This document shows positions 1-64,000 of a stretch of DNA of 64,000 nucleotides, in pieces. The translations under genes and the position numbers were made by a program. Each line of letters begins with the position of its first letter. Position 1 is the first letter of the stretch. The stretch comes from Chiloscyllium plagiosum. Lineage: Eukaryota. The notes beneath the pieces are model-generated. The model saw only the letters and a list, made by a program, of their open reading frames with translations, was not told the origin of the DNA and did no database searches. The stretch covers positions 54,584,448 to 54,648,447 of the forward strand of contig NC_057718.1 in NCBI RefSeq assembly GCF_004010195.1, written 5' to 3'.

Positions 1-300
1 TCAGCCCGCTCGGCACACCAGCCTCATTCCTGAAGAAGGGCTTATGCCCGAAACATCGATTCTCGTGCTCCTAGGATGCTGCCTGGCCTGCTGTGTTTTT
101 CTAGCACCACATTTTTCAAAGCAGGTTCAAACAGAGATTGAATGAATGTATCTCAGCCCGCTCGGCACACCAGCCTCATTCCTGAAGAAGGGCTTATGCC
201 CGAAACATCGATTCTCGTGCTCCTAGGATGCTGCCTGGCCTGCTGTGTTTTTCTAGCACCACATTTTTCAAAGCAGGTTCAAACAGAGATTGAATGAATG
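1..300 (+). repeat. Exact tandem duplication (1-148 = 153-300, period 152) spanning a PLE terminal repeat/Gypsy junction
   Basis: Direct comparison of the two copies; each contains a hammerhead-like motif and the start of the Gypsy RT sequence. Confidence 0.9.
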
Positions 301-2980
301 CTCAAAGGCAACATAATCAAAATGAGTTGCAGTGACTGGTGCCAAACCCAGGTGGTACCAAACGATTATGAATGGAGTATCACAAAGTCAATGCAGTTAC
401 AAAGTCTGATTCATATTCCATTCCACATTTGGCAGACAGTATTGAGAATGGGACAAGTAACCTATATTTCTAAGTTGGACTTACTCAGGGGATACTGGCT
501 GTGATTCCTTTATCTGAAACAGCAGTTTTGGCTTTTGTGACTCTAAATGGACTGTATCAGTTTAAAGTGATGCCATTTGGTATTGTTACAACACGGAGTA
601 AACCCTCCTGTTAAATTTAAACCAGCAACACAGAAAAGATTTATCTTATCCCATGCAGTAATCTGTGAAAATTCAAGAGGCCAAGAACTATTTAAAGTAA
701 AAATTAACAACTTTATTTCTTAAAGTATAACAGAGAATAATTAACTAACAACTATTTACAATTCCTTCCTCTAACTTATCTTTTACCTTCCCTTCTATAA
801 TACTAGTCCGATAACAATCCCAATTAAGATTTACAGTTAAAGTCAAAGTCTAAAACTAGCTAGCAGTCGAATCTTCTCTTTATCTTCGTCGGTAGATTTG
901 CTCCCCAGGTCAGTGTTGAGGCTTTTTTCTGTGCAATCTCCTCTTGACAGGTACCTCTCAGAGAGTTCTGACTAGCAATCTGCAGCTGTTGGTCTGCTGG
1001 CAGTTCTCCTCCCAACTGTTCAATTTTCCCCAGTCTTATAACCCAAAGTATCAGATTATATCATTGGCTTTTAAGATTGTCAATATAATCAATTCAAATT
1101 TGATTAGAATTTGGTATTTTTCATGGTATAATTTAAACTGATTGGCCAAATTCAAATCTGTTTTGTCGTGTTCAGGCAACTAGCCGCCCCATTAGCTGGA
1201 GCACATGTTACATTGCGTCTTATTGAGAACACTTGGTGCTGTCACTGCTAGCTTTCACTCTCTTGAAGGTATAGTACACCCACATTTTCATAACAGAATG
1301 AAAAATGCACCAGCCACATTTCAAATATTAACCAATAAAATCATTTCTGGATTGCCCAATTGTGTGGTGTTCATCAACCTCCTGGTGATTTTTAGTTACA
1401 CATGGAAGGAACATTTGCAGCATCTATCAGAATTATTTGATTGGTTTTGTGATGTGGACTGGGTGATAAACGCAGCTAAGAATGTGTTTGTAAAAGCCCA
1501 AGTCATATTCCTGGGCCACGTTTTTGGACATGGATGGATGATCCCTCAGGATGTGAAAACAAAGTTATTGGAATTTTCCATACCTTCGATGAAGACAGGA
1601 GTACTACAATTTCTTGAATTGAGTGCTTCTTATTGGATGTTTTCCCAAATTATTACTGTGTGGTTGCTCCACTGACTGTCATATTGCAGGATTACAGAAA
1701 TTTTCAGTGGAAGGAGGACAGTCAGAGGGCATTTGACAGCCTGAAAGCTGTGTTAATGACTGCCCCAGTGTTAGCCGCACCTAAATTACACAAAGCCATT
1801 CAAGGTGGCTTTCGATGCAAGTGATGTGTGTGTCAGTGCTGTAGTCTTACAAGAAGAAATTAAAAGATAGAAAGGGTATTTTTCCAGAAAATTGAATGAT
1901 CATCTGCAGAAATATTCCATAACTGAGAGGAAAACTTTGAGCTTGGTGTTGGCGGTACAATTTTTCAATGTTTATATTCCCAGTAATCTGTCTTAGACAA
2001 TTCTATATATTGATTCTAACACATTGAAGCTTTTGGAGAAATATGAAGACAAAAAATCCAAACTGTTTAGATGGACCTTATTATTGCAGCCATTCAATTT
2101 GAAAATTATACATGTGGCGGGATGAGAGAATGTAATTGCCAATCCATTGTAGCAACTTTGATGAAGAAAGATGGAGGTGTTGAGTGGTAGGAATAAGCGG
2201 ACTGAAATAGACTGCAGTAAGTGAATGCTTAGAGTCAATGTAATGTATAAGTATTGTAGTGTACTGATAGGGTAAGACTAGTGGTTTTTAAAAATGAAGC
2301 CATCTTTGTATGTTAATGGTTCATTTCTAAAATAAAGGAGGGGGTTGTATTGATACTGCAACTTTAAGAGGTATCTTTTGTCCTTTTATTTGTAAAGACG
2401 GGTTTTAAGACAGATGTCAACGTATCTACTTCGAAAGCCAGTAAACAGCCTGTGAGGCCTTGGGGATATTTTAAAGTTGGAACAATCACAGTAGATGGGT
2501 GTGGCCAGCTCTCACAGACCAGGATTTGTAGGTTTGTTTTAGTTTTTCGGTTTAGCTTTAAGCAGTTGCTCTTGGAATTTCAACAGGGCAGAACATGTTG
2601 GAGTTTTGAAGAAATAGAAGCTAACTTTTCTCTCTCTCAGTTACAGCTGGAATTTCTATCTCAGACAAATCTATTTTCTGAATTTGCCTTTCTGCCAAGG
2701 GCTGTTACTACATTGGAACAGTAAATTACTAATTGTTACTGTATCTATTATTCTGTTAAGATATCAAATAGAGTTAAGTTACTCTAAGTTCTTTTCTCTT
2801 TTATTGTATTTTAACTGTAGTGTTTAAAGAAATTGTGTTTTGTTTAACGTCGAGTAGTTTGACCATCAAACCGAATCTGGAACACTGCACGTTACATTTC
2901 CCTTTAAAATAAGAAAAAGTTAGAATCGAGGCTATCTTCTAAAAATATTTTTGAGGGGGTCTGGTCTGGTCTGTAATACA
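271..2980 (+). mobile_element. Decayed Gypsy LTR retrotransposon (Gmr1-like): RT-RNaseH, PPT, 3' LTR
   Basis: YISKLDLLRGYW, MPFG|MKNAPATFQ, FLGH, LMTAPVLAAP and an ENVIA-type RNaseH end near 2160. Polypurine tract ends at 2345; LTR 2346-2980 is bounded by TGTATT...AATACA. Confidence 0.8.
584..1295. mobile_element. Solo LTR (712 bp) inserted into the Gypsy RT
   Basis: TGTTA...TAACA termini; interrupts MPFG|MKNAP exactly; 4-bp TSD gtat/gaat (1 mismatch). Confidence 0.75.
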
Positions 2981-3629
2981 TCCAAACAACCAAATCGTCA
3001 ATCTTCCTTCAATAACACTTTCCAAACAAATACTTTCTACCTCCAGGATGAACAAGGACAGCAGATACAAAACACCACTCACCTTCAAGATCCCCTCCAA
3101 GTTGAACATCATTCTGACCTGAATGTACATGCAGTTCTTTCACTGTCACCAGGTCAAAACCCTGGCAATTGCTTCCTTACAGCTTTGCAGGTATATCTAC
3201 ATCACATGGGCAGCAGTGTTTCAAGAAAATGATTCACCATTTTCTCAAGAGCAGTTAGAAATGGACAACAAATGCTTGCAAATGATGCCCGCATCCCATG
3301 AAAAAATACGAGATGAAAGATAACAGTGAAATAAAGGAAATACTATATTAGTTCAAAGAATAATGTCGATCTAGGGGCATAGGGGTGATGTAACGAATAG
3401 CAAACCAAGACAAAAATAGACTTTCAGAAAGGCATACAAAAGAACGTGTGAGGTTTATCAAGGTTAACATGCAATTTTGCAACTAAAAACAATTTGCAAT
3501 CAATGTGAGCCCTAAAATTGGATGAGTATTATTACGACTATAAATAAGAAAATGGCAGATCTGTTAAAAATTAGATAATTTTTCTCAGTTTTGAAAACTC
3601 TGTTTATAGCATGTGAATAAGCCTTCGTC

Positions 3630-4985
3630 TATCTAATACAAGAACACAAGAAATAGCAGCAGATGTAAATCATACAATCCATTGAGCCTGCACTGCCATT
3701 CAATATGATCTCGGTTGATTGAAGATTTCCCCTTGACTGCTCATCTCTCAAATCCCTTGAATTCACGAATGATGAAATTCTGTCCATATTGCTGTTAAAT
3801 GTATTGTATGATTGAACATCTGAAATGCTCTGGGGTAAAGAATTCCAAAGATACACAACACTTTGAGTGAAGTCATCTCTGACCTAAAAGGTAGGCCCCT
3901 TATCCTAAGATTTTACCTGTGCTTTGGATTCCCTGACCAGTAGACACAGCCTCTCAGCATCAACCATTTCAAGTCCCTTCAGGTTCTTGGTTGTTTCAAA
4001 AAGAATGCCCCTCAGTCATCTAAACTCGAAAGAACAGAGACCCAATTTAGCTGGCCCTTCATCAAGGAACCACTCTCTCTCACCTTTGGTGCCAATCTCT
4101 TGGAACCTTTGTTGTTCTGCTTTCAAAGCAAGTATTGTCTTCTTTAAATATAGAGACCAAAACTGCATACATTATTCCAAGCGAGGCCCCACCAAAATCC
4201 TGTACAGTCGTAACATGACTTCTTGTACCCCAATCCCTTGTATAAATGCCAATATGCAATTTACTTTTCTAGTTGCTTGCTGTATCTAGGTGCTAAGGTC
4301 CTGCGTTTCTCTTGCAAGTACATACAGGTCTGTCTGCAGATCAACAATTATATTTTCTGAACTTTAAAAAAAGTTACTGTTTCCCATTCCTACCACCAAA
4401 CTAAATAATCACATGCTTGGCCACATTGTACTCCAGGTGCCATTTTGTTGCCCACTCACTTATTCTGTCCATATCTCCCTGTTCTCTTTCTGTGCCCTTC
4501 TCATAACTTAGATTTCTGCCTGGCTTTGTATCATCACCAAACATAGACAAAGTACTTCATCTCTTCATCTTACTCATTAATATACTATAAATAGCTGAGT
4601 TTCCAGCACTGATTCTTGAAGAACAAGTCCATGTCTGCCAATTTGAAACACCCATTTCTATCTACTCTTTGCATCTGAATCCCTGAAAAATGTTAATGCA
4701 TTACCCAACTCCATGGGACTCTTACCTTTTCAAGTCTACCCTGCATATTAGTAGTGTTAGGTGTAGCACCTTATCAAAACCTTTCTGGAAATCCACATAT
4801 ACCTTTATCTACTCTACTATATAAATCTTCTAAACTCTAATGAATTTGTCAAAATGGATATCCCTTCCCAAAAATCATGTTGATTAGTTCGAATTAAGTT
4901 GTGTTTTCTTGCACTGTAAGAACTTCCTTAATAAAAGATTCCAGCCATTTCTCAACAATTGCTGTTAGGTTAACTGGCCTTTAGT
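3630..4985 (-). mobile_element. Old CR1 LINE 3' fragment
   Basis: Degenerate LWNSLPQ and CR1 RT/3'-tail-like sequence. Confidence 0.65.
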
Positions 4986-5042
4986 TTGCTTTGGATTTGT
5001 CAGATTTTAGTTCTGTAAGGTTTTTGAATACTCCCGTGCTGA

Positions 5043-8000
5043 TAGAGTCATAGAGTCATAGAAATGTACAGCAGGGGAACAGACCCTACGGTCCAACCTA
5101 TTCACGCCAACCAGATATCCCAACCCAATCTGGTCCCACCTGCCAGCACACGGCCCATATCCCTCCAAACTCTTCCTTTTCATAAACACATCCAAATGCC
5201 TCTTCAATGTTGCAATTGTACCAGCCTTTACCACATCCTGTGGCAGCTCATTCCATACATGTATCACCCTCTGCATGAAAACGTTGCCCCTTAGGTCTCT
5301 TTTATATCTTTCCCCTCTCATCCTAAACCTAGGACCTCTAGTTCTGGACTCCCCGACTCCAGGGAAAAGACTTTGCCTATTTATCCAATCCATGCCCATC
5401 ATAACTTTTTAAACCTCTATAAGGTCACCCCCTCAGCCTCCGACGCTCCAGGAAAAACAGCTCCAGCCTGTTCAGCCTCTCCCTGTAGCTCATATCCTCC
5501 AACCCTGGCAACATCCTTGTAAATCTTTTCTGAACCCTTTCAAGTTTCACAACATCTTTCCAATAGGAAGGAGACCAGAATTGCACGCAATATTCCAACA
5601 GTGGCCTAACCAATGTCCTGTACAGCCACAACATGACGTCCCGACTCCTGTACTCAATACTCTAACAAATAAAGGAAAGCGTACCAAACACCTTCTTCAC
5701 TTTGCTATCTACCTGCGACTCCACTTGCAAGGAGCTATTAACCTGCACTCCAAGGTCTCTTTGTTCAACAACACTCCCTAGAACCTTACCATTAAGTGTA
5801 TAAATCCTGCTAAGATTTGCTTTCCCAAAATGCAGCACCTCACATTTATCTGAATTAAACTCCATCTGCCACTTCTCAGCCCACTGGCCCATCTGGTCCA
5901 GATCCTGTTGTAATCTGAGGTAACCCTCTTTGCTGTCCACTACACCTCCAATTTTGGTGTCATCTGCAAACTTACTAACTGTGCCTCTTATGCTCGCATC
6001 CGAATCATTTATGTAAATGATAAAAAGTAGAGGACCCAGCACCGATCCTTGTGGCAGTCCACTGGTCACAGGTCTCCAGTCTGAAAAACAACCCTCCATC
6101 ACGACCCTCTGTCTTCTACGTTTGAGCCAGTTCTGTATTCAAATGGCTAGTTCTCACTTTATTCCATGAGATCTAACCTTGCTAATCAATCTCCCATGGG
6201 GAACCTTGTCGAACGCCTTACTGAAGTCCATATAGATCACATCTACTGCTCTGCCCTCATCAATCTTCTTTGTTACTTCTTCAAAAAACTCAATCAAGTT
6301 TGTGAGACATGATTTCCCATGCACAAAGCCATGTTGACTATCCCGAATCAGTCCTTGCCTTTCCAAATACATGTACATCCTGTCCCTCAGGATTCTCTCC
6401 AACAACATGCCCACCACTGAGGGCAGGCTCACCGGTCTATAGTTCCCTGGCTTGTCTTTACCGCCCTTCTTAAACAGTGGAACCATGTTTGCCAACCTCC
6501 AGTCTTCCAGCACCTCACCTGTGACTATCGATGATACAAATATCTCAGCAAGAGGCCCAGCAATCAATTCTCTAGCTTCCCACAGAGTTCTCAGGTAAAC
6601 CTGATCAGGTCCTGGGGATTTATCCATCTTTAACCGTTTCAAGACATCCAGTACTTCCTCCTCTGTAATCTGAATATTTTGCAAGATGTCACCATCTATT
6701 TCCCTACAGTCTATATCTTCCATATCCTTTTCCACAGTAAATACTGATGCAAAATATTCATTTAGTATCTAACCCATTTTCTGTGGCTCCACACAAAGGC
6801 TGCCGTGCTGATCTTTGAGGGGCCCTGTTCTCTCCCTAGTTACCCTTTTGTCCTTAATATATTTATAACAACCCTTTGGATTCTCCTTAATTCTATTTGC
6901 CAAAGCTATCTCATGTCCCCTTTTTGCCCTCCTGATTTCCCTTTTTAGTATACTCCTACTTCCTTTATACTCTTCTAAGGATTCACTCGATCTATCCTGT
7001 CGATATCTTACATATGCTTCCTTCTTTTTCTTAACCAAACCCTCAATTTCTTTAGTCACCCAACATTCCCTATGCCTACCAGCCTTCCCTTTCACCCTGA
7101 CAGGAATATACTTTCTCTGGATTCTTGTTATCTCATTTCTGAAGGCTTCCCATTTTCCAGCCATCCCTTTACCTGCAAACACCTGCCTCCAATCAGCTTT
7201 TGAAAGTTCTTGCCTAATATCGTCAAAATTGGCCTTTCTCCAATTTAGAACTTCAACTTTTCGATCTGGTCTACCCTTTTCCATCAATATTTTAAATCTA
7301 ATAGAATTATGGTCGCTGGCCCCAAAGTGCTCCCCCACTGATACCTCAGTTACCTGCTCTGTCTTATTTCCCAAGAGTAGGTCAAGTTTTGCACCTTCTC
7401 TAGTAGGTACAATTGTCTTGTACACACATAAGAAACTCCTCTCCATCTAAACCTTTAACACTATGGCAGTCCCAGTCGATGCTTGGAAAGTTAAAATCCT
7501 CTACCATAACCACCCTATTCTTACAGATAGCTGAGATCTCCTTACAAGTTTGTTTCTCAATTTCCTTCTGACTATTAGGGGGTCTATAATACAATCCCAA
7601 TAAGGTGATCATCCCTTTCTTATTTCTCAGTTCCACCCAAATAACTTCCCTGGATGTATTTCTAGGAATATCCTCCCTCAGTACAGCTATAATGCTGCCC
7701 CTTATCAAAACTTCCACTCCCCTCCTCTCTTGCCTCCCTTTCTATCCTTCCTGTAGCATTTGTATCCTGGAATATTACGCTGTCAGTCCTGCCCATTGCT
7801 ATGTCATCCCAGTCCCATGTTCCTAACCATGCCCTGAGTTCATCTGCCTTCCCTGTTAGGCCCCTTGCATTGAAATAAATGCAGTTTAATTTATCAGTCC
7901 TACCTTGTCCCTGCCCTGACAGCTTGACTCATTTCTGTTCTCAACTGTACCAGTCTCAGATTGATCTCTTTCCTCACTATCTCCCTGGGTCCCAACCCCC

Positions 8001-8647
8001 CCACCGCCACCTCCCCCACCCCCATCACCATAGCAAATTGTAGCAAATTTCCCTGCCAGTATATTAGTCCCCTTCCAATTTAGGTGCAATCCGTCCTTCT
8101 TGTACAGGTCACTTCTACCCCAAAAGCGATTCCAATCATCCAAAAGTGTGAATCCTTCCCCCATACACCAGCTCCTCAGCCATGCATTCATCTGCTCTAT
8201 CCTCCTATTCCTGCCCTCACTAACCCGTAGCACTGGGAGCAATCCAGATATTACTACCCTTGAGGACCTCCTTTTTAAATTTCTGCCTAACTCTCGGTAA
8301 TCTCCCTTCGGAATCTCAACCTTTTCCCTTCCTATATCGTTGGTTCCAATGTGGACAATGATCTCTTGCTGGCCTCTCTCCCCCGGGAGAACATTCTGCA
8401 CCCTGCCTGAGACATCCTTGATCCTGGCACCAGGGAAACAACACACCATTCTGCTTTTTCTCTGCTGGCCACAGAAACGTCTGTCTGTACCTCTGACTAT
8501 AGAATCCCCTAACACAATTGATTTCTTGGAAGCCTACGTACTCCTCATTGCATTAGAGCCAATCTCTATACCAGAAACTTGGTTGTTCGTGCTACATTCC
8601 CCTGAGAATCCATCACCCCCTACATTTTCCAAAACAGCGTACCTGTT
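5043..8647 (-). mobile_element. Near full-length CR1 (HER1-like) LINE: ORF1 SGNH esterase, APE endonuclease, RT; frameshifted
   Basis: ORF1 LGDSIVRG...HIGTND...DGLH (7886-8515); endonuclease GLYYRPPN, DFNFPSIDW, SDHN; RT PGPD, QHGF, DFSKAFDKVPH, PQGSVLGP, FADDTK; short tandem 3' tail (CTATGACT) at ~5043. Confidence 0.93.
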
Positions 8648-9700
8648 ACCTCAGTTTCCTCATTTCCTCTATTTCTGGTCTACTACGAAGATGATCATAA
8701 ACTATTTGTTCAATATTGTGGACAGTTATTCATTCTCCATGACAATTTCTCCTGTCCATGCTTCTAAAGCAGCTGCTTTCTCTCTTTTTATATACTTATA
8801 AAAGCTTTTATAGCTATTCTTCTATATTCCTGGGTAATTTGCAATCATGCTTTTCTTCCCCTTACCAACCTTTTGCTGGTCATTATTTGCTTTCTAAAAC
8901 ATTCTCAATCCTCAGACTTGACATTATTCTTTTGCAACATTCCTCAGCCTCTTCTTTTAATTTAATGCTATCTTTAAATTTCTGAGTGAGAAATTAATGG
9001 GTTTTTTTTTGCTGACGTATTGTCTCTAAGAATTTATTTATGGTGACCATCTTGAATTGTTTCCCTCTGTTTATTTGCTGCCATACTTCTACCATTAGAA
9101 CTTATTCATGTTTGTGCTCCACATAGGCCCCTTCCACCAATGCACCCCTACTCCTTCATCCAAGCCCATCAACACATCCTATTCCATTCTCCCTATTGTA
9201 TTTATCCCAGCACGTAAGGACTCTCCTAATTACCTCCTTATAATAGTGAGTTCCATCCTTCCAATCACTCTTGCCAAAGAGATGTTTGCAGAATATCCTA
9301 TTTGATGTATTCAAAACAATTTTGTATATATGGTCCTGGGTTCTAGTCTCACCCTTATCCTACAAAATCAATTTATAAACTTCAAAAATTTATATCCAGT
9401 CTTTTTTCCAGAGAAGAAAACCCACTGTCCAATTTTGCCTGATGGGCCTGGTTCTCGTATCATTTTTGTAGAACGTTTTTGCATCTTTGAGCGTTTGTAT
9501 CATGTTTTTCATAATATGAAGACCAGAACTGTTCATAATACAGAAACTACTCTTAATATTAGAGCTGCATTCATGAAAAATGTATCATTTAAATTAATCA
9601 GAGTTTTCCATTACGAAGTAAATCTGCAGTTAGGATCAGTGGGATCTTTCACATAAAAAAGTAATTAGAAGATTGTGCCTGTAATTTGGAATACTTTACA

Positions 9701-9777
9701 AAATTTTTCTATTTATAAATGAAATAACTTGAAATAAATTTTTCTATTTATAAATGAAATAACTTGAAATAAATTTT
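9701..9777. repeat. 35-bp AT-rich tandem duplication (2.2 copies)
   Basis: aaatttttctatttataaatgaaataacttgaaat repeated twice exactly. Confidence 0.9.
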
Positions 9778-10379
9778 AAAATATAAAATAAATATGCTCA
9801 TTCTTCATACCTCCAGCTCACCGCCCCCCTTTCTGTTCCCCCAGGTTGTTGGTTCATTGGCTTGTTGCTATGCCAGCTCCCCCACCCTCCAGCTTGCCAT
9901 CTGTCACATGCTCAAACTCTCTGTCTCAGCCTTGACCTTGTAGCTCTCCGTCTTTACTAATTGTGTTCACCAAACTTTTCTTCACGTTGATCATCCCTCT
10001 TCTAAACTTCCCTTTTTCCATCTTGGGGAAAGAAATTAAGGGTGTTGGGGAGAAGGGTCAGATAGAGGGTAGGCCAGGAAGAGGGAACTTCAGCAGTGAG
10101 CAAGACAGTTGTGAATGTGTCATGGTCAGTATATCTTTAAAAGATATGGTCATGATATCATCACTGTATCATAGCATTTGACCATGGAATATAAAGATCA
10201 AATGTTCCATTATAAATCAGATCACTTGAAACATGACACACTACTAGAAACATGTTACTTTTTGTCAAGCTTAACATTAACCCAGACATTGATGTGCCTA
10301 TGGATGTCATGTTTGCATATAATAGCTAGCCGTAATAAACATCTGCTGGAGTCTTCAATACTACGTTATCCATGTCCAG

Positions 10380-11410
10380 TTACTCATGCAACAGCTGCTG
10401 TCTCAAGGATTTCTGCATCAGAGCTTGAAATGTTCTGCACTTTCAGCTGTGATTCCCAACCAGTGTTCCTGTCTCCAGCAGCTCCTCCTAATATACTCCT
10501 TATTGTGCCACCCTTTCTGTCTGAGGTGTCTGGATCTAAGGGCATGCAAGGGTCATGTGACAGTGTATCTTCAGATTGTTGGTCCTTCTCTGAAGTCTTC
10601 ATAGGCACTTCCCTCATCTCTTCTGTCAGGACCAATGATGCACAGATGGTGAAAGTCAGGCATTCATGCTGATTATAGGTTCTATGTCAGTATAATTCAA
10701 ATCATGACATTTAAAATATTGCTGAGATCAATATGATTGACAGTGAAGTGGAAAGTGTCAGTATGCTAATGCTACAAGCTGGCTGTGATGAGCCTCTCCA
10801 CTGGCAATGACCTATACACCATGCCAATTTCCAGGGCTTGCTCCTCAATCAAAGTCAATGTGGACTTAGCTGCAGCTTCTCACTTTGATTCTTTGCCTCT
10901 CATTGAAGCTGTGAACTTTCCTTCCCAGGAATGAGGAAATGCTGAGTGTTAGGAGTGTAGTAAGTGAGCTAATGCTGAAAATGGAGGGCAATAATTTCAG
11001 GAAGGTTACTTTAAGGAATAAGCATGAAAGGGTAACTGAATGAGCTTAAATACGAACATTTACAGATTTGAGTAGAAAGTTGGAGAAAAAGGAATGTGTT
11101 TGATAATGAGATGTGCAGGTCAGAGGTGAGCTGTGCAGGAGACTGCTAGGGAGAATGATGGCTGCTCGGGCGGGAGAGTGATGGCTGCTCAGGCGGGAGA
11201 GTGATGGCTGCTCAGGCGGGAGTTGCAGGACTCACCTCACCAGACCTATCGAGATAATTAAACCATTTCTGCCCCAAGATCCAGGTCAGGATATCATACT
11301 CCAGCTGCTGTTCACCTCTGCAGCTATGTCTGCTTGAGCAAGCCTGGCTGGCTTCATCCTGCAATCCTCAGGGAAGACAACTTCACTTGGTGCCCTCACT
11401 TCATCAATTT
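10380..11410 (-). mobile_element. Decayed PIF/Harbinger-type Myb/SANT gene remnant
   Basis: Manual translation of ~11410-11237 gives IDEVRAPSEVVFPEDCRMKPARLAQA.DIAAEVNSS...TWILGQKWFNYLDRSGE followed by |gtgagt. A downstream piece reads LTLIEEQALEIG (~10860-10820), and an acidic ORF lies at 10384-10635. Confidence 0.5.
11149..11222. repeat. 23-bp minisatellite, ~3.2 copies
   Basis: Unit gggagagtgatggctgctcaggc. Confidence 0.9.
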
Positions 11411-12177
11411 ATCACCTGTGAATCAATTTGAGGGGGGGGGATTTATAGCTTTTCCATGATTTTCATCAACTCTGTAGGTCTACCTTCCTTCACACTCTTA
11501 TCAAATAAGCATTTGAATTAATAGCAGGAATAAGTGATTTGGCTGTTTAGCCTGCCCTGTCATTCAACAAGATCATGGCTGCTTTGATTGTAAGCTCAGT
11601 TCTATATTCCTGCCTACCTCCTGGTAGCTATTGACTTCCTTGTTCATCAAGAATCTATCTACCATGTATACTATAATCATTACATTGACAGGCACAACTG
11701 TTACCATTGACAGTACTGCTGGTTCCCTTTAAATGAAGATTCTTCGTCATTTGGTTAGCAATAAAGTCCATCCCCGGAGTGGTCAGAAAAGCAAGTGAAA
11801 TCACTCTGAGAAAAATCAACTGCGAGGCACACAAAAGCAATGTCTTTTTTATGGGCTTTTGTGGTGCACTGGTAGTATCATTCTTTCATCGTGTTCCTGA
11901 TCTGCAGGTACTAAGTTCACAAGATTCTGCTCAGTGTCCTAGGCTGATGACCCAACAATCACTAATTCATTCTGACAATCAGTTATCAATCTGAATCATT
12001 AACTCATTTTCTCTCTCCCTAGATGCTTCTAAACTCATTGAGTGTTCCCAGCATTTTCTATTTATATTTCAGCTTTAAAGCATCTGCAGCATTTGCTTTT
12101 CAAAGAAAATATGCTGACTGCTACTTATGCAACTTTGTTTTACTCTCAGTAAATGAAAATAACTGAAGCCACAGAAT

Positions 12178-12350
12178 TTTATTGATGAAATAAGTTGACA
12201 TGATTAGAACTGAGCTGCATTTCCGAAAGGTAGTGCAACTACAAAAGCCAGACTCAGTTTGTTGTCTGTTACAGCAGAGATTGTCATTGTTGAGACCTGT
12301 CAGTCCTTACTTTTCACAACATACATAACATTCCTGCATTGAGATTTATT
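12178..12350 (-). terminator. GPR75: Candidate GPR75 polyadenylation signals (AATAAA at 12345-12350 and 12178-12183)
   Basis: Two tttatt hexamers on + about 200 and 370 nt past the stop; the distal one is followed by U/GU-rich sequence on the minus strand. Confidence 0.5.
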
Positions 12351-12556
12351 AAAATCAAGCATTTCAGTTTAGCTAAAATGTTGTGTAAATATATATTTTT
12401 GATATGCTCATGCAAAGTTCATGCCTTTCTAATGTTCCATCAATGTATTTTGATGGTTATATGGCATTCATGTAAGTAAAGAACACAAGAGCTGATACCC
12501 TTTGTACAGTCACGATAAACTTCTCAGCTCCATCATTATACAATTATAGCATGTTG

Positions 12557-14170
12557 CTAAATTGATGGGACTGGTATTTGCTTTTTGGAAGTATCATCCT
12601 CCTGCACAAAATCTGGTATTTTTGCCATATGGTGATGAATGGCAATGTGTGAATTTGCAAATTCACAGGTAGAGTTTACTGGCTGCAAACTGTTCGGGGT
12701 GCTCACTTCCTGGGAAGGACTGCTGTTATAAATGCTATAGTAAGGCTCAGTCCATGTGTTGATAGGCGTTGAGTTATTCCGTTCATAATGCTGCTGGCCA
12801 ATTGACAAATTGGGACTTAACACACTGTCTCTTGAGTGACTGGGGCCACAAGCCTGGTCCACCAACCTTCTCTGTGGCTTAGATGACAACATACAAGCTG
12901 AATTTGTTTCATGATGAGATGATTTGTTTCTGTTCATATCCAGGCTCCCTTTGCCCACTGCTTGTAACCGAGTCTTATGCTTGCAACGCATGCAGCCCAG
13001 GGTCACATGCTGTGTATACCAAAGAATTCTTTTCCTGAGTCCAGCACTGTTGCGTGAGTATATAAATGGATTTAGTCCCGATTTTAAAAATATTAATGTG
13101 AACCCACACAGTTTCAGCTGATTTAAAATAAAACTGCTCCCTGGTGTCAAAACATCTTGCATGAGGGAGATGCCCAAAGGTAGGCAGCAAACGAATACTG
13201 AGAGTACAATGACAACACATGTCACCACAGCCTTTGAATCTTTTGCCCCAGAAAGGTTCACTGAAGATACAAGTTGCAACCTCTTTGCAGCACTTTGGAC
13301 ATGGGTCAGAGTTTTGCCATAGGCATGCATTTGCACATGCTGGAGTTTGTTGTAATTCTGAATTCGGTAAAGGTGCTGCATACCAGGCTGTAGATCATCA
13401 ATCCCTGTGCTCATGAGAGCCTTAGGTCTTGATGTATCAACCTTAATGACAGCACATTTCCTCACTCGTGCATTCTTGTTCAGTGCATAGGCTATCATCA
13501 TATAGGAAACTGCCACAGTGCCTGCACAAAATGTAAAATCAATAACATATAGATATAATATGATTTTATCATCTTCCTTAATGCATCCAAAGAGGGGAAC
13601 ACATACTTTGGATTTCTCTGGATATGTCCTCATGGTAGCCAGGGTAGACAGAGTAAAACTTACTGTCCATAGACTGATGCTTAGAATAAGTGAACAGGGC
13701 AAATAAGCTGTTGTGTTGGGTTGATGGCCCAACACCATCCGCAGGCGATGGAGTGCTATTACTGCCACAGATTTGAGGGACATTATTACGAATCCAGCAC
13801 TAGTGAGGTGAAAAGTGAAGCAGAAAGCTTCAGAGACGCTGTTGTCTGAATCAAAAATTAAAATGAAAGCAAACATGGGTGTTGTAACACAACAGATGAA
13901 TAGGTCACAAAAGGAAAGGTTTAGGACCATAAAGTCAAAGTTAGTCCGGAATTTCCTAAATGCTGGATCAAAGAATGACAAGAAGACAATCAGGTTGCCG
14001 TACGTTCCCAAACAGAATACAAGTACCAACAGCAGTGTGCATGTGACAAGAGTAGTGGTGTGAATGAGCTCCTGGAGATGTGCCACTGTTGTGTTCACAG
14101 CAAACGACACAGATGAGGTGTTGATGGCATTTGGAAAATTCTGGTCTAATGAAGACAAGGTCAAATTCAT
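12557..14170 (-). CDS. GPR75: G protein-coupled receptor 75, intact 537 aa, single coding exon
   Basis: Long ORF with 7 hydrophobic segments and GPR75 signatures [34 protein letters not shown] (HRL at the DRY position), [53 protein letters not shown] and C-terminal KQIPVPSI. Lies immediately downstream of PSME4 on the same strand, as in mammals. Confidence 0.98.
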
Positions 14171-14695
14171 CTTTCAAAATGTATATTTGGAAAACCTGCT
14201 TGGAAAGTGTGAATAGGCAGGTGCCTGTTGAATATTGTTTGCCTTCCTTATGACACCTACATACAATCACAGGCTGTAGGCTAGAAGTAGAGAAGCCATG
14301 TACTGGAATGTGCAATTATTCTGGACATAACAGGAAGACCTGGTTCCCCGTTCCTTACCAAGGTTCCTTCCTGGGTTCCCATTCTGTGACCGCCTACAGC
14401 CCTCTGAACGGCTGTAGTGCCAATCAACGGAGTCAAATACAAGTGAGATACCAGGAGTTGAAAATGCTGCACAAAATGTGTATTTTATGGTGAAACACCC
14501 TCGGAATATTTGAGTCTCTCCGATAGAAACGTGTGGCCGGTTGAAGGGCAGGTTTTTGTACAGTAGGATCCCACAGTGAGAGCCGGCTTCCGTCAGGAAG
14601 AGGTTTTTCTAGGACCACCTTCTCCACTCTGATCTCCAGCATCTGCAATCCTCACTTCCCTCCCATCAGGAAGAGCCCAGTCACGGCGTCCTTAC

Positions 14696-15210
14696 CTTGC
14701 GGCAAACGTCTGGGCGGGATGCTCGGCCTCAGTCTCCGGGAATGAAAACAGATCAAAGAGGGCCGACTGTAAACAGCTGGGCGAATCCCGACATCCCCCT
14801 TTATCAAAGTGTAACTCCCCAAAGCTCGTCCTGGGGCCGCGGTAATTCCTGCTCCATCTGCCCAGCCTGGTCCCAGCGCAGAGACACCGGGAGGGCGGAC
14901 CCCCACCCCACCCCCCCTGGCCTGCCTGCCTGCCGCTGGGGTGGGGATGATCAGCCTGGTCTGAGACGGAGGGATGGGGGGGTACCGCTCTGTCCCTGCT
15001 CCGCACTGCAGCAAGCTCCAGCCCCTGCTCCTGCTGCAGTCCGCAGTCACTGCACAGCAAAGCGGCCTTGACCCTGCTCCCTCCCGCGTTAATATTCACA
15101 TCGCCTGCAGCAGTAAGTGCACCGACCGAGGCACCAGTTCGGAGCCGGAGGCAAGGGTTAATCCTTGATATCCCAAACTGCATTAAACCGGCTGGCCAAA
15201 AGTACATCCA
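14696..15210 (-). promoter_or_regulatory. GPR75: GC/CpG-rich promoter and predicted non-coding exon 1 of GPR75
   Basis: The only CpG-rich unique segment in the window. Strong donor GCAAG|gtaagg at 14696/14695 and acceptor ttctctacttctag|C at 14281/14280 give a 415-nt intron and 110 nt of 5'UTR in exon 2. Mammalian GPR75 also has a non-coding first exon. TSS not determinable. Confidence 0.7.
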
Positions 15211-15974
15211 GCAGAAGGGTCCAGGGGACCGGAAGCGTTAACTCTGATATCTCTACACAGATGCTGCCAGACCGGCTGAGTGATTTTTTTTCAGCAAGTT
15301 GTGTTTTTTTTGTCTTTATTTGTGACACAACACTTGGGCATTAGGCGTTAAGAACAGGGCTTGTAAGTGTACTAAAAAATGAAGCAAGAGTTAAATAAGT
15401 CCAATTTAATTAAATTAAGTCACACCTCAAATTATAAATTCTGAATGATTCATTTCAGCAATGTTATTTCTACTGACATTAAACCTAATGTTTCTAAACT
15501 ATAAAAATGGAAAGTCTTATGCTCAGAGCAAGTATTTGATAATAAATCCAGAGACCACAGTAAATGCTTATTCTCCCAATTACATTAGGAATCAATATCC
15601 AGTACTTTGTTGGAATAAGAGAATAAAAAAGTCTATATAACTGATGTGGACTAGAGGTAAATCATCCAGGAGAAAAGCTGCTCATGAGACACAAAACTGG
15701 TGGTGGTTTAACCGGAGGGTCACCACATCTCAGGCAAGGGGAGAGTTCAACGAGGAGAATCCTTCATGGTAACCTCAGCCGGTGCAGGAACTGAACCTAT
15801 GCTGTTGGAATCATTCTGCATCACCAACCAGCCATTCAGACAACTTAGCAATTTCTATGACACACATTTTCTGTTTCCTGATAGCAACTGAAATTTTATG
15901 ACAAGTCAAGGGATCAAGATGACAAGAAGGGCATGTAGCAATAATGATGCCAGTAGTAAGCAGGGTAACTAGTC

Positions 15975-17380
15975 AGAGAAACGTAAATTACGGAAACTGA
16001 CTCTTCAGTCCAACTTATCCATGCTGACTGATATAGAGTTAAGACCGGCATGTAGTAATAATGATGCCGGTAAGCAGGGTAACTAGTCCATGCTGACCAC
16101 ATACCCCAACCCAATCTAGTTCCCACCTGCCAGCACTCGGCCCATATCCCTCCAAACCCTTCCCATTCATAAACCCATCTGGACGCCTTTTAAAAGTTGC
16201 AATTGTACTAGCCTCCACCATTTCCTCTGGCAGCTCATTCCATACACATACCATCCTTCGCATGAAAACGTTGCCCCTTAGGTCTCTTTTATATCTTTCC
16301 CCTCTCACCTTAAATTATGATCTCTAGTTCTGGACTCCCTGACCCCAGTGAAAAGACTTTGCCAATTTACCCTATCCATGTCCCTCATAATTTTGTAAAC
16401 CTCTAGAAGGTCACCGCTCAGCCTCCGACACTCCAGGGAAAACAGTCCCAAGCCTGTTCAGCCTCTCCCTATAGCTCGTATCCTCCAACCCTGGCAACAT
16501 CCTTGTAAATCTTTTCTGAACCCATTCAAGTTTCACAACATTGTTCCGATAGGAAGACCAGAATTGCATGCAATATTCCAACAGTGGCCTAACCAATGTC
16601 CTGTACAGCTGCACCATGACCTCCCAACTCCTGTACTCAATACTCTGACCAATAAAGGAAAGCATACCAAATGCCTTCTTCACTATCCTATCTACCACTT
16701 TCAAGGAGCTATGAACCTGCACTCCAAGGTCTCTTTGTTCAGCAACACTCCCTACGACCTTACCATTAAGTGTATAAGTCCTGCTAAGATTTGCTTTCCC
16801 AAAATGCAGCACCTTGCATTTATCTGAATTTAACTCCATCTGCCACTTCTCAACCCATTGGCCCATCTGGTCAAGATCCTGTTGTAATCTGAGGTAACCC
16901 TCTTCGCTATCCACTACACCTCCAATTTTGGTGTCATCTGCAAACTTACTAACTGTACCTCCTATGCTCGCATCCAAATCATTTATATAAGTGATGAAAA
17001 GTAGTGGACCCATCTAAATAAATCTAGTCCCATTTGCCAGTACTTTACCCATATATCTTTAAACCCTTCCAACTCATACACCCATCCTGATGCCTTTTAA
17101 ATGTTGTAATTGTACCTGCCTCCACCACTTCCTCTGGCAGCTCATTCCATACACGCACCACCTTCTGCATGGAAAAGTTGCCCCGTCGGTCCCTTTAAAT
17201 CTTTTCCCCCCTCACCCTAAACTCTTTAGTTTTGGATTCCCCCCCTCCCCCCGTCACAGGGAAAAGACCTTGTCTATTTACCCTATCCATGCCCCTCATG
17301 ATTTTATAAATCTCCATAAGGTCACCCCTCAGACTCTGACACTCCAGGGAATTAGCCCCAGCCTATTCAGCCTCTCCTCA
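15975..17380 (-). mobile_element. Two adjacent 5'-truncated CR1 fragments (15975-17013; 17015-17380)
   Basis: ORF 16411-17013 (FADDTKIGG...LEYC.QFWS) is nearly identical to the 5043-8647 family. Confidence 0.9.
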
Positions 17381-17734
17381 TTTGAAGCATTCTCACAGAC
17401 AGCAAACAAGGAAGTTCATATAGCACTTAATCTCTTTTAAATTTAAATTAAATGTAAATTGGAAATATAAAGAGTAATTGTGGAGAAATGTGTAGGATCA
17501 TACTCTGGGTGCCAGCTAAATCTGTCCTAACAACAGAGCGTGGAATTTGCTAATGATAAGTGTGAAAATATAAATACTGAGGTAATGAATATGACAGTAG
17601 AAAGTTCCTTTAGTAATGGACTGTATGAAAGAAATCATGTAAGAGGTGAAATGGTTCATAAAATTGCAAATTAACGTTCACCCTGGCCTAAGGAGTCCAT
17701 ACAAATATCTCACTGCAAATGGTACTGTCCATGT

Positions 17735-18580
17735 AGAATCATAGAATTTTACCAAAGTTTATTCGACCCATCATGTCTGTATCAGCTCCTGAAAAATTCC
17801 TAATTCTGTTCTCCAGCCCTTTTAATCAATCAATCACTTTCAAATATATATCCAGCTCTTTTGGAACCTTCTATGGTATTTGCCTTCATCACTCTCCCAG
17901 GCAGCGCATTCCAAATCCTAACAACTCAGTAAGAAAGTTTCTCATCTTCTGTCTCACAGTCTTGCTGACAATCTTGAAATTATAACTATTAGTCTTTCCA
18001 ACTAGTGAAAGAAAACAAAAATCGTTTACCCTGTCAAAACTGATCATTATTTTGAACACCTCAATTAGGTCACGTCTTAATCCTCTCTGCTTCAAGGAGA
18101 GTAAACCCAATTTCTCTGATCTTTCCTCATATCTAAAATCCTTCATTCCAGGAATCATTCTAGTAAATCTGCTTTGCACCCTCTCCAGGACATTTAACAT
18201 CTTCCCTGAAATCGGTGCCCATACTGAAAACAACACTCCAAATATGGTCTGACCAATGATCGGCAGAGATGTAGTATAAACTGCTTTGCGTTCATACTCT
18301 ACCTATTAATCAAAGGATCCTATTGGCCTTCTTAACTGTTTCAACTTGCCCAGTCACCTTCAAAGGGTTATGCACTTGACACAGAGTCTCTCTTCACCTG
18401 AATGCCCCTCAAATGTTGTACCATTGAGCCTGTCCTGTCCCTCCATGTTTCTTCTACCAAAATGCATTACCTCACATTTCTGTGCAATGAAATTCATCTG
18501 TAAAGTGTCTGCCTATTTGGCCAACTTGTCAATGTCGCTCTGAAGTCATTCAGTATCACCATCACAATTCACTATCCACA
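17735..18580 (-). mobile_element. Old CR1 3' fragment
   Basis: LERVQSRFTRMIPG...RRDLIEVFKIM in ORF 17889-18236. Confidence 0.8.
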
Positions 18581-18699
18581 AATTTTCTTTTGCATTTTTC
18601 TCAAAAGTTCCTTTGGAGCTAAGTAATTGCCCCTGTTTTGGGAAACAATTAGTTCCTATTTTCAGAGCACTTAAATGTTCTGCATGCACGGAGCAGGGC

Positions 18700-20250
18700 A
18701 TTCATGAACAAGGGAGAAGTTTTAGGAATTACAAACAAACTCGAAGGTAAACGAATAAAAGGCAAACAAAGTGTTGGGTAGCTGAAAAGAATTGTATGTA
18801 CTGGATATGCCAAGATACCAGAAAACAGCCAGCCAAATTGTAATGCAGCAAAAGCACTCCCTGATGGGTCAGACAAAGCTAAACCCTGACCAGGTTCAGG
18901 ATTTTGAAGGAAGATTCAGTGACCAAGAGTTTAGACTAGAGTTTATTACTCAGGAAAAGTGATCGTAAAAATCATCATAGGTTCTTTAGGAACGTACTCC
19001 TGGAATATAAGTCAAATGTTATAAAAGCTGCATCTCTGCAGGATGAAAATTTAAAAGGCAAGTACTTTTGAAACCCACTACAGAAATGGACAATATTGAA
19101 GCGAGGCTGTGGAAATTAAACAAATGCGCTTCTGGTTTGAATGAAGTGGTAAGGGTTGGGCATTTCTCAGGTGCCTCTTGCTGAAAACAGATAACATCTG
19201 GCTTACAACAAACTCAGCAATCTTGTGGTCTCTTAAAAAATACCTAACTTTATACTACACATGGATGATTTTCTGTGTTTAAATTCCATAGGATTGCCCT
19301 AGTGTAATAAATAAAAAGGAAATTTAAGATTGAAAGTCAGGCTATGGGTGTCTTTAAATGGATAGGATTAGACAAAAAGTAGAATAAATCAGGAATGAAT
19401 TTGGATCAGTAGTCGTACTTAGAAAGTACTAAAATGCATCTCGGCAAATCTGACAAGATCCTCAAAGAATGAATTCTTGCATCCTGGGAAGAAACAGACC
19501 TACTAAGTCTAAGATGGTTAAACTGGTTGCATACACAGACTAGACTTGCTGCTGGGTATGATATATTGGAACTGAACACTCTGGTGGAACTTGCTACTGT
19601 TAATGAAGTCAAGAGCAAATAAAATGTTGAAGAAATGGAGTTCAGAAAAATACAAACTCCAATTGTCCAGTCTTGGGTGACCCAGAAAATATAAAGCGAC
19701 TACTTTTTAAGTGATATTACACATTCCAATGGTGCAGATGGCTGTTCTGTGTATGGTAGGTTGTTACATATTCCTGGAGGAAAAGAATAGTAAATGTGAT
19801 CCAATGACTTAGTAAATCAGGAAAATAACAATGATAGATAAAGTACCTTAGTGTTGAATCCTTGGCATTTTTAGAGGCGACAGATACAGTGGGTATTTTT
19901 ATCCAATATTATAATGGAAATTCTACACAAGGAGTAATGAGAAAACTTGACGAGAGAATGTTGTTTACATAACTATTCTCTTCAAGTGAAGAAGTGTGTC
20001 ACTGGGAATCGAGGATTAACTTTGCTAGCATGCAGAAAAAGCAGAAAGAAGTCTCCATAATTAAGGCAGTAGATGCAAATCACCATCTGTCAGACAGAAA
20101 AACGGGCTTGCTCAAATAAATTATTAGATATCATTGAAGAGGATGCCTGGTGGTACGAAGAGTTACAAGAACACAAATAAAAATGCTTTTCATTCAGATC
20201 ATTTTGTGATAAAACATTATAATTTTGTTTGCTTAAAGAAGAGGGAATAT
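18700..20250 (+). mobile_element. Heavily decayed Copia (GalEa-like) pol: RT and RNaseH, followed by a PPT
   Basis: Manual frameshifted translation: IKAASLQDENLK..VLLKP, RLWKLNKCASGLNE, HMDDFL (19258-19275), FKIESQAMGVFKWIGLD, LNWLHTQTR, LGDPENIK..SD..HSN, KSTL..ESLAFLEA, VDANHHLSD, KLLDIIEE. PPT aaagaagagggaa at 20235-20247, then TG. Confidence 0.7.
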
Positions 20251-21009
20251 GTTTTAAGTTGTAGAATATAAAAATGTACAATTTTCATTCATTTCTGTTC
20301 AAAGATTATATATCCTGAAGAGTTTTATTTGATGAGAAGTCAGTTTAATAAGAGTTAGGCTTCTGACTAGGGTTAATTGATTAACTGAGTAAATATAAGG
20401 GGAGGGTGGAGAAGACAAAGTGGTATGTGGAATAAGTTTAATAAATAAACTCTATCCACCAGAAAAATGCCTTGAGTTCTCGTCCACCAACAGGTTTAGA
20501 TCCAAACGAACTTGAGATGCAAAAAAGGAGAAGGATTCCACTCCCCTGTTCAACACAATGTTTTTCAGAACTACAATTAGGATTCAAAGCCTCCAGCTTT
20601 TGTAACCACAAATGCAGAACACAGTAGTCTCTAAGAATCATCAGTCTGTCTCCCAAAAACATGAGCAAGGGGTATACCAAGTAACGGAGGTTGTCACTAC
20701 CCTCCAGTAACTTTCTACCTGGTAAAATGAGAATATATTCCAACAACTGAATACGTGATTTTGTTAACATATAGGTACAGATCCATGCATGGAACCAAGA
20801 AGGTGAAATAAATCTGACAATTCCAGCAAACTGTAGGGATGGATGTGAAAGAACCTATTTGACCAAATCCAGAACAATTTTATCAGGTGAAGACTGAAGG
20901 AATACTGAAGACCGTTGTCCTCCTACAGAATCTGTTTTAATATCTTAAAACTTATTTAAAAATAGACATAAATACGTATCTAAAATAGAGACATTTTCAC
21001 AAAGTAACA

Positions 21010-21970
21010 CAAATTTGTTACAAACAATCCATTTATTGGCTTTAAAATAACCAAATAGTACATCAAAAACCACTTCTTTTCAGCACTATCCTATATAGTG
21101 GTTAAGTCTTTGACATGTTATAATGAGCAACTGCACAACAATATGATCTGACATTTTACCCATAGTTTATCATAATGCTAATCATCCAAAGGATACATAT
21201 AATGCCTCCACGCATCATATGTAACCAATGTTTAATAGCTGAAAAAAGCAAATATAGGTAAAAACAAATTGGATAAAAAACCGAAAATATTGATACATAT
21301 TAAAATTATTTAAACACACCAAGACCGACAGCACAATAAACCCTCTCAAGTTTAGCAAAGCTGGGGGCTAAAATATTTTCTCGAAAGCATAAACCATATA
21401 ACTATGAGTAAAGCACATGACTTGAAGACAAAACCACTATTAAGTTTACACCATTCTACAAATGAATCTCAAGATCACAAGACTATGTCTTTAAAGATTA
21501 CATTTTGTACAAATGTATTAGCTCATCTCCTGTTTCTACAGTTTTTACATTTCTTACAGCTCTACATATAAGTTATGAAATAGCCAGTGGAGCTGTCATA
21601 AGAGCAGTCAAGAAATTGAGGAAGTTGAGCCAAAACTGTACAAGAATTTTACAAATTCAGCAGAATGACTTTTGTTTAATTACAATGTTTTTGTAAGTAA
21701 GCAAAAAAACTGTCTATATATTAGTGAAAATTCTACTAAACATTTACATACGTACACATTTTCTGCTGTTCTGTAAATTTGTATGTATTTGGACTGAAAA
21801 AGATCCATGTCTTTAAGGGAACAAAAAGATTATATTTGCAGCTTCTTGGGTCTTCAGAAGATTGATGCGGCTAAAGGGATTCTCAGGCGTATGTACAAAA
21901 CAAATGTCCTCCTTAGTTCATTAACAGTAGCACCAAGACTCCTTTCCATCTGTGTCAACAGAACTACTAT
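21010..21970 (-). other. PSME4: Predicted non-coding terminal (3'UTR) exon of PSME4
   Basis: Strong acceptor catttttggtttttttttcgtag|A at 21971/21970; AU-rich, TE-free ~1 kb; AATAAA at 21037-21032 followed by a GU-rich downstream tract. Confidence 0.7.
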
Positions 21971-22171
21971 CTACGAAAAAAAACCAAAAATGTGGTGAGA
22001 TCTAAATTGGTCTGATTCAAAGACCGATCAGGTTTAAAGTTGGAACAGAAATTAAATATTTACACTTCTCTACACAGAAGTTAAAAAAGAACTGAAGATA
22101 TACTTCCGAATGAGGTACTAAAAGAGGGAAACATATTAGAAGGAGCAACTTTGAAACACTGAATGCTGCAG

Positions 22172-22685
22172 CATAGAACATAGAACACTACAGCACAGTA
22201 CAGGCCCTTCGGTTCTTGATGTTGCGCCGACCTGTCATACCTAACCTATGCTAACCATCTAACCTACACTATTCCATGTACATCCATATGCTTGTCCATG
22301 ACGATTTAAATGTACTTAAAGTTGGCAAATCGTTGCAGACAAAGCATTCCATACCCTTACTACTCTCTGAGTAAAGAAACTACCGCTGACATCTGTCCTA
22401 TATCTATCACCCCTCAATTTAAAGCTATACCCTCTCGTGCTCGCTGTTACCATACTTGGAAAAAGGCTCTGCCTGTCCACCCTATCTAACCCTCTGATTA
22501 TCTTATATATCTCTAATAAGTCACATCTCAACCTTCTTCTCTCTAACAAAAACAGCCTCAAGTTCCTCAGCCTTTCCTCGTAAGACCTTCCCTCCATACC
22601 AGGCAACATCCTAGTAAATCTCCTCTGCACCCTTTCCAAAGCTTCCACATCTTTCTTATAATGCAGTGACCAGAACTGTACACAT
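22172..22685 (-). mobile_element. CR1 3' fragment
   Basis: ORF 22316-22648 ALERVQRRFTRMLPG; ttctatg-repeat tail. Confidence 0.9.
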
Positions 22686-23751
22686 TTGCCTACTACCTTT
22701 GAAGTAAAAAGATTACCACAAAGTGCATCATTAGGGATAATTTAAAAATAACAGATACATTAGGAGGGCTCAAACAACACAAAACTATAGATAAATTTTT
22801 AAATAATTCATGTAATGAGGGCATCACTGGCAATTGCCAGCATCTATTGCCCATCTTTATTTTACCTTGAACTGAATTGTTTGCTAGGTCATTTCAGAGA
22901 GCAGTTAAAAGTCAACAAGGGAGCTCTTGTGGTGCAATGGGTTCTGTCACTATCTCTGAACCAGGAGACCCAGGTTTGAGTCCCACTTGTTCCTGAGTGT
23001 GCACTGTAATTCTCTGATAGGGTAATTAGAAAAGATTAGGTGTCTACCACATTAGAGTGAATCTAGTGTCATATGTAGGCCATAACAGTTAAAGATGGGA
23101 GATTGCCTTCCTTAAAGAACATTAGTGATAGCTTTGATGATGAAGAATGATGGATTCATGGTCACTATTACAGAGATAAGCTTTAAAATTTAATTAATAA
23201 AGCCTGCAATATCAGGTCCATCAGCTACCAATGTGACCCCAGTCCAATAGTTTTGACCTGTAGATTATTTATCCAGTGACATTACCGCAACCACCATTTC
23301 CCTTGAATTAGGAATTTGAAGGAAGAAAAGGAAGCAGAGGGAATACAGAGGAAATTGCAAATGGACTCTTCTACACAAAAGATTTCGTGGTCAAGGGAAG
23401 AGGTAGCAGCAGGAACAGTTGGATGGATGATCTCTAACTTTATCAAGAACTACAAGTTGTCATATTTAATGTTAATGAAAGGAAGGGAAGTCAAGCAGCA
23501 ACTGTAATGGCCTGCCTTTAGCCTTGTGTTCATTGCAAAATGTACATCAAATGGATGCAAAGATACATAGGAAAGGCAAGTAAGCAAAGAGAATATCTTG
23601 GTGAAAAACTGATGGGAGGATGGAGATGAATCATCAAACCTGAAAACTGAGGATGTGTTGGGATAAAACTTACAACAGAAAGCATGATGCTTTCTATACA
23701 TTTAACACAGCTTTCTTTATATTCTATTAAATATTTAGCACTGATTTTAAA

Positions 23752-26440
23752 ATAGCTGCAACATGGGTTGGTACCTGGGACTTCGATGTTGTGGCCATTT
23801 CAGGGGCATGGGTAGAGCAGGGACAGGAATGGTTGTTGCAGCTCCGGAATTTAGATGTTTCAGTAAGAACAGTGAAAATGGTAACAGAGGGGGAGGTGTG
23901 ACATTGTTAGTTAAGGACAGTGGCAGAAAGGACGTTTGAGGTCTCATCTACTGAGGTAATATGGGCTGAGGTTAGAAACAGGAAAGGACAGGTCACTCTG
24001 TTGAGAGCTTTCTATTGGCCTCCGAACACTTCCAGAGTTGTAGAGAAAAGGATAGCAAAGATGATTCTGGATAAGAGTGAGAATAACAGGTCAGTTGTTA
24101 TGGGGGACTTTAACTTTACAAATATTGACTGGAAATTCTACAGTTTGAGTACTTTCGATGGGTCTGTTTTTGTCCAATGAGTGCAGGAGGGTTTCCTGAC
24201 ACAGTATGTAGACAGACCAACAAGGAGCGATGCCACACTGGATTTGGTACTGGGGAATGAACCTGGCCAGGTGTTAGATTTGGAGGTAGGTGAGCACTTT
24301 GGCGATAGTGACCACAATTCAGTTATGTTTACTTTAGCATTGGAAAGGAATAGGTATATGCCGTAAGGCAAGAGTTACAGCTGGGGTAAAGGCAATTATA
24401 ATGTGATTAGGCAAGATTCAGGATACATAGGATGGGCATAATTGAAATGCAGAGCTTATTCAAGGAACAGCGACTGCACGTCCTTGGTAAATATGTACCG
24501 GTCAGGCAGGGAGGAAGTGGTCGAGCGAGGGAGCCATGATTTACTAAAAACGTTGAAACTCCTGTAAAAAGGAAGAAGGAGGCTTATATTAGGATCAGAG
24601 ATGAAGGCTCAGTTAGAGCGCTTGAGAGTTACAAGCTAGTCAAGAAGATCCTAAAAAGAGAGCTAAGAGCTAGGACGGGACATTGGCAGATAGGATCAAG
24701 GAAAACCCTAAAGCTTTCTATATGTATATCAGGAATAAAAGAATGACTAGCTTAAAATTAGGGCCAATCAAGGACAGTAGTGGGAAGTTGTGCGTGGAGT
24801 CCAAGGAGAAAGGAGAAGCACTAAATGAATTTTTTCATCAGTATCCACAATGTTGTAGACGAGAATATGGAAACCAGATGGAACGGAGGTTCTCAAGGAG
24901 GAGGTGTTAGCAATTCTGGGAAGTGTGAAAATAGACAAGTCCCCTGGGCCGGATGGGAATTTGTCCTAGGATTTTCTGGGAAGACAGGGAGGAGATTTCC
25001 TTTGGCTTTGATTTTTATGTTGTCATTGTCTACAGGAAGACTGGAGGATAGCACATGTTGTCCCCTTGTTCATGAAGGGGAGTAGAGACAACCTGGGAAT
25101 TATAGACCTTTAATTTTAAGTAGTGAGCCTTACTTTGGCTGTGGGTAAAGTGTTGGAAAAGGTTATAAGAGATAGGATTTATCATCTAGAAAGGAATACA
25201 TTGATTAGGGATAGTCACAGTTTTGTGAAGTGTAGGTCATGCCTCACAAACCTAGAGTTCTTTGAAAAGGTGACCAAACAGGTGGATGAGGGTAAAGTTG
25301 TAGATGTTGTGTATGGATTTCAGTAAGGCGTTTGATAAGGTTCCCCACAGTAGGCTATTGCACAAAATATGGATGCATGGAACCGAGGGTGATTTAGTGG
25401 TTTGGATCGGAAATTGGTGAGCTGAAAGACGACAAGAGGGTGGTGGTTGATGGGATATGTTCATCCTGGAGGTCAGTTACTAGTGGTGTACTGCAAGGAT
25501 CGGTTTTGGGGCCACTGCTTTTTGTCATTTTTATAAATGACCTGGAATTAGGGCATAGAAGGATGGGTTAGTGAATTTGTGGATGACCGTAAGGTTGGTG
25601 GAATTGTGGACAGTGCCAAAGGATGTTGCGGGTTACAGAGGGACATAGATAAGCTGTAGAGCTGGGCTGAGAGGTGCCAGATGAAGTTTAATGTGGAAAG
25701 TGTGAGGTGATTCACTTTGGAAAGAGCACAGGAATAAAGAGTACTGATGAACAGAAAGGTTTAGGTGTCCAGGTACATAGATCCTTAAAAGTTACCACCC
25801 AGTTTGATAGGGTTGTTAAGAAGGCATATGGTGTATTAGTTTTTACTGGTAGAGGGATTGACTTTCAGAGCCATGAGGTCATGTTGCAGCTGTACAAAAC
25901 TTTGGTGCGGCCACACTTGGAATATTGCCTACAGTTCTGGCCACAACATTATAGGATGGACATGGAAGCTTTGGAAAGGGTTCACAGGAAATTTACTAGG
26001 GTGTGGCCTGTTATAGAGGAAAGGTCTTATGAGAAAAGGCTGAGGGACTTGAGGCCGTTTTCGTTAGAGAGAAGGTGGTTGAGAGGTGACTTAACTGAGA
26101 CAGAAGATAATCAGAAGATTTGATCGAGTGGACAGTGAGAGCCTTTTTTGGAGGATGGTGATGGCTAGCACAAGGGGACATAGCATTAAATTGAGGGGTG
26201 GTAGTTATAGGACAGATGTCAGAGATAGTTTCTTTACTCTGCGAATAGGAGGAGCATGGAACTCGCTGTCTGCAACAGTAGTAGACACGCCACTTTTAAG
26301 GACATTTAAATGGTCATTGGATAAACATATGGATAATAGTGGAATAGTGTAGATTAGATGGGCTTCAGATTGGTTCCACAGGTCAGTGCAACATTGAGGG
26401 CCAAACGGCCTGTACTGCACTGTAATATTCTATGTTCTAT
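23752..26440 (+). mobile_element. CR1 ORF2 remnant (endonuclease + RT + 3' tail) in the PSME4 3'UTR intron
   Basis: MGDFNF, LDLVLGNE, SDHN, SCLTNL, LYKTLVRPHLEYC; tail ttctatgttctat. Confidence 0.9.
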
Positions 26441-27822
26441 AATTGCTTAATAGCTGTATCATAGCACTTTCCCCCCTTTATTGGAATATATTAATTTGTA
26501 ACTTCCATCTCCATTCCAATATTTATTATTAATGCAGTTGACAATTTTCTGTTTAATCTGAATATGGTCCCATTAAGTTACATGATATATATTTTAATTT
26601 CACCAAGTATCCTCATCTTCACTTTTTCTCATAGAACTTAATTACATTATGATCACCATTTCCTCAATGATCCTCTAATTTCTCTCCTTATTACCCAGAA
26701 GCGGGTTGAGGAATCCCTCCTTGAAGGAACAGCAATATTTTAAATAAACAACAGAAACTAGTTCCTTTCCTCACCGCAAAGTACTCGTTATTCTGGTCCA
26801 GTAGCGGATGACAGAAATCACAATTTTGATTTTGTTGCTAATCATAGAAAGACAAATTCATGCAAAGTTTAGAACATTTTTCCCCTATCTCAGAAAACCT
26901 CCTTAGTTTATCTCCGTTATTTTACCTTATCCTGGGAGCATTTTATTGATTTTTATATGCAAATAAGTGCTATGGAAAAGCTCTGGAAGCTGATTCAGAG
27001 ATTCACATGCTTGAACAAAAGTATATAGCAGTGGCCAGCCATTAGTGAATTTCACATTTATAAGAAGTTCCTCAAGTCAGTATAGTAATGCTGACTCTCA
27101 ACTACCACAATTATAATGATCAGATTTAGTGCTCAAAACTAGGGTGCAATGAAAATAAAACACAGAACTGACGATATTAATTAATAGTTTTGAGATAACT
27201 CAATAACATAAGAGATATTTCTCTGAATTCACTGCAGAATTACTTGCTCATTTATTCTAGGACCATACTGACGAAACGCTACTGAGTGCATATGCACCTG
27301 ATTAGGGAGCATTAATCAAAAAGGTAGTGTGCCATTTACTTTCCCAGCAAAGGCAAATGTAATCTAATCAATAATTTATCCCAAGACAGTATTCAATTTG
27401 TGCAGGTACAGAGATGAGGAAGTAAATACATAAATCATTCAAGGGAAATTACAAATACAATATTTAACAAAATAGGTGCAGGCTATAGTGATCCACTCAT
27501 TTAAGTTTTGCTTTGCTGCTCAACTCAAGTTCAAGTGAGCCAAGTAAAACTACTTCAGTCCTTGTATTAATATGAAGCTACATCTTCATTCCATTATAAT
27601 CTATTGCTTGAGACCAACTGCTATTCCAAACACACTGCAATGCTCCAAATAATTTTGCACAATACAGAATATAATCTTGAAGCTCAATTCGCTGCCTCCC
27701 AAAGATTCAGCATTTTCGTATTTGTGATATTCTAATTATTAGCAATAAATTAACAGGTGATAACAGGATGCGACAAATATCAGATTTTGTAAGTATTTGA
27801 TTTCAATAGCTTTTATACCTTC

Positions 27823-27957
27823 TCAGGCATAATAACATGGTGACACAAGGAGATCTGCAAGAATCACCAACTGATCATCTGTGAATTGCTGCTTGTGTTC
27901 TTGCCAGTTATCGTGGTGAGTTCTTCGAAAATTGGATAAAGTTTTCTTCACCGTCAT
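27823..27957 (-). CDS. PSME4: PSME4 last coding exon [44 protein letters not shown]
   Basis: ctgcag|ATG..., TGA at 27825-27823. The C-terminal YYA is the HbYX proteasome-gating motif. Donor GAAG|gtataa lies 4 nt after the stop. Confidence 0.97.
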
Positions 27958-29191
27958 CTGCAGAAACAATGAAGTTTGAAACACTTGAGTGAAATGTATA
28001 ATTGCAAATTATTAAGGACAAAATTAATCTAATATGAATCAATACGTAATTGAAAAACATGAGCTGGCATGTGCTGAAAAATAACTGCACCTGAATAATA
28101 CAGAATAATAAAACATCGACTAGGTTGAGCACAAAGTAGCAAAAATAAATTGAGTGGTGGAACAAATCGGTGTTAGTGACATAAGGTATGCATTTTGAAA
28201 CAGAATTCAGGACCAAAAAGGCAATAAAGCTGCATGGAGTCTCAGCAAGAGGCTAGAGTCAAGAAAGGATGCACTTCTTGGGGAAAGTTGAAAAAAAATG
28301 ACTTTGGCGCATCTGATGAACCCACAAGAAAATGATTCGGCAACAGTTGGAGAGCAAACTGATCCTGTGCTCAAAGATATCAGAAGTCGGGGCAAATTAT
28401 ACATAAAAACAGATGTTTGCATATGGAATTATTTGTGGTAGGAGAATGTTTTACTGAAGATGATGTGTTGGCTAATCCACTACATTAAACCAAGCTAAAT
28501 GCTGAGAGGTCCACAGGACCTAGTGGTTTACATCCTAAGGTCATATGAATATACAAACATGAGAATTAGGAGTAGGAGTGGGGAATTCAGGTCCTCTAGC
28601 CTATTCGGCCATTAAGTAATATCACAGATGTGATTGTGAACTCTTTTCTGTCTGTACCCATTACCCTTTGACTCCTTTGTTAGCCAAGAAACTATTTGAC
28701 TTAGTCTTAAAAGTATTCTGTAACCTTACCTCCACTGTTCTACGGGGAAAAGTTCCACAAACTAATCATCCTTTGGGCACTGCACCCTCTGGTTCTAATC
28801 TCTTCAGCACCTACCCTGTGAAGTCCACTTAGGGTCTTACGCGCTTCAATAAGATCACCTCTTGTTCTTCTAAATTCATGAACACAATTGGATCCAAGAT
28901 TTCTTCATAAGACAAACCAATCATCCCAGGAATCAGTGGAGTGAAATTGTCTGCACTTCTCCTAATGCAATTATATCTAAGATTTGGGTGCAAGTTTAAG
29001 GTGAGAAGCAAATTGGTTAGAGGGGATCTGAGAACAAGTTTATTTCACCCAGAGGGTGGTAGAAATATGGAACTTGCTCTCTGAGAAAGTGATGTACTTA
29101 AATTGTCAGGGCATAGTAGACTATAGATCAAGGTAACTGGGATTAGTTTGATGTTTGTTGATCAGCATAGCACAAAGGTCCTGTTTCTATG

Positions 29192-29266
29192 AAGAAGGGC
29201 TTATGCCCGAAACGTTCCCTGGATGCTGCCTGACCTGCTGCGCTTTTCCAGCAACACATTTTCAGC
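29192..29266 (+). mobile_element. 75-bp 5'-truncated PLE terminal-repeat insertion with 12-bp TSD
   Basis: cctgtttctatg at 29180-29191 and 29267-29278; the insert matches the repeat at 30-120 and 45144-45220. Confidence 0.75.
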
Positions 29267-30123
29267 CCTGTTTCTATGTTAACTGACTTGCTGACTCTAA
29301 AACGTCATTATCCAAATACCAAGGGGGCTAGAACATCTACTTGCTCATGACTTCGTGGAACCATCTCCAGAGACCAGAACATTATAGAGGCAGATGCAAA
29401 GCTGCACCATCTACTATCACAATACCACTGCTACTTTGGAGCACAGGATAGCATGGATAAGTAGCTAGCCTGCAACATGGCAAAAATATGCTGGCCCATG
29501 GAAGAATGTGCTGCGGAGGGAGCAGACAGGGCAAGCCCCAATTCAACAACTGTATAAAGCACCATCTCTACCAGAGAGAAGCTTTCATTTCTCTACAAAC
29601 TCAGCCTGAACCTTGGATTTCTTTTGCCTGCTCTCTTATTTTTGGTTCCCAACCCTAGTAAACACTGTCAAGGTTTGAAATGTTTTGGGATTTTGTTAAT
29701 GTCTTAAAAAAAAACTTATTACTAATAAAAGTTATATTTCCCTTTTGTTGTTTATGTTCTTATACACTTAAACAACAGCCCATTTTCTGCTGTCATTACT
29801 ACCAAGATCCCTGCTTATGTGCAAAGCTAACCTGAAACTGCACAATGATGTACCAGCTACGCATGTGGACAGAACAGCATACTTCCATTCAAAGCAATGT
29901 ATTAGTTTCAAATCACTCAGATGTAAAATTTACACATACCAGAAAATGTAGTCTATATGGCCAATCTAATACAATTTAATATTGGGTGACATGAATGGAG
30001 ATATGCAGTTGGAGCTCCTCATGGAATTAGAAATAGGTAATTTGAGGTTTTTGATATTGCCATATTCACAATTCAACACAACATCTGAAAATGCAATGTA
30101 TTTAAATAATTGTTTCATTTTAC

Positions 30124-30257
30124 CTCTATAGGTTGTGGATCATTAAGGTGAACACTGAGGTTCATCAGAAGTTGTGGCATCCAAGTTGGCACTTCATACG
30201 GGCTCGATAAAATGCAGGCACTTAGTCCCAATACTCCAGCGTGTCGACGAACCAAAT
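30124..30257 (-). CDS. PSME4: PSME4 exon (D)[44 protein letters not shown]
   Basis: 134 nt, ctgtag|...|gtaaaa; 188-nt upstream intron. Confidence 0.95.
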
Positions 30258-30445
30258 CTACAGGGGTGGGCGAAAACCATTAGAAATTTTATCAAATCTG
30301 CATCCTCAAAAAACTCAGTGAATTTTAACTTTTGCTCACTTATTGCACGTTCATCTTCCAGACAACCAAAAGGGGAAACCAAAATGTAAAATATTAGATG
30401 ATTAACTTCTAAGTAGCTTCTGACACACAGGCTAATTCTTCTTAC

Positions 30446-30608
30446 CTGCTGGAGGAATTGTATCCACTGCTATGCCTGGATCTCTCTTTCTCTTCTTTGG
30501 AAGTCTGGTCTTGCAGAGCTGTTCAAAATGACTCTGCATGGAGGAATCCATGGTCAGGAAGTTGCACTGTAACAGACCACTAAGGGTGGTGGCAGCCATT
30601 TCTCTTGT
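30446..30608 (-). CDS. PSME4: PSME4 exon [21 protein letters not shown]...[22 protein letters not shown]
   Basis: 163 nt, ctcacag|...|gtaaga; contains the basic PKKRKR stretch of PA200. Confidence 0.95.
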
Positions 30609-31356
30609 CTGTGAGCAGAAAATGGAAGCTCATTAGTTGATATCCACTGTTCACACAATGTTCTCAACACACCATCCTGCTTCATGTCCATTCCTTCAGT
30701 ACCACAACAAAGCCCATTAATTCCAAACTCACTCCAAAACATACAGCAAATTATTAGCTTAATATTGATAACAGACCCATTTGTAAACTTTGCGAAGTGC
30801 GTAAACATCTTGCTGCCACACTATCTGAATCCCGATAAGATTCTTATCCCATCAGCTTCAAAATAACCCCAAGTTATTAATGAAATTCTGTGCTTGGACA
30901 AATGCATTGTGCCTCTTTAACCTCTCTGCAGCTTTTAGCATAGTCAACCATATTATTTTCTTAATCATCTGAGATGGTTTTGCTTGGTTCTAATCCTAAC
31001 CCTTTATGTATTGCCCAAGTGCCTCCAGGAATTTTATTTCTCTTCCCGTGCTTCCACCATCACATGTAGAATCCCTCAAGTTACCTGCTTCCTTTATCTA
31101 ATTTACCAAACCCTTGACAATGAGGTGAAGTGACATGTACATTCTATGTTACCTGTCTGACAAACCTGGGCAAGCTGTAACTTCCTCCAGCAAATCACTG
31201 TCCCCGTCACAAACTCTATTTTCTAGTGAAAAGACGACAGAATGATCTAGACCGTTCAGAACTTGCGGGCACTATTTTGAACTCTAAGCTGTGGTACTGA
31301 CGACTTTATAATTATAAAGATGTGGAGATGCTAGTGTTAGATTGGGGTGGACACGC

Positions 31357-31532
31357 TTAGAAGTCAAATGACACCAGGTTATAATCCAACAGGTATATCT
31401 GAAATCACAAGCTTTCAGAGCACTGCTCCTTCATAAGGTGAAGTGCTTTAACTGACGAAGGAACAGTGGTCTGAAAGCTCGTGATTTCAAATAAGCCTGT
31501 TGAGCTATAACCTAGTGTCGTATGACTTCTAA
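31357..31532. mobile_element. Short palindromic PLE-type element with hammerhead-like motifs in both arms
   Basis: ~85-bp imperfect inverted arms; CTGACGA(31452)...GAAAGCTC on +, mutated mirror copy on -. Confidence 0.7.
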
Positions 31533-31621
31533 TCATAACAAAAACAATCTACATCCACTTCTATAACACTGGAGAAAGAAGGCAGAACCCAGTAATGAAA
31601 GAAGACAGTTGAAGATGACAG

Positions 31622-31930
31622 AGATTAGATTAGATTCCTTACAGTGTGGAAACAGGCCTGTCGGCCCAACCAGTCCACATCGACCTTCCGAAGAGTAACC
31701 CGCCCAGACCCATTTCCCTCTGACTAATGCACCGAACACTACGGGCAATTTAGCATGGTCAATTCACCTGACCTACACATCTTTGGACTGTGGGAGGAAA
31801 CCAGAGCACCCGGAGGAAACCCATGCAGACACATGGAGAAAGTGCAAACTCCACACAGACAGTCGCCAGAGGCTGGAATCGAACCTGGGACCCTGGTGCT
31901 GTGAGGCAACAGTGCTAACCACTGAGCCAA
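31622..31930 (-). mobile_element. HE1-type tRNA-derived V-SINE
   Basis: A box TGGCTCAGTGG, B box GGTTCGATTCC, V-domain TGTGGAGTTTGCAC, (TAATC)n tail. Confidence 0.9.
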
Positions 31931-32269
31931 TGGGGTCACAAAATCAATAAACATAAGCCTGATCACATAAGGCGGTGTCTTTACAAGCATTAAACACTGA
32001 AATCAGCTGCAAACAACATTAGAAACTTTTGGTAGAGGTTAAAAATTCCAGCTCTCAGGATGGATGTCAACACAATGAAAAATGTTAATTTGGCTGTGTT
32101 GACCATGAGCTCTGCTACTGCTGTTGAAGAAACCTAAAAATGTATAGTATGTTACATAAATACAAAAAGGAATAATTTAAAAACTGCTTACAGTGCAATT
32201 CTAAAAAACAGTTCCAAAAGCATCTGACTTGACACAGCACACCACCCATCCCTAGCTATACAGTATAAC

Positions 32270-33150
32270 AAAGGTTGGAGGTGCCGTTGATTCTATCAAA
32301 GGCTATTGCAGGCTGCATAGACAGGATGCAGAGCTGGGCTGAGAAATGACAGGTGGAGTTCAACCGGGATAAATGCAAAGTCATGCACTTTGGAAGGTCG
32401 AACTCGATTGCTGAATATAGGATTTAAGTCAGGACTCTTGGCAGTGTGGAGGAACAGAGGGATCTGGGTGTTCAAGTACATAGATCCCTCAAAGTTGCTA
32501 CCCAAGTGGATAGGGTTGTTAAGAAAGCATATAGTGTTTTGGTTTTCAATAACAGGGGAATCGAGTTTAAGAGCTGCGAGGTTTTGCTACAGCTCTACAA
32601 GACCCTGGTGAGACCACACTTGGAATATGGCGTCCAGTTCTGAGTCACCCTACTATAAGAAAGATACAGAGGTTTTGCAGAGTGTGCTAAGAAGGTTTAC
32701 CAGGATGCTGCCTGGACTGAAGGGCTTGCCTTATGAAGAGAGGTTGACTAAGCTCAGAGTTTTCTCTCTGGAAAGGAGGAGGAAGACAGGTGACCTGATC
32801 GAGGTATACAAGATAATGAGAGGCATGGATAGAGTCAATAGCCAGAGACTTTTCCCGAGGGAAAGTGGCACGAGGGGTCATAGTTTTAAGATATTAGGAG
32901 AAAGGTATAGAGGGGATATCAGAGGAAGGTTCTTTACGCAGAGAGCTATGAATACATGGAATTCAGCTGTGGTCTTGGAAGCAGAGTCACTAGGGACATT
33001 TAAGCGACTGCTGGACATACACATGGATAGCAGTGAATTGAGGGGTACGTAGGTGAAGTTATTTTATTTTACATTAGGATTAATCCTGGGCACAACATAG
33101 TGGGCCAAAGGGCCTGTTCTGTGCTGTACTTTCCTATATTCTATGTTCTG
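32270..33150 (+). mobile_element. 5'-truncated CR1
   Basis: ORFs 32446-33052 encode the CR1 RT C-terminus; ttctatgttct tail. Confidence 0.9.
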
Positions 33151-34129
33151 TAAATTTTATACCATAATTCAACTTTGTCACATACCCAAGTTACAACCAC
33201 GTGTGGATGTTTGGCATCAGATGCCCTGCGGAAGTATTAGTTATACAACAGATTTAGATGATTAGTTAATACAGGACAAAACTAATCCTGACATCAGAGT
33301 AACTATAAATTTTAATATTTAGTCTTCTTTCATCGTGAATGTGTCAAGAACCTAAAATAACAGGTTTAGATAAACTAAAATTTCCTAGATTGCCAGAGGA
33401 TAAAAATTAGCATGTTCCTTGGAGTCTCTGCAACAAAATTACAAAGGAGTACATAGAAAATGTTTACATCAAGTATCCATTAACTTAATCTATAAATTAT
33501 TTTCAATGGTACTTCGCATACAACCTTTCAGATTAAAATTTAAAATAATGAACACAATATTCTGATATTCGGCAACATACTGAGCGATGCTTCAAGCACC
33601 ATGCTAATTAAACTCTATTACAACAGGAATGTGTGGGTTACCAATACACTTTATTTGAAATGGTATATTAAACGAAAAATATAAGAATAGTTATCTAAGT
33701 AAATATTGAACCTCTATGTAGATTTTGCTTCCTGCAGGATATTTTACCTGATGCGGAAATGCTGATATTGTCCCTTATAATGCACAAATCTAGGCATTGA
33801 TAATGTGATATTGAAGAATCCAGCTGTTTATTATAACTGGCTATTATATACAATTATTAAATTCTCAGGCACAGAAATATCTATTAAGCTATTCGGCTAC
33901 AACAGAGCAGCATGCTTATGATACGTTTCATTTCTAGCGATCCCTTTATTTCCTCAGGTCACAGGCTGTGACATAGTGATGATACCATGAGTGTGCCTCA
34001 AAAAGGTAGGTTTAAAATGGGAGATAGACAAAAGATGGGGAATTAAAGACCAGTTAACTTCAGTAGCGGGAAAATGCTTGAGTCTATTATCAATGAAGAA
34101 ATAGCAAAGCATCGAGATAGAAACTGCCC

Positions 34130-34438
34130 TTTTTTACATTACATTACAGTGTGGAAACAGGCCCTTCGGCCCAACAAGTCCACACCGACCCACCGAAGCG
34201 TAATCCACCCATACCCTTACATTTACCCCTTACCTAACACTATGGGCAATTTAGCATGGCCAATTCACCTGACCTGTACATCTTTGGACTGTGGGAGGAA
34301 ACCAGAGCACCCAGAGGAAACCCACACAGACACGGGGAGAACGTGCAAACTCCACACAGTCAGTCGCCTGAGGCGGGAAATGAACTCGGGTCTCTGGCGC
34401 TGTGAGGCAGCAGTGCTAACCACTGTGCCACCGTGCCC
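34130..34438 (-). mobile_element. HE1-type SINE nested in CR1
   Basis: GGGCACGGTGGCACAGTGG head, V-domain, tail; short tgccct flanking duplication. Confidence 0.9.
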
Positions 34439-34796
34439 TGTTTGGCAGACGCAGCATGGGTTCATGAAGGAAAGGTCATGCTTAACTAATCTTTTGGAAT
34501 TCTATGAAGACATTACAAACACAATGGACAACGGGGACCCAGTAGATGTGGTGCATCTTGGGTTCCAAAAGGCATTCAACAACGTGCTACATAAAAGGCC
34601 GCTGTATAAGATAAAGGCGCAAGGCATTACAGGCAATGTATTAGCATGGATAGAGGATTGGTTAGCCAACAGGAAGCAAAGAATGGGGATAAATGAGTGC
34701 TACTCTGGTTGGCAATCGGTAACTAGTGGTGTGCCTCACAGATCAGTGTTGGAACTGCAATCATTCACAATTTACATTGACAATTTGTAGTTGGGG

Positions 34797-35660
34797 TAAA
34801 AACAATGATTGCAGATGCTGGAAACCAGATTCTGGATTAGTGGTGCTGGAAGAGCACAGCAGTTCAGGCAGCATCCAAGGAGCTTCAAAATCGACATTTC
34901 GGGCAAAAGCCCTTCATCAGGAATAAAGGCAGTGAGCCTGGAGCTTGGAGAGATAAGCTAGAGGAGGGTGGAGGTGGGGAGAAAGTAGCATAGAGTACAA
35001 TGGGTGAGTGGGGGAGGAGATGAAGGTGATAGGTCAGGGAGGAGAGGGTGGAGTGGATAGGTGGAAAAGGAGATAGGCAGGTAGGACAAGTCCGGAAGCA
35101 AATGTGGCTGTGGTAGCGAGTTTGTTTCACGGCATGGTTGAAGAGCTTTAGGGCAGAGGAAATGACCAGGGAGCTGCAGTGGGAGAGGGACTCCCTGAGA
35201 AAACTTTTACCTCATTGATTTTAACCCTACTGCGAATCCTCTTGCAAGGATGCCTGCCTTGAAGAAGTTTTCCTCCTCTCTCTACAAGAATCTCAGGGAG
35301 TCCCTCTCCCACTGCAACGCCCAGGTCATTTCCTCTGGCCTAAAGCTCTTCAACCATGTCGTGAAATAAACTCGCTACCACAGCCACATTTGCTTCCGGA
35401 CTTGTCCTACCTGCCTATCTCCTTTTCCACCTATCCACTCCACCCTCTCCTCCCTGACCTATCACCTTCATCCCCTCCCCTACTCACCCATTGTACTCTA
35501 TGCTACTTTCTCCCCACCCCCACCCTCCTCTAGCTTATCTCTCCACGCTCCAGGCTCACTGCCTTTATTCCTGATGAAGGGCTTTTGCCCGAAACGTCGA
35601 TTTTGAAGCTCCTTGGATGCTGCCTGAACTGCTGTGCTCTTCCAGCACCACTAATCCAGG
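34797..35660. mobile_element. Non-autonomous PLE derivative with 369-bp inverted arms and 14-bp TSD
   Basis: Arms 34832-35200 and 35291-35659 are near-perfect reverse complements; TSD atttgtagttgggg at 34783-34796 and 35661-35674. Confidence 0.85.
35567..35602 (+). ncRNA. Minimal type I hammerhead ribozyme motif (PLE-associated)
   Basis: CTGATGA(35571-77), stem II GGGC/GCCC, GAAA(35591-94), palindromic ACGT, then TC; stem I short. Confidence 0.65.
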
Positions 35661-37063
35661 ATTTGTAGTTGGGGACCACAAGTACTGCGGTTGACACTAA
35701 GATGAGTGGTAAGAGAAATGTGCAGAGGACTATGAAACTTAGCAAAAAGACAGAAGTTTAAGTGAGTGGGCAAAGGTCCAGCAGGTGGAATACAATGTTA
35801 ATAAATGTGAAGTCATCTGTTTTGGTAGGAATAACAGCAAAAAGGACTATTACTTGAATGGTAATAAATTGAACCATGCTGCTGTGCATAGAGACTTGGT
35901 GTCCTTGTGCATGAATCGTAGAAGGTTGGTCTGCAGGTGCAACAGGTAATTAAGGTAGCAAATGGAATTTTGTTCTTCATTACTAAAAGGATTGGGTTTA
36001 AAAGCAGAGAGGTTATGTTGCAGCTGTACAGGGTGCTGATGAGGCCACATCTGGAGTTCAGCATGCAATTTTGGTCTCCTTACTTGAGAAAGGATGTACT
36101 GGCACTAGAAGCAACACAGAAACATAAAATTATGATGGGAATAGATAAGATAGAAGTAGAGAAGATTTTTCCACTGGTGGGTGAAACTAGGTCAAGAGGG
36201 CAAAATTAGGGGAGCAGATTTAGGACTGAATTGAGAAGGAATTTCTTCACCGGGAAGGTTGTGAATCTATGGAATTCCCTGACCAGTGAAGTAGTTGAGG
36301 CTTCCTCAATAACTCTTTTTAGAGCTAAGATAGATCATTTCTTTGAACAGTAAAGCAATCAAGGGTCGTGGTGAGTAAGTGGAGCTGAGGCCACGAAAAA
36401 TTCGGCCATGATCTTATTGAATGGTGGAGCAGGCTCGAAGGGCCAGATGGCCTACTCCTGCTCTGAATTCTAATGTTATGTTCTTATGTATACTGACATA
36501 CTGATAATGGGACATAACAGAACAAGCTCTTATGAAAATAAACTGAATCTTTAAGGACTGTACTATTAAATGAATCATTAAACACTGATGCAATTGCACA
36601 CCAGTGAAATGTGACTATGAAATGCACAGAATCACTATAGACTTACTTCAGTTACTATACTGCATTTTGTATTAAAACCAATTAACTACTGTGTGAAATA
36701 AATGACAGCAGGCAGTTATATTTAGCTATTAGCACATTTTTGCAATTAGGTGAATGCCAAAGGTTAGTGTTCATGTATTATGTATATTCACCATTATCAA
36801 TTTTGTGGCAAGATAAAAATTAAGACAACTAGACTTTAGAATTTAACCTCAACCCTACACCCCAACTCAAAGCAGTTACAGAAGATACCCAACAAAATCA
36901 GTCACTGCCTTTGTAAATCACATGAAGCATTAGATAAATTTCATTAAACCAGGGGTTGAAGACGTTAACACTTAAAGGTAGAGTTTCTAGTTTCCATGTT
37001 GTTGGAAGTAGAGGGGCTGTAAATTTCATACTTTTCTTCACTTTCTGTCTTGCAACAATAAAG

Positions 37064-37372
37064 GGGTGGCACGGTGGCTCAATGGTTAGCACTGCTGCCT
37101 CAGAGCACCAGGGACCCAGATTGGATTCCAGCTTCGGGCAACTGTCTATATGGAGTTTGCACATTCTCCCAGTGTCTGCGTGGGTTTCCTCTGGGTGTTC
37201 CAGTTTGCTGTGCAGTTCAGGCAGACTGGCCATACTAAATTGTCCATAGTGTTCAGGGTTAAGTGCATTAGGGGTAAATAAAGGATAGGGGGAATGAGTC
37301 TGGGTGGGTTACTCTTGGGTTGGTGTGGACTTGTTGGTCTGAAGGGCCTGTTTCCACACTGTCAGGATTCTA
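37064..37372 (+). mobile_element. HE1-type SINE (older, internally deleted)
   Basis: GGGTGGCACGGTGGCTCAATGG head; gaagggcctgtttccacactgt tail. Confidence 0.85.
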
Positions 37373-37399
37373 TAAACTGTGGCATTTTATTTAATCCCA

Positions 37400-37790
37400 G
37401 GAAGATCTTCCAATCACCACTGAGTGCCTTCAATAACACTGCCTGAGCTCAGCCCTATTTCAATTCCTGAAATTAAATTCATGCTTTCGTTATCTCTAGA
37501 CTTGACAATTCCAATTCACTCCTAGGGGATCTGCCATATTCTAGATTCTGTAAATGTAAATTTATTCAAAGTCCACTGTGCATACCTTAACTCACATCAA
37601 GTCTAAATCATATCACCTGTGAGCTCATTGACCTGATTGTGATTACAGAATTCAGTCTTCTTTTCAAATCACTTCATTCCTCCTCATCTCTGTAAACTCC
37701 TTCAGTCTCGTAAACCTGATTGCTGCACTCATCTAACTCTGGAGTCTTGAGCATCCAAATTTTAAATGACGCTACTACTGTCAGCTGCGT
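37400..37790 (+). mobile_element. L2-like LINE fragment (a related piece lies at ~30880-31300)
   Basis: HAFVISRLDNSNSLL here; degenerate LxxLSAAF.xVNH at ~30910. Confidence 0.5.
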
Positions 37791-37794
37791 CTTC

Positions 37795-38460
37795 AAATCT
37801 CGTCCCACTTGCCAGCATTTGGCCCTCTAAACCCTTCCTGTTCATATACCCAATCAGATGCATTTTAAATGTTGCAATTGTACCAGCCTCCACCACTTCC
37901 TCTGGCAGCTCATTCCATACATGCACCACCCTCTGCATGAAAAGGTCGTCCATTGGGTCTCTTTCATATCTTTTCCCTCTTACCCTAAACCTATGCCCTC
38001 CAGTTCAGGGCTCCCCACCCCAGGGAAGAGACTTTGTCTATTTCTCCAATCCATGTCCCTCATGATTTTATAAACCGATATAAAGGTCACGCCTCAGCCT
38101 CCGACACTCCAGGGAAAACAGCCCCAACCTATTCAACCTCTTGTTATAGCTCAAGCCCTCCAAGCCTGGCAATATCCTTGTAAACCCTTTCAAGTTTCAC
38201 AACATCCTTCCAATAGGAAGACCAGAATGCATGCTATTTTCCAAGTGGCCTAACTAACGTCCTGTACAACCACAACATAACCTCTCACCTTCTAAACACA
38301 ATACTCTGACCAATAAAGGAAAGCATACCAAACGCTTTCTTCACTACCCTGCACTCTGAGGTCTCTTTGTTCAGCAACATTCCCTATGACCTTACCATTA
38401 AGTGTATAAGTCCTGCTAAGATTTGCTTTCCCAAAATGCAGCACCTTGCATTTATCTAAA
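37795..38460 (-). mobile_element. CR1 3' fragment
   Basis: WNELPEEVVEAGTIATFK, KCKVLHFGKANLSRTY. Confidence 0.85.
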
Positions 38461-41400
38461 TAGTCCGACAAACTTACCTCCTTGGTCAAACCATTTGACA
38501 TTATATCATGTTTGTTTGGGTTATATCGTGTTTTACAATGCTCCCTCAAAGTACTTTGGGACCTTTTATAACATTAGAAAGTGCCATATAAATTGATGTT
38601 AGCAGGCCCCAAACTAGAAATGCCAAAACTACATCTTACATACAAACTGGAATAGAAGGACCCACTTGGTTCTTTGAGACTGCTCCAACATTTAATGAGA
38701 TCATGACTGGTCTAATGATGGCCTCAACTGCACTTTCCTATTTACTTCAGATACCCCCTGACTGTCTCCTTGGTCCAGAAACCAAGTACCTCTGCCTTAA
38801 ATTATTTAGTTACTCAATCATCTTGCAAAGAGACTCTCAATTCTTATAACATAATTTCTCATCTTCATCTTAAGTATGAGATGCATTTTAAAAGGTGTCT
38901 CCTAGTTGTAGTATCATCAACGACGAATTAGCTTATGTGGTTGAGCTCTTGTGCAAATTTTTTGTTGTTTCATGAAATTAAGTAACTTGATCATAGCTCA
39001 CAAAAGGAAAACCTCAAACATAATTCATTAAAACTATCAATTCATTTTAAAGAAATTGTCGACAAGGAGCGAGTGAGTTACATTTCGCTGGTTCAAGGCA
39101 CCTTTAAGAGTGCAACATTGTGGCCTTCGCTTCATTGCCATCATCAGTACTATTATAGCAACATTACTTTTGTTACACTTTTGGCCATGTCCATTGGTAA
39201 ATATACTGCCTAAACATTTGGCCTTTCACGTTCATTCGTAAAAGCAGCAAAGGAAAATTTAGAGAGAACAGAATAAAACACAATTGATAAAACTTTCAAA
39301 AGACCACAAAAGATACACATCAAGGGTAAGACAAATTAGCTGCAGATGAAATGCAAAATTATTGAAAACGAATTTAGCTTCCTTGTGTCAAGGACGAGGG
39401 GGCAAGCAAAAGAAATGCATATTACAAACAAGACAAAAAAGGAATGTCAGCTATTTAAGAAGTGCTACAATGACTACTGGATTAGCAGATAAGTGACCTA
39501 ATCACAAAATTTCTATTTCAGATCTGGATCAATTCACAATGTTAAAAAGAGTATGTACATATATGTGTGCATACATAAATTAAAATGTAAGACAAAAACT
39601 CAAAAGACAATTGAAAGGCTTAGCATAAATCTATGATTAATATTACCCATGAAAAATGCCCAGTCTATCTCAAACATCTTGGAAGAGCAAAATATCTCAA
39701 AAATCGGAACATTAGGTTAAACAAGCTGCTACTATGCTGTCTGAGTTAATGATATTTTCCATAAACAGGAAACTGTGATCAATTTGAACAGAAATGCTTC
39801 CTTCCACACAATTGAGCAAAGTGGTGTATGAATTTCAGAACTGTTGCAATACAAAGGACAAAGGTCATATTGTTCCAATGAGTGCTTGATCAAATTAAAC
39901 AGTATGCTCTATTGGTTGTTTGTAATAGGTAGACTCCAAAGTGCACTCAACCAGGTCACACTTGCAAAACAAACAAAATTTCTGTTGCTTGTAATGTCAT
40001 TCCACAACTGGACAGAATGGGCTAAGAAAAAAATCCTGCATGCATAAATAGCTATACAAACAACAAATCCATAATAATTAGTTGAGTATGATTGCTATAA
40101 GTGACATATGCAGAAACCTATTGCCTGCAAATAAAAGGAATGAATAAGCCTTACACCTTAAATTACCCAAAAGCCTGAGCAGCTAATAAGGCCCTATCGA
40201 TTTCTTACGACAATGATCAGAATCAGCACTTTTCTCCATAGTACAAATTTTTATGAGTTTGTTCACAATTTGCCACTCATATTTATTCCGATGAGTGCAA
40301 GACAAAAAGTTTCAACTTCTTACTTTTTCCACAATATTTATACACTATAAGACAAAGTGACCATTCAAACTGAACCAATGCTTCCATACTAACAATAACA
40401 ATGGGAACAAAGTGAAATGGGGAAATTAGGCTATTCTTCATATATTTGTCCAAACTTTCCAGCAAATGTGAGGGCATTGGTGTGTGCCATGTGGCACACT
40501 AAATCAGTGTTGCTAATTTACTTCAAGCTTTTTTGTGTTCTTTCTTTTTTGTTCATTCACAGCACATTTGCATCATTTATTGCCTATCCCCAAAGGTTAA
40601 TCCTATTGCTGTGTACCTGGAACCACATGTAGTCACAGACCAGGTAAGGACATCAATTTCCTTCACTAAAGCACATTAGTATACCAGATCAGTTTTTCCA
40701 ACAATTAACAGTGCTTTTGCGGTCATCGTTAAACCTGTCAATTCCAGATTTTGGTTGAATTCAAATTCTGTCATCTGCCCATTGTAGGATTCGAAACAAG
40801 GTACCTAGAACATTTCCTGGATCTATGGAATAGTAGTCAAGCAATAATACAATTAAGCCATTGCCTCCCATAACTAGAACATTCTGGTAAAAGTAGCAGC
40901 AAATTAGAAGTGACAAAGTCAAAGACTTTGCAATGACACCTCCACAATTGATTCAATTTCATGATCCTAGAATAAATTTGCTACATTAACCTAACGATTC
41001 TACTGAATTTCAATAAATTTTCATAATTTGAGATACTACAGAAAATAAATCTCCAAATGTGTTTGTTGAACACAAGTTCTGTGTGTATGAAACAACCTCC
41101 ACTTACAGAGAGAGGGCGGTATTGTGAAGATTGAGAAGGGGAAAATTGAAGAAAATACATGAACAGCAATTTGAACGCCTGCCTCATTTTATCCTTGAAA
41201 GTGACCAAGTTAGAAATTGGTACTTTAAAAAAAGTGTTGAATAATTTTAAGATGCGCTGAACCTACGGGCCTTAACATTGGCTGGTCTGAATAAAGCGAA
41301 TATGGATTTTGAGTATGTTTATCATTTACAATTTATGTCTAGAATAAACAAATTTGTCAGTGATATCTTATACATCTGTTCCAATTTTTAAAATGCTAAC

Positions 41401-43997
41401 ACTTGCACTAATACTTACAATTTAATATGAATGGTGCACAGTGCTAAAAAGTAGTCATCAATAACTCTTGCTATTTTTCATACTTTATGTGTGTTAGTTA
41501 GTGTTAATTAAAAACTTTGTTGGTATCTGTGGGAATTGCATCTATTACAGAAACTAACTGCAGAACACAAAGTACTTGAGATCATATTAAAGGCTCATTT
41601 GATAAACTGGAGATATACTGTGCTGCCTAATTGGTATTTCAACAAGAATTATCAGGGTAACAAACTGACCTGTATTTGAAATGGAACTCCCACATCCTGG
41701 CTCCTTTGCTGCTGCAAAAGTCTTTGTACAATATTTTGAGATTTACTCTTTGCACTTGGGGAGGATGCACCTTCATATGTGAATAGCAGCTTTCTCCCAA
41801 AAGCCTGGGTCACAGGATCAGCAGCTTCCACAGGCTTGGCAGCAAATCTTCCCACCTAACCAGCTGAATCCATACTCAAATTAACAGCCACTACCACCCA
41901 ACACTGACCCCTATGACAAAGCAGCCCTTACCTTTCACCTTTCCCACCCACCCTCAAAAGTTAATCACCATGGGAATGATTGTGATACGAACATGCCTTT
42001 TACTTCTCATTAATTATATGTTAATAATATGCCCAATTTTTTATATATTTATATATAGCTGATTTGCACAAATATTGGAAGGATTTCAAAGTGATGATAT
42101 AGAAAACAGTTTAAAAGTGAACATATGAGCACAATTACCACTGATGGAATGTTCAGTATAATTAGGAGGCAAAAATAGAAGTTGTAGTTAAAGATATAGA
42201 GCATTTGATGAAAAGATTAGTTCACCATGAATGCTAATGCATCAACTGAAATTTCTGGCCTTAACTGGGTCTCAATTTGTATATTCTACTTTTAATTAAT
42301 CAAAATACACAATATACTTGTAGTTTCAAAATAATTTGAAATTATAAACAATCCAGAAAATCCAGTGTAATGAAACCAATTCTTTGTTCACAGTTATAGA
42401 TGTGACCTTGCTGACAAGTTCAATACCCATTACAGGTATCCACAAGTCTTCTAGACAAAACCAGACAAACCACATTTGTTTGTCATTCCATTTACACTTT
42501 TAAAAAAATCATTTTCCTATTTGTCAGACTGTGCTTTAAATCCTTGATCAATACGTCATATTAAATGTGCCTAGTAGCTTTAGTAGGTAGATTACGACTG
42601 AACCTTACACACACACATCACCGTTTATGAGCAAGAGTCACTTTAACACAAATAACAGGAGCCTTAACATTACCACCAGGAGTCAGGTGTTGATCTATGC
42701 TTTGTAGACATAAATACATCACTTGCCCAGATAAAGGTCTGTATCATTGCAGCAACAAACACCCTCTGTTACTGCGTTTTGAGAAGATTCATAGCGAAGG
42801 TGGGGATTCTGGACGTAGGTTTGCTCGCTGAGCTGGAAAGTTTGTTTTTAGATGTTTCGTCACCATACGAGGTAACATCATCAGTGAGCCTCCAGTGAAG
42901 CACCGGTGGTATAGCCCACTTTTTTGTGTTTAGGTTTCCATGGGCTGGTGACGCCATTTCCAGTGATGTTACTTCCTGTGGTGGTGTCATTTTCTGTTCT
43001 TTGTCTCAGATGGTGGTAAATGGGATCCAGGTCAATGGGTTTGTTGACAGAGTTCCGGTTGGAATGCCATGCATCTAGGAATTCTCGTGCGTGTCTCGAG
43101 GATGGATGTGTTGCCCCAGGCGAAGTGGTGTCCTTCGTCATCTGTATGTCAAGGTATTAATGAGTGTGGGTCATGTCTTTTGTGGACAGTTGATGTTTGT
43201 TTATCCTGGTAGCTAGTTTCCTACCTGTTTGTCCAATGTAGTGTTTGTTACAGTTCTTGCAAGGTATTTTGTAAATGACATTAGTTTTGCTTGTAGTCTG
43301 TATAGGGTCTTTCAAGTTCATTAGCTGCTGTTTTAGTGTGTTGGTAATTTTGTGGGCTACCATAATGCCAAGAGGTCTGAGTAGTCTGGCTGTCATTTCA
43401 GAGATGTCTTTGACATAGGGGAGCGTGGCTAGGGTTTCTGGACATGTTTTGTCTGCTTGTTGGGGTTTGTTGCTCAGAAATTGGTGGATTATTTTCATCG
43501 GGTACATGTTCTTTTTGAATACACTATGTCGGTGATTTTCCTCTGCTCTTCATAGTTCCTCTGTGCTGCAGTGTGTGGTGGCTCATTGAAATAATGTTCT
43601 AATGCAGCTTCATTTGTGAATGTTGGGAAGATTGCTTCTTTCTGTATGTGTTCCATATGTGTTGGTTTCCTGTCGACACTGGTTTGAAGTTTGCCATTGG
43701 CTGTTCGCTCTACTGCGATATTTAGGAATGGCAGTTTGTTGTTGTTTTCCTCCTCTTTAGTGAATTTTATGCCAGTAAGGATATAATTGATGGTCTTGAA
43801 GGTTTCCTCTAATTTGTTTTGCTTAGTGATGACAAAGGTGTCATCCACGTATCGGACCCAAAGTTTGGGTTGGATGGTTGGCAGAGCTAATTGTTAGAGT
43901 CTCTGTTAAGAACTCTGATATCAGAGATCCCATGGGTATTCCGTTGGCTTGTCTGTAGATTTTGTTGTTGAAGGTGAAGAGAGTGGTAAGATAGGTC

Positions 43998-45268
43998 ATC
44001 ATAGTTCCTCTTCGTAGGGTATGTGGAACAATCCATCTTCCGCAACTACACTGGCCCCACCCCCCATCTTTTCTTTCGCTACATAGATGACATGAACCAT
44101 GGGGTTATGTTGCAGCTGTAGGAAACTATGGTGTGGCCGCACTTGGAGTATTGCGTACAGTTCTGGTTACCACATTATAGGAAGGATGTGTAAGTTTTGG
44201 AAAAGATGCAGAGGAGATTTATGAGGATATTGTCTGGTATGGAAGGAAGGTCTTCTGAGGAAAGACTGAGTGACCTGAGGCTGTTTTCGTTAGAAGGAAG
44301 AGGTTGAGAGGTGACTTAATAGAGATGTGAAAGATGATCAGAGGATTAGATAGTGTTAGCAGAGAGAGACGTTTTCCTCGGATAGTGATGGCTAGCATGA
44401 GAGGACATAGCTTTAAATTGAGCGGTGATAGATATAGGACAGATGTCAGAGGGGTAGTTTCTTTACTCAGAGAGTAGTAATGGCGTGAAACTCCCTGCCT
44501 GCAACTGTAGTAGACTCACCGACTTTAATGTCTTTTTAAATGGCCATTGGATAAACATATGGATGATAATGCAACAATGCAGGTTAGTTCAGCTTCAGGC
44601 TGGTTTCACAGGTCAGCACAACATTGAGGGTCAGAGAGCCTGGACTGTGCTGTAATGTTCTGTGTTCTTTGAAAGCAAGATAATATTTCGAGTCTGGCGA
44701 TTCTTCATCAGAACTGTTAACAGCTCAGGAAAGGTGGTAATATATTGAAGTGACGTTTGTGGGAAGGGGTTGGTCTTGCACAAGGTGACTTACTTGCCGA
44801 TTTACTTCCTCCAACCTCAGTATCCAAGGCCTCAGGCACACCTTCCAGGTGAAGCAGCAGCTTACCTGCACTTCTCTCAACTCATTTATTTCATTCACTG
44901 CTCAGAATGTGGTCTCCTGTATATCGGGGGAGATGAAACACAGATTTGATGACCGCTTTGCTGAACACCTACACTCTGTCTGTAAAACATGACCCAGAGT
45001 TTCCCACTGCCTCCACTTCAACACACCACTGTGTTCCTACACCAACATTTCTGTCCCAGATCTGTTGCAGTGTTCCTTAACGCAAGTTCAAAGAACAACA
45101 CTTCATTTTCCACTTTCTCCTGCTGAACACTCTCTGCTCATTCCTGAAGAAGGGCCTGTGCCCGAAACGTCGAATCTCCTGTTCCCTGGATGCTGCCTGA
45201 CCTGCTGTGCTGTTCCAGCAATAAAGTTTCAACTTTGATCTCCAGCATCTGCAGACCTCACTTTCTCC
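43998..45268 (+). mobile_element. Second, composite PLE insertion nested in the first, 14-bp TSD
   Basis: TSD tggtaagataggtc at 43984-43997 and 45269-45282. Contents: RT piece FVGYVEQSIF...FFRYIDD, CR1 3' end (~44094-44670), GIY-YIG piece IHCSECGLLYIG...RFAEHL, terminal repeat 45120-45268. Confidence 0.8.
45140..45175 (+). ncRNA. Minimal type I hammerhead ribozyme motif, best preserved copy
   Basis: Stem I ATTC/GAAT, core CTGAAGA (45144-50), stem II GGGC/GCCC, GAAA (45164-67), ACGT palindrome, GTC cleavage triplet ending at 45171. Confidence 0.75.
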
Positions 45269-48200
45269 TGGTAAGATAGGTCCACTAGCTTGACGATACT
45301 GTCTTTGTTGAAGAAGTTGGTGGTGTTTGGTGTATGTGCCTTTGGTTCTTCTAATAGTGTAGCCAGTGTTTCCTTGGCCAGGTTGATATTGATAGATGTA
45401 AACAGGGCTGTTACATCAAAGGAAACCATTATTTCATCCTCTTCTATCTTGGTGTCTTTGATGATCTTGAGGAATTCTTGGGTGGAGTGGATAGAATGGC
45501 ATGAGTCTTCTACTAAGTGTTTTAGTCATTGTTGTAGCTTCTTGGCTCATCTGTAAGTTGGTGTTCCGGGTAGCAACACTGAGGGGTGCTCCTGGTTTGT
45601 GAATTTTGAGTAATCTGTAGAAACGTGGTGTGTTGGATCCGTCTGGTTTCATTTTTTGGAAATTGAACTTATTTATTTCTCCAGATTTCTGAAGTTTTTT
45701 GAGTAGGGCTATAATTCAGTTCTCTAGTTGTGGGGTTAGGTTTGTTGCCACTTGTTGATAAGTGTTGCTATCTGCAAGCAGTGCATTCTCTTTCTCAATG
45801 TAGACTCTGATTTAAAATGACTGTCAAGTGTCCTTTGTCTGCAGGTAGGATAATGTTTTTTATCATTTTTTCGTCCTTCTCGTGCTTTCCTTGCTTGCGT
45901 ATTGAGTGTGTTTCTTCCTTTTCCTGTTTAGTGTTGGTGCGACTGTCTGTCTGGTGGTATGCTGAGGTTCTTCTGTGAATTCATTGTCTTTCGTGTTGTT
46001 TCTAATGCTGCTAAGAAATCTTTATTCACATCCTCAAGGTTGTAATTTAATATTCATACTAAGATGGCTTTTTCAGTGTCTGTTAAGGGCCAGTCAGGTA
46101 AGATTTTTATCCATGCTTCTGTGTTGTTATTTTGTCTAAGTTTGTCTAGTTTTTTCTGCAGGTCTAGTTTTCTCATTTTCTGTGTTTGTTGCTGTCTAAT
46201 GTTTATGCCTTGTTGTATTGTGTCTATCCATTCATGGTCTGTTACATTAGTGAGTAAAGCTTGGTTGTATTTATGGAGTCTGTTGTGGGCATCATTAATA
46301 ATTTCTCTAAGCATTCTGTGGCCATTTTGCTCTGCTATTCTTTTGGCTAGTGGGGTGTTAAGGGGAGGTTTGTATTTAAGACATTTTAGGTGGTATTTGT
46401 TTCCTTAGACATTTGTGCAGGAAATACAGCTGTTCGTGGGTGGCGCTCTGTCGGATGGCGTTGGTTTCCCATTTTCGGGCCAGTTTTAGCATACTGCGCC
46501 CATAGATGTTAGCAAGTTTTGAGAAGGTTCGTAACTCAGGTTGAGGTTCTGTCACCACAGGAAATGACATCACCAACTTAAGGAAACCTAAACACATAAA
46601 TAAAACAGCAGGCCGTATCACCAGTGGCTCACTGATGTTACCTAGTATGGTGACGAAACGTCCAAAAACTACCCTTCCAGCTCAGTGAGCAAACTTACAT
46701 CCAAAACACCCTCAATATTTAGGAGGGCAAAGTATGCTCTCTGGTTTCAAAGCCTCAATCATAATCTGTAAACACAGCTTTTACCACAATCTTCCACACA
46801 TTGCAAGAGCACTCGGGCAGTGGATCGCCTGTCCCGATACCAAGATGGAGGAAGAGGCTATACTTGTTCATAGGATATGGGTGTTATTGGCTACATCAGC
46901 CCTTACTGCCAATCCTTAACTGTAGTGGAGAGGCACTATTATTGACAGTAATATATTAGCAGACATGAGAGTTTATTAATCACAATACTTATATATCATC
47001 TGCAATCATTCGCTAACGAGTATGACTTTTTAGCTAAGAAATTCCATGTCAATAGTTAACCTGTACATAATTCTTGTTTGATTGCGTGTATGTATGCAAT
47101 TACTTCAAGTGCATGATTATTTGACTTCACAAAATGGGCACAACAATTAATTCTGAATAAAAGGTATAATTTGTTTGTCAAGAAATTACTTCCTCACCTG
47201 TGCATTTTAAGCCTTTGATGGTATTTGTTCCAGATAAAACAATTTTTTCATATGGTAGCAACAAGTTAAATAAATCAAATATCAAAATCTAAGTCAGATA
47301 TGCAGGTCAAAACTGCTGGTGTATACCATGTGTCCTGTAGGCTACAAATTTTCTCTGAAGGCTATGCGGAAATAAGTGCTCCAGAACATCATGAGGAATT
47401 CATTATGCATTAAGAATTGTGCATGCTGTCATTTACAGAGAAGATGGCATCATTTACTGAAGTTGTTGTTGAAGAAAGTTTGATCTTTCAGACTATACGT
47501 AGGGGCTAGATAAAGGAACATAATTGGCACCTGTAGGTCTTCTAAACATTGAGCCATCAGTCATCGGGGTTTTGAAAGACAGTCAAGGGGTTTCAGCAAT
47601 GATTCAAAATAGCCTTCTGAACAGGAGCTGGGTTGGTGCTAGCTTGGTCAATACAGCCTGGACCAGCAAGTCTTGGTTGATGCAGTGAATAAATTCTCCT
47701 AATGCTACATACCCATGTGGTGTAATGGTGCAACATTTGCAAACTCAGGTAGCAGAGGTGCCAGTATCAGTAAAAGTGTACTGGTAATAATTATCATATT
47801 CACCTCTATGTCAACAGATTTGTAACTCTGATATGACAGCCATGTAGCAGAACAATATTTCACTGTACAGCATCACAAAGTTGAGTGCGGTCTAATAGAA
47901 GATTCAATTATCTGCTTTTTATGATATATGTAAGATGACCTGGATTTGATATAGGACTTTGGCAGATGACACAAAACTTGTGCATAATTTGAACTGTGAA
48001 GATAAGTTACAAAAGGACACAAACAGACTGATAGAATGGACAAAATGAGTTGAAATTTAAAGCAGAGAAGTGTGGTGACACTTTATATTGCTGTAATTCC
48101 CACTAAAATGTAAGTGATTTCATTATTAAAGGAAAGAAGGGAGAGCTACCTTGGGATATAGACATATCAATGAAGATGGTAGGGAAGGTAGACAAAATGT

Positions 48201-48521
48201 TGAAATAGACATTGCCTCTTTTATCAAATCCAAGATTCTTAGTTTACAATGGAAAGAAAGCTAAAATGAAGCTTTCTAAATCATAAATCCATCCTTAACT
48301 GGAGTATTAAGTCCAATATTGGGCATCACAATTTAGAAAGGATGTGAAGGTTTTAAAGAAAATAATCAGGAGACTGGTATCAGGGATGAGGAATTTCAGT
48401 TTTGTCAATAAATTGGTTGAAGCTGGGTTGTTCTCTTTAGAGAAAGTTGTCAGGACATTTGATAGTAGTGTTCAAAATCATGAAGCGTAAATAAGACAAA
48501 AATATTCCATGACAGGAGATA

Positions 48522-48812
48522 GCGAGTTTTGAGAAGATTTGAGGTTCAGGTTGAGGTTCTGTATGTAGGTTTGCTCGCTGAGCTGGAAGTTTTGTTTTCA
48601 GATGTTTCATCAACATACTAAGTGACATCAATGGGCCTCCGGATGAGGCACTGGTGGTATGGCCCACATTTTATTTGTGGGGAAACAGAAGAGGAAATGA
48701 CAAAACCACATGAAATTATGTCACCACAGGAAATGACATCACCAACCCAAGGAAACCTAAACACAAAAAAAAGCAGGCCATACCAGCTTCCAGCTCAGCG
48801 AGCAAATCTACA
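48522..48812. mobile_element. PLE terminal-repeat-only inverted insertion within an old CR1 (~47900-49080)
   Basis: Same family as the termini of 42767-46703; flanked by tccatgacaggagata / tccataacaggaaata (TSD-like, 2 mismatches). Confidence 0.7.
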
Positions 48813-50223
48813 TCCATAACAGGAAATATCAAGAACAGAAGGTGATAGAAATAGAATGGCAAAAGAATCAATGGCAACATGAGGAAAAGCATAAGTGACT
48901 AGTATCTGAAATGCATTACCTTGGTATGTGGTGGTGGAGGAGATTCAGTTTTGACTTTCAAAAACCCATGAGGAAAGACATTGCAGTTCTCTGGGGAAAG
49001 GATGGGGAGGGAAACTAACTGAATTTCTGCTGCAGAGCCTTCACTCTTCTGTGCTGTAATTATTCTATGACTCTTTTTCCCATTTGTTAAGTTTCTGAAC
49101 CATGCTAATCTGCTATGTTTTCCTCCCAAGATTCTGAAGATGCTGTATCTACATTTGTAGAAACAACTTTTACCTCTTGTGCCACAAAAAGGTAACCTCA
49201 GAGTTTAGTTTACTTAATTTGATTGAAGTAGGAATTTGAAGCAATCACATTTTAAGGGTTTGGCAAAAATCACTGTCAATGAAACTAAGTCCAAATCAGT
49301 GGCCAGGGTTTCCCCAGTATTCAACAGATTCTCTGTTTCTGAGGCCAAGACCATATCCTCTGCACATTTTGAGGTTTTGCTGAATAATGACAGTCTTCTC
49401 ACAATTGACTTTATTATGTGTAATCTTAGATCACAACTACTGTCATCTCAAAAAGACACGTTTGCTGAAATCTGATTCCCATTGACAAATACAAGTTAAG
49501 CAGCTCTCTTGATACTGCAGTGATACAATTTGTTTGGGTTGATTGAAATTTGACTAATTTTATTACGAATTAGCAAACAATGAATGAAAAATGTCAAGAT
49601 TCATTTGGTTTTAAAACCACACTGTTGACTTTCTGGTCATGTTTCTAAAAATTCAGGAGTACCAATCTTTCAAACAGAAAAGCTAAACTGTTGTAGGAAC
49701 ACTCACTTACACAGAAGGAACCTCAAATATCCTGCATTTGATTAACCTAATTTCGGATTATCTGAACAAAATCACAAATTCCAGATGCTTGACTAACTAT
49801 GTTATCCAGCATTCAATTAACCAAACAACAATAAGTTGTCACATTCTATCTTTTGGGGTTGAAGAAAGACATGTTCAATATGACCCTGAATTCCATTATT
49901 TAAATTCACCTGAGTAGTGAAACAGGAAGACATCTGTATTTAACATCTGACTTGAAGAATCACAGCTCAACATTACAGCATTCTCCCACCACTGCTGCAT
50001 GAGAATTAGCCTAAAATTATACACTCAAGTTCTGAACTAGACTTGAATTTTCCAATTCATAAATAAGTGCTCCTAATTAGACCAAGCTGACAAACGAAGC
50101 ATGGTTTTCAAATTAAAAGGTTACAACATAATGCATTTTATCGCAGGGGTGAATATAAAAACTACTGTTGCGACTCAGACTAAAATTTATCACCATTTTC
50201 CTCTGTAATCTAATTATGCTTAC

Positions 50224-50379
50224 CTCTAACTGTTCATCTTCCAAGAGTTTTATAACCAGCCATCTCACATCTTTGACTGCCTGTTCATTGTCCAAAAAAA
50301 CAAACAAATTGTAGAATACCATGGTTTGAAGGTAGGTTAGGACAGTGTACTTTGTATGCCAAGAACTGCTCTCTGATAT
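50224..50379 (-). CDS. PSME4: PSME4 exon [26 protein letters not shown]...LLEDEQLE
   Basis: 156 nt, gcacag|...|gtaagc, phase 0/0; followed by a ~19.6 kb intron. Confidence 0.95.
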
Positions 50380-52765
50380 CTGTGCAAATGAAAACAAATA
50401 ATTCAAAATGATAACTGATAATAGAATTCTGCAGGTTAAAAAGTGGCAACCAAAATACAAAAGTAAATTAAATAAAAGTAAGTTACAGTACAATAGTTCT
50501 CAAATATCCTACAATGTGACATTTTATACACAATCAGTGCTTTCCACAGTAATCCAGTAACTACTAATAGTGCTCCCATAAGTCAGTTCTGTAGTTATCA
50601 CATCCAGTTGTGAACAGTAGTGGGCAATTAAGTACTTAACAGGAGAAGACTCCTAAATATCCTCAATGTTGAAGCTGGATAAAGTTTTAAATTATTTGGA
50701 AGTGGCCACTGAATTCTAACTGCAACCTCAATGATATTTTTACCAGTTTGCTCTATTCTCAGCCCATAATAGATAGAATTCCAATTCATCTTAAACAAAT
50801 GCAGATGAATACTTTGTCTAACTGTCAAAGATTTGACTCTGAACCTTTAGATATTTACTCTTTAGCTTTTAAATACATGCAAGGGGAGGTGATGATGTAG
50901 TGGTTGTATAATTGAACTGGTAATCCAGAGGCCCAGACTAGTACTTTGGAAACAAATCAAAAGATATCATAGCAGTTCGTGGAATTTGAATTCAGTTAAC
51001 AAAGCTGTTATAAAGCTAGTGGCTGTGATGGTGACCATGAAACCAATCATCAATTATTGTAAATTACATCTGGTTCACCTCGCAAATATCTAAATTAAAC
51101 TCTACCTGTCATTCCTCAGTCCACTGGCCCAGCTGATAAGATCCTGCTGCATTTTCACTTAACAAATCCGTCTCAGCTTTCCTTAGTTAATTTGCATTTA
51201 CCAAAGTGATAAGTTTGTCCCAAATTATTATTTCTAAAAATTTCCCCACTACCACAATAAAACTGATTGGCACGAAGTTTGTTTGCTACTTGCATTGGTA
51301 GCAATGGGCAGGGAGAAACTAGACATTGCATTCTCTTTGGCCTTTATTGAGTCATATTAAATTTCATGGCAGAGAAAGATATCACAAGTAGTAAAGGATC
51401 TGAAGAATAACTCAGAGTTGCTAGAACATGCAAATTAAAGTGAGACTTGCAAAAGCAGGGCTATCTGCATGAGGGTATTCTGAAAGTAATGTGTGTCAAA
51501 GATGGTTTTAAAAATAGTGGGGATAAAGAAAAAAGCAATGAGAGAAATGCATTTTAAATATTAATTTTAGAAGTAGCAGGAAAAGTCAAGAAAGTTAGGG
51601 CCAATCAAATTTAAAAAAAAACTTTGAGGGTAGAGAAAATGTTCCTTAAAACAGTGCGGCTATTTGAACCAAAGAATACGAGAAGGAGGAGTGGAAATAA
51701 TTAAACTGGATAGCCATAAATAAGAAAAAGGCTCCAACAAAATGCATTAAGAGTGTTGCCCAAGAATGTTATTTCATGGCAGATACTGCATTTATTGTCT
51801 AAGTGGAAAATCACATGGTGCGGTACAAAAAAAACACTTCTCAAAGCAAGTACTGCTTTTGCACTAAAACAATCAGCCCTAGGTTTCTAGCTACTAGAGC
51901 TTTTGCTTCAAACAAAATGTTTCTAACAAATAGTTATTTAAGAAACAACAGTATATTTCTAAAAGAAATGCAGGACATGTTTTAATACAGGGCTTAATAA
52001 AGAACTAAATTAGCTAGTTTTCAAACAGAACTATTGCACGCAGTGTTATACAGAACATTATATTATATGTGAGGATTTAACTGAAGGTCAAATTATATAA
52101 GTAGAGATTGTGATTTTTTTTAACTGCAGAAATGTGAATAGTGATAACCTTACCAATTAATGTTAAGACTATCGCATCATATTATTCTGACACCAACAAT
52201 TAAACATATTATAAAATGCTGAGGGAAAGAAGAATACTTTAATCAGAGATATAGTAAACATTGATTGGTTTGCAAAGACCATAGACATAACTGGTTAATC
52301 TTTCGTGTCACTGATGTCCTTCGTACTAGTTCGTTAGTTCAAGTCAATTTATCCTATACCATTTAAAATAGTGACAGATGTACAGGCCAAGAAAATAGCA
52401 CTACTTTTGACTAACCCACACAGCCAAGAGGACAAAGGTGGAATGTGCCAAAGGCAAATCAGTGTTGCTGGAACAGCCCCTTAACTAAAAGTGTTGTGAG
52501 AAGTTGTTCATCACACAGTCAGAAGTTGAAGAATGTGACTCAATAACACCTACAAATGCAGCTAGGAAAGAACGCTGGACATGCAAGCCACAAACATTCC
52601 AAAAAAATAAACCTGATTAAAATGGTTCTCAAAAGCTAGTTTCAATGAAGAATGCCTTATGTATTCTGGCATTTTCCTTAGTTTGTCCTGAACATTGAAG
52701 TTTCCTTCCTACATTCCTTAGTAAAATATATATTTACAATAGAGATATTAAAATATATAATTTAC

Positions 52766-52894
52766 CTGTTTTATAACATCTAGCACCATGATCACTTGTT
52801 CAGGATACAGCAATCCCTGAGACATAAGTGATAAACACATTTTTGCATCCCTTTTAAGTTCATCATAGTTCTCATCATTTTCCACAGGAGCAAT
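52766..52894 (-). CDS. PSME4: PSME4 exon [43 protein letters not shown]
   Basis: 129 nt, ttttag|...|gtaaat, phase 0/0. Confidence 0.95.
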
Positions 52895-53227
52895 CTAAAA
52901 TGGATGAAACAGTTCAGAAACTAATTTAAATACTAAGTAAACATAACTCAGAATGCCAACTGGACAGATTACTTTGGCAAGAAAAACGACGAAAATAAAA
53001 CTGGTTCAAATGCAACCAAAGAACCAAGTTTAATCCAAATTAACATGGACAGCAATGCTTTTTGAATTTTAAATAAATAATTCAAAAACAGTGATAGGAA
53101 ATCAACCTTACAAGTGGCTATGTCCACTTTAAGCTTCAACCAATTCAGGCACCAAATATCAGACCAGAAACTAGAACTCTGGTGAAAGGGAAAGGACACC
53201 TAAATTTCAAGCCGAGGTCTAAATTTC

Positions 53228-53555
53228 ATAGGAACCTACAGTGCAGATAGAGACTATTCAGCCCATCAAGTCTGTACTGAGCCTCCAAATAGCATTCCAC
53301 TCGGATTCACATCCCCACCCTAAAATTCCACATTTACAATAATCCACTTAGCTGCACACTATGGGCCAATTTAGAATGGCTAATACACATAACCTGCACA
53401 TCTTTGGACTGTGGGAGAAAATTGAAGCACCCAGAGGAAACTCACACAGACAAGGAAAGAACATGTAAACACCGCACAGACAGTCACCCAAGGCTGGGAC
53501 TGAATCCACATCCCTGGCATTGAGGGGCTAACCACTGTGCCACAATGCCACCCTA
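53228..53555 (-). mobile_element. HE1-type SINE (diverged)
   Basis: GGGTGGCATTGTGGCACAGTGG head, V-domain, CR1-like tail. Confidence 0.8.
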
Positions 53556-54048
53556 ATTTGTTCAGAGGTCTAGATTTATGTAATCAAGCTGGAAACGGCT
53601 CACTCCAAATAAAGTCAGCTAATTATGACAGGGTTTGAAGTATGTATAATGATGAGTTGGTTCATTCATTCAGTTCTAGATTTTAACTACATTCGTTGGG
53701 GAAGTGTGATGTTTTGACTGGACAATACATTTTTCTCATATGCAAAAAAAGCAGGAAGGATCTTGAATTTCAGTGGTAGTGTCCCTAACTCTAGGCCAGA
53801 AAGTCTTGGTTCAAGTCACACCTGTCCTGGAGATGTATCATAACACATCCAAACAGGGATAATTAAAAATAATTGAGAGGAAAAAAGCTATTAGTGCAGC
53901 AAGACTTTTTTGGCAACACAGACATGAAACCAAATATATTCCAAACTAAATATGATTGCTTCAGTATAATTAAGAAACAGGTTAAAACATGTGCTAATTT
54001 ACTTTGCACAGTTTAGAAATTAATGTAAACATTACAGTCACAACATAC

Positions 54049-54134
54049 CTTGAATAAAAGCGGCATGAGTTGGAGCTGCTCTGCAACTGCCGTAGAGAAT
54101 GACCTTCCTGCGCTTGCCATTAACCATTTCAGCA
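54049..54134 (-). CDS. PSME4: PSME4 exon (V)[28 protein letters not shown]
   Basis: 86 nt, cacag|...|gtatgt; phases match neighbours. Confidence 0.95.
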
Positions 54135-54738
54135 CTGTGCAGCAAAACAAACCATGCAGTTGATTGAGAGATCAGAATCTTGACTATATTCACTGAATTT
54201 TAATTTTATGTTCCAGGAAGTAAAGGAAAAACCACAGTTCGTTTCAAAAAAGCTAGTCCTTTTAAATACCCAGAATTTGTTATGCAAGGGAATCAAAGGG
54301 TATCCGGGGTAGATGAGAACTTGGAATTCAAAATAGAAATGGATCAACAATGATCTTATTGAATAGCTGAGTAGGTTCGAGGGGCTAAATGGCCTACTTC
54401 TATTTCTCATTTGTATTCCTTAAAGCTGCCTTTTTAACATTATTTTCCATTCTGGTCTTATTAATGCTTACTTTTGCTTCATGTGTTTTTCCAATTTCGC
54501 TTCCTCCTTTTCTATTTTCCTTCAATCTTGCCACCTCCTTAGGTTTCCATGCCTCTGCCAGACTAGGTTAAACCCTCCCAACAGTAGCAGCAAACATCGC
54601 CACAAGGATATTAGATCCCAAAGACACAACCTACTCACACTGTATGAATCCCAGCTGTCCCAGAGCCTCAGAAATCTGATGCCCTGACATCTACAGAAAA
54701 TTAATACAATATTTTCATGAGCTAATTTGACTGCCTAC

Positions 54739-54947
54739 CTGTTTTCAGAAGTTTAATGGCTTGTGTCCTTTCATCCTGCTCCCCAAAACCATTTTCTTCA
54801 ACAACGTGATTTTGAATTTCTTCGTCAATTTCTGTAAGAGGCTTAAGTTGCTCTAAGATACGACTGGTGAATTCAGATACGTGTGGTGACAGAGTTGGAT
54901 TTGAATTTGGTAGAGTGATGTCTATCATGAATAAATACGTTAAAACG
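54739..54947 (-). CDS. PSME4: PSME4 exon (S)[14 protein letters not shown]...[12 protein letters not shown]
   Basis: 209 nt, cacag|...|gtaggc; frame continuous with flanking exons. Confidence 0.95.
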
Positions 54948-57069
54948 CTGTGGAGAGAACATTTGAGAAGTAACATGAAATAGGATGTCATAAGTTATAT
55001 TGTAACATGTTAAGTTTTTATCATGAAACATACTTAATAATTTTGAGGATTGTGGAATTGCTATTGAAGAGTGTGCAGGATGTTCTACCCTAAAAGGATG
55101 CTAGTGAACCAGATTAGTTTTTACAACAATGATAGATATCATGGTTGTCGCCAAAAAAAAATATTATAGCAACAAGCTCCTGCACTCCCTGGCCCAAACC
55201 CTTGACTTGCCCACAGTTTTCTCATTAATTTCAACCTGCTTTTAATAATCCTTTCTAAAATGCAAAAATCATTACCCTTTGCTAGGACAATAATGTACAA
55301 CTATCATCTCACTGTCTAATTATAGGGAACAGCACATACATAAGTCCGTTTTTGCTCAGGAATTGGTTTAATAACTTCAGTTGTAGATTAGGGGTTATCA
55401 GCAATGCATTACACAAGTGACATCTTTTGAACTGGTCCTGTCAGACCAATGATTCCAGTTACAGGCACTCCCTTGTCCTGTCTTGGTCCAGTACACATCT
55501 CCTTTACACATTTTAAGACAGACACCTCGTCCACATTCCAATGGAACAAAACTGGCTCATCTTGCTATTCTTTTATTTTAATTTTCAGTTCAAAAAGTTT
55601 AATAGCAAGGCTGTTGCAAAGAACATTTGTGTTTTTACTATACTAGATCAAGTATCTTGGAATCCTTGGCTCCAAAATGTCCCCCAAGTCAAAGATACCT
55701 CTATCTCCTCCCTGCACCCAGCTGTAGTAGCTTGCAAAACCAAGTAGCTGTTTATTTCTGCTAACCACAGAACTACCATTTGTTCATAATACCCACTAAC
55801 TTTCCTGGAAATCTGTATCCGATTTAAAAATTGGCTCACTATGCTCTCTTCACATTGCAAAATGAAACATATTAACTTTGCATTCAGGTAGAAATTTTAA
55901 TTAGCTATTCTTGACCCCATCCATTTCCCTTTCATCTAATGGACAATTTACAACCCAATACTTGAAACACCTCTCTGGAATATTGTGAAACTTGGAGTCT
56001 ACTCATGGTAAAGTTACACTGCTGCATTCTTTCCAAGTGTAAATGCCTCACACCCAACTCCCCATAAAACACTCCAAATATTCCAATGATCGCTCCAATC
56101 AAACCACCCAGGAGTGCTGTCCAGCATTAGAACAAGTCAAGTGATTCCATTCATTTACTCTAAATTTAAAGACAAAGTCCCAAAATAATCGAATGAACCT
56201 AATTAAATTAGACTCCCTAAAGTCAAAGATATCCTGTAATTAAACAGTGTTGACAACAAATAAATACTTTTTAAGCACATGAGCTAGGAAAAACAGAACG
56301 CTCCCCCACATAGCATTTTCAAACAAATCTTAAGCTGATCAGAATCTCTCCGTCCATCAGTGATAAACTGGCTGACTGTGTTGCTCACCTATCTTCACCA
56401 ACCCATGACCACCTACTGTCCCCAAGAATCCCCAGTTCTGTCTTCTTATCAATGGTTTTCCTGTCAGCAGCTAACCAGCCTGTTACTTCAATCAGCTGCT
56501 GGGCAGGAAGTAAAATAAATATTATTGTACTACTAAATTGAAAAGGATCTCTATAGGCCGACTTGCCAATCTTTTTGCTGTCCAGACCTTACTCTAAGTC
56601 TTTTTAAAATACTGGGGCATGTTCTCTGAATTACTTTAGACCTCTGACTTGTTAATTTAGTCACATAGTTAATACCACACCTTATTCCAGAATGAGCATG
56701 GAAACAAGAAGGACCGTGATACATTTAATTCAGTATGAGCTATATGAAGATATTATTAGGTTTTTCAGTTCGTTGTGACCATGGACATCTACAATTTAAT
56801 TCAAATCATGATGGTCAAATAAATATTAAACATTTGTACTGCAATACAAAATGGAAAATAAGCAATTTGCTCTAAAATACCATCCCAAATTATGACTGAT
56901 ATACTCTTGGCCATGTGTTTTAACAGCAGTACTCACAATAAATCTTGAACTTGTGCAATTCAATACTTAAATTCAGATGTACAAAAACATCAAATCCACA
57001 TGTGCATACATTTCATAAGAATAAGAAATCCTAATATTTTAAAATCTTATTCAAATCTCGAACTCTCAC

Positions 57070-57201
57070 CTTCCGATCCTTTCTCGCACGTTTTTATAAA
57101 CTTGCGTGAGTTTCGGCTCAAGATATTGAAGGAGCCTATGCATTAGTTCAGGCACTCTCCATTCTTGCTGCGCCAAACCACCCTGCAAAACGTACAGTCG
57201 G
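57070..57201 (-). CDS. PSME4: PSME4 internal exon (C)[43 protein letters not shown](S)
   Basis: 132 nt, ctag|...|gtgaga, phase 2/2; matches PA200 sequence. Upstream exons were not found in the window. Confidence 0.95.
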
Positions 57202-57558
57202 CTAGCAATAGAACACAAAGAATGGGATTTTGTAAATTAAGGTTTTCATTCCTTACAGATATAGATCATTACATTCACAATTTTCTTTTTAATGGTCACA
57301 TATTACAGCCATTAAGTTTGTTATTCCTTTATTGGCGTTAATTTTTCACATTGTGATAGTATCAATATTGAAGGAAGCTAACTGGCCTACTGCATGCGCA
57401 CATATATTTTGAATGAGTACCATTACCTTGCTTATTCCCCATAAAAATGTAAATGTCTCCTTTTCCAAGTATATATCCAATTTTCTTTCGTAAAGTCACT
57501 TGAATCTGCTTCCAACACGTTTTCAGGCAATGAATTGCACATGATGGAAAATATTAAT

Positions 57559-58112
57559 CTGGATGCAGGTTTGCTCACTAAGCGGGTAGGTTCATTTTCA
57601 GACGTTTCATCACCATACTAGGTGACATCTTCAGTAAGCCTCCAAATGAAGCACCAGTAGTGTAGCCCGTTTTCTATGTTTGAGTTTCCTAAGGTTAGTG
57701 GTGTCATTGCTTGTGGTGACACCATTTTCCTATGGCGATATCATTTCCTGGGGGGGGGGGGGGGTGCAAATGGGATCCAAGTCAATGTGTTTGTTTACAG
57801 TAGCATGGCATTCCCACCGGAACTCTATCAACACATTAACTTGGATTCTATTTACCATCCCCCTACCCCCTGGAGATAAAGAGGAAATGACATCACCATT
57901 GGAAATGGTGTCACCACAGGAAATGACATCACCAACTCTAGGAAACTCAAACGTAGAAATAGAAAGCGGACTGCACCACTGGTGCTTCATTTGGAGGCTC
58001 ACTGAAGAGGTCACCTATTATAGTGACAAAATGTCTGAAAACAAACCTTCCAGCTTAGCGAGCAAACCTACATCCAGAACCTCAACCTGAGCTGCAAATC
58101 TTCTCAAAATTA
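57559..58112. mobile_element. PLE 3'-end inverted duplication (~250-bp arms) with hammerhead motifs
   Basis: Arms are homologous to 42770-43070. The minus-strand motif CTGAAGA-gtcacc/ggtgat-GAAACGTC at 57601-57634 has an intact core; the plus copy at 58002 has a mutated GAAA. Confidence 0.8.
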
Positions 58113-59249
58113 CTTGGATCATGCTAATTCATTCTTTGGCCTCGGGTTACAAAAAACAGAATGAGGAAAGAAAAAAAAAGGAAATGCTTAGGGAGGGGAG
58201 GGTTGAGTATGGGAAGATAGGGACTTGATAACTTGATAGAACAGACCATTTGGCCCTTAGATAAAATCATAGTTGATTTGAATACTGTTGCAACTCCAAT
58301 TTACTGTCTCTTACCCAGAACATTTGACTCTCTTATCTATTAACAATTTATTGAACCTCAAGTTCAGTCAACCAGCCTCAACCGTTTCTTGGAGAGAGTA
58401 GTGGGTAAATGAAGGGGAAGGCTGGGTGATTGGAAAGGCAAGTAAACACTGGGACACTGTCTCTTAAAAAGAGTTGAGCATGAGAACTTACCATGGTTGC
58501 GCTCTGATGGCTCTATCCAGTGTAGGAGGTTCAAGATCTGATCCTCAGCATGCCATCTAGCTACCAACATACTCAAAGCTTGGGAGATGTGAAAACAGAA
58601 ATCCAGGTTTCCACTGGCATCTCCCGTTGCCAAGCATGCATGTGGTTGTTAGGCAAAAATAGAACAGAGTTTAGTGGTAACACTGCCAAGGGCAAATTTA
58701 AATGAATTTGCTCATGTTTCTAGGAAAGTTACCACAGGATGGGTGAAAATAACAAATGTTATTTGTATATATGTAAACTTTGCAAAGCAGCTGTATGAAG
58801 TAGAAAATGAAAGAAAAACCATCTTTCAAAAATAACCTACACTATATTTCTAGCCTGTTGTAAACAAAACTCAATTTCTGAAACTGAGATTTTAGCAGAG
58901 AACTCAAATGGCACAAACTATTACAGCATATAAGAACACTTGCTCCAAATTGTGCCAAGTCAGAGTCAGAATTGAACAGCAGAGGACCAAGGATTTGGGG
59001 GGTATAATGTGCTACTTAAGGGCTCCACAAAATGATTATCAAAAATTAGTTTAGAACATTGAAATGTTATTTGACTACGTTTTCTAACAAGGCAGCGAAC
59101 TGCTAGGAGTATTGAGGCATACAGTTGTTTTATTGCATCAGGAACAATTGTGGTATGTTGATTAATACTGTGGTCCCAAAAATAAGTCTCCACTTTTTTC
59201 CTGGCAGGTCCTGTCTTTTTGAAGAGTGAGATTGTCGTACATTTCACAA

Positions 59250-61400
59250 CTCACTTGGAGGTAATTGTCATCTGTTTGGAAGGTGCTGTCTAAGGATCTT
59301 TGGTGAACTTCTGCAGTGCATCTTCTAGACAGTACACACTATTGCTACTGAGCTTCAATGGGGGGAGGGAGCAGATGTTTGTGGATGTAATGCCAATCAA
59401 GCAGGCTGCTTTGTGCTGAATGGTATTAAGCTTAAATGCTATTGGAGCTGCACTTATCCAGGCAAGAGGGGATTATTCCATCACACTCCTGAGTTGTGCC
59501 TTGTGGATAGTTGACAAGATTTAGGGAGTCAGATGATTTATTTGCTGCAGTATTCCCAGCCTCTGACCTGCTCTTGGAGCCACTATATTTATGTAGCAAG
59601 TCCACAGTTTCTGGTTAATGGTAACCCCCAGAAAGTTGACAGTTTGGGATTCAACGATGATAATGCCATTGAATGTCAAGGGGCTATGGTGAAAGTGTCT
59701 TTTACAGGAGATGTTCATTGCTTGGCATTTGTGTGGTGTGAATATTACTTGCCACTTGTCAGCCCAAGCCTACATATGGCCCAGGTCTTGTCGTATTTGA
59801 CCATGAATTGCTTCAGAATCCAAGGAGTTGTGAATGATACTGCAGATCTGCAATCAATCATGAGCAACAGTTGAAACCCCGCTTTAGATCTTACGGAGAG
59901 AAAAGGTTATCTTCTGGTTTGATGACAAAGGTTGGGTATATGCTGGGTCTTAGGGTTGCAAATTGGAAAACAATTCTGCTGCTATTGATGGCCCATAGCA
60001 CTTCATGGATGCACAGTCTTGAATTGCTAGATCTGTTGTGAAGTCTGTCTCATTTAGCATGGTGATAGTGCCACACAACACAATACAATACAAGATAATC
60101 TCAATGTAGAGACAAAGTTCTGCCTTGACAAGGACAGGTGCATCTGCAGTAGGCTAAATGGCAAGAATGGGGTCAAGTATGTTTTTCCTTCTTGTTGGTT
60201 CCTTCACCATCTACCACAGATCCAGTCTAGTAGTTAGGTCCTTTAGGACCCCACCAGCTCGATCAGTAGTGCTGCTGCCAAGACACTCTTGGTGGTGGAC
60301 ATTAAGTCCCTCACTCAATGCATATTACACTCTTGCCATCCTTAGTTCTTTCTCCAACTGAGGTTCAACATGAAGGACTGTTGGTTCATCAGCTGAGTGA
60401 GGATAGTATGTTTCAATTAGATTTCCTTGCCCATTTTAACCTGATGCCATGAGGCTTCATGTGGTCCAAAGTGAATGTTGAGGACTCCAGGTCAACTCAC
60501 CCCTGACTATGTCATTATGCTGCCAAATCTGCTGGGTCTGTCTCTCCAGTGGTACAGAATGTATACAGGGATGGTGATTGCTATGTCTGGGAAATGGTCT
60601 GTAAATTATGATTGCATGAGTATAACAATGTCAGACTGTTGCTTGATTAGTTTGAGAGGCAGCTCTCCCAATTAAGGCAATAGCCCCCACATTAGATAGA
60701 AGGACTCTGCAGAGTCGACAGGATTGTTGTCTTTTGCGGTGCATAGGTCAATACCAGGTGGTCTTGTGGTTTCCTTTCTTTGCTGAGATTTTAAGTAATT
60801 GATAGTGGGTGGCACGGTGGCACAGTGGTTAGCACTGCTGTCTCACAGTGCCTGAGACCCGGGTTCAGTTCCCGCCTCAGGCGACTGACTGTGTGGAGTT
60901 TGCACGTTCTCCCCGTGTCTGCGTGGGTTTCCTCCGGGTGCTCCGGTTTCCTCCCACAGTCCAAAGATGTGCAGGGCCAGGTGAATTGGCCATACTAAAT
61001 TGCCCGTAGTGTTAGGTTAGGAGTAAATGTAGGGGTATGGGTGGTTTCGCTTCGGCGGGTCGGTGTGGATTTGTTGGGCCGAAGGGCCTGTTTCCATACT
61101 GTAATGTAATCTAATCTAATCTAATCTGATACAATTGAGTGGCTTGCGGGTTGAGAGTCAACCACATTGCTGTGCTCTAGAGTCACATGTAGGTTAGACC
61201 AGGCATAAATGGCAGATTTCCTACCTTGAAGGACATTTGTGAACCAGGTGGACTTTTCCAATCATTTTGAGGTCATCATGAGATTCTTGATTTCAGTTTT
61301 TTTTTTAAATATAGAATTAAAATTCAAAATTTATTCAAACCAGAGTTCCCAGCACATGAGCTGAGCTTCTGGAATAATAGTCCAGCAATAGTAACTAGGC
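59250..61400 (-). mobile_element. Degenerate non-LTR (CR1/L2-superfamily) element with associated repeat; related pieces at ~2990-3320, 22800-23290, 40600-40870
   Basis: LGVTINQKLW..INIVAPRAGQRLGIL in ORF 59521-59718; shared sequence among the listed copies. Confidence 0.6.
60807..61126 (+). mobile_element. Young full-length HE1-type V-SINE
   Basis: A box TGGCACAGTGG, B box GGTTCAGTTCC, CpGs retained, (TAATC)4 tail. Confidence 0.93.
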
Positions 61401-63000
61401 CATTTTGCCTTGGTTCCAATGAAACTGAACTGTTGAGGTGGTTTCGAATGCATTGTAAAAAGACTCCACAGAACTTCTTCCAATGATACTTCCACGAAGG
61501 GAGGATTCATCCAGAAGACAGTGATTTAGCTAATAGTTTCCAAAGGTGGGAATTGCAAATTGAATAAAGGTAGATAGGAAATTAATTAGTCCTTTAACCT
61601 TATAAATTTAAGATCAAATGCATAATAAATCACTTTTCTCATGGGTTTATCTTGAACTTAGTAAATATATCACAACTACATTTACTAGATTAATTCACGT
61701 CTGGTGAATTCTCTTTCAGTTTTACTGCTGTACTTGATAATTCCTTACCAATTATCAACCAGAACTAAACTCATTTGTGTGTTGAAAGGCAGATTAATCC
61801 GCTATACAGATACTTGAGAATTCAGTGGAACTCAAGTGCTTATTTTAAAAGCTTAATGTGGAGTACATTTAACCCTCACTGTTATTCATTGTTTAATAAA
61901 AAGGATCCAACTTGGTGAAATTAATCTACAAATGACAAAATGTTGAGAACTTGGTGCAATGTCATACTATGTGGCGACAGGAAACTCTACATCTTGCAAT
62001 GACCAAGCAGAGACTTTTTTTTTACTCTGTGAAGCAAAGCTGGACATATACAAACATGGCAGAATTCTAATATGGATTGCAAAAAACTTGGCATTGCAGC
62101 CATCTACATCAGACCATCTTGCAAGTTATCACAATTTTGGTTTCTTTGTGCTCCAAACACCTCTCTTAGGTAATGCAATGGAGTCATCTGAAGGATTTTG
62201 CTCCTTTCAGTATATTAACTATCAAGCCTGAATTTGGATATCACTGTTTTTAAAAAGACCTCCAATGATGTTTGGAAGGGACTGAACAAGTATTGATTAA
62301 TGGTGCGTGCATACTGCTTTCAAACATTGCTGGCAAATATATCCCTTCACTATATACACAGTCCTCCACATCAGATTATTAAGCACTTTTTTCAATCTGG
62401 ATACATGGAATGCCTCATATAAGAATGGAGAGAGCATTTCAGAATACCAGTCTTAACAAAGCCCACCTGATTTGGAGGTATTAACGTTGCTAGTACTTCT
62501 TCCATGTCTTTGCCATAATTTTTGCAAAATGTGTACATCTCCTGCAGACATGGGGGTCCATATCTGTTTATAAAAGCAGAGAATGCTGCCCTGTTCAAAT
62601 TCAGAAGCAAGATTTATTTTTAACTCACCTCATTATGGAATATCAGAAGTCTCAGCAACACTTTCTGATAAGGAGAACTAAATTAAGATTTCCTACAATG
62701 ACAGAGACCAGGGTCAAAGAACAGGCTAAGTGGCCTTCAATGTCTCAGTTACGTTTATGACCTTCCCAATGTGATTTTATTGTCATGTGACATAGAAAGA
62801 CTCGAAGTCAATTGAATTCAGTTACTTTGGATTTGGAAATTTTTGTAAGAAACACAAGCCACTCAAGAATTTTATTGCAAAATCCAATTCAAGTTTTCTT
62901 TTGAAAAGCAGACTGAACTACACCCTAATAAAAATTTATCTTTGGCAAACATTTCCATTCTGTAATTTCTAGTCTTGGATAAAGTTGCTCGACTTCATCC
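61400..63000 (-). mobile_element. Very old L1/Tx1-like RT fragments
   Basis: LIPPNQVGFVKTG (resembles the L1 ...PDQTGF.KGR motif) and DG.NAKFF-like remnants. Confidence 0.35.
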
Positions 63001-63809
63001 AAAGAGATCAAGCTTTTTCAGTACATTAGCCTGTTAGGCAGGGACTCATTTGAGATCTTTTCCCTAGAGACTTCCTTTGATATTAGGATGGAGCATTAGA
63101 AAGGTGGATGCTGTTTGGAGGATACAGTCAGATTAGAAGATGACAAAAAAAATCACAAAGAAATGAGAGAGAGAATATATGTTGAAAGCAAGATAAGGAA
63201 TAGAAGTATGAATTCAAGTAGTATAGTGATGAAGGGAGGGATGCAAAAGCAGGTAGCCCTCACAAAGTTCCTGAAGGTACCACTTGAAGGGGAACAACTT
63301 GAAGTGAATCACTGGTTCCCATACAAATCGATGTTCATGCCAGAGATTGGTTCCTTCAGACAGTTTCTTGGCCAGAGAAAGAGAGCACAACTTGAAACAC
63401 TATCATACAAATAATACAATCTGCATTCTCAGTTTAAATAACTCACAAAAAAAGCACATAAATTAAAAAAGAAATACAATGTATACAAAGAAAATACTTT
63501 TATGTAGTCAATTTCATCTAGTGGCACAAATTCAACTTTTGCAGATAAGAGGAAAGGGCGAGAGTGGCGATGCTGGAAGGAAGCAAAGCAAAAGAGAAAG
63601 ACAATGCTGGGATGCAAAGCTTGGGCAAGGAGAGTAATAAAATTAAACTAGAAATCTCAATCGAATTCAAAGATACAGGCTTTAAAAAAATAAAATGTAA
63701 TTCAAATAATGCTAAGTAGGGCAACATGAAACAAGGACCAGCACATAAATCCCAAAGACCCTTCATGAAATTTCAAAAATGTGTGCAAAGTGCATAAACA
63801 TGAAAATTT

Positions 63810-64000
63810 ATAGAATCACAGTATCATTAAGGTGCAGAGGGCGGCGATTCAGCCTCCTGTGTCTGAACTAAGCCTCAAGCATTTTCATTTGGTGCCAATC
63901 TCTTGCCTTTTCATAACAACCCTGCATATTGTTTCTAATTAAATAATCATCCAACACCCTCTTAAATGCCTCAACTGAACCTGCCCCAATATACTTCCGG
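63810..64000 (-). mobile_element. CR1 3' end running off the window
   Basis: tagaatcacagtatc tail and ...cttaaatgcctcaactgaacctgcc CR1 3' region. Confidence 0.6.

Follow-up and report, generated by a model that had tools for sequence, protein, structure and literature searches.

Hammerhead motifs and element remnants at the locus

The window is the whole 64,000-nucleotide (64-kb) stretch of the Chiloscyllium plagiosum genome that was analysed. It contains 15 hammerhead sites of four families (A to D), depicted in Table 1 together with the remnants of Penelope-like elements (PLEs) that accompany them. All 15 had been named in a preliminary description and all were recovered, at the same coordinates or a few bases off. 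The shark host was borne out by the nearest annotated proteins, which come from Stegostoma, Chiloscyllium and Hemiscyllium.

Table 1. Hammerheads, insertions and coding remnants in the window (strand "." marks fold-backs)
Feature	Position	Strand	Remarks
Two identical 152-bp tandem units	1..300	+	Family A end-module in each; cores 30 and 182
Family D-like relic, heavily decayed	15205..15300	+	Core and GAAA lost; ~1 kb upstream of GPR75 ORF
Family A micro-insertion	29192..29266	+	Truncated within core; 3' strand of stem I deleted
Family C fold-back	31318..31529	.	Hammerheads 31437 (-) and 31452 (+)
Family A fold-back	34797..35660	.	Sits in LINE RT remnant
PLE-type ORF start, first 49 codons	35250..35396	+	92% identical to P0015 (Chiloscyllium)
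Near-canonical family A hammerhead	35563..35606	+	Core, stem II and ACGU intact
Decayed near-full-length PLE, putatively Poseidon-type (family B), 3.9 kb	42767..46703	-	10-bp target duplication at 42757 and 46704
Family B hammerhead of that PLE	42845..42890	-	Core 42884; ACAU, palindrome broken; stem I 1 bp
GIY-YIG endonuclease remnant	43160..43549	-	Pfam PF01541, E 1.5e-4 (22.4 bits, just below the 22.6 cut-off); 82% identical to P0001
Nested PLE remnant, putatively Neptune-type (family A)	43998..45268	+	Inside the family B element
Family D hammerhead	44676..44717	-	Core 44711; A-C mismatch in stem II; AUAU; stem I 1 bp
Sole fully canonical minimal hammerhead in window	45140..45175	+	Family A
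Family B hammerhead, inverted terminal copy	46626..46668	+	3-base deletion in core
Family B fold-back	48518..48812	.	Hammerhead ~48630 (-), core lost; right-arm motif deleted
Family B fold-back	57557..58105	.	Hammerheads 57634 (-) and 58002 (+)
Candidate start (57628-57626) and stop (57620-57618) of family B ORF	57618..57628	-	Overlap the hammerhead

In family A, about 35 bp of each tandem unit at 1..300 resembles flanking DNA, and further units may lie to the left of position 1. The micro-insertion is flanked by a 12-bp target duplication (29180 and 29267) and the fold-back by one of 14 bp (34783 and 35661). The arms of the fold-back differ in 12 of 370 columns and carry hammerheads at 34920 (-) and 35571 (+), the latter with a stem I of 2 bp followed by U-U and a cut site that would follow C35598. 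In both arms a PLE-type N-terminus is joined directly to the 3' non-coding part, the ORF piece containing one stop codon and being followed directly by an internal deletion. The nested remnant, with a 14-bp target duplication at 43984 and 45269, comprises an RT piece with YIDD (44008-44094), a LINE insert plus a family D relic, the endonuclease (44789-45064), the hammerhead and the tail, in this order; its joint 43990-45276 is found in other copies. The hammerhead has a 4-bp stem I, CUGAAGA-A, a 4-bp stem II and GAAA-CG-UC, and its cut site would follow C45171, which is position 17, as had been predicted.

P0039, an 882-aa protein in which a GIY-YIG domain is accompanied by a CX4CXXC linker, gives weak alignments with the YIDD and endonuclease pieces of family A (E 0.005 and 0.002 within the window), so that the protein link of this family is indirect as well as weak. 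In the second of these alignments the endonuclease remnant has the first and last of the three linker cysteines, separated by a stop codon; a homologue search with this piece gave no match. Alignment with a protein bearing a CX2-5CXXC linker is a likeness to Neptune-clade PLEs (PMC8557442), from which family A differs here in consisting of fragments with weak alignments. A Neptune-type PLE is the putative parent, the clade name resting on one linker motif.

The family B element contains an N-terminus from ~46552, RT, GIY-YIG and a 3' terminal repeat with the hammerhead, together with an inverted 5'-truncated terminal copy at ~46550-46703 (+). It is disrupted by stops, frameshifts and the nested insertion, and the one-ORF order of RT and then C-terminal GIY-YIG is kept in the remnants (46552-42930). 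These match P0001 and P0002 with E down to 1e-94, and both proteins carry RVT_1 and GIY-YIG matches. The CX2-5CXXC linker was found in none of the six relatives checked and none was seen in the window translation, which would place the family in the Penelope/Poseidon clade, a name that again rests on one linker motif. The fold-back at 48518..48812 has a 12-bp near-duplication at 48506 and 48813; no clear target duplication was found at the boundaries of the one at 57557..58105. In the latter, 57634 (-) is near-canonical with G-U at 10.1-11.1 and its partner 58002 (+) has lost GAAA. The candidate start codon consists of hammerhead positions A9, the extra U and G10.1, and the stop codon lies in loop II; an AUG is also present at 42878-42876, within the hammerhead of the near-full-length element. 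The family B hammerhead thus likely holds the start codon of the element ORF, and apparently its stop codon too. P0010, from Opisthorchis, is 48% identical, and stem II and the loop are similar to those of liver flukes, closely resembling by eye two Clonorchis sinensis entries in Fig. S3 of PMC4209133. Horizontal transfer with liver flukes is not claimed, as shared clade and coding constraint explain the likeness equally well.

Family C is a single fold-back in which 31437 (-) has a broken core and 31452 (+) has lost stem I and has a mismatched stem II; the left arm has about 37 extra tail bases, with a 9-bp near-duplication at 31309 and 31530. The AGCT taken previously for the stem II loop of this family is the palindromic helix III. 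In the window no RT or endonuclease remnant is joined to families C or D; the proposed PLE link holds for families A and B, with their RT/GIY-YIG remnants, whereas C and D have the motif without a coding remnant and are presumably of PLE origin.

Core conservation, covariation and decay

A descriptor scan for CUGANGA, stem II and GAAA-NN-UH, a check that had been proposed for the genome and was run here on the window, gave nine matches: 30, 182, 31452, 35571 and 45144 (+), and 34920, 42884, 44711 and 57634 (-). The chance expectation was a mean of 0.105 and a maximum of 2 in 200 dinucleotide shuffles. All nine have an extra base between A9 and G10.1, which the initially described pattern omitted; most sites are missed by a strict scan pattern without this base. 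In family A the base is A, hence there is no AUG. G10.1 is present in all ten aligned sites, with C at 11.1 in seven and U in three. Together with the descriptor matches and the extra base, this pairing upheld the assignment to PLE-type minimal type I hammerheads.

CUGANGA, GAAA and U16.1-H17 are all present in nine of the 15 sites. The CUGANGA core is whole in ten and broken at 29189, 31437, 46632, ~48630 and ~15212. Position 15.2-16.2 is palindromic (CG, GC or UA) in six of the ten aligned sites, none with a real helix III; the four exceptions are all CpG-type changes (TG in two, CA in two). Only 45144 is fully canonical among the 15, three others are near-canonical and 11 copies are clearly damaged.

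Covariation was evaluated on ten sites, leaving out 182 (identical to 30) and 29189, 46632, ~48630 and ~15212 (too broken). Paired cells amount to 88.8% and both-sided changes occur in six of eight pairs; the two pairs following 10.1-11.1 vary on both sides in four and five of the ten sites. The covariation score was 0.764, against 0.253 for shuffled alignments and at most 0.248 with slid partners, the structure being derived from the same sequences and the ten rows representing only about four independent lineages. The earlier claim of constant cores with a pairing stem II is therefore right between families, where the covariation lies, but not within them, where changes are uncompensated and the core is often broken. 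In six of 11 family A and B copies the CG of helix III has become CA or TG, again without compensation, and the within-family damage is mostly uncompensated CpG decay.

No hammerhead family appeared among the 11 matches of an Rfam scan at E up to 10; standard Rfam scans miss the PLE hammerheads of this carpet shark. A covariance model built from the ten aligned sites gave no convincing further copy in the window: it produced seven extra matches (E 0.7-4.6), and none of the six inspected (all but 9595-9635) is a hammerhead. The relic at ~15212 escaped this model. Single copies folded as monomers no better than shuffles (z 0.9 to -2.0), a measure that is uninformative here. For the three best copies the nearest-neighbour dimer energies were -14.3, -13.3 and -12.7 kcal/mol and the cofold minima -19.5, -24.7 and -26.1 kcal/mol, so that a hammerhead dimer can be drawn but is not the lowest-energy fold, in energy models that disregard core tertiary contacts and magnesium.

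Insertion features and read evidence

Exact target duplications of 10-14 bp were identified at four insertions and one-mismatch duplications at two more (nine boundaries tried). All five fold-backs have a longer tail on one arm only; a one-sided tail (30-40 bp) beside an inverted 5'-truncated copy has been described for PLEs (PMC8557442).

Family A RNA was very abundant on both strands of the 45113-45239 bin (mean depth 495 and 748, one poly(A) run), which makes pairing between separate RNA molecules possible. Only 195 of 4555 placed RNA reads were at least 99% alike, so the reads derive from other copies. RNA read ends were not piled at the cut sites in this run, a weak test with fragmented single-cell poly(A) libraries. 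The body of family B shows a strand bias of about 4:1, from which nothing is concluded, since sense transcription would account for it, as would internal oligo-dT priming on the A-rich strand. In DNA contigs the summed depth, which is not a copy number, was 3.2 million over the family A hammerhead-plus-tail bin versus 0.6-4.3 thousand over the adjoining endonuclease remnant; loose ends lie around 45140-45159 and 45220-45269.

Taken together, the motifs are very probably minimal type I hammerheads of PLE terminal repeats, now contained in insertions, either truncated or folded back, which are likely inert and likely under neutral decay. One site in 15 keeps every structural feature, hence the copies are likely relics; that their decay is neutral is likely, as far as the 15 copies of this one window show. 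In an active parent, at least two hammerheads would lie on the tandem transcript; helix III would form between them by pairing of the palindromic ACGU or AGCU, and they would cut after position 17. Cleavage would probably be slow and aided by the element's own protein, to judge from PMC4209133 and PMC11167929. The GIY-YIG domain of this protein would nick DNA and reverse transcription would set out from either of two sites immediately downstream of the hammerhead; end-pieces of 75-900 bp and fold-backs with a 35-40 base tail on one arm would result from its early termination and from inversion of the strand. Since copying would start beside the hammerhead, nearly every insertion would carry one, which would explain the motif density.

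Known systems, other readings and significance

Minimal hammerheads are known from the pLTRs of metazoan PLEs (Cervera and De la Peña 2014, PMC4209133), and their activity is low even as dimers (PMC4209133); dimer cleavage is also attributed to Lünse et al. in a review (PMC6765202). The sites described here share with them the CUGANGAH core plus extra base, G10.1-C11.1, GAAA-palindrome-UH, the lack of helix III, a short helix I, several families per genome and copies that are mostly single or in close opposite-strand pairs. The arrangement has been known since 2014 and additional carpet-shark PLE families are reported here. Under-annotation in sharks, as suggested earlier, is supported in that no cartilaginous fish appears in Table S1 or Fig. 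S3 of PMC4209133, but hammerhead retrozymes have been reported in the sole chondrichthyan genome sampled in a 2026 preprint (bioRxiv 10.64898/2026.07.22.740005). Reported counts per genome are 4,000 in coelacanth and 9,000 in Xenopus; nine matches per 64 kb is far above those rates, in a window chosen for its density and with different descriptors. Animal non-LTR retrozymes, as presented in PMC7229834 and the preprint, are likewise short hammerhead units that are non-coding and akin to the ends of PLEs. They form tandem arrays, whereas here copies occur dispersed or as fold-backs, and the single tandem pair is damaged, with apparent flanking DNA included; as to the tandem units with complete hammerheads that define non-LTR retrozymes, the only tandem (1-300) has the non-palindromic ACAU twice.

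Part of family A could in addition be a non-autonomous mini-element, either retrozyme-like (~0.5 kb) or a module of ~130 bases, borrowing the PLE protein; this would add to the main reading and is unlikely. In both arms of 34797-35660, codon 49 of the ORF runs into the 3' region at the same junction, so the deletion was likely present already in the template, but only this deleted copy was seen and its second arm may be copied from the first. The contig depth over hammerhead and tail, with its loose ends, points the same way, yet heavy 5' truncation alone yields this profile. Animal retrozymes are derived from PLE terminal repeats in the 2026 preprint, whereas the only tandem pair here has the broken palindrome and apparent flanking DNA.

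Rather improbable is that the parents keep the motif chiefly as a signal for protein binding, initiation or coding, cleavage being incidental. In favour are the overlap of the family B motif with start and stop codons, the absence of an RNA end pile-up here (by the weak test above) and, in PMC11167929, anole hammerhead mutants that left in vitro insertion unaffected and RNA-seq without cut-site ends. The catalytic core bases are however constant over four families with unrelated stems, including family A without its AUG, and the anole Poseidon hammerhead, which needs the element's protein, does cleave once this is added (same source).

The reservoir of functional ribozymes envisaged in the preliminary description, with dispersed copies cutting host transcripts, is very unlikely. 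One fully canonical and three near-canonical copies lie in 64 kb and family A reads are abundant, but the majority of copies are broken, the reads derive from copies other than these and close pairs are on opposite strands or damaged in both members, no intact same-strand pair near enough to dimerise being present among the 15 sites. Single minimal motifs are uncleaved and dimers cleave little (PMC4209133), and eight of nine Xenopus dimers failed to cleave. Chance matches, which the monomer folds and the empty Rfam scan might suggest, are refuted by the shuffle expectation and the covariation, and the fixed position at PLE remnant ends also speaks against them.

As insertions of PLE terminal repeats, the family B copies present one detail not found in print. 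Compared with Poseidon PAc of Anolis carolinensis (Frangieh et al. 2024, PMC11167929), the stop codon of family B is also inside the hammerhead (loop II), and no such statement on PAc was found in the accessible part of that paper; the family B copy in the window differs in being interrupted by stop codons, frameshifts and the nested insertion. Neither on a loop II stop codon nor on shark PLE hammerheads was a paper found by title among the matches listed, in a search of openly accessible papers. Tentatively, family B may lack an untranslated end, its ORF stopping in loop II eight bases after the next start begins, so that the hammerhead would serve as ribozyme, start and stop, and protein-assisted cleavage would remove the start codon and turn the RNA from message into template or circle. 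The same tentative proposal includes at least 10^5 minimal hammerheads in shark genomes, far above published vertebrate counts, some of them spreading as deleted mini-elements. If functional, the start-stop overlap would gain in importance, PLE hammerheads having no settled role (PMC8557442, PMC11167929), and the family B layout offers a simple test, namely whether cleavage shuts off translation of the element protein. If the genome-wide count proved very high, covariation analyses could also draw profitably on natural variants from sharks.

Hammerhead sites and their condition

All 15 hammerhead sites of the preliminary description were located in the window, in four families (A to D) named by stem II. 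Nine match a descriptor of CUGANGA, a stem II and GAAA followed by any two bases and then UH; 200 dinucleotide shuffles of the window average 0.105 matches, with no more than 2 in any of them. In all nine, a single additional base separates A9 from G10.1, and for this reason a scan without that base misses most sites. The Rfam search of the window gave no hammerhead match. A model built from 10 sites recovered these 10 and site 182 and, weakly, 29190, 46626 and 48595; run on the window, it identified no further copy.

The alignment of these 10 sites, leaving out 182 (same as 30) and four too broken, has 88.8% of its cells paired, both-side changes in 6 of 8 pairs and a covariation score of 0.764, versus 0.253 in shuffles and at most 0.248 with slid partners. 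The proposal that stem II varies while pairing is conserved holds between families. Since the structure was taken from the aligned sequences themselves and the sites represent about four lineages, this is a design shared between families and does not extend to selection on single copies.

The only copy with everything is 45144: its boxes are intact, stems I and II have 4 bp each, a G-C pair closes stem II and the ACGU palindrome is kept. Near-canonical copies are 35571 (whose short stem I contains a U-U mismatch), 34920 (AUGU in place of the palindrome) and 57634 (G-U closure), and the 11 remaining have a broken core, have lost GAAA or stem I, or have a helix III that is not palindromic. CA or TG replaces the helix III CG in 6 of the 11 copies of families A and B; at 11.1-12, CG is altered in 3 of 5 family B and 2 of 2 family C copies. 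Changes of CG to CA or TG are the signature of methyl-CpG decay, and those of the hammerheads, lacking compensation, have this pattern.

The five fold-back pairs (insertions with two inverted arms) are on opposite strands, so no dimer is possible within one transcript; in the single same-strand tandem, 30 and 182 both carry ACAU. The hammerhead dimer drawn for each of the three best copies is less stable, by 5-13 kcal/mol, than the best competing two-molecule fold in models that ignore the core. The paired units at the window edge are either a recent duplication or an assembly artefact.

Elements carrying the motifs

Carriers of the hammerheads and neighbouring features
Feature	Position	Strand	Content
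Decayed family B element	42767-46703	-	N-terminus, RT, GIY-YIG in this order
Nested family A element	43998-45268	+	Inside family B element; 14-bp duplication
Family A fold-back	34797-35660		14-bp duplication; in both arms, N-terminus of Penelope-like element (PLE) type joined directly to 3' region
Internally deleted PLE unit	35201-35660		~0.5 kb; identical join in both fold-back arms
Edge units	1-300		Two 100% identical 152-bp units
Receptor ORF	12557-14173	-	Intact, single-exon, 7TM; 538 aa between stop codons; GPR75 is the best match (E 1e-149)
GC-rich region	~14700-15200		Upstream of receptor ORF
Decayed LINE	5100-8550	-	GDSL-esterase, AP-endonuclease, RT matches
Related LINE pieces	16100-17350, 22300-22700, 25700-26450, 37800-38460, 44090-44670
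~300-bp dispersed repeat	31639-31929, 34144-34437, 37064-37209, 53236-53550, 60807-61047

The family B element carries its hammerhead at the 3' end and, at the 5' end, a truncated end-copy in inverted orientation; it is bounded by a 10-bp target duplication. Its endonuclease region matched 14 of 83 candidates, with identities of 82% to a Stegostoma protein, 57-69% to three uncharacterised Chiloscyllium proteins, 59% to a Hemiscyllium protein and 48% to an Opisthorchis protein. The CX2-5CXXC linker, used to tell PLE clades apart (PMC8557442, available text), is present in none of the six relatives checked, which points to the Penelope/Poseidon clade. P0008, a predicted Chiloscyllium MAP3K7 isoform, has a C-terminal family B endonuclease sequence (67% identity, 68% of query), through exon capture or as an artefact of the gene model.

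The locus is nested at three levels: the Poseidon-type element contains the probably Neptune-type remnant, which contains a LINE piece and a family D relic. Family B copies without the nested element, joined from 43990 to 45276, were identified in six contigs of sequencing run X3, one contig of run X15 and one read of run X21. The YIDD and endonuclease pieces of the nested element align weakly (E 0.005 and 0.002) with P0039, an unnamed protein of 882 aa that has both GIY-YIG and the linker, so a Neptune-type assignment is likely, not firm.

The N-terminus in the family A fold-back is 92% identical to P0015, a Chiloscyllium protein, and the internally deleted unit is possibly a non-autonomous family. 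Family C comprises a fold-back and a one-sided tail; no coding remnant attached to family C or D was identified within the window. All five fold-backs have 35-40 extra bases on one arm only, the 'tail' of PLEs in the available text of PMC8557442 and PMC11167929. With boundaries as drawn in this analysis, insertions including nested pieces comprise ~5.7 kb (9% of the window). Among the neighbours, we take the LINE to be of CR1/L2 type; the ~300-bp repeat looks like a tRNA-derived shark SINE, a candidate HE1.

Candidate start and stop codons within the family B hammerhead

A9, the extra U and G10.1 form an AUG in 4 of 5 family B copies. Of the three frames, only that of this AUG is free of stops in copy 48630, and it has an in-frame overlap with the N-terminus of the element at 46552; likewise, the ORF of the anole Poseidon element begins at stem II (PMC11167929, available text). 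Read in register with the C-terminus of the endonuclease, loop II contains a TAG in three of the five copies. Two predicted proteins from different shark genera (P0004 and P0006) terminate exactly at this codon; a third (P0002) reads through it. By these two codons, the end and the start of the predicted family B ORF overlap within the ribozyme. The stop-codon overlap was not found in the literature searched or in the readable supplements of PMC11167929. Stem II and loop at 42851-42884 and 57601-57634 (minus strand) closely resemble Clonorchis sinensis minimal hammerheads in Fig. S3 of PMC4209133 (available part), and the start-stop overlap may explain both the loop conservation and this resemblance.

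Transcripts, known hammerheads and proposed mechanism

X21 is a single-cell poly(A) run with the species label of the best-matching DNA run, of which (X21) about 2% was sampled, with reads placed at at least 80% likeness. Of 4555 reads matching the window, 195 do so at at least 99% likeness and 95% continue into unrelated sequence, so the reads derive from other copies that lie within host transcripts. RNA depth in the family A bin is 495 on one strand and 748 on the other. No piled read ends were listed over the window in X21, which tests cleavage only weakly; no reads from run X22 were placed there. The DNA contigs give the family A hammerhead-plus-tail bin roughly a thousandfold the depth of the adjoining endonuclease remnant, a measure that is not a copy number.

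The window hammerheads are further members of a class already described for PLEs, and Lünse et al. (through the review PMC6765202) may list shark examples. The motif, its variants, scattered and opposite-strand copies and the PLE link are all in the available text of PMC4209133, whose tables there contain no sharks. For the whale shark, PMC8455134 lists Penelope elements, and a 2026 preprint (bioRxiv 10.64898/2026.07.22.740005) reports hammerhead retrozymes in the only chondrichthyan genome that it covers. Available text reports no cleavage for single minimal motifs and poor cleavage for dimers (PMC4209133). The anole Poseidon motif, in the accessible part of PMC11167929, cleaves only with its protein, and in vitro insertion does not require it. 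Reverse transcription of that element starts at two internal sites, which define the tail.

By analogy with these systems, the following mechanism is very probable as a whole. In tandem PLE transcripts, two minimal hammerheads would meet, helix III would form through the palindrome and the RNA would be cut after position 17. Copying would begin immediately 3' of the hammerhead and in most cases end early, so that nearly every insertion would carry a hammerhead, which would then decay.
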